Made by a program: the position numbers and the translations under genes
The notes under the pieces: generated by a model
Databases searched by the model: none
Told to the model about the DNA's origin: nothing
Seen by the model: the letters and a program-made list of their open reading frames with translations, nothing else
Shown here: one piece after another, positions 1-64,000 of the stretch
Position numbering within the stretch: the first letter of the stretch is position 1
Layout: each line of letters starts with the position of its first letter
Sequence record: NC_023568.1
Length of the DNA: 64,000 nucleotides
Strand: one strand, 5' to 3'

Positions 1-120
1 GATACAGGTCGTATTGGTATTGTTCGCTTTAAACCGATTCATGAAGATCGTAAGCGCGGAAAATACTTCGAATACAAAGGTAATAAAGTTTTCTTGAAAG
101 ATGTCGGGGTTGTTCTATGA
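1..120 (+). CDS. hypothetical protein, 5'-truncated by window edge
   Basis: open frame from base 1 to TGA 118-120, overlapping next ATG (ATGA). Confidence 0.5.
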   Translation, partial: DTGRIGIVRFKPIHEDRKRGKYFEYKGNKVFLKDVGVVL

Positions 121-296
121 AGTGTGAAATCTGCGGACACCCTGACGGGTACAGTGATGGTGTTGGTATGATTCTGTGCAATGACTGCTACAGTTTAGCA
201 CGCAGACCATTTATTGGCTACACTGAAGAAGAAAAGCCAGTTATCGTGCCTCCGTCACTTATAGACAAAATCAAAAAACTTTTCGAAAAGGGTTGA
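117..296 (+). CDS. small zinc-finger-like protein (59 aa)
   Basis: hand translation MKCEICGHP...LCNDC; two CxxC pairs; ATGA coupling to upstream ORF. Confidence 0.6.
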   Translation: MKCEICGHPDGYSDGVGMILCNDCYSLARRPFIGYTEEEKPVIVPPSLIDKIKKLFEKG

Positions 297-345
297 CAGA
301 TGTCAGCCCTTTTTTGTATTATAGCTACATCGAAACGACAACGAC
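287..345 (+). promoter_or_regulatory. early sigma70-type promoter with -35 inside a terminator-like hairpin, plus TACATCGAAACGA leader
   Basis: AAAAGGGTTGACA-GA-TGTCAGCCCTTTT then TATTAT; near-identical copy at about 19727-19765. Confidence 0.75.
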
Positions 346-358
346 TAAAGAGAACATT

Positions 359-667
359 ATGATTACACTATCTACAAACAAAGAACAACTAGCTATCTTC
401 TGCGTACTTGATTCAGCACTAAGTGCTCCAATCATGAACTTTGTTAAAACAAAGACAGTTCTCGACTCTACTGTGTATGAACTTGAGTTGTTGTACCATC
501 TTGAGTTGTCACGCGAAGATGTTCTTGCATTAGCAAAAGCAGTTCAAGCAAGTGACTTCGATCACGTCGATGAAATCGGTCTTATCTTCAACGAATCAAT
601 GTCAGAAATGCTTTTTGAAATCTACGAAGAAAACGACACAGAATCTGTTCACGGTATCGCACTATAA
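359..667 (+). CDS. hypothetical early protein
   Basis: start moved from track TTG 293 to ATG 359 after the recurring GAGAACATT leader. Confidence 0.75.
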   Translation: MITLSTNKEQLAIFCVLDSALSAPIMNFVKTKTVLDSTVYELELLYHLELSREDVLALAKAVQASDFDHVDEIGLIFNESMSEMLFEIYEENDTESVHGIAL

Positions 668-677
668 GGAGCGCATT

Positions 678-1130
678 ATGATTTACTCATTATCACCTGT
701 ACTTTGGTCTTTTCAAGATGTTGAGCGACAAACCGGTCTTCGAATTTGGGAAGAAATGATCTCTAACGTCGAAGGCACTGGCATTCGTTTGTTTGCTGCG
801 AAGTACAATCAATTTGTTTTTGATGCAGTTCACTCTAGCATACCGCTATGTGATCACTTTAATGTACTCGAACCGCTAGATGCGACAATCAACTTTCATA
901 AAAACAGCTACACGATTGTTATCATTACAGAAGATTCATTTGATGTGCTTTTCTCAGAGCGTGCAAGCGAACGTACAATCGCTGACGTTGAAGAACTTAT
1001 CAACAATTGTGCTGAAAGATGGAATGAAGATCGTCTATGCACGCACGAGCAGCGTTACACAATCGAGTGGTGCAGTGCTAGTCAAGACTACATCATCAAC
1101 ACAGTGTCATTTGACCGTAAGTGGGGTTAA
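678..1130 (+). CDS. hypothetical protein
   Basis: AAGGAG RBS before ATG 678; packed in operon. Confidence 0.7.
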   Translation: MIYSLSPVLWSFQDVERQTGLRIWEEMISNVEGTGIRLFAAKYNQFVFDAVHSSIPLCDHFNVLEPLDATINFHKNSYTIVIITEDSFDVLFSERASERTIADVEELINNCAERWNEDRLCTHEQRYTIEWCSASQDYIINTVSFDRKWG

Positions 1131-1132
1131 TC

Positions 1133-1390
1133 ATGGAATGGCTTATTTTCTCGGGAGTATGTGCTTGTATTGCCATATATCTGACTTGCAAAAAAGACTG
1201 CAAGCATGACTGGATGATCGTCAAAGACGAAACAACGAAATCAAGTGGTGAAGTATACGGCGAAATGACAGGCAACGTCCCAACACCTCGTAACTCATAT
1301 CACATGCAAGAACTCACGTCACGCAAGCGTATTATCATTATGACGTGCGTGAAATGTGGTAAGATAGACAAAACAGTGGAGACTATCTAA
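1133..1390 (+). CDS. small membrane-anchored protein with Cys/His motifs
   Basis: N-terminal hydrophobic stretch, CKHDW and CVKC motifs. Confidence 0.65.
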   Translation: MEWLIFSGVCACIAIYLTCKKDCKHDWMIVKDETTKSSGEVYGEMTGNVPTPRNSYHMQELTSRKRIIIMTCVKCGKIDKTVETI

Positions 1391-1677
1391 TGCAGTACAC
1401 GTTAGAATTACTAAATGAAAAGCTCGAATCTCTGAAGAAAAAACAATTTGGGTGGGTTGTAGCATTGCCTCACAAACAAGGTGGTGAAATTGCAGTTGTT
1501 CAGAAAATCATTTCTGACATTGCAGTACAGATTACATCAATCGAGCACGATATTAAACTTATCGAAGCTTCACGCGGGTTAAACGCAACGACTGTTAAGC
1601 AATTAGTTGATGAGCACTACCGTGTACATCACGGACTTGATGAAAACGACAACTTTATTACACGAGCGGCAGACTAA
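1390..1677 (+). CDS. hypothetical protein
   Basis: TAATG coupling at both ends. Confidence 0.7.
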   Translation: MQYTLELLNEKLESLKKKQFGWVVALPHKQGGEIAVVQKIISDIAVQITSIEHDIKLIEASRGLNATTVKQLVDEHYRVHHGLDENDNFITRAAD

Positions 1678-2501
1678 TGGAAATTGAAATCGAACGTAAA
1701 TGGCTAGTTACTGGCGAACAATATCGCGAATTTGTAAACTGGCTGAGCTATCGTGACAGCGACACCACGGGAATGAACATATATCAACGTTATTTCAAGA
1801 AAAATGAAATCGCTTTTATTGATGGTTCGTTTTACATCAACAGTCGAGTGAAAGCACATCGCGGTTATCTAATCAAAGCACCGAAAGATTGCCCTGACTT
1901 AACTGGCGTGAATCTACGTAAGCTCGGTGCTCGTATGCGTCGAACTGTGCATGAAGATTCATCTGAAAGTCTTGAATTCACTATCAAGTTACCTCACGGT
2001 GACGGAATTTCAAAGCGTGAAATCAACATTCCACTAGAGTATGGTTATACAGATTTGATCGTTGATGCGATTGAGAAAGATGACAAGCTCAATCACAATA
2101 CAACTGAAGTGACACCAACTGGTTTGATTAAAAAAGTTCGTTGGTCTGGTGAAGTTGATGACGTGCATTATGACGCTGATCGATTCACCAATCGCCCGTT
2201 TTACATCATCGAAGCTGAATTCAATAACGAAGAAGATGCAGATGCATTCGTCGCTCCGTTCGAGTTCATTCGTGAAGTGACAGAAGATAAGCGATTTAGC
2301 AATAAGCGAATGGCATGGAATCACGATGTTGCAGATGGGTTGGTTAATAACATTCGCATGTACATCGAGCAGCTTGAGAAAGAAGCGAATGCATTGCGAG
2401 GTGACACGCTTGTTTCAATGCGCGAAAGCGTAACGAACGAAATCATGGCAGAACGTTACGAGAAAATTGCTCGTGACTTAAAACACATTGTAGGTGCGTA
2501 A
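1677..2501 (+). CDS. CYTH / triphosphate tunnel metalloenzyme family protein
   Basis: N-terminal EIERKW (ExExK), later KREINI and IIEAEF motifs. Confidence 0.8.
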   Translation: MEIEIERKWLVTGEQYREFVNWLSYRDSDTTGMNIYQRYFKKNEIAFIDGSFYINSRVKAHRGYLIKAPKDCPDLTGVNLRKLGARMRRTVHEDSSESLEFTIKLPHGDGISKREINIPLEYGYTDLIVDAIEKDDKLNHNTTEVTPTGLIKKVRWSGEVDDVHYDADRFTNRPFYIIEAEFNNEEDADAFVAPFEFIREVTEDKRFSNKRMAWNHDVADGLVNNIRMYIEQLEKEANALRGDTLVSMRESVTNEIMAERYEKIARDLKHIVGA

Positions 2502-2983
2502 TGAAAGTATATGCAATTCACATTAACAATTTAACAACTGGTATGATGTGCGGTTCATCAATCGCACAAGGTAGTTTCAATCTAATTGTAGATCGACTTC
2601 CAGCCGAAGCAGTATATGAACGCCACGGTCGTTTTCTGATCAGTAACACAGACGGTGTTTGGCGTCACTTTACAATCGGCGAGCAAGGTGGGTTTGCGGG
2701 GCGCACATTCAAGCTCCGAATGAAAGGTGGTACTGTATTCAAGAACAAAGGTTATCACTATGAAGAATTCAAAGGTAATCTTTGGGATACCGCTGCGGGT
2801 TTACAAAAGTGCATGGAACTTGCAGGTGGGCCGTTGATGAGCGTTTCACTACGACCAGATCATGAAAACGGCTGTTTCATTGGCGGGTATTACTTTAGTC
2901 AAGAGGAAATCTTACTGAAGTTCAGCCACTTGATTCGTTTCGCATCGCCGACACAAAACAAAGCAATTACATTTGGTGAGTAA
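2501..2983 (+). CDS. hypothetical protein
   Basis: translationally coupled ORF, 160 aa. Confidence 0.7.
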   Translation: MKVYAIHINNLTTGMMCGSSIAQGSFNLIVDRLPAEAVYERHGRFLISNTDGVWRHFTIGEQGGFAGRTFKLRMKGGTVFKNKGYHYEEFKGNLWDTAAGLQKCMELAGGPLMSVSLRPDHENGCFIGGYYFSQEEILLKFSHLIRFASPTQNKAITFGE

Positions 2984-3517
2984 ATGAATAGTCATAGAGC
3001 AGAAATCATCGCGTTGAAAAGGCGAGTATCCAAGCTTGAAGATTTGGTGAAAACTCTCATGCAACGTGACGTTACACCCCGTAACGTTTCAGAACTAGAC
3101 GAAGATGAAGAGTTTATTTCTCTTCATCCCGTCGATGACATGTTCGATATGTTCCGAATCAAACGCGAGTTGTTGCAAAAGATGACACAGCCATCAGAGC
3201 GTTATCTAAAAATCACATTTGATAACTACCCTGACGTAGCGAGACACAAAGTGTATCAGAATCATCTAATGGTAGATGTTGGTATGTCATACGCGGAACG
3301 TAAGAAACTTGCAAAGACTCGTTACATGATTGCAGATGAAATGTCAATTGGTGATGAGTTTGAATGCCCTGGGTGTGGTGAGAAAGTTATCAAGAAATCT
3401 TATCAACATCGTTTCTGTGGCGTGAAGAAGCAAGGTCAGAGCAATTGCAAAGACTTTATCAACAATTGGTTTAACCCGAAGCGTTTAGAACGCACGCTAA
3501 AATGGTTGGAGTCATGA
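2984..3517 (+). CDS. hypothetical protein with Zn-ribbon (CPGC...FC...C)
   Basis: ORF track; Cys cluster near C-terminus. Confidence 0.7.
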   Translation: MNSHRAEIIALKRRVSKLEDLVKTLMQRDVTPRNVSELDEDEEFISLHPVDDMFDMFRIKRELLQKMTQPSERYLKITFDNYPDVARHKVYQNHLMVDVGMSYAERKKLAKTRYMIADEMSIGDEFECPGCGEKVIKKSYQHRFCGVKKQGQSNCKDFINNWFNPKRLERTLKWLES

Positions 3518-3753
3518 TGAAAATCAGATTTATTGAACTAGAAAATGGCTACGGTAAAAAAGTATATCAAATTCAAGAAAAGGTTTGGTATTGGCCATTC
3601 TGGACAACCGTAACTAAACCAAATGGTTACGGCGGTAGTTATGTCGTTGAGAGAGATAATGTCGAAGCACTTGTTGAGTTCTTGCAACTAGAAGAGCGAA
3701 AAGAACGCAGAAAAGCGCGAAAGTTTAGAAAGGTAGTAGGGACTTATGATTAA
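3514..3753 (+). CDS. hypothetical protein
   Basis: GGAG RBS, ATGA overlap with upstream stop. Confidence 0.65.
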   Translation: MMKIRFIELENGYGKKVYQIQEKVWYWPFWTTVTKPNGYGGSYVVERDNVEALVEFLQLEERKERRKARKFRKVVGTYD

Positions 3754-4096
3754 TTTGATAACACAATTATTTTCTAAGAAGCACTGGAAAGTCATAGGTC
3801 GTTCTGAAAACATAGATCTGTGGACAGTAACAGATCGCAAACCACAAGTGAAGTGTCGCTTGCTATTAAAAGAAGACCAATTCGGTAATCGAGATTACGA
3901 GCTAGACATGCTCGACGATACAAAATCAAATTACAACTCTCATACTCGATACTTGATGATTGACCAAATCATCCCGCGTGAGTATGTTCAAAAGTTCTTG
4001 AAAGGTTGGTCTGTAGACAAAATCAATCGCATTTACGGTAAAACTGTCTTTACTATAGAGAAAACACCATACGAGTCTTTCAAAGACTGGCGTTAA
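3746..4096 (+). CDS. hypothetical protein, possible paralogue of 6953-7381
   Basis: shared WKV...KCR pattern. Confidence 0.65.
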   Translation: MINLITQLFSKKHWKVIGRSENIDLWTVTDRKPQVKCRLLLKEDQFGNRDYELDMLDDTKSNYNSHTRYLMIDQIIPREYVQKFLKGWSVDKINRIYGKTVFTIEKTPYESFKDWR

Positions 4097-4097
4097 T

Positions 4098-4123
4098 AAA
4101 AGCCCCTTAATCGGGGCTTTTTT
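4098..4123 (+). terminator. rho-independent terminator (GCCCC-TTAAT family)
   Basis: AGCCCC ttaatc GGGGCT + T run; near-identical at 14413, 25486, 45488. Confidence 0.85.
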
Positions 4124-4216
4124 AGGTCTGAAGAAAATATTTGAAAAAGTTCTTGACGAGTGTTTAGAATTTACCTATTATGTGTATATCGAAACGAAAC
4201 ACAGAAAGAGAAAATT

Positions 4217-4546
4217 ATGACAAAAATTACTATGACAAGCGATATTCACTTCGGTCACGCTTCTGTATCATCAAATGATTTAGTGACTAAGCTGTTCAAA
4301 GAAGTACTGCGTAGTAACAACGTTGGTTATGGCAAGCTTTACCGCGAGAAACGCACGTCAACGCATCGTAGCAACATTTCTGGTAAGAGCGTACGATTTG
4401 TCGGGATACGTCTTTCTGTCCCTGAGAAGACGATACAGAAGGTTCTACGCGAGTTTAACGACATGCTTCCAAATGACTATGTTGTCGAGTACAACAAACC
4501 GTGGTGTCGTTATGCACATGCATCATTTCAAATTTTTAAGAAGTAG
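4217..4546 (+). CDS. hypothetical early protein
   Basis: TTGACG promoter, ATCGAAACGA leader and GAGA RBS place the start at 4217. Confidence 0.7.
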   Translation: MTKITMTSDIHFGHASVSSNDLVTKLFKEVLRSNNVGYGKLYREKRTSTHRSNISGKSVRFVGIRLSVPEKTIQKVLREFNDMLPNDYVVEYNKPWCRYAHASFQIFKK

Positions 4547-4549
4547 ATT

Positions 4550-4897
4550 ATGATTAAAAAAGACGTTAGTCGCCTCACTGTAGGCGACATCACAGAAGAT
4601 ACATTCTGGAATAGCACTGAATGTCTTAAAGAAGGCAAGTACTTACTGACTGGCGTTCAGAAAAACGGCGAAAAGCTACCTGAGTACGAGCACGATGAAC
4701 TAGAACACATTGTCGCAGTCGTCGAACAGTCGATTTTAGATCGAAGCAGTGGCTCTTACATGCGACAGTTCAATCGTCACATTGTACTTGAGTCGTCTGA
4801 AAACGTGTTGCACGTTCGTCTTGGTTACGGTTCAAAAGATAATCGTTCACCTGGTAATTATCTTCACGAGATAAAAATAGAGGTTAAAAATGACTAA
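4550..4897 (+). CDS. hypothetical protein
   Basis: ORF track, operon packing. Confidence 0.7.
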   Translation: MIKKDVSRLTVGDITEDTFWNSTECLKEGKYLLTGVQKNGEKLPEYEHDELEHIVAVVEQSILDRSSGSYMRQFNRHIVLESSENVLHVRLGYGSKDNRSPGNYLHEIKIEVKND

Positions 4898-5357
4898 AGG
4901 TTGGTCTGATTACGAGCTTGAAGGTCGCTCAAAACAAGAACCTAAACGACACAAAATGCAAGACACCGTTGATGAAATGTGTCGTGTTATGCGAGAGACA
5001 CCTGATAAATTCGAAACAACCACATATCGAGTTGATTTTGACAATGGTGTTTGCTTATGGCGCAGTGACTTTCGTGATATTTGGAACGGGAACACAACAG
5101 AGCGCGTATTCACAACTGAGCAATCTCGTCAATTACGTGCTGCATATACAGAAGCAATGGAATTCAAGAAGTCTCGAACGCAAGAAACTATTGCTAAAAA
5201 GTTCAAGCCGAAAAAGAAAGCGACGAAAATTCAACATGTCGAGCAATCTAAAACAGATTCACTTCGTTCTCAAACAGAGCGTGATCGCGGTATTGGTGTA
5301 GTAGTCCTAGGTGAGACTCAGAAAAAAGAAAAGAAATGGTGGGAGTTTTGGAAATGA
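4890..5357 (+). CDS. hypothetical protein
   Basis: GAGG RBS; ends KKWWEFWK. Confidence 0.7.
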   Translation: MTKGWSDYELEGRSKQEPKRHKMQDTVDEMCRVMRETPDKFETTTYRVDFDNGVCLWRSDFRDIWNGNTTERVFTTEQSRQLRAAYTEAMEFKKSRTQETIAKKFKPKKKATKIQHVEQSKTDSLRSQTERDRGIGVVVLGETQKKEKKWWEFWK

Positions 5358-5818
5358 AATCACAAGAAGAATTTGCACGTCAAGCAATGCGCGTAAGAGC
5401 AGCAGTTAGATTGTTTGATCCAGTCATTAGCTTCCAAGAAGCATTAAACGATGATTTGTCTCATCGTGGTCAGCGTGTCATGTCTGCTTTACCAGACAAC
5501 ATTCAGTACATGTGGCAGAAACGCGACGAAATGAACGAAAAGATTTTAGCTGAAATTAGTTGTATCGAAAAGCGCATTGACAAAACTCTATGCGAAATCA
5601 ACGACCCGTTACATGCAATCGGCAAAGACGTAGTGAAGAAATCAGGCAAACCGTTTAAAGGCGGTCAAGATATTGTTCGCGTGACTGGTATTACAAAGCA
5701 CCCGTATACTGAAGGTTATGCGTTCACGTACAATTACTCAGAAGACAACGGTCAGCTTGCACAGTCGTACATTCACACATCGATGGTAATTATCAACTAT
5801 TCTAGCTTGAAATTATGA
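5354..5818 (+). CDS. hypothetical protein
   Basis: ATGA coupling; KKSGKPFK motif. Confidence 0.7.
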   Translation: MKSQEEFARQAMRVRAAVRLFDPVISFQEALNDDLSHRGQRVMSALPDNIQYMWQKRDEMNEKILAEISCIEKRIDKTLCEINDPLHAIGKDVVKKSGKPFKGGQDIVRVTGITKHPYTEGYAFTYNYSEDNGQLAQSYIHTSMVIINYSSLKL

Positions 5819-6285
5819 TCATTTATGAAAACGGGATGCCAGTCAACACCCATGAACCACAACAAGAGAGTAAAACAATGTTAGAAAAAGTAAACGAATT
5901 TGTAAAAGCAAAGCCACTTGTATCAATTTTAATCGCAGTTGCACTAGGTGTAGTCGGTACTAAAGTGATTCAATCAGACCCTTTAGCTGAAAAACCGCTA
6001 CTGAAATATCGTGTTGTGTATGAATACAACAAAGATTACGGTCGCGATTGTGGTGAATTAGGTAACGGCTACTACTGGTACACTCAAGAACTCAACGAAG
6101 GTATTATCTTCGATCATTGGGAGCCGAGTGGTTGGTGTGATGAAACCGAATCTGGTGCACGCGCTTTAGCTGAATCAGCCATCAAAAATCGCATCGAAAC
6201 AGAGAACTCAAAGAAACGAGTTTACCAAGCATGGGCAACTAAGGAAGACTCGGTACGATTCGAGCCTCTAAAGGTGATTGAATGA
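5815..6285 (+). CDS. hypothetical single-TM protein
   Basis: hydrophobic LVSILIAVALGVVG segment. Confidence 0.7.
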   Translation: MIIYENGMPVNTHEPQQESKTMLEKVNEFVKAKPLVSILIAVALGVVGTKVIQSDPLAEKPLLKYRVVYEYNKDYGRDCGELGNGYYWYTQELNEGIIFDHWEPSGWCDETESGARALAESAIKNRIETENSKKRVYQAWATKEDSVRFEPLKVIE

Positions 6286-6611
6286 TCTCATTAACAACTT
6301 TACTTGCACTGTTCGCAGTGCATTTCATTGCTGATTTCTTCGTACAGACAGAACATCAAGCGTTAAACAAAAGCAAAAACATGTGGCCATTAGCAAGACA
6401 CTGTATCACGTATGCAATCTGCTTCTTGCCATTCGGTATCGTGTTTGCAATATTAACTGGTATGTTGCACATGGTCGTTGACTATGCGACTTCGAGAATG
6501 ACAAGCTCACTTTGGGCGAAAGGTGAAACTCGTAAGTTCTTCCAAGTCATTGGCTTTGACCAGTTCTTACATGCAGCTAGTTTGGTAACGATGTACGTTA
6601 TTTTAAATTAA
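6282..6611 (+). CDS. DUF3307-like membrane protein
   Basis: HFIADFFVQ, HMVVD and DQFLH motifs in hydrophobic helices. Confidence 0.7.
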   Translation: MISLTTLLALFAVHFIADFFVQTEHQALNKSKNMWPLARHCITYAICFLPFGIVFAILTGMLHMVVDYATSRMTSSLWAKGETRKFFQVIGFDQFLHAASLVTMYVILN

Positions 6612-6694
6612 TTGAAAAAAGTGGTTGCGCTATGCAGCCACTTTTATTATTATAGTCACAACAGCTAACGAGTTAAACAAAAAGAGAGAACATT

Positions 6695-6943
6695 ATGAAA
6701 ATCAATCTTCGCAAACTTCTAATGTGGTGGGACGAGAACGAGAAAGCAGCAGACGAGTTCACAAACTTCGTTCTTGAGTATGCAATGAAAGCAGGTAGCG
6801 ATAACTTCATTTCAGATTACGCAACATACTTACGTGATTCTGGCAAGTACACTGTCCCAAATCTAGCAGACTTAGAATCTCTTCTTCGCCATGCAGGTTT
6901 GCAAGCTGAATTCGACGGTCGTCACACTCGCATCGTTCTATAA
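6695..6943 (+). CDS. hypothetical early protein
   Basis: promoter hairpin near 6616-6650 and GAGAGAACATT leader. Confidence 0.75.
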   Translation: MKINLRKLLMWWDENEKAADEFTNFVLEYAMKAGSDNFISDYATYLRDSGKYTVPNLADLESLLRHAGLQAEFDGRHTRIVL

Positions 6944-6952
6944 GAGGTCAAC

Positions 6953-7381
6953 ATGTTAAAGAAACTTTTCAAAAAAATATTCCCAGACCGTGAATGGAAA
7001 GTAGCAGCTTACACAGAACAGAAATCATTCGATGTGTCTAGTTCATTTACATTTAAAGGAACGATCAAGTGTCGTGCAGTTATTCTAGTAGACAAGCATG
7101 ATCGCCGACAAGTTAGAGTCGTATTCGATGAGTACGATTATGGTCGAGATATCTCAGAGTACAACGAGAATTTGATTAGCAAGATTTTAAAGAACAGCAG
7201 CCTTGAATTGATTCGAAGCTCTATTAGTACTCGCAAGCTGAATAGCTATGAAGGGTTTGATTTGTGCGAACATCACGAAGCATTCTATGATTGGGAAACA
7301 TTCAAAAACGACTTTATCTATGGTGAAGTTGACTTAGAAGGCAATCTAATCGAGAAGAGCGAAGCGACAGAAACCGATTAG
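6953..7381 (+). CDS. hypothetical protein
   Basis: GAGG RBS; ORF track. Confidence 0.7.
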   Translation: MLKKLFKKIFPDREWKVAAYTEQKSFDVSSSFTFKGTIKCRAVILVDKHDRRQVRVVFDEYDYGRDISEYNENLISKILKNSSLELIRSSISTRKLNSYEGFDLCEHHEAFYDWETFKNDFIYGEVDLEGNLIEKSEATETD

Positions 7382-7456
7382 GCGGAAAAATTCCGTCTCA
7401 TCTTAGTAGTATTAGTGGTTTTAGTGAAGTTAGAGATATTAGGAGTATTAGAGTGA
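7356..7456 (+). repeat. origin-like element copy 1: AGAGCGAAGCG, hairpin with AAAAATT loop, six 9-bp TTAG-N5 iterons
   Basis: TTAG at 7403, 7412, 7421, 7430, 7439, 7448; second copy at 58712-58814 on - strand. Confidence 0.85.
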
Positions 7457-8154
7457 AGAAATCAATTCTCGTGGCAGTTACAGTCGCAGTACTGGCAGGT
7501 TGTGGTGAAAGACCACAACTTGAAACCAAGACTGGTAAAAAATTCACAACTGTAAATGCAGTTGTGAATAAAAAAGAGCGTGAAATGATCAACTACTGGC
7601 TGGCAGATGCTGACGCTAGTAACTATTTGTATAACCCATTGTGGACTGCTCTTGCCACTCGTAACAAATACGGTTCTAATGCAGTGCGACGTTCAGACGA
7701 TGAAATCCCTTTCTGTGATGTGATTGCATCACTTGTCGAAGCCGAAGACGACATTCGCAGTACATACGAACGCACGATGAGTAACCAGTGGCGAACGCAG
7801 TATGGTATTAGTTTGAGTGAGCAATGTAATTACGATGCTCCTGAATCTCTAGAAGAGAAAGCACAGCGCGTTGAAAAACTTGAAATGCAAGCTGAGTTAA
7901 ATCAGCGTGAACAAAACGCATTGTCTGGTAATATCAACAATATGGATGATGTTCAAGACGCGACAATCGAGCTGTTAGACCCGCATGAGTATGACTATCT
8001 CATTGAATCTGCACGCGACTGCAATCGAGCTAAAACAAAGTTACTTGAGCTAACGCAAGCAGGTAAACCATTAACACAAGCTGACGGGTCTGAAGCGCGT
8101 AAGTTGATAATCGAATGCAAAATGCATAAACTTGAAGTTGAATTGAATAAGTGA
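7453..8154 (+). CDS. predicted lipoprotein, paralogue of 13678-14397
   Basis: AGGAG RBS + GTG; lipobox LAGC; shared motifs with paralogue. Confidence 0.8.
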   Translation: MKKSILVAVTVAVLAGCGERPQLETKTGKKFTTVNAVVNKKEREMINYWLADADASNYLYNPLWTALATRNKYGSNAVRRSDDEIPFCDVIASLVEAEDDIRSTYERTMSNQWRTQYGISLSEQCNYDAPESLEEKAQRVEKLEMQAELNQREQNALSGNINNMDDVQDATIELLDPHEYDYLIESARDCNRAKTKLLELTQAGKPLTQADGSEARKLIIECKMHKLEVELNK

Positions 8155-8161
8155 GAAAAAC

Positions 8162-8932
8162 ATGTTAAGAACGAATATCGCAATTGAAGATCTAAAGATC
8201 AAAATGCACCCATTCGACCGAGTGGCAAATTCAGCGAATGATGAAAGTTCAGTTCGTGAATGGCGTCAATGTCCTGAAGTTATGAACGAAAATATCTTGA
8301 AGAACTCAGTACTACCGTCATGGGTTATTCGTGAATTTCACTGGCGTGATTATGCATTCAATCAACCGTCAATTAGCAATCTACCAGTCGAATATAAAAC
8401 TGAAAGTGGTGAAGTTGGTCGATGTCAATCACACTATCTCGGCGAGCTTGATTCGTGTAAGTCATGGCGCCCTGATCTATCTTCGTTAAACGCTCAGTAC
8501 ATTGACGCAACAGACGTAGATAAAGCATTGTGCGAGTTACAAGCCATTGATGTATTTTCACCGTCTGAGGGGTTTGAAGAAGGTCGAACTGAACCTATTA
8601 ACAACACTCATCATGGCATTACCGATCTTGAGCTTGAAGAAGCACTTGTCGAAGCTGAACTAGAATCAGCCATTGAAACAAGTCAGCAAATTTCTGACGT
8701 AGAACATGTTTATTACATGGACGAAAAGTATTATATTATAGGTGATGATCCGTTCGATGATGATTACTGTTATGCATTGTCTAATAGTAAGCATCCGCAG
8801 AGAATTGCAAAATCACAGATTGTAACAGCAGAACAGTACAAAGAAGCTGAAGTGTTGTCACATCAATTCCCTAGAATGTTTAAACCACAAGACTACGCCA
8901 AGCTTGTAAAATACATTCGTGAAAACGGTTAA
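8162..8932 (+). CDS. hypothetical acidic protein
   Basis: ORF track, 256 aa. Confidence 0.7.
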   Translation: MLRTNIAIEDLKIKMHPFDRVANSANDESSVREWRQCPEVMNENILKNSVLPSWVIREFHWRDYAFNQPSISNLPVEYKTESGEVGRCQSHYLGELDSCKSWRPDLSSLNAQYIDATDVDKALCELQAIDVFSPSEGFEEGRTEPINNTHHGITDLELEEALVEAELESAIETSQQISDVEHVYYMDEKYYIIGDDPFDDDYCYALSNSKHPQRIAKSQIVTAEQYKEAEVLSHQFPRMFKPQDYAKLVKYIRENG

Positions 8933-8937
8933 TCATG

Positions 8938-8945
8938 TATAAATA
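8938..8945 (+). promoter_or_regulatory. T4-type late promoter
   Basis: exact TATAAATA 28 nt upstream of ATG 8973. Confidence 0.8.
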
Positions 8946-8972
8946 CGATTTTAACATGAAAGGAATAACATA

Positions 8973-9506
8973 ATGGGATTACCATCAACTGGTCCAATAT
9001 CACTTAATGATGTTCGAATCGAGTTGGACAGACCTAGCGGGGCTATCTCGCTAGGTGATGCAGATGTGCGCGACCTAGCAGAGAGACCTAGCGGGTCGAT
9101 ATCAATGGGAGATCTTAGAGGTAAATCTGCATTCTCGCATACTATAGTTCGAGGGTTGTTATATCGTTTTGGTGAACCTCGTTCTTCTGGTTGGGGTTAT
9201 GCGAAAAATAGTCCGAACTTCGAAAACGCAGGTTCGTTGACTCCTACTACTATTGGTGGTAGAAGTGTAACTGACATAGCATATAGCGAAGACCAAATAT
9301 CGACTGAATCGTTCATTGCATTGTCTTCTGATCTAACACAATCAACACTACGAGTTACAACTGAAAGTGGTACTGTGTTTATATTCAGTCATCGCTCGCC
9401 GTCAAAGCGTTTTTACGAGTTGACATCTAACAATGAATCACAATGGAAGAGTTTCTTATCGACTGCGGTAGGGTCTTCGGCTAAAATTAACATCGAATAT
9501 TATTAA
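8973..9506 (+). CDS. late, probably virion/fibre-tip-associated protein
   Basis: N-terminal LPSTGPISL...ISMGDLRGKS motif typical of fibre-binding adhesin-like proteins; late promoter. Confidence 0.55.
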   Translation: MGLPSTGPISLNDVRIELDRPSGAISLGDADVRDLAERPSGSISMGDLRGKSAFSHTIVRGLLYRFGEPRSSGWGYAKNSPNFENAGSLTPTTIGGRSVTDIAYSEDQISTESFIALSSDLTQSTLRVTTESGTVFIFSHRSPSKRFYELTSNNESQWKSFLSTAVGSSAKINIEYY

Positions 9507-9570
9507 AAAAAAGCTTGCAATGTGAGAAAAAGAATAATATAATGTATTCATTCAATAAGAGGAAGACATT

Positions 9571-10074
9571 ATGAAAAAACTTACTGCACTATCACTATTG
9601 CTTTTATCTAGCGTTGCAAGCGCAAATGCATCTACTAACGAACAGACTACGTTCATTGACGATGTTCAGGTTCGATTAGGTGGATGGTCTTATCACCTTT
9701 CAGGTGACGGATATTGTCCTGATTTAGCAGATAAATGTAAAACGTCTGTTTTTAAAGAGTACAATGAAACAAACAATGCAATTGGTGTTAGATATAAAAA
9801 TTGGGAAGTTATGACTTTAGAAAACAGCTTCTATGAGCGTAGTTTTGTTGCAGGTTATCACTTCACATACACACCAAGTAAAGAAATTGACTATGATTTA
9901 TTTCTTGGTCTAGCGACTGGTTATACTGAAGTTTATGATCTCGGTATTCTACCTGCGATTCAGCCATCAGTTACTTATTGGGCTACTGATAACTTAGGTG
10001 CAGAGCTTGGGTTGTTGATGGGTTCTGATATCTGGGTGCCAGTCGTAACTATGTCATTTAAAGCTCGTTTTTAA
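9571..10074 (+). CDS. outer-membrane beta-barrel protein (PagP-like fold)
   Basis: signal peptide, amphipathic strands, YNETNNAIG and ENSFYERS motifs, C-terminal Phe; TTGCAA-17-TATAAT promoter. Confidence 0.6.
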   Translation: MKKLTALSLLLLSSVASANASTNEQTTFIDDVQVRLGGWSYHLSGDGYCPDLADKCKTSVFKEYNETNNAIGVRYKNWEVMTLENSFYERSFVAGYHFTYTPSKEIDYDLFLGLATGYTEVYDLGILPAIQPSVTYWATDNLGAELGLLMGSDIWVPVVTMSFKARF

Positions 10075-10131
10075 TGGCACTTACACTCGAACATTCGAGA
10101 AACTTTAACAGCATAAAATGGGAGCCATACA

Positions 10132-11625
10132 ATGCTTAATCTTAATCAAAATATCGCAATCGCAACAGACAGCTACAAAGTTTCACACTGGTCTCAATTC
10201 CCTCGTGGTTTAGAGTACAGTCAATATTACGTTGAAAGCCGGGGCGGCAAGTTCGACAAAATTATGATCGATGGTATGGCATACATGTGTCGTATTCTCG
10301 AAAAAGGTGTTGCAATGAACGATGTCAAGCGTGCGAAACGTCTGTTCAAAAAGCACTTCGGTTCTGAAGTCTTCAATGACAAGGGTTGGGAAATCATCGT
10401 TAACGAACTGAACGGCAAACTGCCTATTAAGATTCGTGCGGTAAAAGAAGGTACTGTAGTACCAGTTAAGCACCCTATCTTGACGATTGAGAACACAGAT
10501 CCACGTTTCGGTTGGCTACCTGGTTATCTTGAAACGTTTATCTTACGTGCGATTTGGTACCCGACAACTGTAGCAACGATCTCGTTCGAAGTGAAGAAAA
10601 TCATTCGTGAATTCATGAAGAAAACGGTTGATGATGAACGCATTGCAGAACAAGAGCCGTTTAAACTTCACGACTTCGGTTCTCGTGGTGTGTCAAGTGG
10701 CGAATCAGCAGCTATTGGCGGCGCAGCTCACTTGAAAAACTTCTTGGGAACTGACAATGTAGAAGCACTTGTTGCAGTTGAAGAGCTTTACGCTGAAGAT
10801 GTTGAAGACTTCATTGCGGGATTCTCTATCCCTGCACGTGAACATTCAACAACTACAATCTACAAAGAATTTGGCGAAGATCAAGCATTCTTGAACTCTA
10901 TCGAGCAATGGGGCGCAGCTCTATACGCTTGTGTAATGGACAGCTACGACTACGAAGCAGCAATGAATCGTGTCTCAACTGGTCGTTTCAAAGAGCTAAT
11001 CATCAGTAAAGGCGGTACGTTTGTTGCTCGTCCTGACTCTGGTGTACCAGTAGATGTAGTAATGAAAGGTCTTGAGATTCTTGGTAAGAACGTTGGTTAC
11101 ACAATCAACAGCAAGGGTTACAAAGTTCTACACCCTAGTTACCGTATCATTCAAGGCGACGGCGTGAACATCGAAGAAATTCGTCGAATTCTATCTTACA
11201 TGGAAAGTAAAGGTTGGTCGGCAGAAAACATTGCATTCGGTATGGGTGGTGGTTTGCTTCAGCAACTTGACCGTGATACTCAACGTTTTGCAATGAAAAT
11301 GTCAGCGGCGATCATCAACGGCGAATACGTTAGTGTGTTCAAAATGCCGAAGACTGACCCAACAAAAGCATCAAAAGCAGGTTTCTTAGATTTGATTGCA
11401 GTCGATGCAGAAAATCCGAACCCAGCAGCTCGTGGTTACGTGACGTTCTCTACTGAAGATTACGACAATCGCGTACACCCTCAGAGCGTGATGCAGACAA
11501 TCTTCGAAAACGGTGTAACAGTTGCTGACTTCTCACTTGAAGAAGCTCGTAAACTGTCTGACGTGCAAGCTGATTTTATCAACGAAGGTGAATGGAAAAT
11601 CGCCAAGAAGATTCGAACAGCGTAA
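10132..11625 (+). CDS. nadV: nicotinamide phosphoribosyltransferase (NAD salvage)
   Basis: TDSYKVSH, LHDFGSRG, RPDSG, IIQGDG, FGMGGGLLQ motifs. Confidence 0.95.
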   Translation: MLNLNQNIAIATDSYKVSHWSQFPRGLEYSQYYVESRGGKFDKIMIDGMAYMCRILEKGVAMNDVKRAKRLFKKHFGSEVFNDKGWEIIVNELNGKLPIKIRAVKEGTVVPVKHPILTIENTDPRFGWLPGYLETFILRAIWYPTTVATISFEVKKIIREFMKKTVDDERIAEQEPFKLHDFGSRGVSSGESAAIGGAAHLKNFLGTDNVEALVAVEELYAEDVEDFIAGFSIPAREHSTTTIYKEFGEDQAFLNSIEQWGAALYACVMDSYDYEAAMNRVSTGRFKELIISKGGTFVARPDSGVPVDVVMKGLEILGKNVGYTINSKGYKVLHPSYRIIQGDGVNIEEIRRILSYMESKGWSAENIAFGMGGGLLQQLDRDTQRFAMKMSAAIINGEYVSVFKMPKTDPTKASKAGFLDLIAVDAENPNPAARGYVTFSTEDYDNRVHPQSVMQTIFENGVTVADFSLEEARKLSDVQADFINEGEWKIAKKIRTA

Positions 11626-11732
11626 AACGTGACATTGATCACTAAAAATCGTAAATTTAGGGTTGCTTCGGCAACCCTTTTTTTGTATTATATCTACATC
11701 GAAACGAGATACGAAAACAAAGAGAGAACATT

Positions 11733-12059
11733 ATGCAACTAACTACTAACATGACTAAAGCTCAAAAAACTAAAGTTGTTGAAGGTTTCAACTTCGAGCG
11801 CGAAACAAATCAAGGTCAATATAAGTTTCGTAACGGTTCTTATGCTATGGAAGGTTCAGATGTCGCTCGTCGATTCAATCTAATTTCAACTATCGTGACT
11901 GGTAAGCCAGCTATTATCGCTGAAGCGACAGTTGCTGATTTCGACCGCATTATTCTTATGCAAACAATGACAGATCAATTCTTAACAATGAGTGCAGGTG
12001 CTGCTTCTCTTGAAGAATCTAACGAATTTGGTAAAAAGGTGCTTGCACACTTCGCTTAA
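11733..12059 (+). CDS. hypothetical early protein
   Basis: promoter hairpin 11659-11690, TACATCGAAACGA leader, GAGAGAACATT. Confidence 0.75.
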   Translation: MQLTTNMTKAQKTKVVEGFNFERETNQGQYKFRNGSYAMEGSDVARRFNLISTIVTGKPAIIAEATVADFDRIILMQTMTDQFLTMSAGAASLEESNEFGKKVLAHFA

Positions 12060-12111
12060 TTCAATTAGAATACTTACATCAACTTAAAATCGCTCAAATG
12101 GAGACAAAATA

Positions 12112-13341
12112 ATGGGTTCATTCAACACAACTTGCGCAATCTCACGTACACCTATTCTAGAAGGTCAGAAAGCGCGTGTGTTCTTCTTAGTCATGGACAC
12201 GTTTGATCAACATTACAACTTGCGCTCGAAATCGCTCTACAGCAATGTTCTAATGGGAAGTAAGTGTTACCCGTGGGATACGTTTAAAGTCATTGGTTAC
12301 CCGCTTCTAGCTAAGTATGCTGATTACAACAATTACGAATTCGAAGACGCTGATATGGAATCGTTGACGCTCAAGGCGATTAACAACATTTATATGCCGA
12401 ATCGTGTTCCAGAAGGGAAGTCGCTTGACGACTACAACGAATATCACGATTACATGGAAATTGATGAAATCGAAGATATGAATCAACTTCAAGACATGGA
12501 ACATAGCGGTGCGTTGCGTGTGAAAACGTGTCACGGCGTTAGTCTGATTGCGAAAATGGCAATTCACGAAGAGATTTATCAGCAAATGATTCTCGATGGT
12601 ACGTATACTACGGGTTGGGGTGAAGACGCGAAGACATACACGTTTACAGAAGAAGTTGACGAATTTGTAGCGAAATATTCAAAATCTACATCTAATCTTG
12701 AAATGATTTCAGCTCGTGGTAGACTTCAAATCGAACGTGCGCGTATTGAACTTGAAAAAGACGATACGAAAACAGAAGAAGAGAAGAAAGAAATCATTGA
12801 TAGTTTAATCGAACTGCAAGTTGACATGGTTAAATTTGATACGCAGTTCGAACGCTCGGAATGGTTGACTGAAACTCACCCGATTGTTGACATGAAAGAA
12901 AACGATTTCGGTCAAAAGATTGCTGAAGCATATATCGGTGGTAAATGGACGTCTCGCTTCTTCTTGGCGAATAACCTTGAATTTATGCCTGCTATGACTT
13001 CTGGTCAATGTCACGACATGTGTGCAGACGCTGAACGTCTTCGTAAAATGGCAGACATCATCGAAGATCTACAACCAGATTGGTATTTTGAAGAATCAGT
13101 TCAACTCAAAGTCGAGCGTACAACTCGCCTGACTCTACGCCGCGAAGATCTGCACGAGAAGTTCAGCGATTGGTATGACGAAGATGACCAAGAATATCAA
13201 GATTATCTTGCTGCCGTTGAATATATGAATGAACAAAGCAGTTTCACAGTCGGTGATAAGAACTGTAAAATGGCTCAATTCATCGAAGAATACGATGTGC
13301 TACGTGATGTAGACGACGGTCAAGTAATTAATTTCAACTAA
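12112..13341 (+). CDS. hypothetical acidic protein (409 aa)
   Basis: GGAG RBS; long ORF beginning MGSFNTTC. Confidence 0.8.
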   Translation: MGSFNTTCAISRTPILEGQKARVFFLVMDTFDQHYNLRSKSLYSNVLMGSKCYPWDTFKVIGYPLLAKYADYNNYEFEDADMESLTLKAINNIYMPNRVPEGKSLDDYNEYHDYMEIDEIEDMNQLQDMEHSGALRVKTCHGVSLIAKMAIHEEIYQQMILDGTYTTGWGEDAKTYTFTEEVDEFVAKYSKSTSNLEMISARGRLQIERARIELEKDDTKTEEEKKEIIDSLIELQVDMVKFDTQFERSEWLTETHPIVDMKENDFGQKIAEAYIGGKWTSRFFLANNLEFMPAMTSGQCHDMCADAERLRKMADIIEDLQPDWYFEESVQLKVERTTRLTLRREDLHEKFSDWYDEDDQEYQDYLAAVEYMNEQSSFTVGDKNCKMAQFIEEYDVLRDVDDGQVINFN

Positions 13342-13405
13342 ATAGTTGACAACAACGTTGAGTGGCTGTAATATGTCACTCAACAACTAACGAGAGAACA
13401 ATATC

Positions 13406-13666
13406 ATGAAAGATGAAGTAACTCTTCACATTAAAAATCATTGGCTACATCGCCGCGCATATGTAGTGCTTCACCAAAAGCCAATGAAATTCAGAAAGAA
13501 AGCATTAGCAGAGTGGGAAGAAAAACGCAGTGAATTCTGGTACGTTATTCAACGTCTTAACCCTGAATTTTTTGCTCAGTGCCCCGAAGGCATGCAACCG
13601 TACTTGACTTGCGTACCAACAGGGAACAATAACACACAATACTTCTACATCAAATTTGACAAATAA
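13406..13666 (+). CDS. hypothetical early protein
   Basis: TTGACA promoter and GAGAGAAC leader. Confidence 0.7.
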   Translation: MKDEVTLHIKNHWLHRRAYVVLHQKPMKFRKKALAEWEEKRSEFWYVIQRLNPEFFAQCPEGMQPYLTCVPTGNNNTQYFYIKFDK

Positions 13667-13677
13667 GAGAGAACATC

Positions 13678-14397
13678 ATGAAAAAACTAATCGCAATCGC
13701 AGCACTAGCAGCATCAGTGGTAATGACTGGTTGTACTGACACTATTGACACTGCATCAACAGATCGTTTAGACGCGGCAAAACCCGTGCTATCTCAAACT
13801 GAAAAAGACATGCTGAACGTGTTTGCTGCGCCGAGTTTTCTAAGTCGTTATGATAACGTGTACGTTGAAATCGTTAAGAATCGAGTACATTTCGGTCAAG
13901 ATCCAACGCCTCGTTCAGATGCTGAAGTACCGTTCTGTGATGTCATTGACTCTGTAATTGCAGCAGAGCGTGAGCATGGTATGCTCGAACGAGACTACAC
14001 GTTGAGCAATCAATGGAAACTGAAGTACGGCATCCCGTTGGTTGAGCAATGTAATAAATCTGACCGCGCTCGAATTGCAATGCAAATCAAACTTGCGAAA
14101 GAAGAAGCCGAAGAAATCAAAGATCGCGTCGTAATCGAAGAACAAGAATTCAGCAAGAAAGAAATCAAAGCTGAAAAAGTAATTGAAGAGTCTGTAGTGA
14201 TTAATGACGATGTGCTTCTATCACCTGAGCTTGTTCGTGACCTACGTGGTTCAGTTAAAGACTGTAATCGAGCTAAGGTGAAACTAATGAGCGTAGTCGA
14301 TGCTGGTGAACCACTAACAACCAAGCATTATGATGAAGTCAAAGGTCTAGTTCTACAGTGTGAAATGCTCAAGTTAGAAGTTGAAATCAACAAATAA
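13678..14397 (+). CDS. predicted lipoprotein, paralogue of 7453-8154
   Basis: lipobox MTGC; PFCDVI, SNQW, EQCN, DCNRAK motifs shared. Confidence 0.8.
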   Translation: MKKLIAIAALAASVVMTGCTDTIDTASTDRLDAAKPVLSQTEKDMLNVFAAPSFLSRYDNVYVEIVKNRVHFGQDPTPRSDAEVPFCDVIDSVIAAEREHGMLERDYTLSNQWKLKYGIPLVEQCNKSDRARIAMQIKLAKEEAEEIKDRVVIEEQEFSKKEIKAEKVIEESVVINDDVLLSPELVRDLRGSVKDCNRAKVKLMSVVDAGEPLTTKHYDEVKGLVLQCEMLKLEVEINK

Positions 14398-14412
14398 TGT
14401 GACTTGAATCAC

Positions 14413-14439
14413 AAAAAGCCCCTTAATTGGGGCTTTTTT
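14413..14439 (+). terminator. rho-independent terminator
   Basis: AGCCCC ttaatt GGGGCT + T run. Confidence 0.85.
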
Positions 14440-14525
14440 CGTTTTAGTGGTTGCATGATAATCAATAAAACCCTATTATTACTACATCGAAACGAGATTA
14501 CATTTTAATAATTGGAGATTATATT

Positions 14526-15032
14526 ATGTTTTACAAATTTACTAACGAAAAGAAAGTAGTCACTAAAACTCGCCCACTACGTGTAAATGATAAAGTTTCA
14601 ATCGTTTTTGAATCAGGTCGTGTAGACGAAAATATGATTAAAGTTCATAGTGACTCAACTTTAAATTCAGCCACGTTTGTCTCGACAGATACAGGTCATG
14701 CATTGTCTGTAGTTGACGGTCTTACTACTACAGGAGCAGAAGTCTCACATTATCTAACTGAGTGGGGTGGTCGTGAGTGCATTGTTGATAAAAACACGCT
14801 TACGTTCGAATACGAAACTACTAAAAACACGCGAGTTAAAGTTCCCTTTCAATCAGGTGAATTTATCAAAGCATGGGTTAATGATGAATACGTTGATGTG
14901 CAAGTTCTGTATGCGTCAGATCGAAAGCTGGTAATCATTGATTTTGAATCTGAAGATGAAGATGTATATGAAATCGAACCAGATCATATGCCAAGCGGTT
15001 TTGAATTTGAATTTGAAGTAACGTATGAATAA
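14526..15032 (+). CDS. hypothetical early protein
   Basis: leader TACATCGAAACGA at 14483; GGAG RBS. Confidence 0.75.
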   Translation: MFYKFTNEKKVVTKTRPLRVNDKVSIVFESGRVDENMIKVHSDSTLNSATFVSTDTGHALSVVDGLTTTGAEVSHYLTEWGGRECIVDKNTLTFEYETTKNTRVKVPFQSGEFIKAWVNDEYVDVQVLYASDRKLVIIDFESEDEDVYEIEPDHMPSGFEFEFEVTYE

Positions 15033-15060
15033 AAAAAGGGAGCGATTAGCTCCCCTTTTC
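15031..15060. terminator. bidirectional terminator between convergent genes
   Basis: A run, GGGAGC/GCTCCC stem, T run. Confidence 0.75.
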
Positions 15061-15276
15061 GTTCTTTTGCATTAAAGCATTCAGTGATTTTAATGATTTG
15101 ATTTCAGGTGCTTGAGGTCGTAAGTCTTCAAGAATATGAATAACTGACTCAAGTGGTAATTCGTGTTCGACTATTTCACGCGGTAATACGTGCTTATACA
15201 CGCAATCATCACCCCAATCAATGACAACAACCTGTTCCCATTTATCAATTGCGAGAATATTGAAATTTGCTTTCAT
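15046..15276 (-). CDS. hypothetical protein (lone - strand gene)
   Basis: GAGAG RBS; late-promoter-like GATAAAATA upstream. Confidence 0.55.
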   Translation of the reverse strand: MKANFNILAIDKWEQVVVIDWGDDCVYKHVLPREIVEHELPLESVIHILEDLRPQAPEIKSLKSLNALMQKNEKGS

Positions 15277-15344
15277 AAAATGTTGACTCTCATTGTGTTA
15301 TTGTGTAAAATGTATTTTATCGCAAGTAAGAAAGGTATTAAACA

Positions 15345-15548
15345 ATGCGTCTACTTTCACAAGACTTAGTGCGCTTGCGTGTTGAAGAACTTCCCTTTGT
15401 TAAATTAAGTGTTGAACAGCAGATTAAAATATGCGATTATCTCAACACGCTCGATGACGAGACTATCTATACTTTAGAGAAGCACACTGAAACATCAGCA
15501 GGTGCTCGTAAACTATTAAAATTTCTTTTAAAGAAAATTGGAGATTAA
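15345..15548 (+). CDS. hypothetical protein
   Basis: AAGG RBS; ORF track. Confidence 0.65.
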   Translation: MRLLSQDLVRLRVEELPFVKLSVEQQIKICDYLNTLDDETIYTLEKHTETSAGARKLLKFLLKKIGD

Positions 15549-15551
15549 ATT

Positions 15552-16028
15552 ATGCCATATGAATCAGTTTTTAACGGTACGAATCGTTACAAAGTTCTAC
15601 GTGAAGGTCGTGAATACATCAACAAAGTTGCTCATCGACATGGTGCAGTAGACAAAGGTATTTACGTCACGATGGACTATCATGTGATTGATCGAATCAT
15701 GGATCACTCTTTCCCTGCACGTGTGTTTGAAATTATCGTAGGTCGATTGATTAAAAATCACCAAGATGAAATCTTAAAAATTGCTAACATGCCTGCAAGC
15801 GAAAGACCGAAGCATATCAACGTATACGGTAATAAGCCTGATTCACCGTACATGATTGGCATTACAATCAATAAAGCTCAGACAGGTAAAGTTTATGTAA
15901 ACTTGAGAACGTGTTATAAAGAACGTAACAGCAAATACCGTCAACGAATCATCGAAGCATACAAGATTCGAGTGAAATCATCTGAAGATCTTGAACAAGC
16001 TGAAAGTGAGGTTGATTCAGATCAATAA
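15552..16028 (+). CDS. hypothetical protein
   Basis: GGAG RBS; ORF track. Confidence 0.7.
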   Translation: MPYESVFNGTNRYKVLREGREYINKVAHRHGAVDKGIYVTMDYHVIDRIMDHSFPARVFEIIVGRLIKNHQDEILKIANMPASERPKHINVYGNKPDSPYMIGITINKAQTGKVYVNLRTCYKERNSKYRQRIIEAYKIRVKSSEDLEQAESEVDSDQ

Positions 16029-16060
16029 ATAGAAAACAATTAACAAACGAGGGAATTTTG

Positions 16061-18286
16061 ATGCTTGTAGTGAAGTCTTCTGGCATTACAGAAGAATTTG
16101 AAGAAAGTAAATTGATGCGTGTTTTATCAGATGCATGTGAAAACACCAAAATAAATCCACATCAATTACTTGACCGCGTTATAGCTCAACTTAGCGACGG
16201 TATGACGAGCAAAGACATTCAAAAGGCAGCGATTAAGATCGCTGCCGATAGCATTTCAGTAGACGAGCCAGACTATCAATATGTCGCGGCTCGTCTTGCT
16301 ATGTATGGTCTTCGCAAAGATGTATATGGTCAGTTCGACCCTATCCCATTCAAACAATTAATCGAACGAAACACTGCGATTGAAGTTTACGACTCTGAGA
16401 TTCTTCAGAAATGGTCAGATGATGAACTTGAATATCTAGAATCGCAAGTGAAACACGAGCGCGACTTTGAATTTGCATACGCTGGCGTAATGCAGTTGAA
16501 AGAAAAGTACCTATGTAAAAACCGCGGTACTGGCGCAATCTATGAAACACCTCAGTATGCTTACATGCTCATTGCAATGTGTCTTCATCAAGAAGAGAAA
16601 TATGACCGCATTAAGCACGTCGTTGACTTCTACAATGCAGTTTCGACTCACAAACTTTCATTACCGACACCGATTATGGCAGGCGTTCGTACCCCGACAC
16701 GCCAGTTTAGTTCGTGTGTTAAGATTGAATCAGGCGACTCTTTGCATTCAATCAATGAAGTGGCTAAATCAATTGTAAGTTACATTAGTAAGCGTGCAGG
16801 TATCGGTGTTAACGGCGGTGCGATTCGTGCTGAAGGGGCAGTCGTTCGTTCAGGTGAGATTCGTCACACTGGTGTAATTCCATTCTGGAAACACTTTCAA
16901 ACTGCGGTTAAATCGTGTTCTCAAGGTGGTGTACGTGGGGGTGCTGCGACTCTAACTTACCCGATTTGGCACTTAGAAGTTGAAAAACTGTTAGTTCTGA
17001 AGAACAACAAAGGTGTTGAAGAAAACCGTATTCGTCATCTTGACTACAGTGTATCAATCAGTCGATTGATGCTTGAGCGTCTTGTGAATAACGATTACAT
17101 CACGCTATTCAGTCCTGACGAACGTCATGGTGCTCTATATGGTGAATATCACACAAACCCAGAGCAATTCGAAAAACTTTACCTAGAACTTGAAGCTGAC
17201 CCGAATGTGCGTAAAAAGCGCATCAAAGCAACTGAGCTATTCAGTATGTTTGGTCAAGAGCGTAACGGCACTGGTCGTATCTACCCGATCTTTGTTGATA
17301 ACTTGAATGCTCAATCACCGTACATCGAAGCAATCAAGCAATCAAACTTGTGTATGGAAATCGCTCTTCCTACGTACCCGTTAGGTTCAGCAGATGAAGA
17401 GATTGCACTGTGTACGCTTGCTGCATACAACTTAGGTGCTATCGAATCGCCTAGTGAGTTTGCTCATCTTGCACCGATCATCATTCGTGCGCTTGATAAT
17501 CTACTAGATTACCAAGATTACCCTGTGAAAGCAGCGGAAAAGGCGAAATATCGTCGTGCTCTAGGTGTTGGTATAACTAACTTTGCTTATTTCTTAGCGA
17601 AGAACTTTGTTGGTTACGATGATTCAGCTAAGTATCTCGTGCATGAGTGGATGGAAGCAATGTCTTACTACAACATTCAAGCATCGATGATGTTAGCGAA
17701 AGAACGAGGGCCGAACAAGTGGCATCGTAAGACTCGATGGGCTCAAGGTAAATTACCGATTGACTGGTACAATAAAAATGTTGATAAGCTTGTCAAGCCG
17801 AATTATAATTTAGATTGGGAAGCACTTCGCGCTGACGTAATTCGTTACGGTATGCGAAATGACACCACTTCAGCTTTCATGCCTTGTGAAAGTAGCTCTC
17901 AGATTAGCAACAGCACAAACGGCATTGAACCGCCGCGTGCTCTAGTCTCGACTAAGCAATCAAAAGACGGTGTATTCAACCAAGTTGTACCTGAAGTTGA
18001 TTTACTGAAAGATGAATACGGTCTAGCATGGAAAGCATGTGGTAAAGACAACTTCGGTTATTTGACTCTTGTAGCAATCATGCAGAAGTTTGTAGACCAG
18101 AGTATTTCAGCGAATGAATACTACGACCCGTCCCAAGTTGCTAACGGTAAGATCGCAATGGAACGAATCTTCGAAGAGCTTGCGTTCTGTAGTCACTACG
18201 GTATCAAAACGCTTTATTATTCTAACACTCGCGACGGTGCTGACGGCAACGAAGGCGATGAAGACTGTGATGGTTGTAAAGTTTAA
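16061..18286 (+). CDS. nrdA: ribonucleotide reductase class Ia alpha subunit
   Basis: ATP cone, TPIMAG, QFSSC, SNLCME, C-terminal CDGC redox pair; uninterrupted. Confidence 0.97.
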   Translation: MLVVKSSGITEEFEESKLMRVLSDACENTKINPHQLLDRVIAQLSDGMTSKDIQKAAIKIAADSISVDEPDYQYVAARLAMYGLRKDVYGQFDPIPFKQLIERNTAIEVYDSEILQKWSDDELEYLESQVKHERDFEFAYAGVMQLKEKYLCKNRGTGAIYETPQYAYMLIAMCLHQEEKYDRIKHVVDFYNAVSTHKLSLPTPIMAGVRTPTRQFSSCVKIESGDSLHSINEVAKSIVSYISKRAGIGVNGGAIRAEGAVVRSGEIRHTGVIPFWKHFQTAVKSCSQGGVRGGAATLTYPIWHLEVEKLLVLKNNKGVEENRIRHLDYSVSISRLMLERLVNNDYITLFSPDERHGALYGEYHTNPEQFEKLYLELEADPNVRKKRIKATELFSMFGQERNGTGRIYPIFVDNLNAQSPYIEAIKQSNLCMEIALPTYPLGSADEEIALCTLAAYNLGAIESPSEFAHLAPIIIRALDNLLDYQDYPVKAAEKAKYRRALGVGITNFAYFLAKNFVGYDDSAKYLVHEWMEAMSYYNIQASMMLAKERGPNKWHRKTRWAQGKLPIDWYNKNVDKLVKPNYNLDWEALRADVIRYGMRNDTTSAFMPCESSSQISNSTNGIEPPRALVSTKQSKDGVFNQVVPEVDLLKDEYGLAWKACGKDNFGYLTLVAIMQKFVDQSISANEYYDPSQVANGKIAMERIFEELAFCSHYGIKTLYYSNTRDGADGNEGDEDCDGCKV

Positions 18287-18295
18287 AGGTAGATA

Positions 18296-19420
18296 ATGTC
18301 TAAAACGATTTTTAATAAAAACCAGGTTGCTCATCTTGAGCAACCTCTTTTCTTGGGCGATGACCCGAATATTTCTCGTTTCGAAACTGTAAAACATGCA
18401 GTATTCGATCAACTCACTGAAAAACAACTTAGTTTCTTTTGGCGACCAGAAGAAGTTGACTTGACTCGTGACTCACAAGATTTTGACCGTATGCCCGAGC
18501 ATTGGAAGTTTGTCTTCACTCAAAATCTAAAATATCAATCTCTGCTTGACTCAGTTCAAGGTCGCGCACCTAATATCGCATTCTTGCCTATCTGTAGCGA
18601 CAATGCTTTTGAAAACTGGGTAACGACATGGGATTTCAGTGAAACGATTCATAGTCGCTCTTACACGCATATTATGCGTAACTTGTATGCAAACCCAAGC
18701 GCGGTGTTTGACGAGATTGTTCTCGACGAATCTATCATGGCTCGTGCTAGTGCAGTTACAGAGCATTATGATAAACTCATCGCTGAAACGCAGAAATTGC
18801 AACAGCTCAAAGCAATGAATTGTACTTCGTACATCTTGAGTATTCAAGAAACCGCAGTAAAAGAAGCACTATATCTGTGTATGCACGCAGTAAACGCACT
18901 TGAAGCAATTCGTTTCTATGTATCATTCGCATGTACTTTCAACTTTGCAGAGCAAGGTATCATGGAAGGCAACGCGAAAGTGATGAAACTCATTGCTCGT
19001 GATGAACAACTTCACTTGAAAGGTACACAAGCATTACTCAACATCTGGCATGCAGGTAAAGATGACCCTGAAATGCTTGAGATTGCTCGTCGTCTTCAAC
19101 CTGAAGCTGAAAAAATCTTCATGCAAGTTGTTGAGCAAGAGAAAGAATGGGCACATTCTTTGTTCTCTAAAGGCACAGTTCCTGGTCTAAATGCTCAGAT
19201 TCTATGTGAATACGTTGAATATCTTGCTGACAGTCGTATGCGTTCAGTTGGTTTAAACAGCCCATACCCTCGCCGTAAGCACCCATTACCGTGGATTCGC
19301 AAATGGCTAAATAGTGATTCAGTACAAGTAGCAGCACAAGAAGCTGAACTGAGTTCGTATCTTGTTGGTCAGATTGATTCAACTGTACGCGCTGAATTCC
19401 TGAAAACGTTAGAGGTGTAA
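18296..19420 (+). CDS. nrdB: ribonucleotide reductase class Ia beta subunit
   Basis: FFWRPEE, ETIHSRSY, EAIRFYVSF, IARDEQLH iron ligands. Confidence 0.97.
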   Translation: MSKTIFNKNQVAHLEQPLFLGDDPNISRFETVKHAVFDQLTEKQLSFFWRPEEVDLTRDSQDFDRMPEHWKFVFTQNLKYQSLLDSVQGRAPNIAFLPICSDNAFENWVTTWDFSETIHSRSYTHIMRNLYANPSAVFDEIVLDESIMARASAVTEHYDKLIAETQKLQQLKAMNCTSYILSIQETAVKEALYLCMHAVNALEAIRFYVSFACTFNFAEQGIMEGNAKVMKLIARDEQLHLKGTQALLNIWHAGKDDPEMLEIARRLQPEAEKIFMQVVEQEKEWAHSLFSKGTVPGLNAQILCEYVEYLADSRMRSVGLNSPYPRRKHPLPWIRKWLNSDSVQVAAQEAELSSYLVGQIDSTVRAEFLKTLEV

Positions 19421-19421
19421 A

Positions 19422-19721
19422 TTGTTAGAAATATTTGGTTGGGACGAAAGCGATTTTCGCTGCGTTCCTTGCTTGAAAGCAAAACGACTAGCTGAAACAC
19501 GTGGTTTGATTTTCGATTTCATTCCGCTTGCAAAAGAAAAGGTTACAGACGCACATAAACATAACCGTGAAGAACTTGAAAGACGAATGCACGAACTTGG
19601 TCAAGAGTTAAAGACTCTACCTCAAGTGTTCTTTGATGGTGTTCATGTTGGTGGGTTTGATGACTTCAAGGCAAAAATTCATGCACTTGAAGAAGCGCGA
19701 TGGGAAGCGCGTGCAAAATAA
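19422..19721 (+). CDS. nrdC: glutaredoxin/thioredoxin (T4 NrdC-like)
   Basis: CVPC active site, TLPQVFFDG..VGGF. Confidence 0.85.
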   Translation: MLEIFGWDESDFRCVPCLKAKRLAETRGLIFDFIPLAKEKVTDAHKHNREELERRMHELGQELKTLPQVFFDGVHVGGFDDFKAKIHALEEARWEARAK

Positions 19722-19794
19722 TTAAAAAAAAGGGTTGACAGATGTCAGCCCTTTTTTGTATCATTCGTGTGCTAAATCGACAAAGAGATCAAAT

Positions 19795-20367
19795 ATGAAG
19801 AAGTTATTTACGCTGCTTTTAGCAGTGTGTGCATTTAATGCAACTGCAAGCAATCAGTGTCACGTGAAATTTAAAGGTCAAGAACTGTCTGAAAAGCAAT
19901 GGCATAATGTACGTGCAGTGTTTGTGAACGGTTGGTTTAATGATTTGAGCTGGTCTCTAGCAGCAATCGCAATTGTCGAATCAAGTGCGGGTGAGCAGAT
20001 GATAAACCATAGAACGAAAGACTATGGTTTGATGCAAAACAACATCAAAACCGCAACAACGCGCTTGAAGCGATGGGAGAAAGCAGGTCGAGATTTCGGT
20101 CCGTATGACCTCAATAACCCTGAAGACGTGAAAACGATATTGCTTACTGATCGTACTGTATCAGTGCAGCTTGCAATAGAAGAGCTTGAATATTGGAAAA
20201 AGATTCGAGGTCATCACAATTGGCGTGAAGTGTATGCAAGCTACAACGGTGGTTTCTACAAAGGTAAACGTTGGGAACCTCGTGCTGAGAAGTATGCAAG
20301 TAAGATAATCAACACAATGCGCAAGTTAAAAGCTTGCAAACCACAATTAATGAGAGGTCTATACTAA
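19795..20367 (+). CDS. lysozyme-like transglycosylase (SLT fold) with signal peptide
   Basis: AIAIVESS catalytic Glu, YGLMQ, YNGG motifs. Confidence 0.8.
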   Translation: MKKLFTLLLAVCAFNATASNQCHVKFKGQELSEKQWHNVRAVFVNGWFNDLSWSLAAIAIVESSAGEQMINHRTKDYGLMQNNIKTATTRLKRWEKAGRDFGPYDLNNPEDVKTILLTDRTVSVQLAIEELEYWKKIRGHHNWREVYASYNGGFYKGKRWEPRAEKYASKIINTMRKLKACKPQLMRGLY

Positions 20368-20552
20368 TGAACATGATTATATTTCTGGCAGCAGTTCTAT
20401 TTTTTGTACTGCAAAACCCATGGCTGAAGAAAATCTTTTGTATGTTTGGTTGGCATACGTGGGAATACAAGAAAGGTAGCAAGCGAGCGTGTACACATTG
20501 CAACAAGCGCCAAAGTTTAATTCGCGTCGGTAATGACACTGATTGGAAATAA
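20367..20552 (+). CDS. small membrane protein with His/Cys motif
   Basis: hydrophobic N-terminus; CMFGWH...CTHC. Confidence 0.6.
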   Translation: MNMIIFLAAVLFFVLQNPWLKKIFCMFGWHTWEYKKGSKRACTHCNKRQSLIRVGNDTDWK

Positions 20553-20654
20553 ATTTAAAAAAAAATGCAAAAAGTGGTTGCGTTGGTCTCAAAAATCATT
20601 AATATAGACGGTGTTGAAGAGAACAACGCAACTAACTAAAAGAGAGAACATTAT

Positions 20655-21659
20655 ATGCAAGCTATCATCACAAACGGTCTTTTTCGTAAAACTGAAATCA
20701 ACGGCACTTACACTCTTATCGAACGAGTTTGGAATAGTTCAGATGCCGGTGAGAAAAACGGTCGTATGAAGATTATGCTTGATGGTGCAGTACGTACTAT
20801 TCGCGTAAACAAAGAAGACGTACAGTACGTAGACGAAGCTGACGCATCACAAACAGCAGTACCTGCACTTGCACCAGTCGTTGAAGCTGAAACTGAAGAA
20901 CAAATTGCAGAGCGTATCACTGAAGCGTTCGAAGCGATGGACATCTTTACTGTCGGTGCAATCGCTGGTCACGTTAAATCGCTACTTATCTCAGGTGCAG
21001 CGGGTGTTGGTAAGACGTTCACACTTGAACGCGAGTTAAATCAAGCTCAAGAACGCGGTGATATCACATTCAAGAAAGTTGCAGGTACATGTTCTGGTAT
21101 CGGTCTGTTCACAAAACTATGGGAATGCCGTCACCCTGATTCAGTTCTTCTTCTAGATGACGTAGACGTTTTCAAAGATGAAGATCAAATGAACGTTCTA
21201 AAAGCAGCACTAGACACTGGTGAAGAGCGTTGGGTTTCATGGGCGAAAGCAAGTTCTTACTTAGAAGAGCAAGGCATCGAACAAGAATTCTTGTTTGAAG
21301 GTACAGTAATCTTTATCTCAAACAAAGACTTTGACCGTGAACTTGAAGCGAATACTAAACTTTCACCGCACTTCAGCGCACTGATTTCACGTAGCATCTA
21401 CCTTGACTTAGGTGTACATACAAAAGAAGAAATCATGGTTCGCATCAAGCAAGTTGTAGCAGCAACTACAATGCTAGAAGATCTAGGTCTAAACGCAGCA
21501 CAAATCGCTGACATGATAGCTTGGATTGAGAAACACATGCTTGAACTACGTGCTCTATCGCTTCGTACATGTTTACACATTGCTGATATGATGCTAACAT
21601 CACCGACTAAATGGGAAATGCTTGCTAAGATGACTATGCTATCTAAGAAGCGTAAATAA
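20655..21659 (+). CDS. AAA+ ATPase
   Basis: Walker A GAAGVGKT, Walker B LLLDDVD, sensor FISN. Confidence 0.85.
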   Translation: MQAIITNGLFRKTEINGTYTLIERVWNSSDAGEKNGRMKIMLDGAVRTIRVNKEDVQYVDEADASQTAVPALAPVVEAETEEQIAERITEAFEAMDIFTVGAIAGHVKSLLISGAAGVGKTFTLERELNQAQERGDITFKKVAGTCSGIGLFTKLWECRHPDSVLLLDDVDVFKDEDQMNVLKAALDTGEERWVSWAKASSYLEEQGIEQEFLFEGTVIFISNKDFDRELEANTKLSPHFSALISRSIYLDLGVHTKEEIMVRIKQVVAATTMLEDLGLNAAQIADMIAWIEKHMLELRALSLRTCLHIADMMLTSPTKWEMLAKMTMLSKKRK

Positions 21660-21667
21660 ACTCTTTG

Positions 21668-21690
21668 AGGGGCTGTAAAGCCCCGTTTTT
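21668..21690 (+). terminator. rho-independent terminator
   Basis: GGGGC tgtaaa GCCCC + T run. Confidence 0.75.
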
Positions 21691-21704
21691 CATACGAGGG
21701 AAAA

Positions 21705-22991
21705 ATGCAACGTACATTATCAAGTATTACAAATGATGAAGCGTTAGAATACGCAATGTATACAATCGAGAATCGAGCACTGGCTAATGGGATTGATGGT
21801 CTCAAGCCAGTGCATCGTTTTGTATTGTATAACGTCATCAAAGACGCTAGTACGTCTTTTGACAAGGTCGCAGCGTTGGGAAGCTCAGTATCAAAGATTG
21901 GTTACAATCACGGCGAGACAGCAGCACAAGACGCTCTAGCGCGTATGGCAGCAGAGTGGACAAACAACGTACCGATTGTACAAGGGCGCGGTAACTTTGG
22001 TTCTCGCATGGTTAAAGTGTCTGCGTCTGCTCGTTACGTTTATGCAAAGCTACATGAAAACTTTGACAAATATTTCAAAGATATTCATCTATCACCTGAA
22101 CATAAAGACGTTGAGCATGTACCACCTCAGTTCTATGTGCCTGTTGTCCCGATGGTTCTACTGAATGGTATTGAGGGTATTGCAACTGGTTTTGCGTGTA
22201 ACATTCTACCGCATGACCCAGAATGGGTTAAGAAAGCAGTTGTTGAATATCTTTCGGGTAAAGAGATTAGCGAACCCGTTCTGAAGTTCCCTGAATTTCA
22301 CGGCAAGATCGTTAAACTCGAACACAACAAATACGCTCAGATCGGCAACTTTGAAGTTAGCGGTTTGACGGTAGTTGTTACTGAAATCCCGACTGGTTTC
22401 GACCACACGAAATATATCAAAGAACTTGACAAGCTCGTAGAACAAGGTAAAATCAGTAGCTACGTTGATGAAACAGGTGAAACATTTCAGTTTCGTGTTC
22501 GATTCAAGCGCGGTGCAAAAATGACCGAAGACTTCGTAATCAAAACTCTGAAACTGCAAAGTACATTTACACAGAACATCAACGTCATCGACGAGAATTA
22601 TCAGATTCGTCATTTTGACGACGCACGAGAACTTGTGAAGTGGTTCGTTGACTTTCGTCTATCATTCTTACCTAAACGAATTAAAGACTCTTCAGAGCGC
22701 ACAGAGAAGCGTTCATCACTAGCGATTGCTAAAGTTGAGTTCATCAAGCGTGTTGTGTCTGGTAAAATTGTTCTATTCGGTAAGAAGCGTGCTGAAGTAG
22801 CAGCAGAGCTTAAAGCAGAAGACGCATTTAAAGATCATGTCAACGATCTTCTAAATATGTCGGTTGATAAAATGACCGACGACGAGATTGCACGTCTTGA
22901 AAAAGATGCAGCAGCAGCACAAAAAGAACTCTTATATTGGAAGAAAACAACTCCACATAAAGAGTTTATCAAAGACTTAAAGGCAATATAA
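21705..22991 (+). CDS. gp52: DNA topoisomerase II medium subunit (GyrA/ParC-like)
   Basis: NRALANGIDGLKPVHR, YNHGE, GNFGSR, SARY catalytic Tyr. Confidence 0.95.
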   Translation: MQRTLSSITNDEALEYAMYTIENRALANGIDGLKPVHRFVLYNVIKDASTSFDKVAALGSSVSKIGYNHGETAAQDALARMAAEWTNNVPIVQGRGNFGSRMVKVSASARYVYAKLHENFDKYFKDIHLSPEHKDVEHVPPQFYVPVVPMVLLNGIEGIATGFACNILPHDPEWVKKAVVEYLSGKEISEPVLKFPEFHGKIVKLEHNKYAQIGNFEVSGLTVVVTEIPTGFDHTKYIKELDKLVEQGKISSYVDETGETFQFRVRFKRGAKMTEDFVIKTLKLQSTFTQNINVIDENYQIRHFDDARELVKWFVDFRLSFLPKRIKDSSERTEKRSSLAIAKVEFIKRVVSGKIVLFGKKRAEVAAELKAEDAFKDHVNDLLNMSVDKMTDDEIARLEKDAAAAQKELLYWKKTTPHKEFIKDLKAI

Positions 22992-23233
22992 TGAACATTA
23001 TAGTCGAAAACGGCAACATTCAGCCGAACGACCAAGCGACATTATTTGCGGACGAAGAAGTTGTGAGAGTGCCTAGCACTTTCACACTTACTGACTTAGT
23101 TTGTCATCTTGGTCTATACAAATCAAAATCACAAGCCAGACAAGCGAAACGTGTTGGTGAAATCCCTCACGGTTACAATGAATTCAAAGGCAATAAGAAA
23201 ACGCCTTTGTACGTCTGGAACCCAACAGAGTAA
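22991..23233 (+). CDS. S4-like RNA-binding domain protein
   Basis: LTDLVCHLGLYKSKSQARQ resembles the S4 / TyrRS C-terminal motif. Confidence 0.55.
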   Translation: MNIIVENGNIQPNDQATLFADEEVVRVPSTFTLTDLVCHLGLYKSKSQARQAKRVGEIPHGYNEFKGNKKTPLYVWNPTE

Positions 23234-23241
23234 GGTAATAT

Positions 23242-24126
23242 ATGCAGGTACGATGGACAGAAATGTTTTACAGCGTTCAAGGTGAAGGCAAATACACTGG
23301 TCAAGCTAGTTTATTCTTTCGCTTCTGGGGTTGTAATTTAGAATGTCACGGCTTCGGTCAAGAAGACCCGACGAACAAAGACACATGGGTTTTAGATTTC
23401 AAAGATTACGACCCGAAAGCAAACAACGTGACTTCAGTTGAAGATCTACCTGTATGGACTCGTGGTTGTGACTCTTCATACACGTGGGCTAAAAAGTATG
23501 CTCATCTTGCTTCTAAGTCTGAAGTACCAGACGTTTGCGAAGCAATGCTTGACAAACTGCCTAATCGAGAATGGGGAGAAATTCATTGGGTAATTACGGG
23601 CGGTGAGCCTATGATGAACCAATCACAGATCATCGAAATGATGAATTACTTCATCGAAATCGACAATTACCCAAAACATATCACGATTGAAACAAACGGT
23701 ACGCGAGATCTCAAGCCCGAATTTTCAGAACGTTGGGCATTGATTCAATGGAAAGCTCGTTCTGAGAAACCACAGTTGAGCTTCAGTGTATCGTTTAAGT
23801 TATTCAACGTAACAGGTGAAGTTGCAGAAAAAGCAATTAAGCCTAAAGTTGTTAACAAATATGCACGCATCGCAGACGTTTGGTTGAAACCAGTTGTCGT
23901 AGACAAGGAAGCGTGTTGGGACGAGCTTGATACAACAATTGCGTTGTATAAAGTAGAAAACAACTTACACAATGTTCCAGTGTATATCATGCCATGTGGT
24001 GCTACTCAAGAAGAGCAAGAGCAAGATGGTTATATGGCTTCAATTGCAGGGAAAGCATTGGAGCGTGGTTACAACGTTTCTGTTCGTGTACACGTATGGA
24101 TTTGGGGTAACGCGGTGGGCACATAA
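23242..24126 (+). CDS. queE: 7-carboxy-7-deazaguanine synthase (radical SAM)
   Basis: EMFYSVQGEG, CNLEC...CDS, ITGGEP, IETNGT, VRVHVWIWG. Confidence 0.9.
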   Translation: MQVRWTEMFYSVQGEGKYTGQASLFFRFWGCNLECHGFGQEDPTNKDTWVLDFKDYDPKANNVTSVEDLPVWTRGCDSSYTWAKKYAHLASKSEVPDVCEAMLDKLPNREWGEIHWVITGGEPMMNQSQIIEMMNYFIEIDNYPKHITIETNGTRDLKPEFSERWALIQWKARSEKPQLSFSVSFKLFNVTGEVAEKAIKPKVVNKYARIADVWLKPVVVDKEACWDELDTTIALYKVENNLHNVPVYIMPCGATQEEQEQDGYMASIAGKALERGYNVSVRVHVWIWGNAVGT

Positions 24127-24163
24127 GTGCCCTTTTTATTCCCCTTTAAAGTGAGAAATTAAT

Positions 24164-24418
24164 ATGATTCTTTTTGGTCACGTAGTTGGTACTATCGGTA
24201 TGATTCTAATCTGTCTGGCATTCTGGATGGTGACGAGTGAGAAATATAAGCCTACTGATAATAAGTACTTGTGGACTAATATGTCGGGTGCTATACTACT
24301 TACGATTAGTTTACTAATCAACTTCAACCTAGGTAGCTTCATGATTGAGCTATTCTGGATTTACATCAGTGGTACCGCACTGTATAAGAACTACAAAAAG
24401 ACGAAAACAGCTAAATAG
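24164..24418 (+). CDS. small 3-TM membrane protein (CBU_0592-like)
   Basis: G.IG..LI, YLWTN..GA.LL.ISL...FN....IE.FW pattern. Confidence 0.65.
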   Translation: MILFGHVVGTIGMILICLAFWMVTSEKYKPTDNKYLWTNMSGAILLTISLLINFNLGSFMIELFWIYISGTALYKNYKKTKTAK

Positions 24419-24483
24419 TAGTTGATAAAAATGTCGATTCGTGTATAATTAATTGCGAATCGACATATAAAATGGAGAATCTA

Positions 24484-24639
24484 ATGTCTAAAAATAAAGA
24501 GAACAACAAACCTCAAAACTTTGTTGCGAAGCACATGAACACTTTCAATCACGCTTCTGTTGAAGAAGATCGAAAGAAAAAATCGAAACGTTTGACTAAG
24601 CGCAAGATGAAACATAAAGGGAAAGCCTATGATGAATAA
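24484..24639 (+). CDS. small basic protein (51 aa), absent from the ORF track
   Basis: GGAG RBS; MSKNKENNKPQNFVAKH...DRKK...KHK. Confidence 0.65.
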   Translation: MSKNKENNKPQNFVAKHMNTFNHASVEEDRKKKSKRLTKRKMKHKGKAYDE

Positions 24640-24928
24640 TGTTTTAGCTGGTATACCCATGCCACCCCAAAAGCCCAAGTTCATACCCGAGTCCGACGAT
24701 CATCAATTCTTTCATGATTGTGAAGGGTTCGATTGGTATCATGAATTCAGTGATTCTCACTCGAAGTGGGAACAGGGACGAAAGAATTTGCGAATATTGA
24801 AATCTAGAATTTGCAATGAACGTCGTAATGAAATCTTTGATGCGTGGTGTAAGTACATGTTCAGTGGACCGAATTTCGGTACTGAGCAACTACCTCGACC
24901 AACTTGGGATGACTTTAAAGATGCATAA
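24629..24928 (+). CDS. hypothetical protein
   Basis: FDWY.E.SD motif; ORF track. Confidence 0.7.
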   Translation: MMNNVLAGIPMPPQKPKFIPESDDHQFFHDCEGFDWYHEFSDSHSKWEQGRKNLRILKSRICNERRNEIFDAWCKYMFSGPNFGTEQLPRPTWDDFKDA

Positions 24929-25190
24929 AGATGTGCTCGGCAACGTTATTGAAATGAAAGATATTGTGTTTCGTCTTTCAAAAGAACGATTGTGCGTCGA
25001 GCCATGCATAGTCACGGGTTTTACGCAGTACAAAGTGCTGTTAAATGATGGTCTACAATGCGACCCAAATCGCGTCGTTGTTGTGACTGAACAGATTCAA
25101 AATAACGGTATCGACTTGTGGTCAAACACGCTCGAATACAAATATCGTGAATACATTATCAAAGGCTATAAACGCCTACAACAGAAGTGA
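24921..25190 (+). CDS. hypothetical protein
   Basis: start moved to ATG 24921 (KDVLGNVIE). Confidence 0.6.
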   Translation: MHKDVLGNVIEMKDIVFRLSKERLCVEPCIVTGFTQYKVLLNDGLQCDPNRVVVVTEQIQNNGIDLWSNTLEYKYREYIIKGYKRLQQK

Positions 25191-25196
25191 GAAAAC

Positions 25197-25469
25197 ATGA
25201 CATTCTTTCAAAAACTAGTAGCAATCTTTACAAATACTCCACGTCCAACTGAAGACATTCTTGACGACATGAATCAAAAAGCAAATGAGCTTCGCGCACG
25301 TGCTCAGTTCGATCAAGAACAGATTGAAGCAAACGAAGCGGAAGAGCGTCGTGCCCGTGAAGAAGTTGAGCGCCGCGCACAAGAGCTTGCAGCACAGAAC
25401 AACGTACATGCACAGTCTAAAGAACGCGCCGAACGAGTTGCGAAGCGAGTTGAAGAATTCACCTCGTAA
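25197..25469 (+). CDS. coiled-coil hypothetical protein
   Basis: GAG RBS; followed by terminator 25486-25510. Confidence 0.7.
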   Translation: MTFFQKLVAIFTNTPRPTEDILDDMNQKANELRARAQFDQEQIEANEAEERRAREEVERRAQELAAQNNVHAQSKERAERVAKRVEEFTS

Positions 25470-25485
25470 ACGATGACAGTTTCAT

Positions 25486-25510
25486 AAAGCCCCTTAATTG
25501 GGGCTTTTTT
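25486..25510 (+). terminator. rho-independent terminator
   Basis: AGCCCC ttaatt GGGGCT + T run. Confidence 0.85.
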
Positions 25511-25546
25511 GTGTCTGACATAAATACAAGTAAAATGAGGTATTGT

Positions 25547-26656
25547 ATGAAAAATCTAAAATCTTTTATGGAAGAACTTCAGTTAGTCACTGAGGTTTTT
25601 ATTCGCGGCGGGCGACCACGAAACGGCTCAAAAGTACTTGCTAACGGTAAGAATATTTGGGTATGGAATAACGATAGAGAGTTTGAACGTCTAGTGCCAT
25701 TCATCAATCGCGAGTTGGGAACTGACTTCGAGGAAGAATACGATCTAGACGATTGGTATAGAGAAGGCGCACAAGCGGTATACGCGACGATTGAGAACGG
25801 CAGACTAGATATGTTCGGGGATTCTGCTTACCGACCGTCTGTAACGTCTGACACGCTTCGTAAGACGATCAAAGCACTTAATCTAAACGGTGTAACTCGT
25901 CGCACGCAATCATTTAACCCTGATTACGATGAAGTTGAGCACGATTTCGAAACAGATCGATATGAATTCAACAAGAAACTGTCACAAAAGACGTTTTATC
26001 ATGGCACATCGACAGCATACATCGAATCAATGTTGAAGTTTGGTCTGAAGCCGAACCCAGGCGAAACTCAATTTGATAATATTGAACATGCTGATAAAGT
26101 ATTCATTACGACTGAACTTGATAAAGCAATGTTTCATGCGACACACTCAGCGAACCGAAACAACTCGTTCCCTGTGATAATCGAGATTCGTATACCAGAC
26201 GAAAGCAAGCTTGTGTCTGATTATGACGTTGTAATTGATGTACTAGGTGCAAATTCAGAAGAAGCAAGCGAACTCGGTTATGCTGACATATTCTATCAAT
26301 TACCACATCAACGCGGAGACGGGACGAAGTATCACAAAGATGATATTGAAAGTCGATTCGGCAAACGTCTGGGTGGGTTGAGTACTCGCATAGGTGTATT
26401 CGGGTACAAAGGTCGAATTCCTGCAAGTCATTTCAATTTCATCTACGCTGACGGTGACGTAATTGAAGAATCAATGCCAGAAATGTATTGGGAAATGGAC
26501 GGCGAATTTGATATGGCAGAAATGCGCACTGAAACGGTAAACCATCGTTCGTTCGATTACTGGGACCAGTACAAGCCAGAGAAATTCATTGCTCACTTTG
26601 AAGAACTGTGGGATGACCTCGCAGATGAATTCGAAGACGAAGATGACGACTACTAA
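25547..26656 (+). CDS. late protein with ADP-ribosyltransferase-like (H-Y-E / Tpt1-like) domain
   Basis: FYHGTS...GLKP, VFITT, PVIIEI motifs; CATAAATA at 25519; GAGG RBS. Confidence 0.6.
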   Translation: MKNLKSFMEELQLVTEVFIRGGRPRNGSKVLANGKNIWVWNNDREFERLVPFINRELGTDFEEEYDLDDWYREGAQAVYATIENGRLDMFGDSAYRPSVTSDTLRKTIKALNLNGVTRRTQSFNPDYDEVEHDFETDRYEFNKKLSQKTFYHGTSTAYIESMLKFGLKPNPGETQFDNIEHADKVFITTELDKAMFHATHSANRNNSFPVIIEIRIPDESKLVSDYDVVIDVLGANSEEASELGYADIFYQLPHQRGDGTKYHKDDIESRFGKRLGGLSTRIGVFGYKGRIPASHFNFIYADGDVIEESMPEMYWEMDGEFDMAEMRTETVNHRSFDYWDQYKPEKFIAHFEELWDDLADEFEDEDDDY

Positions 26657-26697
26657 ATACTAGGGAGCAATAACGCTCCCTTTTTTAGGACTGAATC

Positions 26698-27183
26698 ATG
26701 TATAAATGTAAACACTTTAAAATTCAAGAACTCGTGACACCTCAAATGTATAGAAATTGGGGTGAAAAATGTTGGACACTTTTTGATGACCGTCTATTAC
26801 GCACGCTAGACGCTCTCAGAGAACGATTCGGTCCCTGCACCATAAACGATTGGAGTTGGGGCGGTTCGTTTGATGACAGCGGTATGAGAGACGAGAACTT
26901 CTATGGTTCTGCTCAAAAATATCTTGCTAGTCGTTCTCAGCACAAATACGGTCGTGCGGCTGATTGTAAATTCAGAGATATTGCTGCTCATGAAGTGCGT
27001 AAATACATCTTAGAGAACCCAGATGAATTCCCATACGTGAAATTCATTGAATGTGGGCCGTTGAAGAGTGGTAATGCGATGACGTGGGTTCACATCGACG
27101 TTCGAAACGGCACAGATGTATATTGTTGGTCACCGAAAGAAGGTGTGATTAGTCACAGCGAAGTCATTCGCCGTCAACTTTAG
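26698..27183 (+). CDS. peptidase M15 family endolysin
   Basis: SGMR, SQHKYGRAAD, WVHID zinc ligands; ACTAAATA late-like promoter at 26652. Confidence 0.85.
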   Translation: MYKCKHFKIQELVTPQMYRNWGEKCWTLFDDRLLRTLDALRERFGPCTINDWSWGGSFDDSGMRDENFYGSAQKYLASRSQHKYGRAADCKFRDIAAHEVRKYILENPDEFPYVKFIECGPLKSGNAMTWVHIDVRNGTDVYCWSPKEGVISHSEVIRRQL

Positions 27184-27245
27184 TTTAACATCTAGGTTAT
27201 TGAAGTTACTATAAAATTGTCAACACACAACAAAAGGTCTACTAC

Positions 27246-27950
27246 ATGGGCAAAAAGAAAAAAGAAGAGCGCATTCAAGAACGTGTTACACTGAAATCTT
27301 TCAATCAAGAGCAATATGCAGATGCGATTTGGGAAGAAGTCGGTGAAGACGGTTCGGGTGCGTTTGTATTTGCGATTGGGTCTGCGGGTACCGGTAAGAC
27401 ATGGCTTGCTACTACATTAGGCGCAGACATGTATTCAGCATTCGAATACGCTCAATTCGTTATCTTGAAACCGACACTCTCATGCGGTGAAGAACTTGGT
27501 TACCTCCCGGGTACGCTCGAAGAGAAAATGGAACCATGGATTCAAACAGTAACACAGCCTTTGAAAGACCGCCTAGGTGATGATAAGTTCAAGTGTGATT
27601 GGGGTAAACGCATTCACGCAGAGCCGATTCAATTCGTGCGCGGTAAGACATTTGACAATTGTTTTATCATCGTTGATGAAGCTCAGAACTTAACAAAGAC
27701 TGAAATTCAGACTATTATGACTCGTATCGGTGAGAATACGAAAATGATTTTCTGTGGCGACTTGAAACAAGACGATCACAAGATGATTTATCGCACCGGT
27801 CAGAAAGAACTCAGTGGTCTAGCGTGGATGGTTAATGAAATTCGTAACCAACAACGTTCAGGCATTGAAATCATCGAATTTACTAATAAAGACGTAGTAC
27901 GTTCTGGCGCTTGTAAAATGGCACTAGATATTATCGACAAGGCTCAGTAA
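27246..27950 (+). CDS. phoH: PhoH-like ATPase
   Basis: GSAGTGKT, LGYLPGTLEEK, RGKTF, IIVDEAQN, GDLKQ. Confidence 0.93.
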   Translation: MGKKKKEERIQERVTLKSFNQEQYADAIWEEVGEDGSGAFVFAIGSAGTGKTWLATTLGADMYSAFEYAQFVILKPTLSCGEELGYLPGTLEEKMEPWIQTVTQPLKDRLGDDKFKCDWGKRIHAEPIQFVRGKTFDNCFIIVDEAQNLTKTEIQTIMTRIGENTKMIFCGDLKQDDHKMIYRTGQKELSGLAWMVNEIRNQQRSGIEIIEFTNKDVVRSGACKMALDIIDKAQ

Positions 27951-28258
27951 TGGCAAAACTTATCGACAACCAAACGGTTAAAATAATCGATGTCGGTAAC
28001 TTCAACATTCTAGTCAAGCAATGGTATGAACTTGAGACTAAAGAAATAACCGAAAGTCTTCAGCTCGAAGAAGGTGAGATTGTGAACATCAAGATCTATG
28101 ATGACGCAACAGTACCTGGTGGCGTGTATTCATTAGTCACTAAGACCTCAAAGCATTACACAACTGCTTTGGGTTCTATCATTCATGACCGCAACTCGCC
28201 TGACTATGATATGAAGAAAGACCGACATAGAGTTCAGATTACATCGAAACTCAATTAA
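27950..28258 (+). CDS. hypothetical protein
   Basis: TAATG coupling; terminator 28261-28283. Confidence 0.7.
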   Translation: MAKLIDNQTVKIIDVGNFNILVKQWYELETKEITESLQLEEGEIVNIKIYDDATVPGGVYSLVTKTSKHYTTALGSIIHDRNSPDYDMKKDRHRVQITSKLN

Positions 28259-28331
28259 CAAAGCGCCTTCGGGCGCTTTTTTTGTTTAGAACTCAGAGGT
28301 TTTGACATAAAATAGTTAGACGGAGGTGACG

Positions 28332-28532
28332 ATGAAAGAAAATCAACAATTGAAAGTTCGATGTTCAATTCAAATCGCAGAGCAGTTACAACAGTTGCCC
28401 GAATTTCGTGACATGTCAGTTACGAAAATTTTCCACACACTATCTACAAATTATCTCAACAAGAGTGCGTTTCAGCACATCGGGGCGATTAATGGAAAGA
28501 ACAGAAATCATCATTCCTACGAAGAACGTTAG
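28332..28532 (+). CDS. ribbon-helix-helix-like small protein
   Basis: GGAGG RBS; QLKVR strand, helix, MSVTKI second helix. Confidence 0.5.
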   Translation: MKENQQLKVRCSIQIAEQLQQLPEFRDMSVTKIFHTLSTNYLNKSAFQHIGAINGKNRNHHSYEER

Positions 28533-29223
28533 GAATGCGGGGTATGAGTTCGAAGTGATCGACACTAGCAAACTTGATCACTATCACGTACGCTGTGTAA
28601 CAAACACATTGTACGACAATAGAATCAAAGGGTCGAAATTAGACGGGTTTCGCGCAGAGATAACATTAATGGACGCTGAATCACTCATCTTTTTAAACTC
28701 GATGAATCTATATGCTAATTTCACTGAATCAAACAGAGCCAATAACGGCATGAAACGTATCAAATCAGCAAGATACGAGCATCATCATTATTATCAACAG
28801 CAAGAAGATTGGTTTAAATCAATATTGCGACAGAACAAAATCAAAGTAAAGTACCCGAACGGAGATACACGTGATAAATTACCGACGTTTTACACGTGCG
28901 GTTTGCGTCTTTCTAATGTTCGACGTTCAGCCGATAGAGCATGTGCAATGCTAGTTCTCGACGAGAATCAAAAACCCAAGCTGTACGCATTTGCAATCGG
29001 TAAGTTACGGTATGTAGTAGATGCCTATGACAAAACTCAAAACATCAACTGTCCTGCTCAGATCGGGAAGAAAACGGTTGACGTTATTGAGTGTTTAGAC
29101 TATAATGATGAAGACGATTGGAATGACGAGAATGAACTCGAAGAAGTTCATAAAAAATGTGTTATTCCAGATGTATCTGATTTAGATAAAGTATTAATGT
29201 CGCTAGACGAAGAAGAGTTTTAA
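28492..29223 (+). CDS. hypothetical protein
   Basis: start moved to ATG 28492; ORF track. Confidence 0.7.
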   Translation: MERTEIIIPTKNVRNAGYEFEVIDTSKLDHYHVRCVTNTLYDNRIKGSKLDGFRAEITLMDAESLIFLNSMNLYANFTESNRANNGMKRIKSARYEHHHYYQQQEDWFKSILRQNKIKVKYPNGDTRDKLPTFYTCGLRLSNVRRSADRACAMLVLDENQKPKLYAFAIGKLRYVVDAYDKTQNINCPAQIGKKTVDVIECLDYNDEDDWNDENELEEVHKKCVIPDVSDLDKVLMSLDEEEF

Positions 29224-29228
29224 TTATT

Positions 29229-29528
29229 ATGAATGAAGTATCAACAACAACTTACAAAAGCACAACACAACTAGCTCTTGACATTGCAGCATATGCATCA
29301 CTGTTAGTCAAGATGGGATTTGATGAGTGCGTCACAAATCAAAAACTCTTTGTAGAAATGTGTAACGAAGCTGGGTTTAGAACTACAACTGGTAAAGAAT
29401 TCACACAGATGTCATTCAGACAGATGTTTGCTCGATTACCGCACGGTACTAAACGCGAAGTTCGCGAAACATTTTCATGGGGGAATATCCCTCAAGGTGA
29501 ATCAATTTTAGAAAGTATCTACGTATAA
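29229..29528 (+). CDS. asiA: anti-sigma70 factor AsiA
   Basis: ASLLVKM...V.N...F....NE.G.......Q.SFR aligns by eye with T4 AsiA. Confidence 0.8.
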   Translation: MNEVSTTTYKSTTQLALDIAAYASLLVKMGFDECVTNQKLFVEMCNEAGFRTTTGKEFTQMSFRQMFARLPHGTKREVRETFSWGNIPQGESILESIYV

Positions 29529-29537
29529 GGTAAAAAT

Positions 29538-29834
29538 ATGGATTTCGGAAATGCACTAATTTCTTTAAAAGCAGGTCGCAAGATTTCTCGCGAAGGTTGG
29601 AATGGTCAAGGTATGTTTATTGTGTTAATGCCAGCACTTTACTTACCGCCGTTTAACACTCAAGATACAATGCGAAAAGTCAATGATCGCACTGCGAAAC
29701 ATATCGGTGAAGATACACCGCTAGATAGTCAACCATATATCGCAATGTTTACGGCTGAACAGAAATGGCAACCAGGGTGGGTAGCATCTCAAGCAGACAT
29801 TTTAGCTGAAGATTGGGTCGTCCACGACGAATAA
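29538..29834 (+). CDS. tad2: DUF2829 / Tad2-like anti-Thoeris sponge
   Basis: FG.AL..LK.G.K..R.GWNG.GMF and W..SQ.D.LAEDW. Confidence 0.8.
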   Translation: MDFGNALISLKAGRKISREGWNGQGMFIVLMPALYLPPFNTQDTMRKVNDRTAKHIGEDTPLDSQPYIAMFTAEQKWQPGWVASQADILAEDWVVHDE

Positions 29835-29836
29835 AC

Positions 29837-29866
29837 GAAAGGAGAGCAAATGCTCTCCTTTTTTTT
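29837..29866. terminator. terminator at the convergence of + and - transcription blocks
   Basis: AAAGGAGAGC aaat GCTCTCCTTT + T run. Confidence 0.85.
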
Positions 29867-29868
29867 GG

Positions 29869-30444
29869 TCACTGTACTTTCTTAGTTCGTTTGTCAATCT
29901 CGTCAACTTTAGTTTCAAGATTATCAATACGAGTGTTAAGCATATCACCGTCTTTACCAGTAAAGCGGTCAGACGAATCAATGTTTATTAATGTCTCGAC
30001 TCTGGCTAAATCAGTCTCAATCTTGGAATAACGTGAATGGGTACCTTCTATCTTAGATAAAATATCAGTTTGTGAGTTTTTTAAACTGTTAACTGAATTC
30101 ACTAGATTTTTGTCGCCCAATTCAGACGTATTCCTCAATGCTCTTACTTCGCTCTCAAGCCTACCATAGTTCACAAGCACTTCATCTTGTTTCTTAACCA
30201 AAAGAGCTTGTGACCCTTCTAAGCTAATCAACTGTTGCGCTTGTGTCGCGTTTGTTAGTTTGATGTCAGTTATTTCTTGCATGATCATCGCGTTTTGAGC
30301 TACAGCGGTTTTTCCTTGCTCTTGTACAACTTGTAATGCTTCCTGCATTCCGCCGTAGTTTGTCGCCACGCTCATTGAGGTGATAGCCAGAGGGATAAGA
30401 ATAGTACCGATAATAGCCAATAAAACTTGTGCTATCTTGCTCAT
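29869..30444 (-). CDS. single-TM coiled-coil late protein; holin/spanin candidate
   Basis: N-terminal TM, heptad repeats, TATAAATA at 30491-30498, position of T4 gene t. Confidence 0.5.
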   Translation of the reverse strand: MSKIAQVLLAIIGTILIPLAITSMSVATNYGGMQEALQVVQEQGKTAVAQNAMIMQEITDIKLTNATQAQQLISLEGSQALLVKKQDEVLVNYGRLESEVRALRNTSELGDKNLVNSVNSLKNSQTDILSKIEGTHSRYSKIETDLARVETLINIDSSDRFTGKDGDMLNTRIDNLETKVDEIDKRTKKVQ

Positions 30445-30490
30445 AGTATTGGTTCCTATGTTGGTTGTCTTATTCTCTGACTGTCAGGTG

Positions 30491-30498
30491 TATTTATA
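30491..30498 (-). promoter_or_regulatory. T4-type late promoter
   Basis: exact TATAAATA on - strand. Confidence 0.8.
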
Positions 30499-33400
30499 AA
30501 CGAAGCAACTTCTTCCACCACGGGCGTTTAAGTTCTTGTACTTCGTTCTGAAGTGAATCGACTTTCTCATTAAGCTCTTTAATAGCTTCAATCAAAAGAC
30601 CGTTCATGTTACCATACGCTACTGATAGAATATGATCTTCGTCACTTTCCATCACAGCTTCTGGCAGCACTTTTTGCACTTCTTGCGCGATTACACCAGT
30701 TTCACGAGTAAACTCATCTGAGTCTAATGATTTGCGCTTATCATATGTATACCCGCTTAATTCACCTACTTTATTGAGTGCATTGTCAATAACCTTGACA
30801 TTCTCTTTCAAACGTGCATCTGAGTAAGCTGTAACGTTACCCTGAGCAGTCAAGCTACCACTACTCACTTCAACGTAATTCGCACGACGGTTAGTATAGA
30901 ATCGCATACGACCATCAGAGTTCGATAGAATCTGAATACCCGAACGAATGTTACTACCGTTGTAGAAAGAAGCAAATGCCCAGTGAGCACCAGCCGTATC
31001 TGGGTTGTTTACACTGAATGCAGCAGTACCGTTACCCGCCCACGTAGAGTCGTAAAAGTTACTAGCAACTCTAGCTGATTTATTCGAGCCAGACCACGAA
31101 CCTGAAGTGATTTGACCATCTGTACGTAGCAATGAACTACCACAATAAATACCAGAGCTGAAATCAGCATATGGGTTCAATCTCAACCACGCGCCTTCAT
31201 TGTTCCTGAAAGCCCTCTTTCCACCTAATCGAAGGTCTTTGTTTAATAATACATCAACATCCGAGCCGAAGTTGAATTTACTGTATGAATAGAACCCATT
31301 AGTTGCATTAGTCTCCATGTGAGCATATGACGAATTACGACAACCGAACCATGCAGATTTACTATTATTACCGTTGTAAACAGTTAACACTCTAGTCGAA
31401 TCATAAGTCAAGTTAATCTTCGATGCCAACTGAACTGTACCACCGTTAGCATACAGATTCCCGCCAACGAACACATTAGAAGTACCACGAGGGATTGTCA
31501 GTGCAGTAGTATCTACATCACTCTGACGTGTACCAATTTTAAATTCATTGGTCGTAGCCCCTAGATAGTGAATAAACCCACCATGAGCAGCCCCATCTTC
31601 TGACATTCGAATTATAGAATCGTAGTTCGCATCAGTTTCAATTTTAAACAAACCGTGATTTGAACCAGACGCTAAATTCATCTCCCCTGTATTCAGCTTG
31701 TAACGAGTCGCTGAACTTGATGTATATCTACCAGACTGTGAGAAGTACGCAAACATAGTAGCATTAGTTGCAGCACCCAATGGATTTGAAATCCCCGCAG
31801 GGAAAACCGACCCACCGAATGAGTAGTCTGAAGTATACACTTGAGCGCGAGAGTTACTACGCAGATTTATACTCTGACCACCGCGAACGTAGATAACAAC
31901 ACCCGTGAATCCCTGAGTCCCTTCCCATATTGAATGTATGTTTGTTTCTGAATCAACATACTTCTGCACAATCAAGTCATAATATGCATTGTGATCTGAC
32001 CAACCGCCGCCACGTGCAACACCAGTTATAGTGTTGTTGTTATATGGTGAGCTGCCTTGTCCTGAACCAACAGACAGTGTAAATTCACACGTATAACCAG
32101 CAGTATTGTTTGCATCAAAAACAACTGGATAGAACTTAGTAGCATCTAAACCATCTAGACTGATTACGTTATTGACTACATCATTCGCAGTTGGTTTATT
32201 CGATTCATGGTAAATACTGCGTCTTGTAGAATCGTCCGGGGTACGAACATAAAGCGAATCAGCACCCGAGCCGTCCATCCCAATGTAACCATATTTACCA
32301 ACATCTGTTTGGTCAAACACCAAGAACGGGTCAGTACCTTCAACTGTCAGACTCGTTGCACCAGAACCTTCTCTGCGAACAACTGCTCCCGCGCTACCAA
32401 CTTCGAACAATCGATTCGATGCTGTGGATAAGTCTGCATTTGTACCAATACCAAACCCGGCCCCGTTAGTGAACGAACCTGCATACCACGCCTCACCTAG
32501 TGCATTTCCGTCAGTACTCTTTCCTTGGAATCGAATATTAACGTTCGGGACTGAAGACTCTTCAACTCGATGTACAGAAAGCGGCGTCGATGATGATGCA
32601 TTCAATGACATTACACCAGACGTGTTGAGCGATGCTGCAAAATCACTCGACGCGTTTGAATTAACACCAAGCGGACAGAAATACATAGCACTTGCACCAC
32701 TACCACCCAAGCGAGTAGTACCGCCACTGAACATTAACAATCCTTGTTCAGTGTTTGCATCATTTAACAATGTACTTGTATGAATTTGATCAGTAAACAC
32801 TGTACGATCTGAGTACATTGATATTATGTTTTCAGCCGTAGTTCCATCAGATCCGTTTAGTCTGAATTGTAACGATCCATCAACGCGATTCCAGTAAATG
32901 TTACCACGAGTTTCCCCTGTATCATTGTTCAACAGAATAGACGGGTTAGATTCGCCAACGCGATTGATGTTCAATACGTTGTCGATATGGTCAACCGATG
33001 CGTTTAGAGTAACATTCGAACTACCATCAATAGACACCGAACCGCTCAATTCATTACCAAGAGATAATGAACGTGCAGTTGTCCATTTGTCTGCATATGG
33101 GTGGTAATCTGTATGGTACATGTATACCCAGTCTTCCCATACTTCACTATAACGAGTACGCATCGCCATTGTACCGGTATTTCCAGCTAGACCGTAAGGG
33201 TATGCAACTTGAGTAGTATTCGAAGTTGAACCATATGTCATGTTCTGAACATACCAGTAGCCAGTAAAGCCGCTTGGTCTATTTGTACCTTGTGATAACT
33301 TGTAGTAGAATCCAGCTTGTGTCAACGTATCCCAATCAACTGTAGTGTCAACGCCTGCAACTGTTCGACCAGTTGCTAAGTAATTCGGCTGAGCTACGTG

Positions 33401-34693
33401 TATACCAACTTCAGCAAACGTCGGGTAGTTTGATAGTGACGGAACAGATGCATTCAACGTGACGTTTGAAGTCCCATCAATTGAAACCGAACCTGTTAAA
33501 TCACCGCCTAGTGTGATTGTACGAGCAGTAGTCCACTTATCAGCATTTGGGTGATATGCATCGTGGAACACACGTTGGTTTACTTTGGCGAATATCTCAC
33601 CTTGTACTTCAAGACCTGCAACCGATGCAGTTGAACCATTATCACGAATGATCAACGCTTGACCGTTACCACCATCAGTGTTGATGTCAACATCACTAAT
33701 CTCATGAATTAATTCCAGATTCTGATTCGCACCCGTAATCCAGTTAATACCTGAGTTTTCGGTTGCATATAGAGTCTCGTTGAAGCTTAAACGCGCACCT
33801 GCTTTGCTGATCGCAACGTTTCCCGTAAATGTATCGCCTGTAACATTTGCAAATCGCGCATCAGATTCAGCTTCAGTGTAGTACCTACCGTCATGTGTGT
33901 GTGAATCGTTCGCTACAGTCGCTGTAACAGTCACAGTAGCATTAGCCGAACCATCAATAGTCATAGACGCAGAACCGCTTACATCGCCCGTTAGAGTCGT
34001 TGTAAGAGTGCGTGCAGATGTCCATTTGTCCGCATTTGGGTGATATGCTTCAGTGAAGACGTTATTACCTTCATACGTGAACGCAGAGCCGTTTACACTC
34101 AGAGTTGAACCATTGTTGCCGATTTGCAACGTTCCGTCTGTACGTAATAGAGAGCTTCCGTAATAAACCCCAGACGCAAACTCATTCTGATCATTGATTC
34201 TCAACCAATCATCAAACCCACGCAATGCTGTTTTCATGTTGATATCAATACTATCAACAGAAAAGTCGGCAGCAGTAGCATCAATTCTGAAGCGAGTAGT
34301 GACTACATCATTTTCTCGAATACTGAAACTATCAGTCGAGTTCATAATGTACCAGTTTTTTGAGTTGTCGTTGTCGCGCAACAACAGACGTGGCGACGCT
34401 CCGTTGATCTCAATTTCGTTTGCCGTGTTCGTCAATTTACCTGACATTGTATCGCCAGTTTTCTTCACGTAGCCGCCAGCAGCAATTGGAGCAAAACGAG
34501 CATCAGATTCAGCTTTCGTGAATGCAGAAGTCGTCCCACCGTTACCTAATTCGCCTGGTAGTGGTGTATCATGTTCTGTATAAATTTTGTGGCCTTGGTA
34601 GCGAATTGTCTCGCCTTGCGGGTCAAAGCGAAGATTCCCTCCGTGCCAAACTATGTTACCACCAATTGCGGTAGTTGATCTTAGTTCTGCCAT
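30494..34693 (-). CDS. long distal tail fibre (gp36-like N-terminus, gp37-like body, S74-type chaperone)
   Basis: IVWHGGN...YQGHKIYTE like T4 gp36; GNVTAYSDARLKEN...TGVIAQEV...SVAYGN. Confidence 0.9.
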   Translation of the reverse strand: MAELRSTTAIGGNIVWHGGNLRFDPQGETIRYQGHKIYTEHDTPLPGELGNGGTTSAFTKAESDARFAPIAAGGYVKKTGDTMSGKLTNTANEIEINGASPRLLLRDNDNSKNWYIMNSTDSFSIRENDVVTTRFRIDATAADFSVDSIDINMKTALRGFDDWLRINDQNEFASGVYYGSSLLRTDGTLQIGNNGSTLSVNGSAFTYEGNNVFTEAYHPNADKWTSARTLTTTLTGDVSGSASMTIDGSANATVTVTATVANDSHTHDGRYYTEAESDARFANVTGDTFTGNVAISKAGARLSFNETLYATENSGINWITGANQNLELIHEISDVDINTDGGNGQALIIRDNGSTASVAGLEVQGEIFAKVNQRVFHDAYHPNADKWTTARTITLGGDLTGSVSIDGTSNVTLNASVPSLSNYPTFAEVGIHVAQPNYLATGRTVAGVDTTVDWDTLTQAGFYYKLSQGTNRPSGFTGYWYVQNMTYGSTSNTTQVAYPYGLAGNTGTMAMRTRYSEVWEDWVYMYHTDYHPYADKWTTARSLSLGNELSGSVSIDGSSNVTLNASVDHIDNVLNINRVGESNPSILLNNDTGETRGNIYWNRVDGSLQFRLNGSDGTTAENIISMYSDRTVFTDQIHTSTLLNDANTEQGLLMFSGGTTRLGGSGASAMYFCPLGVNSNASSDFAASLNTSGVMSLNASSSTPLSVHRVEESSVPNVNIRFQGKSTDGNALGEAWYAGSFTNGAGFGIGTNADLSTASNRLFEVGSAGAVVRREGSGATSLTVEGTDPFLVFDQTDVGKYGYIGMDGSGADSLYVRTPDDSTRRSIYHESNKPTANDVVNNVISLDGLDATKFYPVVFDANNTAGYTCEFTLSVGSGQGSSPYNNNTITGVARGGGWSDHNAYYDLIVQKYVDSETNIHSIWEGTQGFTGVVIYVRGGQSINLRSNSRAQVYTSDYSFGGSVFPAGISNPLGAATNATMFAYFSQSGRYTSSSATRYKLNTGEMNLASGSNHGLFKIETDANYDSIIRMSEDGAAHGGFIHYLGATTNEFKIGTRQSDVDTTALTIPRGTSNVFVGGNLYANGGTVQLASKINLTYDSTRVLTVYNGNNSKSAWFGCRNSSYAHMETNATNGFYSYSKFNFGSDVDVLLNKDLRLGGKRAFRNNEGAWLRLNPYADFSSGIYCGSSLLRTDGQITSGSWSGSNKSARVASNFYDSTWAGNGTAAFSVNNPDTAGAHWAFASFYNGSNIRSGIQILSNSDGRMRFYTNRRANYVEVSSGSLTAQGNVTAYSDARLKENVKVIDNALNKVGELSGYTYDKRKSLDSDEFTRETGVIAQEVQKVLPEAVMESDEDHILSVAYGNMNGLLIEAIKELNEKVDSLQNEVQELKRPWWKKLLRL

Positions 34694-34763
34694 GTTATTC
34701 TCTCATTGAGTACGTTTTATCATTTATTTATCATGTATAAAAAAAGCTCCCGTAGGAGCCCTT

Positions 34764-36494
34764 TTAATTAAGTAGTTTTTCTAGTTTTTCAAGTCGTTTT
34801 TCAAGAGCTTCGCGTTTTCTTTTCTCTTCTTTAATACCTTCAATCAACAACCCAACCATGTTTCCGTATGAAACAGAATACATGTTGTTTTGCTCAACAA
34901 CTGCTTCTGGTAGAACTTCAATAACTTCTTGAGCAATTACCCCAGTTTGACGAGGGCCGTCAATATCAGTACGCTCATACGTATAACCATTCAGACTGTC
35001 AATTTTTTCAAGAGGATTTAGAATGCGCTTGATATCAGTTTTTATTCTTATATCAGAATACGCAGTGATATTACCCGGCGCGGTAAAATTACCGCCCGTA
35101 GATAATGTAAACGTCTTCCGACTGCCCCACGACTGAGCATTAGTGTACATGAATATTGTACCATCAGACCCCGCGTGCAAATCTTCCCCTGTATTTCCTG
35201 ACAATACTGCATTAGCGCCAGTTGACTCACCAGAACCGATTACTAGATTACCACCGGGTGATAAAATCAAGTTCGTGCCATTCACGCCACCATCTAATGC
35301 TTTAATCGACGCTCCAGCGTGTGAACCTGCTTTTAGTTTCAATTCACCGGTCATCGTATCGCCAGACTTATACACATATCTTGAATTCGATTCTGATTCT
35401 GTGTAATAACGACCGTCGTGAGTATGAGAATCGTTAGCAACAGTAACGGTTAAAGTCACGTTCGAACTACCGTTAATTGAAACTGAGCCGCTTGCATCGC
35501 CATTCAACGACAGCGTACGAGATGTAGTCCAACGGTCTGCATTTGGGTGATAGTTATCTGCAAATACGCGATTCCCTTGCAGACGCATGATCGCAGTTCC
35601 GCTAACTCTGTCAAAGTTCACGCTACTAGACGATGCACTGACATTAATGTAATCAGACCCATCATACCAAGCATGTCGAAAGTTACTAGTCGCCCCCGTG
35701 TCTGAACGACCATACCAATGCAATCTAGAGTAATTGGTGTCATCGCTTCTAGCATCAGCCCGCTGTATAGCAGGAGTTGTACCTACCCTCATCATCAATG
35801 CAGAGTTTATATAAACGTCGCCAGTGAACGTATCGCCTGATACATTTGCAAATCTAGAGTCTGCTTCAGATTCGGTGTAATATCTACCGTCATGCGTGTG
35901 TGAATCGTTGGCAACTGAAGCTGATAGCGTGACGTTAGAACTACCATCAATAGATACTGTTCCACTTAAATCACCACTCAATGTCAATGTTCGTGCATTA
36001 GTCCATTTATCAGCATTTGGGTGATAAGCGTCATTGAATAGCTTATATGTACCAGCACTGCTAATCCACTCAGGATTGACGCTTGACGCGAGTTGCAATC
36101 CCGCTCGCCCAGTCGATCCTAAATACGCATCATTTCCGATAACTTGTAGTAAAGGTTTTCCGTCTTGACCACCAATTGCTCCGGCTAGAATATTATTATT
36201 GTATGATTGAGTTTTACTAATGTATTGCGTTTCGTGTGTATGTGAGTCGTCTGCCACTGTGACATTCAATGTAACATCTGAACTACCATCCCAAGAGACG
36301 CTACCACTCGCGTCGCCGCTTAAATTCAACGTACGAGCGGTAGTCCATTTATCTGCATTTGGGTGATAGGCATCATGAAACACCTTTTGCGTGTTTTGTG
36401 CAAAAAGCTCAGTATCAACAACTAGACTCCCAACCTTAGCTGTTGACGATACATTCAATGTACCGAAAACGTTAGTAGGACCTAATTTTGCCAT
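34764..36494 (-). CDS. tail fibre with C-terminal intramolecular chaperone
   Basis: HPNADKWT repeats; GNITAYSDIRIKT...TGVIAQEV. Confidence 0.88.
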   Translation of the reverse strand: MAKLGPTNVFGTLNVSSTAKVGSLVVDTELFAQNTQKVFHDAYHPNADKWTTARTLNLSGDASGSVSWDGSSDVTLNVTVADDSHTHETQYISKTQSYNNNILAGAIGGQDGKPLLQVIGNDAYLGSTGRAGLQLASSVNPEWISSAGTYKLFNDAYHPNADKWTNARTLTLSGDLSGTVSIDGSSNVTLSASVANDSHTHDGRYYTESEADSRFANVSGDTFTGDVYINSALMMRVGTTPAIQRADARSDDTNYSRLHWYGRSDTGATSNFRHAWYDGSDYINVSASSSSVNFDRVSGTAIMRLQGNRVFADNYHPNADRWTTSRTLSLNGDASGSVSINGSSNVTLTVTVANDSHTHDGRYYTESESNSRYVYKSGDTMTGELKLKAGSHAGASIKALDGGVNGTNLILSPGGNLVIGSGESTGANAVLSGNTGEDLHAGSDGTIFMYTNAQSWGSRKTFTLSTGGNFTAPGNITAYSDIRIKTDIKRILNPLEKIDSLNGYTYERTDIDGPRQTGVIAQEVIEVLPEAVVEQNNMYSVSYGNMVGLLIEGIKEEKRKREALEKRLEKLEKLLN

Positions 36495-36524
36495 TTCATA
36501 TTCCTATTAGTTGTTTTGTAATAT

Positions 36525-39500
36525 TTATGATTCACTCAGTTCTATCACAGACACTGCACCATTTTTATTGAAACTCGCAGACTCAAGAAACAGCTTGTGT
36601 TCGCGCTCAATTTCAATATTACTTAATGCCTTTGTATGCAATTTACCTTTATGAGTCACGCCATTAAATCGAAAATCTTCGCTCGTTGATGAACTATACC
36701 CGAATGAAATATCATGATCAGATTTAAATTCTATGAAATCATCATCTAGTGTCGCAATATCTAGTAATGAACCATTCACATACAATCTAAACTCTTTAGC
36801 CTTTTTAACTAGAGATATGACAGTCATTTCGTTCATTGTATGAGGAGAACCTGCAAGCGTATACCATCGATCACCCGATGTTTCTGATACTGAAATGCGA
36901 GCGTCATAGCGACCATTGTTTGCAACGATACCCGTATGAAACCCACGGCTCGCCATAATCAATGCTTCAGCGTCTTGCGTATCCGATAACGATGTACACA
37001 AAACAGTCATAGTGAACTCACTCGTATCCCAATTAACATCACTGAATGTTACATCTAATGAGTTGTCGATGAATACACCACCATTCGCAGCTAACGTACC
37101 GTCAGTATACAATCCGCCTTTATCAATCAATGGATTGTTGAACTGTGTTATCGAAGTTCGCGACAAGGATTTGTCTTCAAATGGTTCGACATCAGTAAAA
37201 TCAAGATATGCATAAAGCGAATCTGTATTACCTACTTCATCAAATACACCTGCATACGTTGTACCATCCTTGTTGACATTTGGAGTATTGAAGCTACCAC
37301 GCAAAAACGACGTGCGAGTATAATTAATACGTTCACCTTGTTCGTTATATCGACGACCTTCCTTTTCTTCGAGTAGTTTCTGACCATTCTTGAAAGCAAT
37401 CAATGACCATGTACCACGTGTAATGATTTCACTTGGTGCATAATCTGCACTGAAGTACGTTTTGAAGTACTCATCTAGCGTACCGTCTTGCGCCGTCGAA
37501 GCATCACATCGTGCAATACTCAATAACCACCCATCTTCCATTTTATCAATGGCGTGTTTGACCCAATTATGCGCGTCCTGTGCGTCTGTTACATCATCAC
37601 CGTTTGATACATAAACCTCACTGTCAAATTCATAATACTGAGATACAACAGTACCAGCATAAGTGTCGAGGTTACCAAACCCACGCAGATTCATACCATG
37701 ATCAAAGATACAGAAATTTAACCCGCGTCTTGATAACATGGATCCTTGTTTAACACCATCAATGAACGTGGCTGTACCGTCATCAAATGCTTCAGAACTC
37801 GAACGAATTTGAATCTCAGTTTCAGCAGAATCATCCCAACCCTCGACTAAACGCGAACTATTAAGCTGACCTTTATTGTCGATGCTTGTTTTGATGTTCA
37901 TTAACTCTTGAATCTCAGATTGTTCAAGTGCTTTCGCATAAATCTTATAATCAGCAACGCCACCGTAGAACCCATCACTAATAGAATTTCTAAACGCACC
38001 GGTATTGAGAACTTTAAGATACCCAACACCCAAACCAATGTCACGAGGCGACCCACTATGAGTTTTAGTCACAACGCCATTTACGTACCATTTAGTGATA
38101 CCAGTTTTACCATCGAACACTAGAGCACAATGGCTCCATTCATTAACAGACCCCGGGAATCCAGCAGCGCCCCCGGATGAAACAACCTCACCCGCAACCC
38201 CTGCATAGTTTGAATCACGCCACCCATAGCCGATTTCGAAACCACTAGCAGTATTCCACCCATCGCCACATGACACTAGAACTGAATCCCGCGCTCGTTG
38301 ATTTCGTTTATTGATCCATGCCATCCACGTGAAGCTATCTTCTGGCGGAACGTACCCGTCAACAACCCACGCTCCCGGTTCGCCTTGAGTCATATCGTAA
38401 CCATTAGAACTATACCATATTGCGTCACTACCGGGAGACCAGTATACGGTGTGACCTACGGGAGATGGTTTTATATCTCGTTCGCTGAAAAGATAATATA
38501 CAGATGGCTGCTTCGTGTTATTAATCGACATATGAGAATAAGAAACTGAAGTGTAATCCCTAGCCTCAACATCGGGGTGAATGATATACTCAGCGTCGTG
38601 ATTCAACCCAGATGCATCGTGTAGGTCATACTGAGCAGGATTGATGAAACGACCCGTAGTATTTGATACCTTATAATCATTTGCACGATCTGTCATCAAT
38701 TCAAGCTGAACATTCTTGAAGTATTTCGGTCCCGTTGGTCCATAATGCCCGTAAAAGTAAATCGTCGCACTTGAAGATGAATCCCAATCCCACTGAGCGT
38801 CAATCTCAAATTCAACTTGAATTCGTTCCCATGCCTTAGAGCGAGTTGGTCTTACGTACATACGCTTCGCAAACGAACGATTGCCGCCGATCACTGGTCT
38901 ATATAACCCGATATCCCAATACGGAATACCACTCCCAACATCTTCGGTGTAAACGTCAAGAGATAAAATCATCTTACGTCCAATACGACGATCATTAGGC
39001 GAACCATTAGGGTCAGTCTCTAATCCTGGGTCTAGTAATTCATTATTGAGCGTTGTATGTGTTATACCAAGCCATCCACCATCAATGTTATTCGCATATC
39101 CGACAGTTTCACCTTGAAACTCTTTAAAGTGTGCATGAATTCGATCATTATCAGGGTCTGAGCCACCGTTCCATCCACTAGACCAACCCGGTACGATTAG
39201 AGCGTCTTCGTGCAAATCGGGATTCCAACCAATATTCGTATGAACTTGTGGATCGAACGGAACTGCACCTAGTAATGAACTATTTACAATACGGTTTTCA
39301 AATCCCGATTCAATGTCGTCAAATGTATAATGCACCTGAAGACCGCGAGCAAGTTCTTTGATTTCGGCAGTTGAAAGCGCATGATCATACACGCGCACAT
39401 CATTCAATTTACACGTTGGGCGATAGTTGGATGCACCAAGATACGTAGTAGACCATGCAAACAGTGCGATATAGTCTTCTTGATATGCCATGTCATACGA

Positions 39501-39983
39501 GAAAGTTCTCTCTATTACACCGTCAACCCATAGAGTCACGACGCCATCAGCATATCTCATAACACAGTGATGCCATTTCAAGTGCATATTGGTTGTGCCG
39601 TAGTACGTGTGATATGTTCGTGACGTACCATTACCTGTATTACAACTCAACAAAGCAGAAGTGACACTATCACATTTAAGCGTCAACCCCGGTCCTGTAT
39701 CATCTGAGTGACTATGCAGAGTAACTATACCATTCGCAGTTGAAAGATGATAATTCCCCATTGGTCTGATCCACGCTGCCAACGTGAAATCTTTGTTTAG
39801 ATTAACTTTGCGCTCACTTCGTAAATGGTCAGTAGTATTGTAAACTGTGCGCTCTTGACACATACCCAATTTACCTTGACTATCTACGATTGCACCGCTA
39901 TCGTTATAAACACTCAAGTGGTTTTCATTGCCACTCCAGTCTTTAAGATCTTTATGTAAAGGGTACCATGCAATTAATGACAT
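36525..39983 (-). CDS. LamG / lectin multi-domain receptor-binding protein
   Basis: three LamG-like blocks (FTLAAWI, WHHCV..Y, LWVDG) and an ILEI/GG-lectin-like segment (RRGLNF). Confidence 0.75.
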   Translation of the reverse strand: MSLIAWYPLHKDLKDWSGNENHLSVYNDSGAIVDSQGKLGMCQERTVYNTTDHLRSERKVNLNKDFTLAAWIRPMGNYHLSTANGIVTLHSHSDDTGPGLTLKCDSVTSALLSCNTGNGTSRTYHTYYGTTNMHLKWHHCVMRYADGVVTLWVDGVIERTFSYDMAYQEDYIALFAWSTTYLGASNYRPTCKLNDVRVYDHALSTAEIKELARGLQVHYTFDDIESGFENRIVNSSLLGAVPFDPQVHTNIGWNPDLHEDALIVPGWSSGWNGGSDPDNDRIHAHFKEFQGETVGYANNIDGGWLGITHTTLNNELLDPGLETDPNGSPNDRRIGRKMILSLDVYTEDVGSGIPYWDIGLYRPVIGGNRSFAKRMYVRPTRSKAWERIQVEFEIDAQWDWDSSSSATIYFYGHYGPTGPKYFKNVQLELMTDRANDYKVSNTTGRFINPAQYDLHDASGLNHDAEYIIHPDVEARDYTSVSYSHMSINNTKQPSVYYLFSERDIKPSPVGHTVYWSPGSDAIWYSSNGYDMTQGEPGAWVVDGYVPPEDSFTWMAWINKRNQRARDSVLVSCGDGWNTASGFEIGYGWRDSNYAGVAGEVVSSGGAAGFPGSVNEWSHCALVFDGKTGITKWYVNGVVTKTHSGSPRDIGLGVGYLKVLNTGAFRNSISDGFYGGVADYKIYAKALEQSEIQELMNIKTSIDNKGQLNSSRLVEGWDDSAETEIQIRSSSEAFDDGTATFIDGVKQGSMLSRRGLNFCIFDHGMNLRGFGNLDTYAGTVVSQYYEFDSEVYVSNGDDVTDAQDAHNWVKHAIDKMEDGWLLSIARCDASTAQDGTLDEYFKTYFSADYAPSEIITRGTWSLIAFKNGQKLLEEKEGRRYNEQGERINYTRTSFLRGSFNTPNVNKDGTTYAGVFDEVGNTDSLYAYLDFTDVEPFEDKSLSRTSITQFNNPLIDKGGLYTDGTLAANGGVFIDNSLDVTFSDVNWDTSEFTMTVLCTSLSDTQDAEALIMASRGFHTGIVANNGRYDARISVSETSGDRWYTLAGSPHTMNEMTVISLVKKAKEFRLYVNGSLLDIATLDDDFIEFKSDHDISFGYSSSTSEDFRFNGVTHKGKLHTKALSNIEIEREHKLFLESASFNKNGAVSVIELSES

Positions 39984-39994
39984 ATAAATTCACC

Positions 39995-41533
39995 TTATGA
40001 GAAAATAAAGTCGATTGATTCACTCGTTGAGTTATACACAATCGACGCTGCACCGTCGTCGAATTTCATTTCACTTCGACCATCGTGCTGAACTACGCTA
40101 CCGTTATACGTTATATTGTCTGTATGCGTCGCAGCAGCGTTTGACTTGATTTTTAATATGTTAACACCCGCTTCTAAATTAACCGCTTCTACAGTGCTAC
40201 TAGAGTCGGTATCCGCTGAAATAAACACGCTTGCAGGAGTAACAAGTTCAGTGTCACTACTTAACTTCAGATAGCGACTTGTAGATGAACCGTAGATGAG
40301 ATTTTCATTCATCGTCAGGTTACCAGTCATCGAGTCGCCAGCGGCGTTTACGTACCGACCGTCTAGATTTGTCGTGTAGTTTCCAGTGTGTAGTACAGTA
40401 TTAGAATTGAACTTTAATGCACTTGCACTGTTCTGAGCACCACCATCAATAGTCAACGAGTTTAACCCAGCAATCAAGTTCAAATGACGAGTCGTTTCAT
40501 TGTCGTTTGAGTCAGCTTCAATTGTAATGTCACCAATAGATGACATGTGAATATCAGTACTATTGAAATCTAAGAAGTACTCGCTTGTTCGACGAATACC
40601 AAATCCCACATCAAACAATAAATGCCCAGACATCGTATCACCTGATTTAAGAACACGAGTATTCGCGTTATCATTTGCTGTCTTAGCGGCAGTCGCAGAT
40701 GCATATACAGTCGAGCTTGTTGTGCTAACCGAGTCAGTGATGTTTCTGTTATTTGGGCTGAATACTCGATTACCTCGTTCCCTCAATTCACGTTCAGCGT
40801 CCACATATGAATTTGCACCAACACCAACTGTCAATGCAGTTATCTGACTACTATCTTCGATTTTGAATGCTTTGTCGGTACTTTCACTTGAAAGATATAA
40901 CACCGCCCCAGCACCGATACCGCGAGTCTGAAAGTTCCACGGTCTAGATGAAGGGAAACGAAGTTGTCTAGACCCTTCGTTAGTCTCTGGCGCAGTCAAC
41001 GTATTGAAAACACCCGTCATTGAATCACCAGACGCATTTATAAATCGACCGTCAAGTAAAGACTGATTCCCGGTATGCAGCATAGTTCGATGAGTTGAAC
41101 CATCGTAATATTCCATATTACCGAGATGATCAAACGACCAGTATCTACCTGATTGATCAGATTCAATCATGAATTCGTTGCCATCATTGCCAGATGAAGT
41201 ACCACGATATTTCAAATTCCACGCATATGCATTATTACCTATATAAATCCATGCGTCAGCGCCCCCAAGATTGTCACCTTGACCATCCGAGTAACCACCA
41301 TCAAATCTCATTACTTCGCCGAGTGCATTAACTTTCAATTCACCCGACATTGAATCACCAGCACGCTTAACAACAGATTCGGTTAAATCGGTATGCGGGT
41401 CTGGCTTGTCATGTTCTGTATAAATTTTGTAGCCGTTGTAAAGAACAGTTTCACCTTGTGGGTCAAATCGTAAATTACCTCCGTGCCAAACTAGTTTACC
41501 GCCGATTGCGGTAGTTGATCTTAATTCTGCCAT
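39995..41533 (-). CDS. gp36-like hinge-proximal tail fibre protein
   Basis: N-terminus near-identical to 30494-34693; repeated VxxxGDSM motifs; no chaperone domain. Confidence 0.8.
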   Translation of the reverse strand: MAELRSTTAIGGKLVWHGGNLRFDPQGETVLYNGYKIYTEHDKPDPHTDLTESVVKRAGDSMSGELKVNALGEVMRFDGGYSDGQGDNLGGADAWIYIGNNAYAWNLKYRGTSSGNDGNEFMIESDQSGRYWSFDHLGNMEYYDGSTHRTMLHTGNQSLLDGRFINASGDSMTGVFNTLTAPETNEGSRQLRFPSSRPWNFQTRGIGAGAVLYLSSESTDKAFKIEDSSQITALTVGVGANSYVDAERELRERGNRVFSPNNRNITDSVSTTSSTVYASATAAKTANDNANTRVLKSGDTMSGHLLFDVGFGIRRTSEYFLDFNSTDIHMSSIGDITIEADSNDNETTRHLNLIAGLNSLTIDGGAQNSASALKFNSNTVLHTGNYTTNLDGRYVNAAGDSMTGNLTMNENLIYGSSTSRYLKLSSDTELVTPASVFISADTDSSSTVEAVNLEAGVNILKIKSNAAATHTDNITYNGSVVQHDGRSEMKFDDGAASIVYNSTSESIDFIFS

Positions 41534-41600
41534 TAGCGTTATTCCATGTATGTGAAATTAGAATATATGACAGTATTTAGTATAGCCGTAAAAAAGGGCG

Positions 41601-42125
41601 CTATTTGCGCCCTTTTGTTTTTTGTTTCTTTGCTTTTCGTTTAGCCCGTCTAAGTTCTTTTCGTTTAGCGATTTTATCTGCTCTTCGAACTGCGTCATAA
41701 TCAGCAGCACAAGACGCAGCAAACGCATCAGGTTTGAACACGGGCTCTTGACCAACATATCCCATGATCGTGCCTTTAGCTTCGTTATAGGCAACGTGAG
41801 ATTTGTGTGTAGGGTCAGGGTTGATGTCAACGTGAACTTCAAAGCCTCTAGTACCGCACATTGGCTTAACCATTAGTGCAGTTTCACCCGCTTTGTATAC
41901 TTCATTCATCAATCGACTTCTGATACCATCTTTACATGATAAGTATGCAGGTTCAGTCTCAACTGCTTTAAACACTTGAGCACCTTTACTACCTTCAAGA
42001 TGAATTATGATCACAGTCGCGTAACTAATCATGTCACTTTTACGCTTACTATCACACCCAACGTATATTGTGCTATTTGGATGACTGTTATTGATAGCTG
42101 TTTCTATCGCTTCCCAATCGAACAT
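41601..42125 (-). CDS. RNase H-like YkuK-family protein
   Basis: IYVGCDS, RLMNEV, EVHVDIN, ASCAAD motifs. Confidence 0.75.
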   Translation of the reverse strand: MFDWEAIETAINNSHPNSTIYVGCDSKRKSDMISYATVIIIHLEGSKGAQVFKAVETEPAYLSCKDGIRSRLMNEVYKAGETALMVKPMCGTRGFEVHVDINPDPTHKSHVAYNEAKGTIMGYVGQEPVFKPDAFAASCAADYDAVRRADKIAKRKELRRAKRKAKKQKTKGRK

Positions 42126-42138
42126 TTTCACCTCTTAC

Positions 42139-42164
42139 AAAAAAGGGCAGCACAATGCCGCCCT
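42139..42164 (-). terminator. terminator after the TROVE/vWA gene
   Basis: GGGCGGCA ttg TGCTGCCC + T run on - strand. Confidence 0.8.
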
Positions 42165-42174
42165 TATCACTTAT

Positions 42175-43611
42175 TTAAAAGCTGTAGCGTTCGACGCCTA
42201 CAGTTTTCATCATGATCTTGATTGGCTCAAGCTCACCACCCAACAGTGAAGTCAAGATAGATGGGCTACAACCAGATACCAGTGCAGTACCCGCTTCACC
42301 AGCTTTAACCGGAACGTTGCCAAGACGACCACGAATGTTCCAGAAGACCAGTTGTGGCATTTCATAACCAGCACGTGCGTACATGGCTTTGATTGCATCG
42401 AAGTTCGCAGGTTCACCGCGACCGTACCAGCCACCGCCAGTGTTTGCTTGATCGAATTCCATGTCACTCATGATAAGCAACTTGGTTGGCATATCTTCTT
42501 GTGAAAGATTTGCACGCTTCGCACGCTCTAGCAGAACATCAAAGCACTTACCGATGTTCGTACTCATGTCTTCGCCTGAACGATTCATGTTATCAAGACG
42601 CTCTTTCAATGAGCTACCGCGCAACTGGTGGAAGTGCGGGTCGCTTGAGAACGAAATGAATTGATCTTTGAAGATGCCTTCATTGCGTTCAGCAACATAA
42701 ATCCCAAGAGACATTGCAACTTGCTTACAAGTCACACCTGAATGGTCTGTACCTGCGTTGATTGGCGTGCTCATAGAGCCAGACACGTCAACAACAGGGA
42801 TGATGCGCTCATCAGAACCTTCCATGTAGTTTGGCAGAGCTTTCCATTGCTCGTTCGCTACAGACGCATTACCGTGACTAACGCTCTTAACGACATCGTA
42901 TGGGAACAATGCGCCAGCGTTGATCTTCGCTTCACCTTTTTGAAGTGACTCGATGTAGCTTGTGTAACGAGCTGAAGCGTTACGACCGAATGCTTGTTGA
43001 TAACGAGCAGACGCTACAGAAGGCAATTTACCGAAGTCGATTGCATCCCATTCCTGAGCACACATTTTCTGTTCAACAGTGTCAGACAGAAGAGAAAGAA
43101 TCTTACGCCACTGCTTCGCAGTTACACCAAGAGACTTGATTGTGCGCTTGAATACGTGACCGTTTTTGCTGTTCTCGCGTGGGAACCACTTCGCAGCAAG
43201 ACCGTTCTTGTCGTTTACAATCGCGTTTGACCACATAGTGATCGCGTCTTTTTCTAGACTTGTGCCGAAAGCAGAAATCAAGTCATCGAAACGACCTAGT
43301 TCTGGAATTTTCGACATTACAGCACGAGCTACGTCAGGCTGCTCATTACAAAGTTTAGCGAAAATAGTACGGAAAGTACCACGTTCACCCGCACCACCGC
43401 GAACGTCACGAGACCATAGCAAGATGCGTGTCGCAAGTTCTGGGTTTTCTGCAAACGCACGACCGAACAGTGTTTTAGACTGATCGTTGCCACGCATAGC
43501 AGCAATACCGAAGAACAAGTTTAGACACTCGTTACCTGAAGTGCTGTGAGTAACTGCACCGTTTACTGTGCGTGAATCGTTTGTTTGCATTGCGTTCATA
43601 AATACTGACAT
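42175..43611 (-). CDS. Ro60-like TROVE/vWA protein (DUF2828 type)
   Basis: RDVRGGAGER, AAKWFPRE helical region; MIDAS VVDVSGSM, MSDMEFD, LVFWN. Confidence 0.8.
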   Translation of the reverse strand: MSVFMNAMQTNDSRTVNGAVTHSTSGNECLNLFFGIAAMRGNDQSKTLFGRAFAENPELATRILLWSRDVRGGAGERGTFRTIFAKLCNEQPDVARAVMSKIPELGRFDDLISAFGTSLEKDAITMWSNAIVNDKNGLAAKWFPRENSKNGHVFKRTIKSLGVTAKQWRKILSLLSDTVEQKMCAQEWDAIDFGKLPSVASARYQQAFGRNASARYTSYIESLQKGEAKINAGALFPYDVVKSVSHGNASVANEQWKALPNYMEGSDERIIPVVDVSGSMSTPINAGTDHSGVTCKQVAMSLGIYVAERNEGIFKDQFISFSSDPHFHQLRGSSLKERLDNMNRSGEDMSTNIGKCFDVLLERAKRANLSQEDMPTKLLIMSDMEFDQANTGGGWYGRGEPANFDAIKAMYARAGYEMPQLVFWNIRGRLGNVPVKAGEAGTALVSGCSPSILTSLLGGELEPIKIMMKTVGVERYSF

Positions 43612-43690
43612 TGTTCATTTCCTCATAATTAATTGCTGTAAAATGTCTTTGATGAAGTGATTATACGCGAATTTTAATGCGTGTAAACAC
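43607..43690 (-). promoter_or_regulatory. early promoter plus leader carrying the AG-N8-CAGCA module that pairs with the start codon
   Basis: GTTTAC-17-TATAAT; GACATT (43642-43647) complementary to AATGTC (43607-43612). Confidence 0.75.
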
Positions 43691-43699
43691 TTTTTTCAA

Positions 43700-44011
43700 T
43701 TATCGATAATTACGACTGATATTCGTACCATTTTTGTATATCTCAACAGATACATAACCACCAGATTCATAGCAAGTGCGTAAATTTCGGTAGCCGTACT
43801 GTTCAAAGAATGCACGAATGAAACCAGAACCTTTCTTATCACAATCACTAATGTGAATTGGTACTTTGATTTTAATCGGGAAAAAAGCCCCGTTTTCAAC
43901 TGCATGTGTGAATTCTTTTTCACACTCGCCATTATAATGTTCGCTAAGAACTTTACGAGCTATTTGCTCTCGTTGATTAATTTGTTTTGAAAGTTCGTCA
44001 TGACTAAGCAT
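43700..44011 (-). CDS. hypothetical protein
   Basis: ORF track; FPI.I.V similarity to the neighbouring gene. Confidence 0.65.
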   Translation of the reverse strand: MLSHDELSKQINQREQIARKVLSEHYNGECEKEFTHAVENGAFFPIKIKVPIHISDCDKKGSGFIRAFFEQYGYRNLRTCYESGGYVSVEIYKNGTNISRNYR

Positions 44012-44346
44012 CATTGAAACCCCGCTTGTTTATTTTCTCGAATTGTCAATTTCACAAAAGAATATGAATAGTCTCTCACATCACGAGGGTCGCCAGAATA
44101 ATGACCGAACTGTGCATCGAAATTGTGAAATCCCTCACGTCGCATGACACTCTTGATGAGAGTCATCATTTCATCACAACATTCATTTCGTTCAAGATTA
44201 ACTTGAATCGTAATCGGGAACTGAAATCCCGAAACACCACCGATCTTACGCTCAATTGATTTACGCATTTCAACGACGAACAATTCTTCGCGTTTTGAAC
44301 GATTCTGCTTGACTCGTTGAGTTAAAATATCATATAGATTGCTCAT
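44011..44346 (-). CDS. hypothetical protein
   Basis: AAGGA RBS; ORF track. Confidence 0.7.
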   Translation of the reverse strand: MSNLYDILTQRVKQNRSKREELFVVEMRKSIERKIGGVSGFQFPITIQVNLERNECCDEMMTLIKSVMRREGFHNFDAQFGHYSGDPRDVRDYSYSFVKLTIRENKQAGFQ

Positions 44347-44708
44347 AGATATTCCTTAATTGGTTTTGAAAAATGTCGAATGCATGAACTATCGAGACGC
44401 AGACGACCATCACCGTCAATATCTGGTAGCGTGTACCCATCATTGAATGGTTGACCGCTTTCTTTCGCGAGTTCATAAGCATCAGCGCGATTGAAGTATT
44501 CACCACAATAATTGATGAATCCCTGCCCACGATCACCAAGTTCGCTTCGATGTTCATATGTACAGCCAAGTTCTTTCAATAGCTTAAACACGCCTTGCAT
44601 GTTTCGACCAAAATGGCAGCTATCTGCAACAACAATATCCCTCTCTTCGCCATTTGGTAAAGTGACTCTAATTGCATTTGCAGCAGCAGAAATTACGTTT
44701 AAGTGCAT
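44343..44708 (-). CDS. conserved phage hypothetical protein
   Basis: QGFI...G.YF.R..AY.LA..SGQ motif. Confidence 0.7.
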   Translation of the reverse strand: MHLNVISAAANAIRVTLPNGEERDIVVADSCHFGRNMQGVFKLLKELGCTYEHRSELGDRGQGFINYCGEYFNRADAYELAKESGQPFNDGYTLPDIDGDGRLRLDSSCIRHFSKPIKEYL

Positions 44709-45046
44709 GTATCTTGCCTCATAAAGATAGAACCCACACGTTTATATTGAAGTGTGTTCATCAACATCATAGTCATCTTAGAGTGAGCAACAGGGTTACT
44801 CGTTACTAGAACAACTGTGCGTGGGAAGTTACGATGATCAATTGCATGAGAGAGAATATCATATCCCTCATGACCAAGAGCACCGCCTAGATCATTGTCC
44901 ATGAATAAAGTAATATCTGTAAGATTCGTATGTTTGACGAATTTCATACCGTCTTCATACGTACGCAAAACAAGCTTCTGATCTGCGGAAATTTCAGGCG
45001 CAGTGAACTTATCGATATCACGCATATCATCAATCATTACAAACAT
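44699..45046 (-). CDS. cyclic-phosphate-processing receiver domain protein
   Basis: IDDMR, FMDNDLG, GYDIL, TSNP motifs. Confidence 0.6.
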   Translation of the reverse strand: MFVMIDDMRDIDKFTAPEISADQKLVLRTYEDGMKFVKHTNLTDITLFMDNDLGGALGHEGYDILSHAIDHRNFPRTVVLVTSNPVAHSKMTMMLMNTLQYKRVGSIFMRQDTCT

Positions 45047-45111
45047 AGTAAATTCTCGTTAGTTATTTCCGATAAATACATGATACAGGTTTAACAACAG
45101 GAAGTCAACAC

Positions 45112-45483
45112 ATGAATGACGAAAAAATAAAATCTTTTGAAGAGTACCTAAACGAAGGTTGGTTTGAAAGACAATGGTCTAGATACAAAGCAGGGGCTGA
45201 CTCGCGCAGCATTAAGAAACTAGCCAAGATGCACACTAAATTGTTGCATATCGAACAGAAAGCCAAGCAAAACAAATATCGATATGAAGCAGTGCGATAT
45301 AATTACGAACACATCAAGATGAACGTGTTAGACGCGAAGAGGCTGATCAATAAGCTACGCTATAAGAAAGGTATTAGTGATGAACTAAGAATGGCAATGG
45401 ACAAGTTAGATGTCGAGCTAGATAGGCTGAATGATTTTGCAGTTGAAGGTTTACATGAGCTAATGATTCAACATAAGCTATAA
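45112..45483 (+). CDS. late protein with capsid-targeting-like N-terminus (internal-protein-like)
   Basis: GATAAATA at 45071; KSFEEYLNE. Confidence 0.6.
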   Translation: MNDEKIKSFEEYLNEGWFERQWSRYKAGADSRSIKKLAKMHTKLLHIEQKAKQNKYRYEAVRYNYEHIKMNVLDAKRLINKLRYKKGISDELRMAMDKLDVELDRLNDFAVEGLHELMIQHKL

Positions 45484-45487
45484 AAAT

Positions 45488-45513
45488 AAAAGCCCCAATT
45501 AAGGGGCTTTTTT
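45488..45513. terminator. terminator between convergent genes
   Basis: AGCCCC aattaa GGGGCT + T run. Confidence 0.85.
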
Positions 45514-45514
45514 G

Positions 45515-45727
45515 TTAGTGTGAATGGCGTAACTTTTTTTCGATCATTCGATCTACAATCGTGGAGTACATAAGATGTTCTTTATAATATTTCTCATCAA
45601 CTCGGTTACATTGAAAGTCTCGAAAATCTTTGCGCAGACGTGCAATAAATTTATTAAGCGTTTTGCGTACTTTGCAAACTTCAGACAATTCCATGCTTTT
45701 TAGTGTTTCTTCAGAAAGTATTTCCAT
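45515..45727 (-). CDS. hypothetical protein
   Basis: GAGGTG RBS. Confidence 0.7.
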   Translation of the reverse strand: MEILSEETLKSMELSEVCKVRKTLNKFIARLRKDFRDFQCNRVDEKYYKEHLMYSTIVDRMIEKKLRHSH

Positions 45728-45755
45728 GATTGCTCACCTCTTAGTTAATAGAATA

Positions 45756-45801
45756 CGGGAGACACAGGAATCGAACCTATTGCCTTGACCACATATCTCC
45801 C
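45756..45801 (-). ncRNA. anticodon-less mini-tRNA
   Basis: GGGAGAT/GTCTCCC acceptor, TGT-GGTCAAG-GCA D-like arm, ATAGG-TTCGATT-CCTGT T arm; no encoded CCA. Confidence 0.7.
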
Positions 45802-45825
45802 ACTGAGAAGTTACGCCAATTCAGA

Positions 45826-46053
45826 TTAATGCGCTATGCTTTGTAAACGGCGCATACGCTCACGCTGCGATAACTCATCGAGATTGGGTTTATCAATCTC
45901 TTCGTCTTTCTCTGCGGCTTCTGCTTCCTTTTTAATCTTTTCAGCATTGGGACCAATGTTCTTCCAAAGAGGTGCGTTGCGCCAATTTTCATTATGCCCG
46001 TTACCCGAACCACGCCCTTCACGAGCATGAGACTTTTGGTGAATGTTCTTCAT
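45826..46053 (-). CDS. hypothetical charged protein
   Basis: TAATG coupling to upstream gene. Confidence 0.65.
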   Translation of the reverse strand: MKNIHQKSHAREGRGSGNGHNENWRNAPLWKNIGPNAEKIKKEAEAAEKDEEIDKPNLDELSQRERMRRLQSIAH

Positions 46054-46259
46054 TATTCGTTAGATTTCTTTGTTACTTGAGTTGCAAGACCTACCGCAGC
46101 AGCACCAGCGGCTACTTTAGCGCCTGTTTTCGCAGCTTTACCCGCTTTCTTTGCACCAGACTTGACACGATCTTTTACTGAACGTTTCTTTTTCTTTTTA
46201 TCTTCTGGCTGTTGTTCTTGTAGTTCAGACATGAACTTATCGAATGTTTTATCACTCAT
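46053..46259 (-). CDS. basic Lys/Ala-rich internal-protein-like peptide
   Basis: KTFDKFMSE N-terminus; CTAAATA upstream; GGAG RBS. Confidence 0.6.
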   Translation of the reverse strand: MSDKTFDKFMSELQEQQPEDKKKKKRSVKDRVKSGAKKAGKAAKTGAKVAAGAAAVGLATQVTKKSNE

Positions 46260-46364
46260 GACATTTCTCCAATTGATTTGAGTTCATCTGTATTTAGAAG
46301 ATATTTCACATCATTCACTCTATGATGATAAATACGTAAAGTAAACAATAAAAGAGAATCGACA

Positions 46365-46703
46365 ATGGCATTCACTAAGATCGAACTCCCTGCAAAGAGA
46401 AGCAGAAGAAGCATTTATATACCTGCGGGTCAGTACTATGCAGATCTAGACATGACACATCCACAGCAGCGTGATGGGAATTATTTTTCAGTTCTTGCAA
46501 CGTTTGGGGATGTGCAGATTGCATTCGGCGGGAGGTGGTATGACAAGAAAAACCCACAAGACCCCGATGACCCATTGCCTTTATTCCCAGAAGATTTCAT
46601 TTTAGTTTCGTATAATGGACATTATGAAGCACAAGGCAATTTATTCAACACGAGCACTAGAATTTGGTTTAGTTCGATTTCTGGTTGCACACTACTATAT
46701 TAA
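46365..46703 (+). CDS. late hypothetical protein
   Basis: GATAAATA at 46327; GAG RBS. Confidence 0.7.
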   Translation: MAFTKIELPAKRSRRSIYIPAGQYYADLDMTHPQQRDGNYFSVLATFGDVQIAFGGRWYDKKNPQDPDDPLPLFPEDFILVSYNGHYEAQGNLFNTSTRIWFSSISGCTLLY

Positions 46704-46712
46704 GGACACAAA

Positions 46713-48428
46713 ATGAGTTCTATTAATTTACCTGGCGGAGGACAACCTCTACCAAAATACGTCGAAGAAGCGCCTGTAAATGGGTTACTATACGGTCGTA
46801 AAGATGAAGCATGGGAGCCAATCCCTGAAGATTCACTAACACCGTTTCCATTAGGAACGACACCTAATTCATTCGATGCAGAGACTGGCGACAGAGCCGC
46901 AGCAATCGCTCTAAGAGACGCTTATGCATCAGCAAACCCGTCATGGGTTGCGTTTTATGTAAACAACCCGACATCTGCGATTGACCTTGTATATGAAGAC
47001 ATTTCTGTTGGCGGGACAGTTGCTGAAAGACAAACGTATACAGGAACACAATGGATTTCACAGCGTATTGTTGAAGGGATACCCGGGCCAATCGGGCCAT
47101 CAGGTGAAGGGTCAATCCCTCCATTCGCGTCGATTGCTGAACGCGATTCTTTCTTCGCGTCATCAGGGAATAAATCACTATTGAAAAAAGGATTACCTGT
47201 ATTCGTTCAGGAATTTGAAGGTCGAGCAAGCTCATATTATTGGAGAGGCGAGACAAACCCAAATACGTACGATGCTTCTAAGTTCTCACTAGCCGCAGTT
47301 CAATCAGGGAACGGTGATTTATACTTAGCAAATGCGCATAAGATATCTTCGTCAGGTCAGAATATAGCAATAACCAATATTATCGACAACGTGAGCTTTC
47401 ACCCCGTATGGCAGACATACGAAGAAGGGAATACTGCAACGGTACGTGTGCGTTCCATCGAGTCTGTTACTGAATATTCTGACAAATCAGGGCAACTAAC
47501 CAACCCACGATGGGAACTCGCGCAGATGGCAAACAATCGCACGCTATACTCAGTCATGGTTGATTTTGTCAATGCATACGATGAAATTGATGTTGTCGTT
47601 TATAAAAACACAGATGAATATTACCAAACTAAAATATTCGATATTACACCGGGCGAAGTTGATGTATTAATCGAACCACCGTTTGACATTCGTTCAATGG
47701 ACGTGCTTGAGCTTGAGTTGCGCAACCCGAACTTAGATGTTGTAGTATGGGGTAACTTATCAACAGGAATCCCATGGAATAAACCAACAACACGTGATTT
47801 TACCGATGAGACTGTTGTGATTCAACCTGATTTATATGCAGTCGAAACAAGAGTAAGTGACATCGAAGCAAACGCGATTGTCACTGGGGATAATGTTTCT
47901 GAACTGACAAATGACGCGGGATATATTAGCGACAAAGACATCATTTTCCAGAAGAGCAATAATACTGGAACTAACGTGTTAACGCTAAACGGGACAGGTG
48001 AGGAGGGTACTATCCCACTATCGCAAACCGATGAAAATGGTGTGTTATTCGAATACTCGTCAACTACTGATAATTTCAGACCACTTGAAGATAAACCAAT
48101 GCACATTAAACTTAGAATAAGTATTGATCGTTCTGGCGGAGGGTCAAACCCCGAGATCATAACGTGGGTTGAATCAGCAGCGACGGACACAACAGTTCCT
48201 AATGCATTTACACAAGAAACATCAGCATTTCGAATGGTTGATCTGCAAACAGACCGTACATTATTTTTAATCGATACGATTTTAAATATGGACTCAAGTC
48301 GTTATTATCGCATAAGACTTCGTAATTTAAACGGCGACGATTTTGATGTTGATACATTCGGTCCGTTTACAACAAGTTCGGGTAATGATATTTTTGCACC
48401 CGCAGTTGAGTTTATGCTTAGTCGATAA
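46713..48428 (+). CDS. probable trimeric virion appendage protein with N-terminal foldon-like motif
   Basis: KYVEEAPVNGLLYGRKDEAW; GIPGPIGPSG triplets; VSELTNDAGY motif. Confidence 0.6.
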   Translation: MSSINLPGGGQPLPKYVEEAPVNGLLYGRKDEAWEPIPEDSLTPFPLGTTPNSFDAETGDRAAAIALRDAYASANPSWVAFYVNNPTSAIDLVYEDISVGGTVAERQTYTGTQWISQRIVEGIPGPIGPSGEGSIPPFASIAERDSFFASSGNKSLLKKGLPVFVQEFEGRASSYYWRGETNPNTYDASKFSLAAVQSGNGDLYLANAHKISSSGQNIAITNIIDNVSFHPVWQTYEEGNTATVRVRSIESVTEYSDKSGQLTNPRWELAQMANNRTLYSVMVDFVNAYDEIDVVVYKNTDEYYQTKIFDITPGEVDVLIEPPFDIRSMDVLELELRNPNLDVVVWGNLSTGIPWNKPTTRDFTDETVVIQPDLYAVETRVSDIEANAIVTGDNVSELTNDAGYISDKDIIFQKSNNTGTNVLTLNGTGEEGTIPLSQTDENGVLFEYSSTTDNFRPLEDKPMHIKLRISIDRSGGGSNPEIITWVESAATDTTVPNAFTQETSAFRMVDLQTDRTLFLIDTILNMDSSRYYRIRLRNLNGDDFDVDTFGPFTTSSGNDIFAPAVEFMLSR

Positions 48429-48463
48429 AAGAGCCGAAAGGCTCTTTTTTATTTTGAAGAAAC

Positions 48464-48488
48464 AAAAAAACCTGCTCAAGGCAGGTTT
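48464..48488 (-). terminator. terminator ending the tRNA/ncRNA operon
   Basis: AAACCTGC cttga GCAGGTTT + T run on - strand; convergent + strand terminator 48427-48451. Confidence 0.8.
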
Positions 48489-48503
48489 AGATGTGCAATA
48501 CAC

Positions 48504-48748
48504 AGACATTCGAGAAGTGTTTTATCGTCTTTCCTTAAATCTCATTTGACTATAACGATGTTTCTCATCGGAAAAATACTCATGATTCGGCATGAGTCCT
48601 ATTTCGTTTGACAGTACGAACACCGTCTTAATGGTCATTTCCTACCACGAGAATGCGACAGGCTCACGTCATCACTGAGAAAGCAGCTAGTGCGCCTCAT
48701 TACTATTAAAGTTTGCTTTGATTTTGTAATGATTGCTGTACAATGTCT
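48504..48748 (-). ncRNA. 245-nt structured RNA closed by the AG-N8-CAGCA module (Y-RNA-like, long type)
   Basis: AGACATT/AATGTCT terminal helix, about six internal hairpins, 3' motif shared with 50505-50733. Confidence 0.75.
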
Positions 48749-48759
48749 TATTGCGAATT

Positions 48760-48848
48760 TGGCGGAAGCACTGGGAATCGAACCCAGAGAACGCTATTAA
48801 CGTCCGACACCTTAGCAGGGTGCTGTCATACCTTTAGACCATGCTTCC
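48760..48848 (-). tRNA. tRNA-Ser(GCT)
   Basis: cloverleaf, loop CTGCTAA, long variable arm, CCA. Confidence 0.93.
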
Positions 48849-48887
48849 AACGTCTCATCAATTAATGGCATGCTGCTCTCATGCTCA

Positions 48888-48921
48888 GACACATATTTGC
48901 TCTTATTGCTGACGTGTGCCA
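48888..48921 (-). ncRNA. minimal copy of the helix-CAGCA module
   Basis: TGGCACA-CGT-CAGCAAT...TGTGTC. Confidence 0.5.
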
Positions 48922-49016
48922 CGCGCTTCGCAGATCCACTTTAGATAATTTAAAGACCTAGCGGGACTCTTAGCAGGTCTATCCACTCTCTTTCGATTCG
49001 CGTTGCTAAGTGAATT

Positions 49017-49093
49017 TGGTGCCCAACCCGAGATTCGAACTCGGAACTCCTAGTGTTTGAAACTAGTGCCTCTGCCAATTGGACTAGTTGGGC
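49017..49093 (-). tRNA. tRNA-Leu(CAA)
   Basis: loop TTCAAAC, short variable region, CCA. Confidence 0.9.
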
Positions 49094-49104
49094 TTGAATA
49101 AACT

Positions 49105-49196
49105 GCCGCGACTCTTTAATCCCTAACACCTGTCAGCTTTCGCTCGGCTGAGACCGTTTTTCAACGGCGGTAGTCTAGCTTCGTATAGAACGCGGC
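49105..49196 (-). ncRNA. structured RNA with GAAA tetraloops
   Basis: GCCGCG/CGCGGC closing stem; CCGTT-GAAA-AACGG; TCAGC/GCTGA. Confidence 0.55.
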
Positions 49197-49209
49197 TTAT
49201 GCTAGAATT

Positions 49210-49286
49210 TGGTACGCACGGGCGGATTCGAACCGCCATCCCTGAGATTTTAAGCCTCATGCCTCTGCCAATTGGACCACGTGCGC
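49210..49286 (-). tRNA. tRNA-Leu(TAA)
   Basis: loop CTTAAAA, CCA. Confidence 0.92.
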
Positions 49287-49288
49287 AT

Positions 49289-49362
49289 TGGAGCTCGAAC
49301 AGGGAATCGAACCCTGACCTGCGGATTTGCAATCCGTCATACTTCCATTATACGATTCGAGC
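49289..49362 (-). tRNA. tRNA-Cys(GCA)
   Basis: loop TTGCAAA, U73, CCA. Confidence 0.92.
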
Positions 49363-49374
49363 ATAAATGTACTT

Positions 49375-49451
49375 TGGGGTGACAGACGGGGATCGAACCC
49401 GCATCTTCCGGAATCACAACCCGGGGGTATTTCCACTTCACCCACTGCCAC
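49375..49451 (-). tRNA. tRNA-His(GTG)
   Basis: loop TTGTGAT, C73, CCA; -1 base is T. Confidence 0.9.
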
Positions 49452-49577
49452 ACCAAAGTACACTTAAAAGTTTGCATTATGTCTTGGAGAAATAGATAAA
49501 TCTACTAGCAACACCGCCGTCGCTACCTGCAATACTTTGGGATGTTTACGACATCAAACGAATGCACTTCCTGTGCA

Positions 49578-49829
49578 TTAATCAGATTTATTTAAGTAGA
49601 TTCTATCAGGCGATAGTTCTCTTGTAAACATATTTCTGAAATAAATTTCGATATCTGCTTCAGTTGTTGAAGACTCAATTTCAAGAGCACGCTCAAGAAC
49701 ACGCTCAAGAATCTTGTTACGCTTAAACCCAGCGCGCCAACAGTCAAACATAAGTCTGTCCATTTGATTTAGCTTTTCGATTTGATTCGGGTTTACGTAT
49801 TCATGAGTTTCAAGTAATACAGGCGTCAT
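49578..49829 (-). CDS. hypothetical protein within tRNA cluster
   Basis: GAG RBS; ORF track. Confidence 0.7.
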   Translation of the reverse strand: MTPVLLETHEYVNPNQIEKLNQMDRLMFDCWRAGFKRNKILERVLERALEIESSTTEADIEIYFRNMFTRELSPDRIYLNKSD

Positions 49830-49852
49830 AATTTATTTCTCATCATAAAGAA

Positions 49853-49926
49853 TGGTAGTCCCTAGTGGAATCGAGCCACTTCTTTCTCTGTGTAAAAGAG
49901 ACGTACTTCCATTATACTAAGGGACC
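49853..49926 (-). tRNA. tRNA-Val(TAC)
   Basis: loop TTTACAC, T-loop CTCGATT, CCA. Confidence 0.9.
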
Positions 49927-49932
49927 AAAATT

Positions 49933-50006
49933 TGGAGCGGGTACACGGACTCGAACCGAGACGAACGACTTGGAAGGACGTCATGCTACCATTACATCAT
50001 ACCCGC
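49933..50006 (-). tRNA. tRNA-Gly(TCC)
   Basis: loop CTTCCAA, U73, CCA. Confidence 0.92.
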
Positions 50007-50195
50007 ATTGTTAATCTGAAGCGTCGAACAAATCACGTATTGCACGTAGATTCGTAAGCTCTACAGTAAGTGTTCTTATAAAGAACGGGTTGGTCTCATT
50101 CGCGAGACATTTTTCAACATATCGAATTTTATCGCGTATGTTGCCCTTGCTTAGTGTAAAGTAGTCATGCTTCGTAACCTCTTTGTTTTTGAATT

Positions 50196-50271
50196 TGGAG
50201 GTGACACCGATACTCGAAATCGGATCTTACGCCGTATGAAAGCGTTGCTCTGCCACTTGAGCTACATCACC
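50196..50271 (-). tRNA. tRNA with CAT anticodon (Met or Ile2)
   Basis: loop TTCATAC, CCA; identity ambiguous. Confidence 0.8.
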
Positions 50272-50273
50272 AA

Positions 50274-50500
50274 TTGCAGTAATTAACTCATTTAATCGCA
50301 CACTGGCTGACACCATATATTCATGGTCTGAGTGAGGAACCACATAGTGGGTACTGTTACCTCTGCTTAGTTTTGATTGTTTTACATGACGATGACTAGA
50401 AACGTTCATAATAATGCCACGCGATACATCCTATATCGCTGCTAACATCTAAGTTAGCGTATCTTGCCTTTCGGCTACAGTGTCGTTTCCGACGAATTAA
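50274..50500 (-). ncRNA. about 225-nt multi-hairpin RNA
   Basis: GTCG-GAAA-CGAC, GCC-GAAA-GGC, GCTAAC/GTTAGC, ACACTG/CAGTGT helices; ends TTACTGCAA. Confidence 0.55.
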
Positions 50501-50504
50501 GTAC

Positions 50505-50733
50505 AGACAATACCGAAGTGTTTTTTTCGTCTTTTGCATAAATCGGAGTTGACTAGCTTATTGATTCTCAACAAGCAAATATCGTCTGTTTCAGCGACGC
50601 GCCTATCTGACTATTTCTAGACAGAGAGAATCTTTCCTTTCAAGCTGCGCCTAAGCAAGCTCAGGTTAAAATCAGCCCAGGTTAAGATCATCACTTCTTT
50701 TAAGTAATTTCAATTGTTTGCTGTATATTGTCT
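50505..50733 (-). ncRNA. 229-nt structured RNA closed by the AG-N8-CAGCA module (Y-RNA-like, long type)
   Basis: AGACAATA/TATTGTCT terminal helix; AAAGACGA...AAAACACTTC 3' motif. Confidence 0.75.
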
Positions 50734-50796
50734 CTCTCACCATGCTCGTGATATGCCGAAGCAAAGTATCATTCGTCGCATGATAAGAGCTTAATA

Positions 50797-50872
50797 TGGC
50801 ACGCCGTATGAGATTCGAACTCATAACCCCATCCTTAGAAGGGACGTGCTCTTCCAATTGAGCTAACAGCGC
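50797..50872 (-). tRNA. tRNA-Arg(TCT)
   Basis: loop CTTCTAA, CCA. Confidence 0.92.
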
Positions 50873-50946
50873 ATTGAAAAGATTCGAACCATGAACTAGT
50901 GTAGACGATGGTAGTAAAGAGAGTCTACGCTCATGTGTTCGAAATT

Positions 50947-51021
50947 TGGTGGACACGCAGGGAGTCGAACCCTATCTTCCTCATTGCAAGTGAGGCGCTT
51001 TCCCAATTAAGCTAACGGCCC
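50947..51021 (-). tRNA. tRNA-Ala(TGC), irregular acceptor stem
   Basis: loop CTTGCAA, G3.U70 present, lower acceptor mispaired or bulged. Confidence 0.8.
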
Positions 51022-51028
51022 ATATTTT

Positions 51029-51238
51029 TTACAACTGTGTGATTGAAATATATTCCCAACCGTATAAACCTTCAAGTTCTTCAATCGGCTCACTAACAAT
51101 GTCAGAAATATATTCAGCAACTTTTGCTTCAACTTCTTCATTAGATAATTCTTCACTAACGGAAAAAACATCTTCGTTATTGTTGCCACCGAAATCCCCA
51201 CCAATGTCATATTCACACCATACAGAAATATAGTTCAT
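51029..51238 (-). CDS. small acidic hypothetical protein
   Basis: GAG RBS before ATG 51238. Confidence 0.65.
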   Translation of the reverse strand: MNYISVWCEYDIGGDFGGNNNEDVFSVSEELSNEEVEAKVAEYISDIVSEPIEELEGLYGWEYISITQL

Positions 51239-51262
51239 GTTATTCTCGCAGTTGTTTGAAAA

Positions 51263-51338
51263 TGGTGCCCTGACACGGATTCGAACCGCGAACCTGCTCA
51301 TTACAAGTGAGCTGCACTGCCAGTTGTGCTATCAGGGC
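51263..51338 (-). tRNA. tRNA-Thr(TGT)
   Basis: loop CTTGTAA, CCA. Confidence 0.93.
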
Positions 51339-51344
51339 GTTACT

Positions 51345-51457
51345 GAGTGTTATTACTAGCGTCGTCCAGACCAGTGATACCAACACTGAAAGGGAATCGA
51401 ACCCTAAACATTTCTTTCCGATAAGAATATTAGTAAATTGTTTGCTGAAAACACTCT
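51345..51457 (-). ncRNA. YrlA-like circularly permuted tRNA mimic with the module
   Basis: GAGTGTT/AACACTC end helix; order T arm (TTCGATT), capped acceptor-like stem, GG-containing D-like loop. Confidence 0.75.
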
Positions 51458-51465
51458 TCGGTATT

Positions 51466-51539
51466 TGGCTGGGGATAACAGATTCGAACTGATACCAACG
51501 CATTCAAAGTACGTTATGCTGCCTTTACACCAATCCCCA
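51466..51539 (-). tRNA. tRNA-Gln(TTG)
   Basis: U1-A72, loop CTTTGAA, CCA. Confidence 0.93.
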
Positions 51540-51558
51540 ATTGTTCTTAAATTATCTT

Positions 51559-51634
51559 TGGCGGAACCGACGGGTTTCGAACCCGCTACCTTCTCCGTGA
51601 CAGGGAGACATGCAACCACTTACACCTCGGCTCC
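51559..51634 (-). tRNA. tRNA-Asp(GTC)
   Basis: loop CTGTCAC, G73, CCA. Confidence 0.93.
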
Positions 51635-51704
51635 CCAAAGACAACTTAAAGTAGTTGCTTTGTTTTTTTCAAGTTCACACTTAACGGTAGTGACTCTCCG
51701 AATT

Positions 51705-51780
51705 TGGCGGACCGCCCGAGACTCGAACTCGGAACTCCTCGCTTAACAGGCGAGCACTCTAACCATTGAGTTAGCGATCC
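51705..51780 (-). tRNA. tRNA-Asn(GTT)
   Basis: loop CTGTTAA, G73, CCA. Confidence 0.93.
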
Positions 51781-51792
51781 TAAAATTTAAAC

Positions 51793-51850
51793 AGTAATCC
51801 TTTTTGCTTTTTCCAAATAAAAGTTTTGTATTGTTTGCTGTAAGATTACT
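51793..51850 (-). ncRNA. 58-nt end-closed RNA with the module
   Basis: AGTAATC/GATTACT helix then TTA-CAGCAAA. Confidence 0.7.
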
Positions 51851-51855
51851 TAAAC

Positions 51856-51929
51856 TGGCAGGGGCATAGAGATTCGAACTCTAACGAACGGGTTTGGAAT
51901 CCGTCATGCTGCCTTTACATCATGCCCCT
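51856..51929 (-). tRNA. tRNA-Trp(CCA)
   Basis: loop TTCCAAA, CCA. Confidence 0.92.
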
Positions 51930-51935
51930 AAAATT

Positions 51936-52009
51936 TGGTAGTCCCTAAGAGAATCGAACTCTTACCAAGCGATTATCGGTCGCACGCTCTACCGTTGAGC
52001 TAAGGGACT
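51936..52009 (-). tRNA. tRNA-Ile(GAT)
   Basis: loop CCGATAA (C33), CCA. Confidence 0.88.
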
Positions 52010-52072
52010 AAAGTGTGCGCATTTCAGCGCACTGTTAATCGGTTAAGTGACTAAACTTCCCGGTTAACTAAT

Positions 52073-52171
52073 TGGCGGAAGACTAGGGATTCGAACCCTA
52101 ACATCACCTCCCGGTGACCGACGGTTTTCAAGACCGTTGCCGCTACCCAGAATCTTTCGGCTAAGCCTTCC
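52073..52171 (-). tRNA. tRNA-Ser(TGA), enlarged D-loop
   Basis: loop CTTGAAA, long variable arm, 15-nt D-loop, CCA. Confidence 0.85.
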
Positions 52172-52178
52172 ATTAATT

Positions 52179-52255
52179 TGGTTGCGTGGGGCTGGATTCG
52201 AACCAGCGTTCTCCGGCTTATGAGACCGACGAGATGACCACTTCTCTACCCCGCA
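52179..52255 (-). tRNA. initiator-like tRNA-Met(CAT) with bulged acceptor stem
   Basis: resembles fMet tRNA (GCGGGG...CTCATAA...GCAACCA); one extra A in 3' strand. Confidence 0.8.
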
Positions 52256-52265
52256 ATTATTCAAC

Positions 52266-52352
52266 AGCTTGCGTTCTTTGGTCTGTTTATCGCTGTCTGA
52301 ACTGAGTTCGTCGAGCGATCAATAGAGTAAGTTAAATTGCAGTATGCAAGCT
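52266..52352 (-). ncRNA. 87-nt end-closed RNA with the module
   Basis: AGCTTGC/GCAAGCT helix then ATA-CTGCAAT; internal ATCGCT/AGCGAT stem. Confidence 0.72.
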
Positions 52353-52357
52353 AAAAC

Positions 52358-52443
52358 TGGTGGAGCGTAGAGGAATCGAACCTCTCTACCCGTTAAGGGT
52401 CAGGGATTTACAGTCCCCTGTCTCACCTTGAGACGTACGCTCC
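52358..52443 (-). tRNA. tRNA-Tyr(GTA)
   Basis: loop CTGTAAA, long variable arm, CCA. Confidence 0.93.
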
Positions 52444-52449
52444 AGAATA

Positions 52450-52524
52450 TGGTTCTCCCGACGAGATTCGAACTCGCGCACTTCACCTTGAAAGGGTGAT
52501 GACCTACCGTTAGTCCACGGGAGA
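52450..52524 (-). tRNA. tRNA-Glu(TTC)
   Basis: loop CTTTCAA, CCA. Confidence 0.92.
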
Positions 52525-52587
52525 ATTAAATTGTATATTGATTTGCAAGCTATCTAACTTGCAAAGCGATACACAATGTATCTAATT

Positions 52588-52664
52588 TGGTACGCCGCTC
52601 TGGACTCGAACCAGACACCTGAGAGTTAAAAGCTCCCTGCTCTTCCATGATGAGCTACCGACGC
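52588..52664 (-). tRNA. tRNA-Lys(TTT) copy 1
   Basis: loop CTTTTAA, CCA. Confidence 0.88.
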
Positions 52665-52675
52665 ATTATAAAATC

Positions 52676-52749
52676 TGGTGGGTCCACAGAGATTCGAACT
52701 CTGACTGAAGGATTAAAAGTCCCATATGCTACCATTACATCATAGACCC
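52676..52749 (-). tRNA. tRNA-Lys(TTT) copy 2 (different body)
   Basis: loop CTTTTAA, CCA. Confidence 0.88.
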
Positions 52750-52837
52750 AATTTGATTTTCACGTTAAGAGCGTTTGCTAAATAACTCAAAACTAAAACC
52801 CCTTGCTTGATTTAACTCTTACAAACAAGCTATAATA

Positions 52838-52912
52838 TGGTGCACCCCCTCGGAATCGAACCGAGCACTGCGGGACTTCAATCCGCCGCTTTTCCTGATA
52901 AGCTAAGGGTGC
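52838..52912 (-). tRNA. tRNA-Phe(GAA)
   Basis: loop TTGAAGT, CCA. Confidence 0.88.
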
Positions 52913-52913
52913 T

Positions 52914-52990
52914 TGGTACGCAAGAAGAGATTCGAACTCTTAACTTCTGGTTTCTAAGACCAGTGCCTCTGCCAATTGGGCTACTTGCGC
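52914..52990 (-). tRNA. tRNA-Leu(TAG)
   Basis: loop CTTAGAA, CCA. Confidence 0.92.
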
Positions 52991-53009
52991 ATTAAATTTT
53001 GTAAACTTC

Positions 53010-53138
53010 TTTTCTTCATTGTACATGATGTTTATATCGTTGTAAACATCTTTTTTGAAAAACTTTTCATTCGATTTTGAATGATAATTCGCTTTTCTTC
53101 ATTGTACATGATGTTTATATCGTTGTAAACATCTTTTT
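53010..53138 (-). promoter_or_regulatory. tandem identical 46-bp promoters for tRNA genes
   Basis: 53010-53055 = 53093-53138; TTTACA-17-TACAAT with internal GATGTTTA/TAAACATC inverted repeat. Confidence 0.8.
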
Positions 53139-53344
53139 GATTTTTTTTTTGAAGAACTTAACGTTTTCATTTTCTATGTGTTAATATTAACACTCGCTCA
53201 AGACATCATAAACACTAATTCATGAAAAGTTCGTTAAATTCTATCATCTCGACAGTACTTAACGAGATACGGTCCTAAGCGTATCAATTCGTAGAAGCAG
53301 TTTCGGGAATGTGCGAAAGCGAGCTTCAATCAAACAACACTAAC

Positions 53345-53420
53345 TGGCACCCAATACAAGATTCGAACTTGTAACCTTCGCCTTCGTAGGGCGCTGCTCT
53401 TCCAATTGAGCTAATCGGGC
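53345..53420 (-). tRNA. tRNA-Arg(ACG)
   Basis: loop CTACGAA, CCA. Confidence 0.92.
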
Positions 53421-53427
53421 ATTAAAC

Positions 53428-53504
53428 TGGTCCGTGACAAGCGATTCGAACGCTTAACTTCTCCGCCCCAAACGGAGTACTCTACCAGATTGAGCTAGTC
53501 ACGG
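53428..53504 (-). tRNA. tRNA-Pro(TGG) copy 1
   Basis: C1-G72, loop TTTGGGG, CCA. Confidence 0.92.
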
Positions 53505-53513
53505 ATTTTAAAT

Positions 53514-53587
53514 TGGTCGGGACGAAGAGACTCGAACTCTTACCACATGCTCCCAAAGCATGAACGCTACCTTTACGCCACGTCCCG
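53514..53587 (-). tRNA. tRNA-Pro(TGG) copy 2
   Basis: C1-G72, loop TTTGGGA, CCA. Confidence 0.92.
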
Positions 53588-53664
53588 TTTGTTCTTTAAC
53601 TTTGTTTATCATACTCTGTAATCAAAGTACGTTAAACAAAATTTCTTAACTTTCTTACGCCCAT

Positions 53665-53688
53665 AAAAAAGGACGCTATTTGCGTCCT
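53665..53688 (-). terminator. rho-independent terminator
   Basis: GGACGC aaata GCGTCC + T6 on - strand. Confidence 0.8.
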
Positions 53689-53717
53689 CAAGTATACTTC
53701 TATGTTATACTATCGGA

Positions 53718-53831
53718 CTACAAGAGGGTATCCCACTTCTGGTTCGCAATCGGATTCGCTAGATACACGAATTCTGAGCGCAGAAAATCGCTGCGTAATG
53801 TCTCAGATGAATGTGTAAACGAATGCGTCAT
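53718..53831 (-). CDS. 37-aa small ORF, absent from the ORF track
   Basis: AAGAGAG RBS; MTHSFTHSSETLRSDF...WDTLL; own terminator downstream. Confidence 0.45.
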   Translation of the reverse strand: MTHSFTHSSETLRSDFLRSEFVYLANPIANQKWDTLL

Positions 53832-53958
53832 TGAATGCTCTCTTGAAATAAAAATTAAAATTTGTTTTGTTTCTTTATAGTACTTATAACACTAAATCTG
53901 ACGATTTGCGGTATTTTCGCAGAAAATTGAAAAAAATTATCAATTTTCTGCGATTTTA

Positions 53959-54195
53959 TTAACCTAAGTGTTTTCGCTTGTTCATTTCAGCAAGAATTTC
54001 GTCGTTGTAGTGCTTATTAAGCTCAACGAATTTCTTGTGCTGATCTGAAGTCAATTCGTTTGTATCGTTCAGATGCTTCAAAAACCCAAGAGGCTTACGA
54101 AACGACTTGCGATATTCATTCAGACGCTCATCTGTTAGATTGCGCAATTGTTTCGGAGTCAGTAACGTTTTGTTGATATTAAATGTTCCGCTCAT
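53959..54195 (-). CDS. hypothetical protein
   Basis: GAGGT RBS before ATG 54195. Confidence 0.7.
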   Translation of the reverse strand: MSGTFNINKTLLTPKQLRNLTDERLNEYRKSFRKPLGFLKHLNDTNELTSDQHKKFVELNKHYNDEILAEMNKRKHLG

Positions 54196-54221
54196 GTTAT
54201 ACCTCACTAGTTTATCAAAAA

Positions 54222-54337
54222 TGGTAGTCGGGGCTGGATTCGAACCAGCGACCACGTGCTTAACAGGCAATTGAAGGAGTGCTGGAGCGATACTTGTCAG
54301 TATCATTCTTCGTGCTCTACCACTGAGCTACCCGACT
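54222..54337 (-). ncRNA. tRNA body (Asn-like loop retained) with the module inserted in the anticodon arm
   Basis: AGTCGGG/CCCGACT, D and T arms, ACCA; insert GATACT-GACA-AGTATC-GCTC-CAGCA. Confidence 0.8.
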
Positions 54338-54342
54338 ATGAA

Positions 54343-54864
54343 TTATTTAACTTTGAATTTCAAATTTCGATATTCAAAGTTTCGTTTGTCTTTTTTACTG
54401 TAATACGTATCCCAATCAATAGAAACAGGACAGTTCTTACTACCCACACGAGATAAGAAAACGTCGTGAGTGTCTTTGTAAGCTTCTCTGAGAGACTTTA
54501 CTTGTTTCTCATGATGAGTTATGTACTCAGCACACGCTTTGTTGTACTCAGCTTTAGAGAAGCGGTCATCGCCCGTGAAATTACCGTTTAGATACGGTCG
54601 AATAACACGAACACGCTCTTTAGACCATCCCATACTAAAACTATTTTCAATTCGACCGATGATTTCACCAGTCTTTTTACATCGTGCAAGAATAACCCAG
54701 CAACGCTCTCTTCGAAAGTCTTTTCGAGTGAATACATTGATGTACTTATCAACATACTCTTGATAGCGTTCGTTATATATTTTACGAAGTCTGCTACGTT
54801 CTTCAATCGTCATAGCAGCACGTTCTTCTTTAGAGAACGCCTCAACGAACTTCAATGGTTTCAT
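54343..54864 (-). CDS. hypothetical protein
   Basis: GAGG RBS before ATG 54864. Confidence 0.7.
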   Translation of the reverse strand: MKPLKFVEAFSKEERAAMTIEERSRLRKIYNERYQEYVDKYINVFTRKDFRRERCWVILARCKKTGEIIGRIENSFSMGWSKERVRVIRPYLNGNFTGDDRFSKAEYNKACAEYITHHEKQVKSLREAYKDTHDVFLSRVGSKNCPVSIDWDTYYSKKDKRNFEYRNLKFKVK

Positions 54865-54877
54865 TATAATTTCCTCT

Positions 54878-54974
54878 TGGCGCCGCTCGTGTGAATCGAA
54901 CACACGTCAAACACAACACCTCTTCAACCCAATTAGAGTTTCGAAGTAAGAGCTAATCAGCATTTCAGAGCAGC
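54878..54974 (-). ncRNA. tRNA-like RNA with CCA and non-canonical D/anticodon region
   Basis: GCTGCTC/GAGCGGC acceptor, GTGTG-TTCGATT-CACAC T arm, GCCA end. Confidence 0.65.
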
Positions 54975-55121
54975 CGAGCGTTATTTCTACATACAAGACT
55001 TCGACATCTCACATGCACTTTCTACTCGGTCCCAGTGATTCGGTACCAACGTAGGTTGCGAACCTACGTCTGCACTAATGTTGGGAATACACTGTGTATT
55101 GTACGCCAGTTAGCGGCATTT

Positions 55122-55352
55122 TTAAAGATAGCTGTCAAAAACATCATCACTGACTTCTTCAATCTTGATGTCAGCGTAACATTCGTTCGCAACTGCTCGA
55201 ATTTCATCTATTGAAACTGTACCCGAGTACAAAACAACAGAGTCGTTCGGAATCACAACATCACACATGTATCTGTCAAACATTTCAGTTCTGAAATCGT
55301 AATCGACGTAGCAAGCGTGCATTGATGTGATAACTAGCAATTTATGTGACAT
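55122..55352 (-). CDS. hypothetical early protein
   Basis: TTGACA-17-TAGTAT promoter at about 55383-55411; GAGG RBS. Confidence 0.7.
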   Translation of the reverse strand: MSHKLLVITSMHACYVDYDFRTEMFDRYMCDVVIPNDSVVLYSGTVSIDEIRAVANECYADIKIEEVSDDVFDSYL

Positions 55353-55431
55353 AATGTTTTCCTCGTGTAGTTGATAATGTGTATACTACACGTTGATGAA
55401 ACGTCTGTCAACAACTTTTTTCAATTTATTT

Positions 55432-55509
55432 TGGTGACCCCAACAGGACTCGAACCTGTAACCTACCGATTATGAGTCGGTTGCTCTAACCGTGTTGAGC
55501 TATAGGGCC
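55432..55509 (-). tRNA. tRNA with CAT anticodon (Ile2- or Met-like)
   Basis: GGCCCTA acceptor, loop CTCATAA, CCA. Confidence 0.88.
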
Positions 55510-55510
55510 A

Positions 55511-55879
55511 TCATTTCTCTAGAAATCGACCAACTTTCGCAGCGAAGATGTTTGCTTCTTCTGTAATACGAGCAGTCGATTTAATTTGATGAAATGCGTC
55601 TTGTTGATGCAGCAAATCGAGCTTATCTGCACATTTCATCAATTCTTTTATAGTTTGCATAATCTCAATATTATCAATCTGACTTGTATCAGGGTGATAA
55701 TTTAGATTGTCTAATATCGGCAGAACTTGTTGATAGCAACCCATGCCAATGAAGTTTATCATAAGTCTATACTGCATTTCAACAGCAAATGTACAATATT
55801 TTCGAAGATTGCGCTTTACAATCTCACAACGATGCAATATACAATCAAGTTCGTCATTTATGTCATTAAACTTATTCAT
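55511..55879 (-). CDS. hypothetical protein
   Basis: GAGGG RBS before ATG 55879. Confidence 0.7.
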   Translation of the reverse strand: MNKFNDINDELDCILHRCEIVKRNLRKYCTFAVEMQYRLMINFIGMGCYQQVLPILDNLNYHPDTSQIDNIEIMQTIKELMKCADKLDLLHQQDAFHQIKSTARITEEANIFAAKVGRFLEK

Positions 55880-55893
55880 AAACCCTCGAAAAT

Positions 55894-56017
55894 TGGTGGA
55901 GAGTACGGGATTTGAACCACGTGACAAAAAGATTTACCTAGTTATTAAGGTTGCAGCATGAATGCTTGTCAGTATTCTTTAACATTCTTTTGCTCTACCA
56001 GACTGAGCTAACTCTCC
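55894..56017 (-). ncRNA. tRNA body with the module replacing the anticodon loop
   Basis: GGAGAGT/ACTCTCC, ACCA; GAATACT-GACA-AGCATTC-ATG-CTGCAA. Confidence 0.8.
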
Positions 56018-56024
56018 AGAATTT

Positions 56025-56140
56025 GAAGGTGAAGTGCAGGACTCGAACCTGCGACCTCCGGCGTGCATGTGAATGCAGAATGAAATCTTATCAGACTTCG
56101 TTTTTTGGCCGGCGTTCTAACCTACTGAACTAACTTCACC
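56025..56140 (-). ncRNA. Asp-like tRNA body with the module replacing the anticodon loop
   Basis: GGTGAAGT/ACTTCACC, CCGGC/GCCGG stem; GAAGTCT-GATA-AGATTTC-ATT-CTGCA; no CCA. Confidence 0.78.
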
Positions 56141-56150
56141 AATGTAAAAA

Positions 56151-56287
56151 CATATTGAGCAGGGTGCAGGATTCGAACCTGCGTCACGATCTTGGAAATG
56201 ATATGCTAAATTGATTGCAGAATACAAACTTAACAGCTTGCGTTTATGCTACGTGTGCTAGCCACTACACCAACCCTGCTCAATATG
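56151..56287 (-). ncRNA. Gly-like tRNA body with the module, inside a 15-bp terminal stem
   Basis: GCAAGCT-GTTA-AGTTTGT-ATT-CTGCAA; residual TTTCCAA; T arm GCAGG-TTCGAAT-CCTGC. Confidence 0.78.
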
Positions 56288-56330
56288 TTCTTGAGAGTGC
56301 TTGTGATTAACCACAAGCACCAAAAATCCT

Positions 56331-56519
56331 CTAGTTATATTTGCCTTAGCTAATCAAAACACAATCTGGAATCGTGCGCTTTAATTACGGGATGAATGAC
56401 CCGTTCGCATGTGATTAGCGCAAAAGTATGAATGCGCACCTTTTCTTCTTCAATGTCCAAGGCAAAAAGGACGATGAATACTAGTGCGAGAAGATATACA
56501 ATCAAATTGTCCACCTCGC
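56331..56519 (-). ncRNA. multi-helix structured RNA
   Basis: TTTGCCTT/AAGGCAAA, CTAATCA/TGATTAG, ACGGG/CCCGT, GCGAG/CTCGC pairings. Confidence 0.5.
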
Positions 56520-56528
56520 TTTGTTAGT

Positions 56529-56675
56529 GAGAGTACATTGGTCGAGTGTAACGGAATCGAACCGTTCCCACGATCTCCCTATGATATGCGTAAATTGGTT
56601 GCTGAATATAATCATGTCTGATTACAGTATGCTACGTGTGCTGCCACTACACCAACACTCGACCAATGTACTCTC
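56529..56675 (-). ncRNA. tRNA body with the module, inside a 21-bp terminal stem
   Basis: CGAGTGT/ACACTCG + ACCA; TGTAATCA-GACA-TGATTAT-ATT-CAGCAA; paralogue of 56151-56287. Confidence 0.8.
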
Positions 56676-56676
56676 G

Positions 56677-56758
56677 ATATTTTAAATGTGCGCTACTTGC
56701 ACGCCAGAACGTATACTGGCTCCATGTATTCATTGCGGCTAACGCACATTTAAAATAT
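56677..56758 (-). ncRNA. long-stem RNA
   Basis: 16-bp ATATTTTAAATGTGCG inverted repeat enclosing a GCCAG/CTGGC hairpin. Confidence 0.5.
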
Positions 56759-56760
56759 TA

Positions 56761-56864
56761 CTCATCTTCAGAGAAGAGGCAGAAACGATGAGTTTAGTCT
56801 GCTTAATCAATATTGTTCATCTTCAATAAGAGGCGAGAACGATGAACTTAGCTCGCTTAATCAA
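56761..56864 (-). repeat. two tandem H-type pseudoknot units (55-nt period)
   Basis: five compensatory base-pair changes between copies. Confidence 0.8.
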
Positions 56865-56872
56865 CTGTGTTA

Positions 56873-56993
56873 ATCTTAACATCATTTCAGTGTAAGTCAA
56901 CAACTTTTTTCAAATATTTCATCGAGTTGAAAGTTTGTGTTCTGTCTCTCGACTCGATGAAATACATTCTACATGCTTTTCAGAATAAGTCAA
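56873..56993 (-). promoter_or_regulatory. two early-type promoters heading the tRNA/ncRNA operon
   Basis: AAAGTTGTTGACT...TG.TAAGAT and AAAGTTGTTGACT...TG.TAGAAT; 13-bp leader hairpin between them. Confidence 0.75.
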
Positions 56994-57010
56994 CAACTTT
57001 TTGAAAGTTT

Positions 57011-57265
57011 TTATACTGAAAGAATGATACCGCTTTCTGTCTCACCTCGTTCAAGCGCAGCGTGCTTGATTTGAAGCTGAGATACAGCTTGTTGAAGCTC
57101 AGTGATAGCTTTATCGTAAAGTTTGTTGTTCTCTTTAAGTAAAGCAATCTGATCGGTCTGCATACCGATGATATACGTCAATAATACAACGTTCTCTTCA
57201 GTAGTTAGAGTTTCGGGAGCTTCATTGTACTTCTTTAATACTGCTTCAGTAGATAAATCAGTCAT
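57011..57265 (-). CDS. coiled-coil hypothetical protein
   Basis: ORF track; start probably MTDLS. Confidence 0.65.
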   Translation of the reverse strand: MTDLSTEAVLKKYNEAPETLTTEENVVLLTYIIGMQTDQIALLKENNKLYDKAITELQQAVSQLQIKHAALERGETESGIILSV

Positions 57266-57713
57266 TACTATCAACCCAATTTAAATCAAGTGGTTCAAGA
57301 TATTCATCAACAAGCCGAACTTCAGCGTTGACGGGCATAGGTGTGATCGCGTCGTCATAAGACAACGTAACGTGAGGGGTATAGTCAGGGTAGTCGTGAG
57401 TACCACCGATAGAGATAAGATCATCGTGACGTTCTACAAGTTCTGGACATACCATCTTAGCAACAACTGCATATTTGCCGTCTTGCGTTTTCCAACAGTC
57501 GATATGTTCAACAGTAGCAACGAAAGTGGTATCGACAACAGGTACATCAATTTGCTTACGACTATAAAGCACAGTCACGTGAAATTTATCTGGTTCTAAC
57601 GGATTTTTTAGACGAAGCGTTTTCTGCAATCGAACTAACTCTTGCTTACTCGCCTCGTCTAATCTGATACCAACGTAAGTTCCCTGACTTTCAAGGAACT
57701 TAGATAGTTTCAT
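57258..57713 (-). CDS. acb1: anti-CBASS 2H phosphodiesterase (T4 gp57B)
   Basis: two HxT motifs (FHVTVLYSR, THDYPDYTPHVTLSY), EYLEPLDLNW; synteny 57B-57A-1-3. Confidence 0.9.
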   Translation of the reverse strand: MKLSKFLESQGTYVGIRLDEASKQELVRLQKTLRLKNPLEPDKFHVTVLYSRKQIDVPVVDTTFVATVEHIDCWKTQDGKYAVVAKMVCPELVERHDDLISIGGTHDYPDYTPHVTLSYDDAITPMPVNAEVRLVDEYLEPLDLNWVDSND

Positions 57714-57979
57714 TATTCAGCGTCTTTTTCTTGTTCGCCGTCGCCTTCAGCAGGACGTTCAGCTTTACCGGTTAGAATTGCGATTTCGTCAACGTAGTTC
57801 TGTAGAGAACTTGCTTGCGTCTGATCGAAATCGAGTAGTTGAGCTAGTACACCCACGAACTGACCAAAAGAATTGCGCTCTTCTTGAAGAGTCTCTTGTA
57901 GGTCAAAGGTACGCACTTTAAGATCTTTGATTTGTGCGTCTTTCTGTTCGATTACTTGTTCAGCAGTTTGTTGTGACAT
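57713..57979 (-). CDS. gp57A: tail fibre assembly chaperone
   Basis: LKVRTFD coiled-coil motif; synteny. Confidence 0.75.
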   Translation of the reverse strand: MSQQTAEQVIEQKDAQIKDLKVRTFDLQETLQEERNSFGQFVGVLAQLLDFDQTQASSLQNYVDEIAILTGKAERPAEGDGEQEKDAE

Positions 57980-57983
57980 GTTT

Positions 57984-58628
57984 TCACCTTAAATTTAAAT
58001 TATCAATTTGTTCATACAGTTCTTCAAGAGAACCGTTATTGTCTATTTGAATAGCGTCTTCAATAAAACCCAATTCGGTATCGCTAATGTGATTAGATGC
58101 CAGAGAACCTTCTCGGTTAACTTGTAACATCGTGCCACCAAGCTCATATACTAAATTCATTTCGTTTTCAAAACGAACATCAGTAATTATAAAGAGCAAG
58201 TCGGGGTTGTTAAACACTAACTGATTGTATTTATCACGTGCATAATTGATCCAATGCTGATCGTTAAGAGAACGTGCAACATCAGTACCTGTCATTTGTA
58301 AGAGATCTCGAATACTAAAAAGACCAGTGTGTGGAAGTAGAGTAAAGTATACGTAATCATAATCAGCATCTACGTTTGCGTAGTCACAGCACTTCAATAC
58401 AAGTTCAATTGCTTCGTCTAACGTAAATACTGGAACTTCGCGGTCACAATCTGTTTGACCGTCTATGTCTGCATAATCATAGCCATATTCTTTTAACCCA
58501 ATGAACAACCCTTCTTTAATCGGGTCGGCAAATTTGTAAATGTAAGTGCTATCACTATGAGATTTTTTAATGGCAGCAGCAAGGGTATCTTTCCCTGAAC
58601 GCTTTTGTCCATTGATTCCTATAATCAT
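57984..58628 (-). CDS. gp1: deoxynucleoside monophosphate kinase
   Basis: GQKRSGKDT P-loop, QMTGTD, ITDVRFENE. Confidence 0.9.
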   Translation of the reverse strand: MIIGINGQKRSGKDTLAAAIKKSHSDSTYIYKFADPIKEGLFIGLKEYGYDYADIDGQTDCDREVPVFTLDEAIELVLKCCDYANVDADYDYVYFTLLPHTGLFSIRDLLQMTGTDVARSLNDQHWINYARDKYNQLVFNNPDLLFIITDVRFENEMNLVYELGGTMLQVNREGSLASNHISDTELGFIEDAIQIDNNGSLEELYEQIDNLNLR

Positions 58629-58711
58629 AATGAGTTACCTATTAATAGTGTGTTTCGTCTCACGATTATACGACAGATCTGGTGATTTCTAAACAATGCG
58701 ACAAGGTGCCT

Positions 58712-58814
58712 ATTCTCTAATATTACTAATACCTCTAACTTCACTAAAACTACTAATACTACTAAGATGATGCCCAATTTTTGGGCCTCACACCAAATTC
58801 TGCCGCTTCGCTCT
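58712..58814 (-). repeat. origin-like element copy 2
   Basis: CTAA at 58717, 58726, 58735, 58744, 58753, 58762; hairpin 58771-58787; AGAGCGAAGCG. Confidence 0.85.
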
Positions 58815-58826
58815 AGATTCAGATAC

Positions 58827-58849
58827 AAAAAAAGCCCCGTAAGGGGCTT
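58827..58849 (-). terminator. terminator after gp3
   Basis: AGCCCC ttac GGGGCT + T run on - strand. Confidence 0.8.
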
Positions 58850-58858
58850 AATTGCTTT

Positions 58859-59395
58859 CTATGAACCCATATAGGGTGTTATTACTTCTTCTTTGCCATC
58901 GACTTTATGAATCATTTCAAAATATGAATATTCAAACTCGACATCACAAGTTACGACTTCAACATCACCAGATTCAGTATAGTTCCATTCTACAGCACTG
59001 AGTGACTTTGGAAATGCATTGACAAAACGATATGTTGCTACAATTTTATCTTTGTTGTTGTCTAGAACATGTAGAAGCATAGTAACTGGAACAATCCCGT
59101 CACTTGTACTAGCACCTGTTGGGTTATTCATTGTGATCAACCATCTATACAGCTCGGCATACGTCCGCATTTCTTCATCGACTAGAAATTGAATCGAAAG
59201 ATCGTCATATGATGTACCAGAACCTGCAACATGGTTATTTGCTAGTTTGGCATACTTCGGACCACGAGTAATGCTTGCAATTTCCATCGTAACACCCGGG
59301 ATAGTGGCAGTTTGTATCTGCCACTGGAACGTTTGAGTTGCGTTATTATCAGGGATGTCGATTCGGAAATTATTCTTCATCGTTAAGTTTTTCAT
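58859..59395 (-). CDS. gp3: tail tube terminator / sheath stabiliser
   Basis: NF.I.IP, IPG, F.VDEE, LDN.K motifs as in T4 gp3. Confidence 0.88.
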   Translation of the reverse strand: MKNLTMKNNFRIDIPDNNATQTFQWQIQTATIPGVTMEIASITRGPKYAKLANNHVAGSGTSYDDLSIQFLVDEEMRTYAELYRWLITMNNPTGASTSDGIVPVTMLLHVLDNNKDKIVATYRFVNAFPKSLSAVEWNYTESGDVEVVTCDVEFEYSYFEMIHKVDGKEEVITPYMGS

Positions 59396-61368
59396 TAATT
59401 CACCGTTCTTCTATTTGGTGAAGGCACTTTCGCTTCACTGTTTACGCTTAACGGTCTATTGAAGTTCGTTGTATTCTGAACTGAATTGACCGCATTGTTC
59501 ACGAAGTTAGTTCCAACCTCTTTCGTTTGCTGTGCTGCTCGAAATGCTGCTTCTCGCGCTGCGACAGCTTCTAAGATGATTGAACGCTTAACTTCTTGCA
59601 TTGGCTTAATGATCCCCTCATTGATCATACGTTGACGTTCAGCCGCTACAATTGCGTCTTCTGCTATTTGCTTCTTCTCGACTTCAGCTTGCAAGAACTT
59701 GTCAAGAGATTCGGCAGACGTTGCTAAATTCTTAGCAGGGTCTTTGATAGCATCAGCAGCGTTCTTAGCACCGTCTATAACCGCTTGTGCTGTATTCTTA
59801 GCCCCATCAACGATCATATCCCCAGCTTTGCCTAGATAGTCTGTTTGATAACGCGCATTGAGTCTTTCACGAACTTCAGCTTTGTCAGCATCTAGTTTCG
59901 CTCTTTTACCTTCAATGTCAGCATCTGCTATGAACTTGTCCATGCCTTCTGAACGCATCCAGTCTGGTAATGCATTTAATGCATCAACTACAAATGATTT
60001 AACGTTTAACATCAAGTCATCTATTGCTAACATAAGCAATCTAAACGAATCAGGAATTGATAACCAACCAGCTATGATTTTGTTAATTGCATTAACGTAC
60101 ATTCGGAAAGCTTTCTTAACGAAAGATGTCACTGCATTGAAGCCAGATACAATTCCATCAACTGCACCTTCGGGTACTGCTTCTTGAATATTGTCACTGA
60201 CAATACCGAACCATTCTCCGATACCTCGAACCATATCGCTAAACCAGTTCGACACTATATTAAACAACATTTCCCGTTTTTCGGGGTCGCTGAAAATACT
60301 CTTCAATGCAACGAAGATTCGGTCGATTTCTTCTTCAAATAACTTGTAAATGCCATAACCCGCAAGCATACCAGCTAATGCGATTGGGTTTAACATGATT
60401 GAAATCATACGACCTAGTCCTAAGAATGTTTGACGAACAACTGCCCACATCCATTTTTTGACCGTGCCTCTCATGTCAGTTGCAAGTTCTTGAACGATTT
60501 TACCCGTCCCTTGGCTAAACTTACCAAACCCTAAGAGAATGCTTGAAGCGATTCGACCTAGTTTACCAAATTTACTAGCCGTTGATGCAGCCGCTGCCAT
60601 AGATGTTGAAAACGTTACTAATTGACCGCCTAGCATTACTAGACCTACACCAACTAGTCTAAACAACTTGGCAATCCATCCTAGCTTTTCGCCTGTTAGG
60701 TGATTCGCGATTCGACGTAGATCACTCGCTTGATTGCGTTGCACTTTCATGTTTTCTTTGTAACGAAATTGCTCAGTTTTACGAGCACGGGTATCAGTAA
60801 CGACTTGATATGCAAATATCTTCTTGTATAACGCGCTTATAAAGCCCACAGTAAGCGGAGAGTTGTTACCCGCACCGTTCGTCAAGAAACTATTTAAATC
60901 GTCGGCAGTCGTCTTCTGAAGCCCGATTATTCGCTTCATGTCATTGACTCTGAAGATCAGTCGTTCAAACCATCGAGTAAACCCCTCCTGCATACGAGCA
61001 AACTGCATTTTTGCAGTCAATCGCATCTCTTGAATACCGCGATCAATTCTAGACAAGTGACCTTTGAAATCTAAAGTAGTTTTGATGATATCAGTTAGTG
61101 ATATAATCGAAGCGCGGACTCTGTTTGATGTCTGTTCGAAGTTTTCAATGACGCGCTGAAATAGATTTTTCTGTTGTGCAACTGCCTTTTCGTTAGTTTT
61201 GAAGACCGATTGCATTGTTTCGAGCATCGTTGACGTTGTTATATCAATGTTGTTGATATGACGAGCCACACGCTGCATCGTGTAAACTTCAGGTCGGTCT
61301 TCTTGTTGGAGAATCAAATGATCTAATCTTCCGATTATCTCATTCATCTTTTTTTCATCAGCCGCCAT
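59395..61368 (-). CDS. probable tape-measure / baseplate hub protein (gp29-like)
   Basis: 657 aa, helical, hydrophobic Gly/Ala-rich middle; follows gp26 and gp51. Confidence 0.6.
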   Translation of the reverse strand: MAADEKKMNEIIGRLDHLILQQEDRPEVYTMQRVARHINNIDITTSTMLETMQSVFKTNEKAVAQQKNLFQRVIENFEQTSNRVRASIISLTDIIKTTLDFKGHLSRIDRGIQEMRLTAKMQFARMQEGFTRWFERLIFRVNDMKRIIGLQKTTADDLNSFLTNGAGNNSPLTVGFISALYKKIFAYQVVTDTRARKTEQFRYKENMKVQRNQASDLRRIANHLTGEKLGWIAKLFRLVGVGLVMLGGQLVTFSTSMAAAASTASKFGKLGRIASSILLGFGKFSQGTGKIVQELATDMRGTVKKWMWAVVRQTFLGLGRMISIMLNPIALAGMLAGYGIYKLFEEEIDRIFVALKSIFSDPEKREMLFNIVSNWFSDMVRGIGEWFGIVSDNIQEAVPEGAVDGIVSGFNAVTSFVKKAFRMYVNAINKIIAGWLSIPDSFRLLMLAIDDLMLNVKSFVVDALNALPDWMRSEGMDKFIADADIEGKRAKLDADKAEVRERLNARYQTDYLGKAGDMIVDGAKNTAQAVIDGAKNAADAIKDPAKNLATSAESLDKFLQAEVEKKQIAEDAIVAAERQRMINEGIIKPMQEVKRSIILEAVAAREAAFRAAQQTKEVGTNFVNNAVNSVQNTTNFNRPLSVNSEAKVPSPNRRTVN

Positions 61369-61535
61369 TATTGTTGTTCCTTATTCTTTTCTTTGATGTG
61401 ATGTATAAGCTGTGCGGCATAGATTTCGCGCTCGAATAGAACCATTGTCTCTAAATCGTATAGCGAAAAATTGCCATGAGTGATCATGGCAAAGTTTTCT
61501 TTGTAATACTCTTCGAGTGAGTATCTACCGAGCAT
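61368..61535 (-). CDS. gp51: baseplate hub assembly catalyst (55 aa), absent from the ORF track
   Basis: SLEEYYKENFAM...FSL.DLE.M...EREIY; TAATG coupling at both ends. Confidence 0.75.
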   Translation of the reverse strand: MLGRYSLEEYYKENFAMITHGNFSLYDLETMVLFEREIYAAQLIHHIKEKNKEQQ

Positions 61536-62383
61536 TATACGAAAAAATCTTCGATGCCTCGTAGAGTTACTTTCTCTGCGTTACCACACTTAGGACATTT
61601 AACGTCAACATAAGTGGTGATTCGCGGCACTGCATCGACGAAAGTTTGAACTTTCTTGAATGCAGCAGTGTCTAGTTCACCCATGATATTGATCAACTGA
61701 CCTTGTGCGGCAAGCTCTTCTTTGCTGTACACAGTATCACCAACGTGAACTTCTTTGATCGATTCAACAGCAATATTGAACAGACCTTCAGGAGTGTTAG
61801 GGTCGTTGTTCTCATACACGCGAATATTCGGGTGTTGGAGTTTGATTAATACTTGTTTGTTAACACGAACTGTATCTTCACCAGTGAATGCAGGCACAAA
61901 CGCAGCGTTTAGGTCTATATTTGCCGTGATTCGTTCACCGCATAGACGCTTGTCAGGTGCGAATACTGCTTCGATTGCCTCTTCGTTTGATTGATTAACA
62001 ATCTCTGCGAACAAGTCATCGGCAGATTTCTCAAGTTCAGCTTCTTCTTGTGCGTCTAGCTGCTTGAGTTCTTCTTCTGGCTTATCTGCACAGCAGTTGT
62101 ATTCCGCTTGAATTTCAGTTACGCCATTGCTGTTCATATACATGTGCATGAACAAGTATTCAGCATCACCAACCGTTAGGTCTTCCATCTTGATGTCTGA
62201 AACAATACAGTTTTCAAGACATTGCTCGATTGCATCAACCTTTTCATCTGATTCGTTAGCGATCAACAGTGTTTTATGCTCTTTTGCAAGCATGGCACGT
62301 AACTTGATCTCTTCGCCAGTAGATGGTAGTTTTACAGTATATTGAGGCGCAGCAAGTACGCTCAAATCAAATGGTTTTGTCAT
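61535..62383 (-). CDS. gp26: baseplate hub subunit
   Basis: P.Y.VKLPS.G..I..R....KE.K.LL, CPKCG. Confidence 0.85.
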   Translation of the reverse strand: MTKPFDLSVLAAPQYTVKLPSTGEEIKLRAMLAKEHKTLLIANESDEKVDAIEQCLENCIVSDIKMEDLTVGDAEYLFMHMYMNSNGVTEIQAEYNCCADKPEEELKQLDAQEEAELEKSADDLFAEIVNQSNEEAIEAVFAPDKRLCGERITANIDLNAAFVPAFTGEDTVRVNKQVLIKLQHPNIRVYENNDPNTPEGLFNIAVESIKEVHVGDTVYSKEELAAQGQLINIMGELDTAAFKKVQTFVDAVPRITTYVDVKCPKCGNAEKVTLRGIEDFFV

Positions 62384-62395
62384 GATATTTTTGCC

Positions 62396-63142
62396 TTAAA
62401 ATAAGTTTGGAAATGTTTCTGCCGCAGTATTGTAAATGCTGTTATATGTTTTTTCGAAATTCTGTGTTATATCTAACGTGTCTGCGATTGTGCTAGATAA
62501 ATCTTCAGTCATGTACGTTGCACTTTCGTAAACAAATTCAACCTCGAATTCGGCAACTGCATTGCTATTTTCATAGCCCAACTGAACTCCACCGACTCGA
62601 ATAGGAAACGCATTTTTTAAACTGGTCATAGTAACCATGTTCGCGTTGCGGTCGTACGTGTAAATCTCGATAGTGCGTGCGTAATTCGAGAAGAACCCGA
62701 CTTGCGCAGAATCGTTTGAATAAATCTGTTTGAACCAACCTAATAGCATTTTACGCTCAGGGTGTGAGGGTGAAAGATACAGCGACATCGTTACCGTTTC
62801 ATCAGTTTTCGTTTTGATTACATGATGCGGACGTCTTCTCGATCTATCAATATCTGTTTCGTATGATGACCCAGGTATATTTACTGATTTAACCATCATC
62901 CCGATGTTTCGCTCGAATTCAAACCCACTACCGAATAACGCAGCAGTCGAGGCTAATGCATCTTTAACCCCGATACCGTTTACTCTAGTCGATGCAGCAT
63001 TCGAGAACGTTTCACCAGTGTTCATTAACTGCTTTGCTGTATCTTGCAGCGATGCAAAACGCACCGCATACAAGTTTTGTCTTGCTAAATCGTTCTTATT
63101 GATCTGAGATAAGAACTTTTTAACGTCAATACCGATTGCCAT
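62396..63142 (-). CDS. gp54: baseplate-tail tube initiator
   Basis: DLARQNLY.V.F, SVNIP...YETD, FPI.V...LGY...N....F.V.F.Y as in T4 gp54. Confidence 0.8.
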   Translation of the reverse strand: MAIGIDVKKFLSQINKNDLARQNLYAVRFASLQDTAKQLMNTGETFSNAASTRVNGIGVKDALASTAALFGSGFEFERNIGMMVKSVNIPGSSYETDIDRSRRRPHHVIKTKTDETVTMSLYLSPSHPERKMLLGWFKQIYSNDSAQVGFFSNYARTIEIYTYDRNANMVTMTSLKNAFPIRVGGVQLGYENSNAVAEFEVEFVYESATYMTEDLSSTIADTLDITQNFEKTYNSIYNTAAETFPNLF

Positions 63143-63145
63143 TCG

Positions 63146-63742
63146 TTATCTCCTTCTATAACGATCATCGTACGCACGAACAGCAGAAATGTTACGACCA
63201 TTTTTAGCAACGAATTGCTGTAGTGGCATGTGAATAACATTGTACCAATCATGTGGTTTGACTTCTTCAAGTGAACCTTTAATTCGCTTTAGAATGTACA
63301 ATTTAACCATATGTTTACTGAACTTGATGTTTTTCACTCGACCCCAATCAACCGATAGTCGAGTTGTGTTACTTACTGTTTTTGTAGTTGCGTATCGTAG
63401 TAAAATTGTTAAAAACTTCTCGCGATCTTTCGGTGGGATGTAGTGCAAGTTCAAGCCTAACATATATCCCTTTTCGACCCCGAGACAGATAATACACGGG
63501 AATTTATCCCAATACGGAAGTTTGTCTTTGTGTTTAGCATCATATGCGAATACATACATGTTGCCTTTGTGTGGTCGCTGTACTTTTCGACTACGTATTG
63601 CATCATGAACACGCTTTTTGAACCATGCTAATGATTTGCGTTGATTCTTCGCGATTGGTTGACGACCAAGCTCGTGCGTTTGAGCTTTGAAGCTATCAAG
63701 CAAACTTTCCTTTTTCTTCTTTGCTCGTTCTGGTCTAGCCAT
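63146..63742 (-). CDS. gp2: DNA end protector protein
   Basis: YDAKHKDKLPYWDKFP, LGLNLHYIPP. Confidence 0.92.
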   Translation of the reverse strand: MARPERAKKKKESLLDSFKAQTHELGRQPIAKNQRKSLAWFKKRVHDAIRSRKVQRPHKGNMYVFAYDAKHKDKLPYWDKFPCIICLGVEKGYMLGLNLHYIPPKDREKFLTILLRYATTKTVSNTTRLSVDWGRVKNIKFSKHMVKLYILKRIKGSLEEVKPHDWYNVIHMPLQQFVAKNGRNISAVRAYDDRYRRR

Positions 63743-63743
63743 A

Positions 63744-64000
63744 TTACACTCTCAGTCCTATCAATTTTCTCAGTCCGTGTTCAGTCAAGACTTTGAATTG
63801 CCAACCTTTCTGCTTTGCGAATTTAATCGCAGCAGCCCATTTATCTTGATTCACTTGAAACGTATATACTTCTTTTAAAAGACGTTTCTTAGCCTTTTCA
63901 GTAAGCCTCTGTGGCTTCTCAGGCGGCATCGTTTCTTTGTGCGGTTTAATTTCAAATATGAATTCGCGCCCATCACTGAACTTCACGTAAAAGTCCATAA
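63744..64000 (-). CDS. gp4: head completion nuclease, 5'-truncated by window edge
   Basis: DFYVKF...EIKP, NQDKW.AA. Confidence 0.85.
   Translation of the reverse strand, partial: MDFYVKFSDGREFIFEIKPHKETMPPEKPQRLTEKAKKRLLKEVYTFQVNQDKWAAAIKFAKQKGWQFKVLTEHGLRKLIGLRV

Follow-up and report, generated by a model that had tools for sequence, protein, structure and literature searches.

The DNA analysed here (the window) is a stretch of 64,000 nucleotides corresponding to positions 62001–126000 of the genome of Vibrio phage VH7D (NC_023568.1), a KVP40-like T4-type phage of the genus Schizotequatrovirus. At the junction of two plus-strand genes of the window lies a composite element, referred to below as site B, that combines a GCGAAGC-containing motif, a small hairpin and a short tandem array:

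6953–7381 (+): upstream open reading frame, 142 aa, no family; its 3′ end overlaps the element
7356–7372 (+): GCGAAGC-containing motif (exact pattern match), within the last codons of the upstream frame
7379–7399 (+): hairpin with an 8–9-bp stem and an AAA loop (alignment and fold)
7400–7456 (+): ATC linker and six TTAG-N5 units without C; units start at 7403, 7412, 7421, 7430, 7439 and 7448
7453–8154 (+): lipoprotein gene downstream of site B, encoding a signal peptide with lipobox

As originally predicted, this copy overlaps two coding ends: it takes in the last codons of the 142-aa frame, and its last TTAG units provide the GGAG Shine–Dalgarno sequence and the GTG start of the lipoprotein gene. 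A second copy, site C, is found on the opposite strand of the window:

58832–58849 (−): intrinsic terminator of the gp19-like tail-tube-family gene at 58859–59395, directly upstream of site C
58798–58814 (−): GCGAAGC-containing motif (exact pattern match)
58769–58789 (−): hairpin, CCC/GGG stem variant; DNA fold −9.2 kcal/mol, z = −2.9
58712–58768 (−): ATC linker and six TTAG-N5 units without C; GC 0.24, lowest 0.8% of 54-bp windows
58665–58693 (−): sigma-70-type promoter TTTAGA-17-TATAAT, 18 bp past the array and upstream of the dNMP kinase gene at 57984–58628

A 17-mer that includes GCGAAGC, AGAGCGAAGCGRCAGAA, has exactly two matches in the window, at 7356–7372 (+) and 58798–58814 (−). In-register runs of at least four TTAG-N5 units are confined to 7403–7451 (+) and 58717–58765 (−), with 0.00 expected from 100 shuffles. 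The exact pattern matches bear out the original prediction of a GCGAAGC-bearing motif occurring twice, about 51 kb apart, in copies of opposite orientation. The pair is nevertheless only part of a larger set, since a genome-wide search raises the count in VH7D from two to six copies, spaced 26–55 kb apart (positions of the first TTAG in the VH7D genome):

Site A: 13855 (+), outside the window
Site B: 69403 (+), window position 7403
Site C: 120765 (−), window position 58765
Site D: 146685 (+), outside the window
Site E: 172738 (−), outside the window
Site F: 215503 (+), outside the window

When phage records were searched with a 111-nt element query, 51 of them matched, at about six places per genome, and all belong to Vibrio phages of the KVP40-like group. 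Absence from related phages, which would have spoken against a conserved function, is not observed: KVP40 and VS1 carry the same six syntenic sites as VH7D, and the outgroup F86 carries five, with site B alone missing. In Vibrio phage 1.081.O (MG592456.1, ~207.1–207.4 kb; L149 113–401 (−)), the whole element is tandemly duplicated at site C, with the two copies ~165 bp apart between the tail-tube-family gene and the dNMP kinase gene. Outside Vibrio, a scan of genome contigs (one genome per species) gave chance matches only, and nothing in a plasmid collection matched the element. Scanning IMG/VR with a loose TTAG pattern gave nothing but unrelated repeats in coding sequence, tandem repeats of giant viruses and a chance partial match (L126).

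Several other features of the VH7D sequence were recorded. Window positions 48763–56139 (−) hold a cluster of 29 tRNA genes, and three tRNA hits of 112–121 nt (54225–54337, 55897–56017 and 56028–56139) suggest inserts or unusually long arms. The RefSeq annotation of NC_023568.1 contains plus-strand coding sequences only, so that minus-strand genes are unannotated (for example, L123 46327–46740 (−)); these include uvsY, tail-fibre genes, the dNMP kinase gene at 57984–58628 and the tRNAs.

Anatomy and strand constraints of the element

The anatomy of the element was drawn from an alignment of 30 copies. Its conserved core consists of a hairpin with a 9-bp stem and an AAA loop, followed by ATCATC and by six TTAG-N5 units that keep a period of exactly 9 bp, a tandem direct repeat of the kind that marks iteron origins. 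ATCATC and the TTAG cores of units 1–5 are invariant or nearly so among the 30 copies. In the window the hairpin occupies 7379–7399 and 58769–58789 and pairs GAGGCGGAA with TTCCGTCTC. The stem covariation that had been noted (CGG/CCG at site B and CCC/GGG at site C) is real, but the AAAAATT loop assigned to it is not, as the stem extends to 9 bp and leaves AAA as the loop. Over the 30 copies the hairpin is paired in 87% of cells, and two pairs switch between GC and CG through compensatory double changes. The wobbles are almost all G·U on the top strand, with a single C·A. The GCGAAGC motif, which had been taken for a constant part, varies among the 30 copies; site F and some of the A and D copies lack it. 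It is the least conserved part of the element, and the d(GCGAAGC) mini-hairpin to which it corresponds, although present at most copies, is dispensable at site F.

The strand that carries the array is almost devoid of C (26 C in 1620 bases, or 1.6%, across the 30 copies) despite its variable spacers. Both 54-nt arrays of the window contain none, in agreement with the six C-free TTAG-N5 units at an exact 9-bp period that had been described. As single-stranded DNA, the array has zero predicted structure on either strand. The arrays fall among the 0.2–5% most AT-rich 54-bp windows of the genome and coincide with a local GC minimum (at site B, GC 0.30 lies in the lowest 5%); this AT-richness is moderate, not extreme.

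Conservation of the element (0.73–0.99) exceeds that of the upstream flanks (0.54–0.90). The view that conservation is exerted at the level of nucleic acid is upheld by two observations. A coding explanation was rejected: the frame through the array (Leu-Val-Val...) lacks a start codon, contains a stop in copy D and shifts relative to the GCGAAGC part between copies. In addition, the genes upstream of sites A and B are unrelated, and their being paralogues was ruled out for want of any similarity. The hairpin was also considered as an intrinsic terminator and dismissed, given that it is followed by ATCTTAGTAG and no U run, and that the terminator scan calls separate upstream terminators only.

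The orientation of the element, which is always that of the sense strand, together with the covariation and G·U wobbles of the hairpin, would fit an element acting as RNA. According to this reading the top strand would be copied into RNA: read-through of the terminator would achieve this at sites C–F, whereas sites A and B and the chromosomal islands described below would be transcribed directly. The hairpin and the unstructured UUAG repeats would then bind a protein or nuclease, as an entry site for processing or decay, in antitermination or as a translational enhancer. UUAG can pair with UUAG via G·U, site C folds better than shuffles (z = −2.6), the array at site B serves as leader and Shine–Dalgarno sequence of the lipoprotein gene, and a promoter-like module precedes the element in the islands. 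Other results point the opposite way. At site B the fold is no more stable than those of shuffled sequences (z = −0.3); the RNAalifold consensus supports the small hairpin alone and gives no support to self-folding of the array; and Rfam 15 yields no element match at the gathering score, the sole match at E ≤ 1 being a chance-level group II intron (E = 0.93). Moreover, four of the six copies in the phage are enclosed between a strong intrinsic terminator on one side and the next promoter on the other, so that little RNA is expected from them. Function as RNA is thus judged quite improbable.

The multiplicity of copies raises the further question of whether the element is a selfish or neutral repeat with no phage function, its similarity kept only by gene conversion. 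Some signs of concerted evolution are present: the paralogous copies of F86 resemble each other as much as they resemble their orthologues, which suggests gene conversion, and the tandem duplication in 1.081.O points in the same direction. A mere repeat, however, accounts poorly for positions that are fixed and syntenic across the genus, outgroup included, for an element better conserved than its upstream flanks or for (nearly) invariant ATCATC and TTAG cores in 30 copies. There is also no transposase or target duplication, and the element has been retained independently in the islands. We regard this explanation as very improbable.

Transcriptional setting of the six sites

The original prediction placed the copies in unrelated gene contexts. 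The neighbouring genes of the six phage sites are indeed mutually unrelated, and no initiator gene adjoins any of them. The sites nevertheless share a common setting, in that all six copies are co-oriented with the genes on either side and lie at boundaries between genes or transcription units. An intrinsic terminator is located directly upstream of sites C–F (four of six). At sites A and C–F (five of six), a sigma-70-type promoter with a 17-bp spacer follows 0–25 bp downstream of the element in all four genomes, with its −35 hexamer at +49 to +76 from the first TTAG. The genes downstream encode a hypothetical protein (gp024) and a DNA methyltransferase (dam) at site A, the dNMP kinase (gene 1) at site C, fibritin (wac) at site D and UvsY at site E; at site F, a small redox-like (nrdC-like) reading frame is followed by homologues of gp24 and gp55. 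Site E lies directly upstream of the uvsY promoter (UvsY, Pfam PF11056, E = 3.6e-50), and site D places an early-type promoter ahead of a late gene, wac.

Site B is the least typical of the six copies. The scan found no terminator or promoter between the element and the lipoprotein gene, and site B is the sole copy that lacks both. Its units are degenerate in K566, where TTCG units occur, and F86 keeps a homologue of the lipoprotein gene without the site B element; in three genomes, the site B array is intact without any promoter.

A regulatory array upstream of promoters would explain much of the same anatomy as the origin reading developed below. The six TTAG units would in this case be duplex sites for a phage or host protein, for example of a ribbon-helix-helix type that coats short tandem repeats. 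Such a protein would switch five units on or off during infection (gp024/dam, gene 1, wac, uvsY and nrdC-like/24/55), with the islands using the array to sense infection or as a decoy. The proximity of a −35 hexamer, 0–25 bp downstream of five of the six copies in every genome, is in line with this, as is the fate of the promoter-less copy, which decays in K566 and is lost in F86. Counted from the start of the array, the −10 elements lie at roughly 72–74, 85 and 95–96, in steps of about one helical turn, a weak but suggestive phasing. Known ribbon-helix-helix operators (omega heptads, MetJ metboxes, ParR/ParG sites) are likewise contiguous direct repeats of 7–11 bp upstream of promoters, but they have neither a strand compositional bias nor an attached hairpin. 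The spacing between array and promoter differs by as much as 27 bp, with site A out of phase, and only five promoters would be controlled. A duplex operator also leaves unexplained why C is excluded from all variable spacer positions of the top strand and why the hairpin wobbles are confined to one strand. A regulatory role of this kind, the main rival to the origin reading, is possible, if on the doubtful side; further evidence that bears on it comes from the islands.

The setting of the sites is also reminiscent of the PeSLs, composite terminator/promoter cassettes of T4-like phages (Arbiol 2010; Comeau 2014, PMC4122927). Sites C–F share with them the succession of terminator stem-loop, early promoter, Shine–Dalgarno sequence and start codon; site A has this layout in part, without the terminator, and site B does not have it. 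The repeats, as in PeSLs, may also favour modular exchange. The definition of PeSLs, however, includes no hairpin-plus-TTAG array, which here adds a conserved 80–100 bp (PMC4122927), and PeSLs are many and lie in hyperplastic regions, whereas the TTAG element occupies six fixed sites. In the literature covered (PeSL papers on nt-1/KVP40, a review of T4 replication, Schizotequatrovirus genomics and satellites), neither the element nor the island family is described; mention in the KVP40 genome paper is possible.

Copies of the element in Vibrio chromosomal islands

A metagenome scan detected further copies on contigs without any phage match in their flanks. Genes for Thoeris ThsA/ThsB and for a PstI-like restriction-modification system are found on these contigs, along with a host gene for an M32 peptidase, and only the ~90-bp element aligns between the contigs and phage, amounting to 3% of a 3-kb query. 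Over a shared 70–86 bp, island copies are 89–97% identical to phage copies. All six TTAG units are intact in nine of nine island copies, and the hairpin is degenerate in some. A neighbouring 382-aa protein has homologues in Vibrionaceae chromosomes only, nearly all of them Vibrio (including V. alginolyticus, V. parahaemolyticus, V. cholerae, V. vulnificus and the Splendidus clade) plus one Photobacterium. In V. alginolyticus (GCA_049394175; L184 4100–17300), the gene for this protein belongs to an island of ~13 kb between the genes for the M32 peptidase and a lipid A acyltransferase, which contains genes for a large serine recombinase, an HTH regulator, a resolvase and an AAA protein as well as a ShosT-like gene. 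Such ~13-kb Vibrio islands (L184, L185–L189, L158 and L155), with Thoeris, a PstI-type restriction-modification system or a ShosT-like gene as cargo, apparently constitute an undescribed family; PICMI satellites were considered and are a different one. One island variant (L189) lacks the element.

Within the islands, the element is located in a 1.3-kb control region, upstream of and co-oriented with seven or eight iterons and a gene for a Rep-like protein of 349–382 aa. These iterons belong to the Rep-like gene and differ from the TTAG array. The N-terminal domain of the protein changes together with the iteron type and its C-terminal domain is conserved; the putative initiator role is drawn solely from this co-variation of the N-terminal domain. 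The protein has no sequence match in Pfam, PHROG, NCBIfam, PADLOC or PDB, and its AlphaFold model (pLDDT 66) has no fold match at E < 0.1. Beyond the element, no further DNA is shared between the island control region and phages. The island origin leader has native GAA-loop mini-hairpins of the same kind as GCGAAGC, and a promoter-like module lies upstream of the element. In two islands (L185 1200–2500 and L187 1200–2500), the control region contains two or three direct-repeat modules of ~130 bp. Each module ends in a promoter-like TTGAAG-16-TATACA; after the modules come a conserved leader, three GAA-loop hairpins and the iterons. The leader, which is apparently structured, and its GAA-loop hairpins may represent a primer or a regulatory RNA.

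Two observations from the islands favour a promoter-upstream regulatory array. Several islands repeat the phage layout, with a −35-like TTGAAA and a TATACA box ~12 bp past the array; P2/P4 offer a known precedent for a satellite with promoter sites of the helper type. In addition, a 68-aa reading frame of VH7D (window 28326–28532 (+)) has 43% identity over 42 aa (E = 2e-11, pairwise) to a 60-aa frame that immediately precedes the Rep-like gene in one type of island (L188, 2338–2520). Its sequence pattern suggests a ribbon-helix-helix-like protein, a call to which Pfam, having no match for the frame, lends no support, and it is a possible candidate for a DNA-binding factor shared by phage and islands. 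A second possible candidate for a shared protein is a 191-aa frame of the window (29869–30444 (−)), part of which resembles a 77-aa frame of the V. alginolyticus island (30% over 69 aa; tblastn E = 8e-7 in a small database).

In another group of explanations the element is a site for packaging, recombination or nicking: a pac-like sequence recognised by the small terminase, a strand-specific nick or clamp-loading site (as in an enhancer of T4-type late transcription), a polar fork barrier or a PeSL-like junction for cassette shuffling. Satellites typically copy the packaging signals of their helpers, and the islands would accordingly have copied the element for packaging by, or recombination with, the phage. 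Ongoing exchange is suggested by the island arrays, which match those of phages of the same host clade (V. cyclitrophicus nearest F86; Harveyi-clade islands nearest KVP40/VH7D). The likeness of the F86 paralogues (gene conversion), the tandem duplication at site C of 1.081.O and the mosaic upstream flanks of site A would likewise fit recombination. A conserved TATAAATA, a late-promoter motif of the T4 type, precedes the island Rep-like gene and is relevant to the clamp-loading variant, as this promoter class requires clamp loading in cis in T4. Finally, site B of K566 (OZ196521.1, 158.1–158.7 kb; L151) lies two genes upstream of an anti-defence island that has been swapped in the K566/K567 lineage (PMC12028318), and the element may mark a recombination junction there.

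Against packaging, six pac sites in both orientations would be without precedent, and a pac site is not required for packaging of the T4 type. The array has no counterpart in the definition of PeSLs (PMC4122927). Neither packaging nor pure homology accounts for the association with terminators and promoters, or for the fact that islands strictly keep every TTAG while the hairpin decays. Taken together, this group of explanations is considered unlikely.

A putative promoter-coupled origin or loading module

The strand and setting constraints described above narrow the likely nature of the element. The strand constraints (C-free spacers, unstructured array and one-sided hairpin wobbles), the fixed orientation relative to transcription, the location between a terminator and an outward-firing promoter and the decay of the promoter-less copy at site B together argue for a cis-acting site that is coupled to the neighbouring promoter and acts with one strand exposed. 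The element is probably read by the replication or transcription machinery of the phage. The best single reading, which we put forward tentatively, is that of a putative promoter-coupled origin or replisome-loading module acting through its unwound top strand, as indicated by the six dispersed sites, the position at uvsY, the early promoter before wac and the capture beside the replication module of the islands.

Comparison with T4 provides support and also sets limits. T4 has at least five origins in 169 kb that share no common motif, among them oriF, which is ori(uvsY), and oriE, which requires an early promoter and whose evenly spaced iterons are of unproven role (PMC3016281). Like the R-loop origins oriF and oriG (oriG being ori(34)), the element is found at several dispersed sites, some in late-gene regions. 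Each of those T4 origins is tied to a non-late promoter that provides the primer RNA, and a sigma-70-type promoter lies beside five of the six copies here. One copy, site E, is located at the uvsY promoter as oriF is, and the promoter of site D before wac recalls ori(34), where a non-late promoter lies inside a late gene. The promoters differ, however, being MotA-dependent middle promoters in T4 and sigma-70 early-type promoters here. The unwinding element of oriF and oriG lies downstream of the promoter, whereas the conserved hairpin and array are upstream, and in 22 of 23 copies tested the region from +100 to +160 has a GC content (0.28–0.45) above that of the array. In addition, hairpin and array are common to all sites, whereas T4 origins have no shared motif. 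The rnh/tail-fibre gene 34 junction of VH7D contains no copy. T4 oriE also has evenly spaced short direct repeats near an early-mode promoter that are conserved in relatives, but its repeats are 12 nt long and confined to a single locus near gene 5/repEB, as opposed to 9-bp units at six loci here; no copy lies near the gene 5 homologue (VH7D 129–131 kb).

With the iteron origins of plasmids, lambda and satellites (such as the PLE ori), the element shares tandem direct repeats; in those origins the repeats lie beside AT-rich DNA, and here the array itself is AT-rich. In those systems, however, a cognate initiator gene adjoins the repeats, which is not the case at the phage copies, and the present units are short (four fixed bases in nine), strand-asymmetric and C-free. 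No DnaA box within one mismatch was found at 22 of 23 copies scanned. TAG at every third triplet of one array strand resembles bacterial DnaA-trios, but the trios are not contiguous and are not accompanied by a DnaA box, unlike an oriC-type unwinding region, in which contiguous trinucleotide repeats adjoin a DnaA box and a GC cluster. GC and AT skews show no consistent shift at the sites.

The origin or loading role originally proposed is thus compatible with the data. It is somewhat strengthened by the six syntenic copies, the early promoters at five of them, the uvsY position, the C-poor array and the islands. It is weakened by the lack of an initiator gene, DnaA box, other origin hallmark or skew shift at the phage copies and by a conserved part that lies upstream of the promoter where the unwinding element of oriF and oriG lies downstream. 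The 9-bp period, which is unusual for duplex-bound initiators, the moderate AT-richness and the array that stays intact at site B without a promoter in three genomes also speak against it. Furthermore, the islands already have their own iterons and Rep-like gene, so that their need for a phage origin is not obvious.

Anatomy, copy number, synteny, orientation, association with promoters and terminators, strand constraints and presence in islands are observed; from these we infer unwinding, protein binding and origin firing along the following lines. The upstream intrinsic terminator would bar incoming RNA polymerase, and the downstream early sigma-70-type promoter, firing away from the element, would send negative supercoiling back into it. 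The AT-rich array, unable to fold on either strand, would melt, and the hairpin (with the GCGAAGC mini-hairpin where present) would extrude on the top strand and keep the bubble open. The six TTAG units would then be read by a phage or host protein. Alternatively, the helicase loader and helicase of the phage, or its clamp loader, could act directly on the open strand, leading to the start of replication. Through the copied module, phage infection would act on island DNA, or the island would titrate a phage factor.

T4 origin fragments let foreign DNA replicate upon infection (PMC3016281), which would explain the capture of the element by islands. More generally, the virulent KVP40-like phages may possess about six dedicated, sequence-defined origins or replisome- or clamp-loading sites, captured by an island family whose members are satellites or infection-triggered defence elements of T4-like phages. 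This combined proposal is possible rather than likely. If it is correct, capture of the element would allow the infecting phage to replicate or express the islands, or the islands to titrate a phage factor, and such satellites or defence elements would be recognisable through the shared cis element. The origins of T4-like phages are poorly defined, with no shared motif in T4 and oriE iterons of unproven role, and the element would provide this large group of phages with its first consensus for an origin or loading site. Whatever the mechanism, an identical element in islands with defence cargo points to an unrecognised phage–island relationship, in which the island is a satellite, an infection sensor or a decoy. 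This is of relevance to the broad-host-range vibriophages of aquaculture phage work, and the element itself is a simple sequence probe for such islands.

What the first reader, a model, noticed from the sequence alone, without database searches (positions are those of the whole stretch)
42175..56675. Candidate phage Ro60/Y-RNA-like system: one protein and twelve RNAs sharing a covarying helix + CWGCA module
Seen on the - strand, 5' helix strand - 3 nt - motif (coordinate of first base): AGACATT-TTA-CAGCA (43648), AGACATT-GTA-CAGCA (48748), TGGCACA-CGT-CAGCA (48921), AGACAAT-ATA-CAGCA (50733), AGAGTGT-TTT-CAGCA (51457), AGTAATC-TTA-CAGCA (51850), AGCTTGC-ATA-CTGCA (52352), AGTATCG-CTC-CAGCA (54294), AGCATTC-ATG-CTGCA (55966), AGATTTC-ATT-CTGCA (56088), AGTTTGT-ATT-CTGCA (56230), TGATTAT-ATT-CAGCA (56614). 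Spacing is invariant, the helix sequence varies but always has a complementary partner, and the G-C at position 2 is kept. The module occurs in two circularly permuted topologies: closing RNA ends, or capped by a tetraloop inside a tRNA. Established: Ro60/TROVE-vWA proteins bind a terminal helix of Y RNAs, some of which mimic tRNA, and cluster with RNA-repair genes. Inference: the DUF2828-type protein binds this module and is loaded with a panel of interchangeable RNAs (tRNA decoys, scaffolds), for example to counter anticodon nucleases or to direct RNA repair or decay. The motif differs from the classical bulged-C Y-RNA site. I cannot check whether it is already catalogued.
Basis: partly seen in the sequence, partly recalled or inferred. 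Interest (0 to 1): 0.93.

Follow-up and report, generated by a model that had tools for sequence, protein, structure and literature searches.

The report
Phage Ro60-like protein and partner RNAs
A marine Vibrio phage encodes a distant relative of the Ro60 RNA-binding protein together with at least thirteen small RNAs carrying one shared docking module; this gene-plus-RNA pair recurs next to each other in very different phages, and the module looks like that of the "Class I" RNAs so far thought unique to social amoebae.

Summary
The window is Vibrio phage VH7D, a relative of KVP40 and T4. All 12 sites exist as written. The module is a 6-7 bp helix starting (A)AG and ending CU-G(U), then 3 nt, then CNGCA(A). 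It occurs 13 times on the minus strand of 42.1-56.9 kb, against about 0.4 in shuffles and none in the other 42 kb.

The 478-aa DUF2828/DUF7788 protein folds like Ro60 (TROVE ring plus vWA); its six best PDB matches are all Ro60.

The association holds elsewhere. In 78 uncultivated viral contigs with a homolog (48-55% identity), 51 carry a 53-68 nt RNA with this module within 100 nt downstream of the gene. The same pairing appears in Felixounavirus, Campylobacter, Listeria, Staphylococcus, Enterococcus and mycobacteriophages. No other neighbour is conserved. T4, which has no detected homolog, lacks the module.

The module sits on three bodies: minimal RNAs, YrlA-like permuted tRNA domains, and tRNAs whose anticodon arm it replaces. 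One copy covers the gene's own ribosome-binding site.

Nothing in Rfam reaches threshold. The only family matched is Dictyostelium Class I RNA, below threshold, and every sequence feature tested agrees. A preprint reports that the Bas63 ortholog counters the ppl defence.

Protein-RNA binding is inferred, not shown. This is a new variant of the Ro60/Y-RNA kind.

The parts
42175..43611 (-). Gene for the 478-aa DUF2828/DUF7788 protein, a Ro60-like TROVE ring plus vWA domain with a MIDAS motif
   Evidence: Pfam DUF7788 6.7e-46 and DUF2828 1.5e-28. AF2 model pLDDT 74.2. Foldseek top six hits are all Ro60. D275-V-S277-G-S279 is invariant in 32 homologs.
43606..43648 (-). Module copy in the 5' leader of the Ro60-like gene. 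Helix GACAUU/AAUGUC, then UUA-CAGCAA. The loop holds the Shine-Dalgarno GAGGA and the 3' strand holds the AUG. Candidate translational operator.
   Evidence: It starts about 12 nt after a GTTTACA-N17-TATAAT promoter. The helix is in the MFE fold. Conserved in phi-ST2, KVP40 and F86. Comparable leader copies occur in L081, L088 and CP81. CM R1 E 0.15.
48504..48748 (-). Terminal-type RNA of about 245 nt, last element of the tRNA operon before the terminator. AGACAUU-GUA-CAGCAA ... AAUGUCU-GU.
   Evidence: Perfect 7-bp partner. Conserved in KVP40 (247 nt), D480 (191 nt) and F86 (192 nt).
48887..48921 (-). Weak candidate copy of 35 nt: UGGCACA-CGU-CAGCAA ... UGUGUCU.
   Evidence: G.U-containing helix. 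Present in phi-ST2 and KVP40 only. Least secure member.
50505..50733 (-). Terminal-type RNA of about 229 nt: AGACAAU-AUA-CAGCAAACAAU ... AUUGUCU-GU.
   Evidence: Perfect 7-bp helix. F86 has the compensatory pair AGGCAAU/AUUGCCU.
51344..51457 (-). Terminal-type RNA of about 114 nt enclosing a T-arm and a D-arm-like hairpin, a reduced YrlA-like permuted tRNA domain.
   Evidence: Sequence read and fold. CM R1 E 0.011. Fuller counterparts occur in TP1 L008:8397, Whirlwind L091:4044 and phiM7.
51793..51850 (-). Minimal 58-nt RNA: AGUAAUC-UUA-CAGCAAACAAU ... GAUUACU-GU.
   Evidence: Rfam Dicty_Class_I_RNA 31.8 bits, E 7.5e-5 over 101 nt. KVP40 has the compensatory pair AGCAAUC/GAUUGCU. MFE z-score -2.2.
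52266..52352 (-). Terminal-type RNA of 87 nt: AGCUUGC-AUA-CUGCAA ... GCAAGCU-GU.
   Evidence: Perfect 7-bp helix. Present in phi-ST2 and KVP40. The helix is in the MFE fold.
54225..54337 (-). tRNA-shaped RNA with the module in place of the anticodon arm (hairpin UGAUACU-GACA-AGUAUCG, then CUC-CAGCA). It retains a latent CUGUUAA (Asn) loop.
   Evidence: Rfam tRNA 49.8 bits with a 54-nt insert. Annotated tRNA-Pseudo-3 in KVP40. Orthologs aligned.
55897..56017 (-). tRNA-shaped RNA with the module in the anticodon arm: GAAUACU-GACA-AGCAUUC, then AUG-CUGCAA.
   Evidence: Rfam tRNA 50.2 bits with a 48-nt insert. The helix covaries in D480, 1.081.O and F86.
56028..56139 (-). tRNA-shaped RNA with the module in the anticodon arm: GAAGUCU-GAUA-AGAUUUC, then AUU-CUGCA.
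   Evidence: Rfam tRNA 56.3 bits with a 44-nt insert. MFE z-score -3.3 with the module hairpin formed.
56150..56288 (-). tRNA-like RNA with a 15-17 bp acceptor stem and the module in the anticodon arm: GCAAGCU-GUUA-AGUUUGU, then AUU-CUGCAAUCAAUUU.
   Evidence: MFE z-score -5.2. nt-1 and KVP40 have a completely exchanged helix, GAUUCU/AGAAUC, and the motif CGGCAA.
56529..56675 (-). tRNA-like RNA with a 21-bp acceptor stem and the module in the anticodon arm: GUAAUCA-GACA-UGAUUAU, then AUU-CAGCAACCAAUUU.
   Evidence: Sequence. Orthologs carry GCAAGUU/AGCUUGU and GCUUACU/AGUAAGU in the same place.
56687..56748 (-). 62 nt: UGUGCGU-UAG-CCGCAA ... GCGCACA.
   Evidence: MFE z-score -2.9, terminal helix formed. 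Also present in phi-ST2.

Best explanation
This is a phage version of the Ro60/Y-RNA ribonucleoprotein, built from a divergent branch of the protein family and a different RNA docking site.

Shown by computation:
- The 478-aa DUF2828/DUF7788 protein has the Ro60 architecture: a helical-repeat ring plus a vWA domain with an intact MIDAS motif.
- The phage encodes at least 13 RNAs on the same strand that share one module. The module is a 6-7 bp helix whose outer end reads 5'-(A)AG...CU-G(U)-3'. On the 5' strand it is followed by 3 nt and the single-stranded motif CNGCAA.
- The helix covaries, while the motif and the end nucleotides are conserved.
- The gene and at least one such RNA lie side by side in phages of proteobacteria, Campylobacter, Firmicutes and actinobacteria. 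No other neighbouring gene is conserved.

Inferred:
- The protein recognises the module, meaning the helix end plus the single-stranded CNGCAA. It is thereby loaded with a panel of RNAs that differ in their body.
- The bodies are of three kinds: a minimal A/U-rich loop (about 55-60 nt); a permuted tRNA-like domain as in bacterial YrlA; or a whole tRNA, with normal or elongated acceptor ends, whose anticodon arm is replaced by the module closed with a GNNA loop.
- The last two are the same three-dimensional design with the chain break at opposite ends. In both, the module sits where a tRNA has its anticodon arm.
- The tRNA-shaped bodies would then act as handles that bring the protein to tRNA-binding partners, or bring those partners to the protein. 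This parallels the way Y RNA tethers bacterial and phage phiLo Ro60 to PNPase.
- The copy in the gene's own leader, whose helix and loop contain the Shine-Dalgarno sequence and the AUG, would let free protein repress its own translation.

The biological output is most likely protection of the infection against a host defence or RNA damage. The ortholog in coliphage Bas63 is reported to be needed against the ppl defence. The target and chemistry are unknown.
For: Protein:
- Pfam DUF2828 and DUF7788.
- The Foldseek top six hits are all Ro60 structures aligned over 506-568 columns, E 6e-8 to 3.5e-5.
- The MIDAS motif DVSGSM is invariant.
- UniRef names several eukaryotic homologs 'TROVE domain-containing protein'.

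The module is real in the window:
- 13 copies against about 0.4 in shuffles, one strand only.

Covariation:
- Six of seven helix pairs show double substitutions in 17 short RNAs.
- Orthologous copies in KVP40-like phages show exchanged helices.

Co-occurrence:
- In 78 IMG/VR loci, AG-N5-WWW-CAGCAA occurs 35 times on the gene strand and once on the other.
- 51 of 78 loci have a module within 100 nt downstream of the stop codon. 63 of 78 have one within 700 nt downstream or 300 nt upstream. About 0.5 would be expected in the 100-nt windows from the opposite-strand rate.
- The covariance model adds further loci.
- Other lineages: TP1 and Bas63 have four copies just after the gene; CP81, LP-125 (three tandem copies) and Whirlwind (three tandem copies then a terminator); Staphylococcus and Enterococcus phages.
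- Only 33 of 84 loci have any tRNA within 10 kb, and no other VH7D neighbour is shared.
- T4's syntenic tRNA region has no module.

Y-RNA likeness:
- The tRNA-like cores match Rfam YrlA positions 24-84 in Whirlwind (38 bits) and phiM7 (35 bits), flanked by a terminal stem that carries CAGCA.

Leader copies:
- VH7D, phi-ST2, KVP40, F86, L081, L088 and CP81.

Function:
- Bas63 gp130 counters ppl (PMC11482910). It is 97.5% identical to TP1 gp129 and has the four modules downstream.
- Phage phiLo Ro60 binds two adjacent Y-like RNAs and host PNPase (PMC12135203).
Against: - No binding, expression or processing data exist for any of these RNAs. Adjacency and co-transcription do not prove a physical complex.
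- Pfam's TROVE model does not hit the protein at E <= 0.01.
- The model is of moderate confidence (pLDDT 74, TM to Ro60 0.46-0.61).
- The classical Ro60-binding stem is absent, so recognition cannot be transferred from known structures.
- The IMG/VR loci are related to each other, so the counts overstate the number of independent events.
- The rule set and alignment A2 were built from sequences chosen for having a partner, so 100% pairing there is by construction.
- In VH7D most copies lie 5-13 kb from the gene, inside a tRNA operon, where a processing signal is a natural alternative.
- The Dictyostelium RNAs with the same design are reported to bind an RRM protein, Rnp1A, not a TROVE protein (PMC7919456).
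Confidence: 0.65

Rival explanations
1. The module is a cis-acting processing or stability signal, recognised by a host or phage ribonuclease, that punctuates polycistronic tRNA and mRNA transcripts. Its adjacency to the DUF2828 gene would reflect co-transcription only.
For: In VH7D, TP1 and phiM7 many copies begin 3-12 nt after a tRNA 3' end. The conserved flanks AAG and CUG(U) could be cleavage sites. A DUF458 RNase H-like gene lies directly downstream of the protein gene in KVP40-like phages.
Against: The module is adjacent to the gene in 51 loci that mostly have no tRNA within 10 kb, and the DUF458 gene is not found in any other lineage. T4's tRNA operon lacks the module. A processing signal does not explain copies capped by a tetraloop inside tRNA bodies, or the enclosed tRNA-like domains. 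The two ideas are not exclusive, since the protein could itself mark processing sites.
Confidence: 0.15
2. The copies inside tRNAs are intron-like or mobile insertions that are removed to give working tRNAs. The free-standing copies are excised or degenerate relatives.
For: Removing 41 nt from 54225-54337 restores a perfect CGUGC-CUGUUAA-GCACG (Asn GUU) anticodon stem-loop. Element 55897-56017 reads AAAGA-AUGUUAA followed by 46 nt and UCUUU. Both inserts begin AAGAAU, and the latent loops are conserved in orthologs. tRNAscan and ARAGORN call these genes intron-containing.
Against: The other three embedded elements give no U33-containing 7-nt loop on any excision (reading). ARAGORN's anticodon calls are mutually inconsistent. 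I saw no bulge-helix-bulge motif, and the inserts are far too short for group I introns. No orthologs without the insert were seen in seven related phages. An ordinary tRNA-Asn(GUU) already exists at 51705-51780. The idea also does not explain the gene association.
Confidence: 0.07
3. The pattern is chance, or it is a promoter or terminator element seen at the DNA level.
For: CWGCA alone is common (326 copies). A 7-mer finds a G.U-tolerant partner within 300 nt at about 40% of random CWGCA sites.
Against: The shuffle test. The strand specificity of 35 to 1. Compensatory substitutions. Recurrence in unrelated phage lineages. There is no U-run after the helix. The enclosed segments of 20-230 nt are incompatible with a promoter.
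Confidence: 0.02

Closest known systems
Ro60 (Rsr) with Y RNA / YrlA in bacteria and phages (Deinococcus, Salmonella, mycobacteriophages, Thermus phage phiLo; Rfam RF02553)
   Same: A ring-plus-vWA protein is encoded next to one or several small RNAs. The RNA's 5' and 3' ends form a stem. Several RNAs carry a permuted tRNA-like domain (T arm, closed acceptor-like hairpin, D arm). The genomic context includes tRNA and RNA-repair genes: RtcB near the Listeria phage copy, and an RNA ligase and Pnk in mycobacteriophage LeBron.
   Different: The protein belongs to Pfam DUF2828/DUF7788, not TROVE, and shares 12-16% identity with solved Ro60s. The stem is short (6-7 bp in most copies) and lacks the Y-RNA bulged helix. 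The conserved element is the single-stranded CNGCAA plus the AAG/CUGU ends. Rfam YrlA matches only the tRNA-like core, below threshold. A further topology exists in which a true-ended tRNA carries the module as its anticodon arm.
Dictyostelid Class I RNAs (Rfam RF01414; Kjellin et al. 2021, PMC7919456)
   Same: RNAs of 42-65 nt. [quoted passage not shown] A conserved 11-nt unpaired motif follows the 5' strand directly; the Rfam consensus is CCUUACAGCAA. The conserved start is AAG, the conserved end is CUGU, and the interior is variable and A/U-rich. The phage consensus is (A)AG-N5-UUA-CAGCAA...N5-CU-G(U).
   Different: The best phage score is 31.8 bits against a gathering score of 41.5. Class I RNAs are nuclear genes with a DUSE promoter, are described as unique to Dictyostelia, and are reported to bind the RRM protein Rnp1A. 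I could not establish whether dictyostelids encode a DUF2828 protein. Common descent, transfer and convergence all remain open.
Bas63 (JohannRWettstein) gp130, reported as a counter of the ppl defence (PhageMaP preprint, PMC11482910)
   Same: It is the ortholog of the VH7D protein: 97.5% identical to TP1 gp129, which is 46% identical to VH7D. It sits directly upstream of a tRNA array. The authors noted its structural similarity to Ro60 and guessed that some annotated tRNAs might be Y RNAs.
   Different: The preprint names no RNA or motif. Here the candidate partners are identified as four non-tRNA elements between the tRNAs, at L215:2052, 2219, 2674 and 2761. Two of them overlap small reverse-strand ORFs in the annotation. 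VH7D additionally has the tRNA-embedded form.
T4 stable RNAs rnaC and rnaD at the end of the tRNA cluster
   Same: The genomic position is the same: the distal end of the tRNA operon, between gene 1/57B and the e region. Both are stable non-tRNA species of unknown role.
   Different: They have no CNGCAA module and no matching helix, and I found no DUF2828 gene in the T4 stretch examined. They are therefore not members.

Membership tests
Ro60 / TROVE-vWA proteins | Helical-repeat ring followed by a vWA domain, over the full length | tested here: met
   The Foldseek top six PDB hits are Ro60 from phage phiLo, Deinococcus, Xenopus and human. They align over 506-568 columns, with TM 0.46-0.61 and E 6e-8 to 3.5e-5. 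The model is of moderate confidence, pLDDT 74.2.
Ro60 / TROVE-vWA proteins | MIDAS motif (D-x-S-x-S) in the vWA domain | tested here: met
   D275, V276, S277, G278, S279 and M280 are invariant in 32 homologs.
Ro60 / TROVE-vWA proteins | Match to the Pfam TROVE model | tested here: not met
   Only DUF7788 and DUF2828 are reported at E <= 0.01. Some eukaryotic homologs are nevertheless named TROVE by UniRef. This is a sister family, not an ortholog.
Ro60 / TROVE-vWA proteins | Binds Y-type RNA | not testable with these tools
   Needs RIP, CLIP or EMSA.
Y RNA / YrlA (RF02553) | Encoded next to the Ro60-type gene | tested here: met
   51 of 78 loci have a copy within 100 nt downstream. Copies are adjacent in TP1, Bas63, CP81, LP-125, Whirlwind, Staphylococcus and Enterococcus phages. 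In VH7D one copy lies in the leader and twelve lie 5-13 kb upstream on the same strand.
Y RNA / YrlA (RF02553) | tRNA-like domain (T arm, closed acceptor-like hairpin, D arm) inside a stem formed by the two ends | tested here: met
   Met in full for TP1 L008:8397, Whirlwind L091:4044 and phiM7. Reduced in window 51344-51457 (T arm plus D-like hairpin). Not a feature of the minimal RNAs.
Y RNA / YrlA (RF02553) | Rfam gathering score (69 bits), including the Ro60-binding stem | tested here: not met
   The best scores are 32-38 bits and cover model positions 23-85 only. The stem part does not match.
Dictyostelid Class I RNA (RF01414) | Short stem joining the 5' and 3' ends, with structure conserved and sequence free | tested here: met
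   7 pairs, 6 of them with double substitutions and G-C at position 2 invariant. Orthologous compensations are shown.
Dictyostelid Class I RNA (RF01414) | Conserved roughly 11-nt unpaired motif directly 3' of the 5' stem strand | tested here: met
   The phage motif WUW-CAGCAA compares with the Rfam consensus CCUUACAGCAA.
Dictyostelid Class I RNA (RF01414) | Conserved start AAG and end CUGU | tested here: inconclusive
   The DNA flanks read (A)AG and CU-G(U/G). The real RNA ends are unknown.
Dictyostelid Class I RNA (RF01414) | Rfam gathering score (41.5 bits) | tested here: not met
   31.8 bits for window 51792-51849 and 24 bits for TP1 7923-7976. None of 16 loci scanned passes.
Dictyostelid Class I RNA (RF01414) | DUSE promoter and dictyostelid nuclear gene | tested here: not met
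   These are phage genes inside bacterial-type operons, so they are at most an analogous or distantly related class.
tRNA (RF00005), for the five embedded elements | Cloverleaf with a 7-nt anticodon loop | tested here: not met
   The acceptor, D and T arms score 49.8-56.3 bits for three of them, but 44-54 nt replace the anticodon loop. KVP40 annotates them as pseudo-tRNAs.
tRNA introns (bulge-helix-bulge or group I) | Excision restores a canonical anticodon stem-loop; a splice motif is present | tested here: inconclusive
   A stem-loop is restored in 2 of 5 elements (reading). I saw no bulge-helix-bulge motif, and the inserts are too short for group I introns.

The most novel reading that the evidence does not exclude
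The phage RNAs and the Class I RNAs of dictyostelid amoebae are one RNA class, defined by the AAG-stem/UUACAGCAA/CUGU module. This class would be the cognate ligand of the DUF2828 branch of the TROVE/Ro60 superfamily, which also occurs in plants, fungi and giant viruses of amoebae. Class I RNAs would then not be a dictyostelid invention. They would gain a predicted protein partner and a predicted Ro60-like role. The large DUF2828 family (8,394 clusters at 50% identity) would gain a defined RNA cofactor.
Probability: 0.3. Interest if true: 0.92.

Novelty: new variant of a known kind. Interest (0 to 1): 0.82.

Why it matters
- Ro60/Y-RNA particles are known from animals, some bacteria and a few phages. 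Their RNA recognition has been studied on a single kind of stem.
- This is a much larger sister family. It has 8,394 clusters at 50% identity and homologs in 711 of 50,697 phage records. It also occurs in plants and fungi. Until now it was a "domain of unknown function" with no known ligand.
- The module gives that family a concrete and easily mutated candidate RNA partner.
- It explains the "pseudo-tRNAs" and several spurious small ORFs in phage annotations.
- It shows a modular design in which one docking element is grafted onto minimal, permuted-tRNA and true-tRNA bodies.
- An ortholog in a laboratory coliphage already has a phenotype against the ppl defence. The role of the RNAs in counter-defence can therefore be tested directly.
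- The match to Dictyostelium Class I RNAs bears on a 20-year-old open question, namely what those abundant RNAs bind and do. It also challenges the claim that they are unique to social amoebae.

Tried and rejected
(1) CWGCA counted alone is only mildly enriched and uninformative.

(2) "Always has a complementary partner" is weak if G.U pairs are allowed over 300 nt. About 40% of random CWGCA sites pass. I tightened the rules before testing.

(3) Rfam at gathering thresholds gives only tRNAs. The YrlA hits in the window that span the T arm of one pseudo-tRNA and the D arm of the next are an artefact of tandem tRNA-like genes.

(4) Promoter, terminator, K-turn, bulge-helix-bulge and ribozyme readings were considered from the sequence and dropped. 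There is no GA tandem after the 3-nt spacer, no U-run and no ribozyme family hit.

(5) I considered pairing of CWGC with the T-stem 5' strand. It fits 3 of the 5 embedded elements and not the others, so I treated it as coincidence.

(6) I scanned IMG/VR for AAG-N6-TTACAGCAAAYWAW. Only the two matches lying near a DUF2828 gene combined such a gene with a helix partner; one has the perfect helix and CU-GU end (L145), the other a partner that ends differently (L157). This weakly supports specificity and is not a census.

(7) I looked for a Dictyostelium DUF2828 protein. The profile search returns only phage-sized proteins. A tripled-length query and a Mortierella query surfaced fungal, plant and insect homologs but no dictyostelid among those listed. 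The result is inconclusive.

(8) The paper on Class I RNA-binding proteins (Avesson 2011) and the KVP40 genome paper are not held in the library.

(9) I looked for a conserved protein neighbour other than tRNAs and found none.

Full report
**What the window is.** The region is 100% identical to Vibrio phage VH7D positions 104000-119000. VH7D is a KVP40-like T4 relative (Schizotequatrovirus). On the minus strand it carries a large tRNA operon. ARAGORN finds 27 tRNAs. Rfam finds 29 tRNA matches, three of which are 112-121 nt long because 44-54 nt replace the anticodon loop. The layout is syntenic with the T4 tRNA region: gene 1 dNMP kinase, 57B, the tRNAs, then rnaD and rnaC.

**The observation.** All twelve strings are at the stated coordinates. 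CWGCA by itself means little, and a G.U-tolerant 7-mer partner within 300 nt is found at roughly 40% of random sites. The composite pattern is highly non-random.
- AG-N8-CWGCAA occurs 11 times on the minus strand and once on the plus strand. CWGCAANCAAT occurs 5 times against 1.
- Under stricter rules the minus strand of 42.1-56.9 kb has 5 hairpin-type and 8 terminal-type modules. 500 dinucleotide shuffles gave means of 0.03 and 0.33. There are none in the other 42 kb.
- Four terminal copies have perfect 7-bp Watson-Crick partners (52352, 51850, 50733, 48748) and two have 6 bp (51457, 43648).
- Five copies are closed by a GNNA-type tetraloop inside tRNA-shaped genes.
- Site 48921 is weak.
- A 13th copy lies at 56687-56748.
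- The refined consensus is (A)AG-N5 / 3 nt (mostly WUW) / CNGCAA ... N5-CU / G(U). Orthologs show that the second motif base is free.

**The RNAs are under selection for structure.** Among KVP40-like phages the helices change by compensatory substitutions while the motif stays fixed.
- Element 56529-56675 has GUAAUCA/UGAUUAU in VH7D, GCAAGUU/AGCUUGU in F86 and GCUUACU/AGUAAGU in D480.
- Element 56150-56288 has an entirely different helix, GAUUCU/AGAAUC, in nt-1 and KVP40.
- 51850 has U-A changed to C-G in KVP40, and 50733 has A-U changed to G-C in F86.
- Minimum-free-energy folds contain the predicted helix in every element tested.

**The protein.** ORF 42175-43611 (478 aa) matches Pfam DUF7788 and DUF2828. 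An AlphaFold model built on 32 homologs has pLDDT 74. Its six best PDB matches are Ro60 of Thermus phage phiLo, Deinococcus Rsr, and Xenopus and human Ro60, all aligned over the full length. The vWA MIDAS residues are invariant. The family is very large: 7,383 hits at 90% clustering, 8,394 clusters at 50%, and 711 of 50,697 phage records. It also occurs in fungi, plants and some insects. There UniRef sometimes names it TROVE, or "L728" after the mimivirus protein. It is best described as a sister family of Ro60 rather than an ortholog, because the Pfam TROVE model itself does not hit.

**The association test.** I fetched 78 uncultivated viral contigs that encode a homolog at 48-55% identity.
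- AG-N5-WWW-CAGCAA occurs 35 times on the gene strand and once on the other.
- 51 loci have a complete module within 100 nt downstream of the stop codon, and 63 have one within 700 nt downstream or 300 nt upstream. The opposite-strand rate predicts about 0.5 for the 100-nt windows.
- These RNAs are 53-68 nt long and their helices covary between syntenic copies: AGGUUCC/GGAACCU, UGGUUCC/GGAACCA, AGAUUCC/GGAAUCU, AGGAUAG/CUAUCCU and AGAAUGA/UCAUUCU.
- A covariance model built from 17 of them recovers further copies in loci the rule set had missed.

The same pairing is found in isolate genomes from very different hosts:
- Felixounavirus TP1 and Bas63: four copies just after the gene, among the first tRNAs.
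- Aeromonas phage Aeh1: tRNA-embedded copies 2.7 kb downstream.
- Campylobacter CP81: a copy directly before the ribosome-binding site.
- Listeria LP-125: three tandem copies before the gene, with RtcB downstream.
- Mycobacteriophage Whirlwind: three tandem copies after the gene, then a terminator.
- Staphylococcus and Enterococcus phages.

No other VH7D neighbour is shared, and only 33 of 84 loci have any tRNA within 10 kb, so tRNA arrays do not explain the link. The syntenic T4 region has no module. The loci are not phylogenetically independent, and my rules were derived from the data. The breadth of lineages is the real argument.

**Three bodies, one module.**
- (a) Minimal RNAs of about 55-60 nt with an A/U-rich interior.
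- (b) RNAs whose interior is a permuted tRNA-like domain: T arm, closed acceptor-like hairpin, D arm. Rfam YrlA matches exactly this core (model positions 24-84, 35-38 bits) in Whirlwind and phiM7. The flanking terminal stem carries CAGCA instead of the YrlA stem. TP1 8397 and, in reduced form, window 51344-51457 belong here.
- (c) tRNA-shaped RNAs with open acceptor ends. Two have 15-21 bp acceptor stems. In these the module replaces the anticodon arm and is closed by CU-GNNA-AG.

The capped loop CUG-NN-AAG is what results from joining the conserved 3' end CUG(U) to the conserved 5' start (A)AG.

**Leader copy.** In VH7D, phi-ST2, KVP40 and F86 a copy starts about 12 nt after a sigma-70-type promoter. 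It encloses the Shine-Dalgarno sequence in its loop and the AUG in its 3' strand. L081, L088 and CP81 have a copy immediately before the ribosome-binding site. This suggests feedback control of translation but is untested.

**Comparison with known families.**
- Phage Ro60/Y-RNA pairs are known in mycobacteriophages, CcrColossus, phage G and phiLo (PMC4201824, PMC12135203). The earlier survey searched only genomes annotated with a TROVE protein, which would exclude DUF2828 phages.
- A 2024 preprint found that Bas63 gp130 resembles Ro60, lies upstream of tRNAs and is needed against the ppl defence. It guessed that some tRNAs might be Y RNAs. I confirmed that gp130 is the ortholog and located four module RNAs between, not among, the tRNAs.
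- The LeBron homolog is moderately toxic when overexpressed.
- In the searchable literature I found no description of the module.
- The only Rfam family the minimal RNAs touch is Dictyostelium Class I RNA: 31.8 bits against a gathering score of 41.5, E 7.5e-5 on 101 nt and 0.004 on 5.2 kb. The published defining features agree point by point with the phage consensus: a 6-bp terminal stem with compensatory changes, an invariant 5' G, an 11-nt unpaired motif after the 5' strand, start AAG, end CUGU and a variable interior. Those RNAs are described as unique to Dictyostelia and as binding an RRM protein.
- I could not determine whether dictyostelids have a DUF2828 protein. Homology, transfer (giant viruses of amoebae carry DUF2828) and convergence all remain open.

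**Verdict.** Binding and function remain inferred. I rate it a new variant of a known kind, of high interest because it assigns an RNA ligand to a very large family of unknown function. It is immediately testable in laboratory phage-host pairs, and it makes an unexpected connection to amoebal Class I RNAs.

Noticed in passing
window 54884-55118 (-): A conserved non-coding RNA of about 240 nt between two small ORFs. It has a tRNA-like acceptor stem (GCCGCU/AGCGGC, then GCCA) and a T arm (GUGUG-UUCGAUU-CACAC). Both stems covary across seven KVP40-like phages; for example the T stems are GGGAG/CUCCC in nt-1 and AGAGG/CCUCU in 1.081.O. It has no Rfam or ARAGORN tmRNA hit and no CNGCAA module.
   Followed up: partly
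window 54225-54337 and 55897-56017 (-): Two module-bearing pseudo-tRNAs keep a latent Asn (GUU) anticodon loop. Removing 41 nt, or about 46 nt, would restore a canonical anticodon stem-loop. Both inserts begin AAGAAU. This could be an intron-like history or an alternative fold.
   Followed up: partly
L090:971-1522 (Listeria phage LP-125): A ROOL RNA-like element (87.4 bits, gathering score 99.1, E 1.4e-16) lies between tRNA genes about 1 kb upstream of the DUF2828 gene, with an RtcB ligase gene 1.3 kb downstream.
   Followed up: no
window 57258-57713 (-) and 41601-42131 (-): An Acb1 (anti-CBASS 2H phosphoesterase) homolog sits at the T4 57B position beside the dNMP kinase gene. A DUF458 RNase H-like gene lies directly downstream of the Ro60-like gene. 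The latter is confined to KVP40-like phages.
   Followed up: partly
L215:2728-3002, L089:2361-2498, L093:4019-4272, and many small CDS in L213/L214: Small 'hypothetical protein' ORFs in the public records of Bas63, CP81, Staphylococcus phage S-CoN_Ph10, D480 and F86 overlap module RNAs or tRNAs. They are probably annotation artefacts.
   Followed up: partly
window 50950-51021 (-): Rfam detects a tRNA here (44.9 bits) that ARAGORN does not call. phi-ST2 annotates the ortholog as a pseudo tRNA-OTHER.
   Followed up: no
window ~53020-53150 (-): A tandem duplication of about 60 nt carries a sigma-70-type early promoter (GTTTACA-N17-TACAAT) upstream of the tRNA-Leu/Phe block (read).
   Followed up: no
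L213:1960-2550 (phage D480): A homing endonuclease gene is inserted on the opposite strand immediately upstream of the Ro60-like gene. The rule-based scan found no leader module copy in this phage.
   Followed up: no

What the first reader, a model, noticed from the sequence alone, without database searches (positions are those of the whole stretch)
43607..43690. The module in the Ro-like gene's own leader pairs with its start codon: predicted autoregulatory operator
Seen: just after a GTTTAC-17-TATAAT promoter the transcript reads AAAGACATT-TTA-CAGCAATTAATTATGAGGAAATGAACAATGTCA. GACATT pairs with AATGTC, which contains the AUG, and the loop holds the GAGG RBS. The 5' strand matches that of the 245-nt RNA. 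This is the strongest sequence-level link between protein and RNA motif. Inference: free protein represses its own translation and is titrated by the RNA panel.
Basis: partly seen in the sequence, partly recalled or inferred. Interest (0 to 1): 0.85.

Follow-up and report, generated by a model that had tools for sequence, protein, structure and literature searches.

The report
RNA-mimic operator in Ro-like gene leader
The 5' leader of a phage gene for a Ro-like RNA-binding protein carries a copy of the hairpin-plus-UACAGCAA module found in a widespread family of phage small RNAs encoded next to such genes; because the copy pairs with the gene's own start codon, it is a credible but untested self-regulation switch.

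Summary
The window is Vibrio phage VH7D (KVP40-like). GTTTAC-17-TATAAT is followed by GACAUU-U-UACAGCAA, a loop holding GAGG, then AAUGUC containing the AUG of a 478-aa DUF2828/DUF7788 protein. That protein's predicted fold matches Ro60 best.

The match is not chance. A covariance model built from nine small RNAs of three phage groups, without the leader, ranks the leader second in the 64-kb window (28.9 bits, E about 2e-4). The module is kept in all ten homing-endonuclease-free relatives.

The module defines an apparently undescribed RNA family:
- a covarying closing helix with an invariant G-C pair;
- the core U(A/U)C(A/U)GCAA;
- a 3' (C)UGU tail.

In 78 environmental phage loci, 44 of 52 model hits lie on the gene strand within 500 nt of the DUF2828 gene. 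Minimal or full modules also abut the ribosome-binding site in four further lineages. The architecture resembles Dictyostelium Class I RNAs, below Rfam's threshold.

Autogenous translational repression is the best explanation but is untested (about 0.45). Three relatives with a homing endonuclease inserted lack the helix, and most distant relatives have no leader module.

The parts
43683..43688 (-). -35 hexamer GTTTAC of the early-type promoter
   Evidence: Sequence. The promoter scan scores it 11 of 12 with the -10. GTTTAC or GTTTAT is conserved in the HEG-free relatives.
43660..43665 (-). -10 hexamer TATAAT. The expected transcript start is about 43653.
   Evidence: The start site is inferred from spacing and was not mapped.
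43642..43648 (-). 5' strand of the module helix, (A)GACAUU, followed by the spacer U at 43641
   Evidence: Identical to the 5' strand of RNA-A. Aligned as helix by model R1. Invariant in 11 leaders.
43633..43640 (-). Core motif UACAGCAA, unpaired, next to the 5' strand
   Evidence: Family-wide core U(A/U)C(A/U)GCAA. Conserved in the leaders while the flanks vary. Also kept in the three HEG-bearing leaders.
43621..43624 (-). Shine-Dalgarno GAGG in the loop, 9 nt before the AUG
43607..43612 (-). 3' strand of the helix, AAUGUC, containing the start codon AUG (43611-43609)
42175..43611 (-). Gene for the 478-aa Ro-like protein (DUF2828 + DUF7788, a helical-repeat ring plus vWA with a DxSxS MIDAS motif)
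   Evidence: Pfam and PHROG matches. AF2 model with pLDDT 76. Foldseek top hits are Ro60 of phage phiLo and Xenopus Ro. D275, S277 and S279 are invariant.
51789..51852 (-). Free-standing mini RNA (about 58 nt) with the same module: AGUAAUC-U-UACAGCAA...GAUUACU-GUUU
   Evidence: RF01414, 31.8 bits; 80.4 bits; it is a training member
48502..48750 (-). Its closing helix is AGACAUU/AAUGUCU, with UACAGCAA and a 3' GU tail.
50503..50735 (-). RNA-B, a paralogue of RNA-A. Its helix AGACAAU/AUUGUCU is compensatory relative to RNA-A.
51342..51459 (-). RNA-C: module GAGUGU-U-UUCAGCAA...ACACUC-AGU enclosing a tRNA-like T-arm (GGGUUCGAUUCCC)
   Evidence: 21.7 bits
52262..52354 (-). Candidate RNA-D: UAGCUUGC-A-UACUGCAA...GCAAGCUG-UU
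   Evidence: 17.6 bits, weak

Best explanation
The leader of the Ro-like (DUF2828) gene carries a cis copy of the closing-helix-plus-UACAGCAA module. That module defines a family of phage small RNAs which are most likely the protein's own RNA partners, comparable to Y RNAs. In the leader the module's 3' strand is the start codon region.

Proposed mechanism: the bare helix is marginal, so translation proceeds. When the protein exceeds its free RNA ligands, it binds the leader copy, stabilises the helix over the AUG and blocks initiation. The abundant small RNAs from the tRNA cluster compete for the protein and relieve repression.

Shown here: the module is present, statistically significant and conserved; the RNA family has a covarying helix; the family is genomically linked to DUF2828 genes; and the module is repeatedly placed against the ribosome-binding site.

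Inferred: that the protein binds the module, and the direction of the effect.
For: 1. Model R1, trained without the leader, scores it 28.9 bits (E = 1.7e-4). This is the second-best hit in the window, with the helix aligned onto the AUG. Orthologous leaders score 17.8-26.4 bits.
2. GACAUU-N-UACAGCA and AAUGUC are invariant in 11 leaders, while the sequence before, between and after them varies. The helix dominates the predicted ensemble in eight of them.
3. The family helix is real: 96.8% of cells are paired, 6 of 7 pairs show double-sided changes, and the covariation score is 0.943 against 0.176 in shuffles. One G-C pair is invariant.
4. Linkage to the protein: 50 of 52 hits in 78 IMG/VR loci are on the gene strand, and by my count 44 lie within 500 nt of the gene. 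Three tandem modules sit directly upstream of the gene in Listeria phage LP-125, and three RNAs sit directly downstream in mycobacteriophage Whirlwind. T4, which lacks the gene, has no hit in its tRNA region.
5. Independent recurrence at the ribosome-binding site: minimal 38-41-nt modules end 0-1 nt before the Shine-Dalgarno in L093, L100 and L081, and a YrlA-like member ends 6 nt before it in L090 and L091.
6. The protein has a Ro60-like fold. Ro60 proteins, including a phage one, bind stem-plus-motif RNAs encoded beside their genes (PMC4201824, PMC12135203).
Against: - There is no binding or expression data.
- The leader helix never varies, so it provides no covariation. Five of its six 3' nucleotides are fixed by the Met-Ser coding sequence.
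- The helix is only 6 bp, and the leader folds no better than shuffles.
- The first family pair (A-U) is A-A in the leader, and the tail is AGU rather than UGU.
- Three HEG-bearing relatives lack both strands, so the helix is dispensable.
- Aeh1, the Felix O1-like phage and about 70 of 76 environmental relatives have no leader module.
- The module lacks the canonical Ro-binding CGAA motif.
- Adjacency of the RNAs to the gene could alone create leader-like remnants without regulation.
- R1 E-values are rough because calibration was shortened.
Confidence: 0.45

Rival explanations
1. The leader module is the remnant of a small-RNA gene that once stood just upstream of the Ro-like gene, as it still does in Listeria phage LP-125 and in L090/L091. 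It is kept only because it supplies the promoter, the 5' UTR and perhaps a protective 5' stem. It plays no part in feedback.
For: RNAs of the family lie directly upstream of the gene in other lineages. The leader copy is truncated, spanning 40 nt against 55-65 nt for free mini RNAs, with a mismatched first pair. HEG-bearing phages do without the helix.
Against: The core and 5' strand are invariant across lineages whose neighbouring leader bases diverge. A neutral remnant should decay. Minimal modules sit against the Shine-Dalgarno in several independent lineages. The core is retained even in the HEG-bearing leaders.
Confidence: 0.25
2. The module is recognised by a different factor. Candidates are a processing or decay nuclease (host RNase E, III or P, PNPase, or the RNase H-like DUF458 protein encoded just downstream) or an RNA chaperone. 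On this view the leader copy controls mRNA processing or stability rather than Ro-like feedback.
For: The free RNAs are embedded in a tRNA cluster and must be cut out of precursors. A DUF458 RNase H-like gene follows the Ro-like gene at 41601-42131. A phage Ro60-Y RNA complex engages host PNPase (PMC12135203).
Against: The tight linkage is to the DUF2828 gene itself, across phages that lack the DUF458 neighbour. T4, with a processed tRNA cluster but no DUF2828 gene, lacks the module.
Confidence: 0.15
3. Regulation acts in trans by base pairing. The 5' strand of RNA-A (GACAUUGU) is complementary to ACAAUGUC at the start codon, so RNA-A could act as an antisense repressor. The resemblance of the leader's own 5' strand would then be secondary.
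For: The 8-nt complementarity is present in VH7D and in all HEG-free relatives (sequences).
Against: That strand of RNA-A is sequestered in its own closing helix. Eight base pairs is short. Both partners are invariant, so there is no covariation. This does not explain the UACAGCAA core in the leader or the Shine-Dalgarno-abutting modules elsewhere.
Confidence: 0.05
4. The similarity and the 6-bp complement are chance in AT-rich sequence.
For: Short inverted repeats are common. The leader is no more stable than shuffles.
Against: The exact 15-mer pattern occurs only at the leader and the two RNAs. The R1 score is far above background. The module is conserved in 11 leaders.
Confidence: 0.03

Closest known systems
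Ro60-Y RNA ribonucleoproteins, including bacterial Rsr-YrlA and Thermus phage phiLo phiRo60-Yrl1/2 (PMC4201824, PMC12135203)
   Same: A ring-plus-vWA protein of Ro60 fold. Small RNAs whose 5' and 3' ends form a stem with a conserved motif beside the 5' strand. RNA genes lie next to the protein gene. Some partner RNAs carry tRNA-like T and D arms.
   Different: The protein matches DUF2828/DUF7788, not Pfam TROVE, and has no sequence-level match to solved Ro60 structures. The conserved RNA motif is U(A/U)C(A/U)GCAA, not GNCGAA. My literature searches found no leader copy or autoregulation reported for Ro60.
Dictyostelium Class I RNAs (Rfam RF01414; PMC7919456)
   Same: About 60 nt, with a short stem joining the ends. 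An invariant 5' G pairs with the C of a 3' CUGU. The motif (CC)UUACAGCAA lies next to the 5' stem strand, and the remainder is variable and A/U-rich. RF01414 is the best Rfam match outside the tRNA-related models for mini RNAs of three phage groups: 31.8, 24.0, and 23.1 and 19.1 bits.
   Different: All scores are below the gathering score of 41.5. Class I RNAs are reported as unique to Dictyostelia and are Pol III genes with a DUSE promoter. Their known direct binder is the RRM protein Rnp1A/CIBP. Common descent versus convergence is unresolved, and I could not test whether dictyostelids have a DUF2828 protein.
Autogenous translational operators that mimic the protein's main RNA ligand or enclose the start codon (E. 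coli ThrRS leader, ribosomal-protein operators, MS2/R17 coat protein-replicase hairpin, T4 RegA and gp32). This comparison rests on established knowledge and was not searched here.
   Same: A weak hairpin encloses the initiation codon or abuts the Shine-Dalgarno. The operator copies the sequence and structure of the protein's presumed primary RNA target. Competition between free ligand and mRNA sets the expression level.
   Different: Binding and repression are not demonstrated here. The regulator would be a Ro-like ring protein, for which no such loop is known.

Membership tests
Phage module RNA family defined here (model R1) | Closing helix of about 7 bp joining the two ends, with an invariant G-C at the second pair | tested here: met
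   The leader pairs GACAUU with AAUGUC, including the G-C pair. The first pair is A-A.
Phage module RNA family defined here (model R1) | Core U(A/U)C(A/U)GCAA, 0-2 nt after the 5' strand | tested here: met
   UACAGCAA lies one nucleotide after GACAUU.
Phage module RNA family defined here (model R1) | 3' tail (C)UGU after the 3' strand | tested here: inconclusive
   The leader has C-AGU (VH7D) or C-AGC (others), whereas most family members have C-UGU.
Phage module RNA family defined here (model R1) | Significant score with a model that excludes the candidate | tested here: met
   28.9 bits, E = 1.7e-4, with filters off over 64 kb. Orthologous leaders score 17.8-26.4 bits.
Dictyostelium Class I RNA (RF01414) | Score at or above Rfam's gathering threshold of 41.5 bits | tested here: not met
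   The mini RNA scores 31.8 bits. Other phage mini RNAs score 19-24 bits. The leader is not reported at E <= 1.
Dictyostelium Class I RNA (RF01414) | Stem joining the ends, a 5' G paired with the C of a 3' CUGU, and the UUACAGCAA motif beside the 5' strand | tested here: met
   Met for the free phage RNAs, compared against the features listed in PMC7919456. The leader lacks the UGU tail.
Dictyostelium Class I RNA (RF01414) | DUSE promoter and Pol III terminator | tested here: not met
   The phage copies follow sigma-70-type GTTTAC-N17-TAnAnT promoters or lie within tRNA precursors.
Ro60/TROVE protein family | Pfam TROVE domain by sequence | tested here: not met
   Only DUF2828 and DUF7788 match. 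No Ro60 appears in a sequence search of the PDB.
Ro60/TROVE protein family | Helical-repeat ring plus a C-terminal vWA domain with a MIDAS motif | tested here: met
   Foldseek top hits are 9l5y (E = 1.7e-7) and 1yvr (E = 9.7e-7), TM about 0.5, on a model with pLDDT 76. DVSGS is invariant.
Ro60/TROVE protein family | Partner RNA genes encoded beside the protein gene | tested here: met
   In VH7D itself the RNAs lie 5-9 kb away, in the tRNA cluster.
Ro60/TROVE protein family | Partner RNA carries the GNCGAA(N)G Ro-binding motif | tested here: not met
   The module core is UACAGCAA. CGAAG occurs only in some larger associated RNAs.
Autogenous translational operator | Operator overlaps the Shine-Dalgarno or start codon of the regulator's own mRNA | tested here: met
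   The AUG lies in the 3' strand. In L093, L100 and L081 the Shine-Dalgarno abuts the 3' strand.
Autogenous translational operator | The regulator binds the operator and lowers its own translation | not testable with these tools
   This needs binding assays, reporter fusions and toeprinting.

The most novel reading that the evidence does not exclude
DUF2828 proteins are a second, Ro-like branch of ring RNA-binding proteins. Their dedicated partners are a Class I-type RNA family: a closing helix with an invariant G-C pair, UUACAGCAA, and a CUGU tail. The family spans phages of Proteobacteria, Firmicutes and Actinobacteria and is related to the Class I RNAs of dictyostelid amoebae. In several phage lineages a minimal copy of the RNA in the protein's own leader closes an autoregulatory loop. 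If so, the uncharacterised protein DDB_G0281243, pulled down with Class I RNA DdR-21, would be a candidate eukaryotic counterpart. That last point is entirely untested.
Probability: 0.3. Interest if true: 0.92.

Novelty: new variant of a known kind. Interest (0 to 1): 0.8.

Why it matters
- **A testable RNA ligand for DUF2828.** DUF2828 proteins are found in hundreds of phages (711 phage records) and thousands of metagenomic sequences, with no known RNA partner. This result gives a concrete candidate ligand and a defined binding-site hypothesis.
- **First feedback loop for a Ro-like protein.** An operator that copies the ligand would be, as far as my searches show, the first such loop described for a Ro-like protein.
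- **Meaning for phage tRNA clusters.** It would show that tRNA clusters in large phages also encode a conserved class of regulatory or quality-control RNAs.
- **The Dictyostelium connection.** Class I RNAs are held to be unique to social amoebae and their function is unknown. The resemblance makes that question approachable from a simple phage system.

Tried and rejected
- **Rfam.** At gathering thresholds it finds only tRNAs in the window. At E <= 1 nothing covers the leader, RNA-A or RNA-B.
- **Thermodynamics.** Taken alone it does not support the hairpin: z = +1.08. I rejected it as the criterion because protein-dependent operators are typically weak.
- **PDB sequence search.** The hits were only designed repeat proteins. 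The Ro60 link needed a structure prediction.
- **CACTTC upstream of the leader module.** It resembles the 3' side of RNA-A and RNA-B, but it is not conserved in relatives (CATCAC there) and I dismissed it.
- **TACAGCAA elsewhere in the window.** The copies at 61722, 63034 and 63215 lie inside structural genes and are chance.
- **Alternative partner in the coding region.** AGUGUCU near 43522 can pair with AGACAUU. It is conserved but coding-constrained and farther away, so I did not prefer it.
- **Covariation in the leader helix.** There is none to count, because all pairs are invariant.
- **Literature.** I found nothing on DUF2828 RNA partners, on the motif in phages, or on Ro60 autoregulation.
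- **Dictyostelium follow-up.** Avesson 2011 is not held. The Dictyostelium proteome in the supplement is truncated, so I could not check DDB_G0281243 or a dictyostelid DUF2828 protein.
Full report
**Source and gene**

The window matches Vibrio phage VH7D at 100% identity. VH7D is a KVP40-like member of Schizotequatrovirus. The finding lies on the minus strand, upstream of ORF 42175-43611, which encodes 478 aa. The protein matches Pfam DUF7788 (E = 6.7e-46), Pfam DUF2828 (E = 1.5e-28) and PHROG 850, labelled 'RNA-binding protein'. It has no TROVE match and no sequence-level hit to a solved Ro60.

An AlphaFold model built from 33 homologues has pLDDT 76 and pTM 0.72. Its two best PDB matches are Ro60 of Thermus phage phiLo (9l5y, E = 1.7e-7) and Xenopus Ro (1yvr, E = 9.7e-7), and after those only vWA domains. 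The DVSGS MIDAS residues are invariant. 'Ro-like' is therefore justified by fold, not by family membership.

**The observation**

- Promoter: GTTTAC (43688-43683), 17 nt, TATAAT (43665-43660).
- 5' strand: GACATT (43647-43642), then T.
- Core: TACAGCAA (43640-43633).
- Ribosome-binding site: GAGG (43624-43621).
- 3' strand: AATGTC (43612-43607), with the ATG at 43611.

The 18-mer around the 5' strand matches the start of the 245-nt RNA at 48750-48733 in 16 of 18 positions. The pattern GACANTNTACAGCAA occurs exactly three times in 64 kb: the leader and the 5' ends of two paralogous RNAs.

The hairpin is weak on its own. The leader folds no better than shuffles (z = +1.08), although the centroid structure contains the helix. 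On the predicted transcript, the pair probability of the helix is 0.9-0.98 in eight related phages and about 0.5 in VH7D and its two closest relatives, XZ1 and PVA23. A perfect complement appears by chance in 1.6% of shuffles of the downstream 50 nt.

**What the module is**

The tRNA cluster of the window holds at least four RNAs built the same way. Their two ends form a helix. The 5' strand is followed after 0-2 nt by U(A/U)C(A/U)GCAA, and the 3' strand is followed by (C)UGU.
- RNA-A, about 245 nt.
- RNA-B, about 229 nt. Its helix AGACAAU/AUUGUCU is compensatory to RNA-A's AGACAUU/AAUGUCU.
- RNA-C, about 115 nt, which encloses a tRNA-like T-arm.
- A 58-nt mini RNA.

Orthologues in related phages add further compensatory changes. 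Examples are GGCAAU/AUUGCC in F86 and AGCAAUC/GAUUGCU in KVP40.

The same mini RNA, including loop sequence, occurs in phages that share little beyond the DUF2828 gene:
- Aeromonas phage Aeh1;
- a Felix O1-like Salmonella phage;
- Listeria phage LP-125;
- mycobacteriophage Whirlwind.

**Formal test of the leader**

I built covariance model R1 from nine mini RNAs of the KVP40-like, Aeh1 and Felix O1-like phages. The leader, RNA-A, RNA-B and RNA-C were left out. Scanned without filters over both strands of the window, the model returns its training member first (80.4 bits). The leader comes second: 43650-43602, 28.9 bits, E = 1.7e-4, with AGACAUU aligned against AAUGUC(A).

Below the leader come RNA-C (21.7 bits) and a tRNA-like RNA at 56232-56176 (18.7 bits). 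Then come RNA-D (17.6 bits), RNA-A (16.7 bits) and RNA-B (12 bits). Unrelated hits score 14 bits or less. Orthologous leaders score 26.4 (K575), 22.2 (F86), 19.1 (nt-1), 18.7 (VS2) and 17.8 bits (KVP40). In a 50-kb T4 segment that includes its tRNA cluster and lacks a DUF2828 gene, the best hit is 16.8 bits, inside a coding region. These E-values are rough because calibration was shortened.

**Conservation of the leader**

In the ten homing-endonuclease-free relatives the promoter hexamers, GACATT-N-TACAGCA, GAGG and AATGTC are all kept. The 8-14 nt before the module and the roughly 10 nt after the core differ between lineages. Because both strands are invariant there is no covariation, and most of the 3' strand is fixed by the Met-Ser codons.

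Three phages (VH1_2019, CZ01, D480) carry a GIY-YIG homing endonuclease gene inserted divergently 33 nt from the start codon. Their leader reads GGAGCUUACAGCAAUGACUAGU. Both helix strands are gone and the first codons differ, yet UACAGCAA survives between the Shine-Dalgarno and the AUG. The helix is therefore dispensable, although the core may not be.

**Link between the RNA family and the protein**

In LP-125, three tandem modules fill the gap directly upstream of the DUF2828 gene (35.5, 30.7 and 16.4 bits). In Whirlwind, three RNAs fill the gap directly downstream, and the middle one has the tRNA-like core of YrlA (Rfam, 38 bits).

In 78 IMG/VR loci encoding 48-55% identical proteins (892 kb searched), 52 hits reach E <= 1. 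Fifty are on the gene's strand. By my count lie within 500 nt downstream of the stop codon and 5 within 300 nt upstream of the start. Those zones make up about 3.5% of the search space.

An alignment of 27 hits gives 96.8% paired cells and 6 of 7 pairs with double-sided changes. The covariation score is 0.943, against 0.176 in shuffles and 0.2 or less in slid controls. One G-C pair is invariant. That alignment was fitted to the model, which favours the structure, but the slid controls share the same bias.

**Recurrence at the ribosome-binding site**

Most environmental relatives have their own promoter and no leader module. Four further lineages do place a module against the ribosome-binding site.
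- L093: AGAAUUA-A-UACAGCAA-ACUUUUUAA-UAAUUCU directly before GGAGG (24.8 bits).
- L100: AGAAUUU-U-AACAGCAA-ACUUAAAAU-AAAUUCU before GAAGGAG (17.2 bits).
- L081: a weaker version (11.4 bits).
- L090 and L091: a YrlA-like member ends 6 nt before the Shine-Dalgarno.

These 38-41-nt hairpins are shorter than any free-standing member. That fits operators better than RNA genes.

**Mechanism**

The best-supported reading is an autogenous translational operator that copies the protein's RNA ligand. The bare helix is marginal. Bound protein would hold it closed over the AUG or cover the Shine-Dalgarno, and free small RNAs would compete for the protein. Ro60 contacts mainly the 5' strand and adjacent motif of Y RNAs (PMC4201824), and a phage Ro60 binds RNAs encoded beside its gene (PMC12135203). 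By analogy the module is a plausible binding site.

Binding, direction of the effect and the transcript start are all inferred. I put this explanation at about 0.45. The rivals are:
- a retained remnant of an upstream RNA gene (0.25);
- recognition by a nuclease or another factor (0.15);
- antisense action of RNA-A on ACAAUGUC (0.05);
- chance (0.03).

**Comparison with known systems**

The system works like Ro60-Y RNA. It fails two membership features: the TROVE domain by sequence and the CGAA motif. The RNA architecture is that of Dictyostelium Class I RNAs. Those are about 60 nt, with a stem joining the ends, an invariant 5' G paired with the C of a 3' CUGU, and UUACAGCAA beside the 5' strand (PMC7919456).

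RF01414 is the best Rfam match outside the tRNA-related models for mini RNAs of three phage groups, at 31.8, 24.0, and 23.1 and 19.1 bits. All are below the gathering score of 41.5. Class I RNAs are reported as unique to Dictyostelia. One of four proteins pulled down with a Class I RNA, DDB_G0281243, has no known function, and I could not check whether it is a DUF2828 protein. Homology versus convergence is open.

**Verdict**

- The surrounding RNA family and its linkage to DUF2828 appear undescribed in the literature I could search.

Noticed in passing
window 56275-56155, 56139-56028, 56017-55897, 54337-54225 (minus strand): Four tRNA-like RNAs of 112-121 nt have normal acceptor, D and T arms but a long insertion in place of the anticodon arm. 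Rfam calls three of them tRNA with insertions, while ARAGORN skips them. A sub-threshold YrlA hit spans 55992-56056. Two carry CGAAG, and one carries a UUCUGCAA core (R1, 18.7 bits). They look like further Y-RNA-like partners.
   Followed up: partly
L006 10517-11153, L007 10533-11145, L011 10509-11136 (VH1_2019, CZ01, D480): A GIY-YIG homing endonuclease gene is inserted divergently just upstream of the Ro-like gene and replaces the leader and the first codons. The new N-terminus MTSLF and its DNA (ATGACTAGTCTATT) match those of the unrelated environmental locus L093. This suggests the allele was imported together with the endonuclease.
   Followed up: partly
window 43661-43686: The 17-nt promoter spacer is part of an inverted repeat that changes in a compensatory way between phages (CACGGGTT/AATCCGTG, CGCTT/AAGCG, and so on). 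Read on the plus strand it is a terminator-like hairpin followed by a T-run. It may stop antisense transcription, or it may be a DNA operator.
   Followed up: no
window 41601-42131 (minus strand): The gene directly downstream of the Ro-like gene encodes an RNase H-like DUF458/YkuK protein. The pairing is conserved in all KVP40-like relatives but not in Felix O1-like, Listeria or mycobacterial phages.
   Followed up: no
L018 22855-26567 (Listeria phage LP-125): RtcB-like ligase and RNA ligase genes lie 1.3-5 kb downstream of the DUF2828 gene and its three upstream module RNAs. This echoes the bacterial Rsr-YrlA-RtcB RNA-repair operons.
   Followed up: no
window 51830-51795; L014 9199-9232; L016 31836-31806 (minus strand); L019 21699-21729: The mini-RNA loop is conserved beyond the module (AAAACUUU...GAUGAAAUCAAA-like) between phages of Vibrio, Aeromonas, Salmonella and Mycobacterium. 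This implies a second functional site in the free RNA that the leader copy lacks.
   Followed up: no
window 43522 region (minus strand, codons 26-32): AGUGUCU in the coding region can also pair with the leader's AGACAUU (7 bp, 9 bp in K575). It is a possible alternative, longer-range helix, but the site is constrained by coding.
   Followed up: no
L101 25908-26171 (phage T4 rnaC, rnaD): T4's two stable small RNAs sit beside its tRNA cluster, in the same position as RNA-A in VH7D. They do not match the module model, though rnaC has a T-arm-like element.
   Followed up: partly
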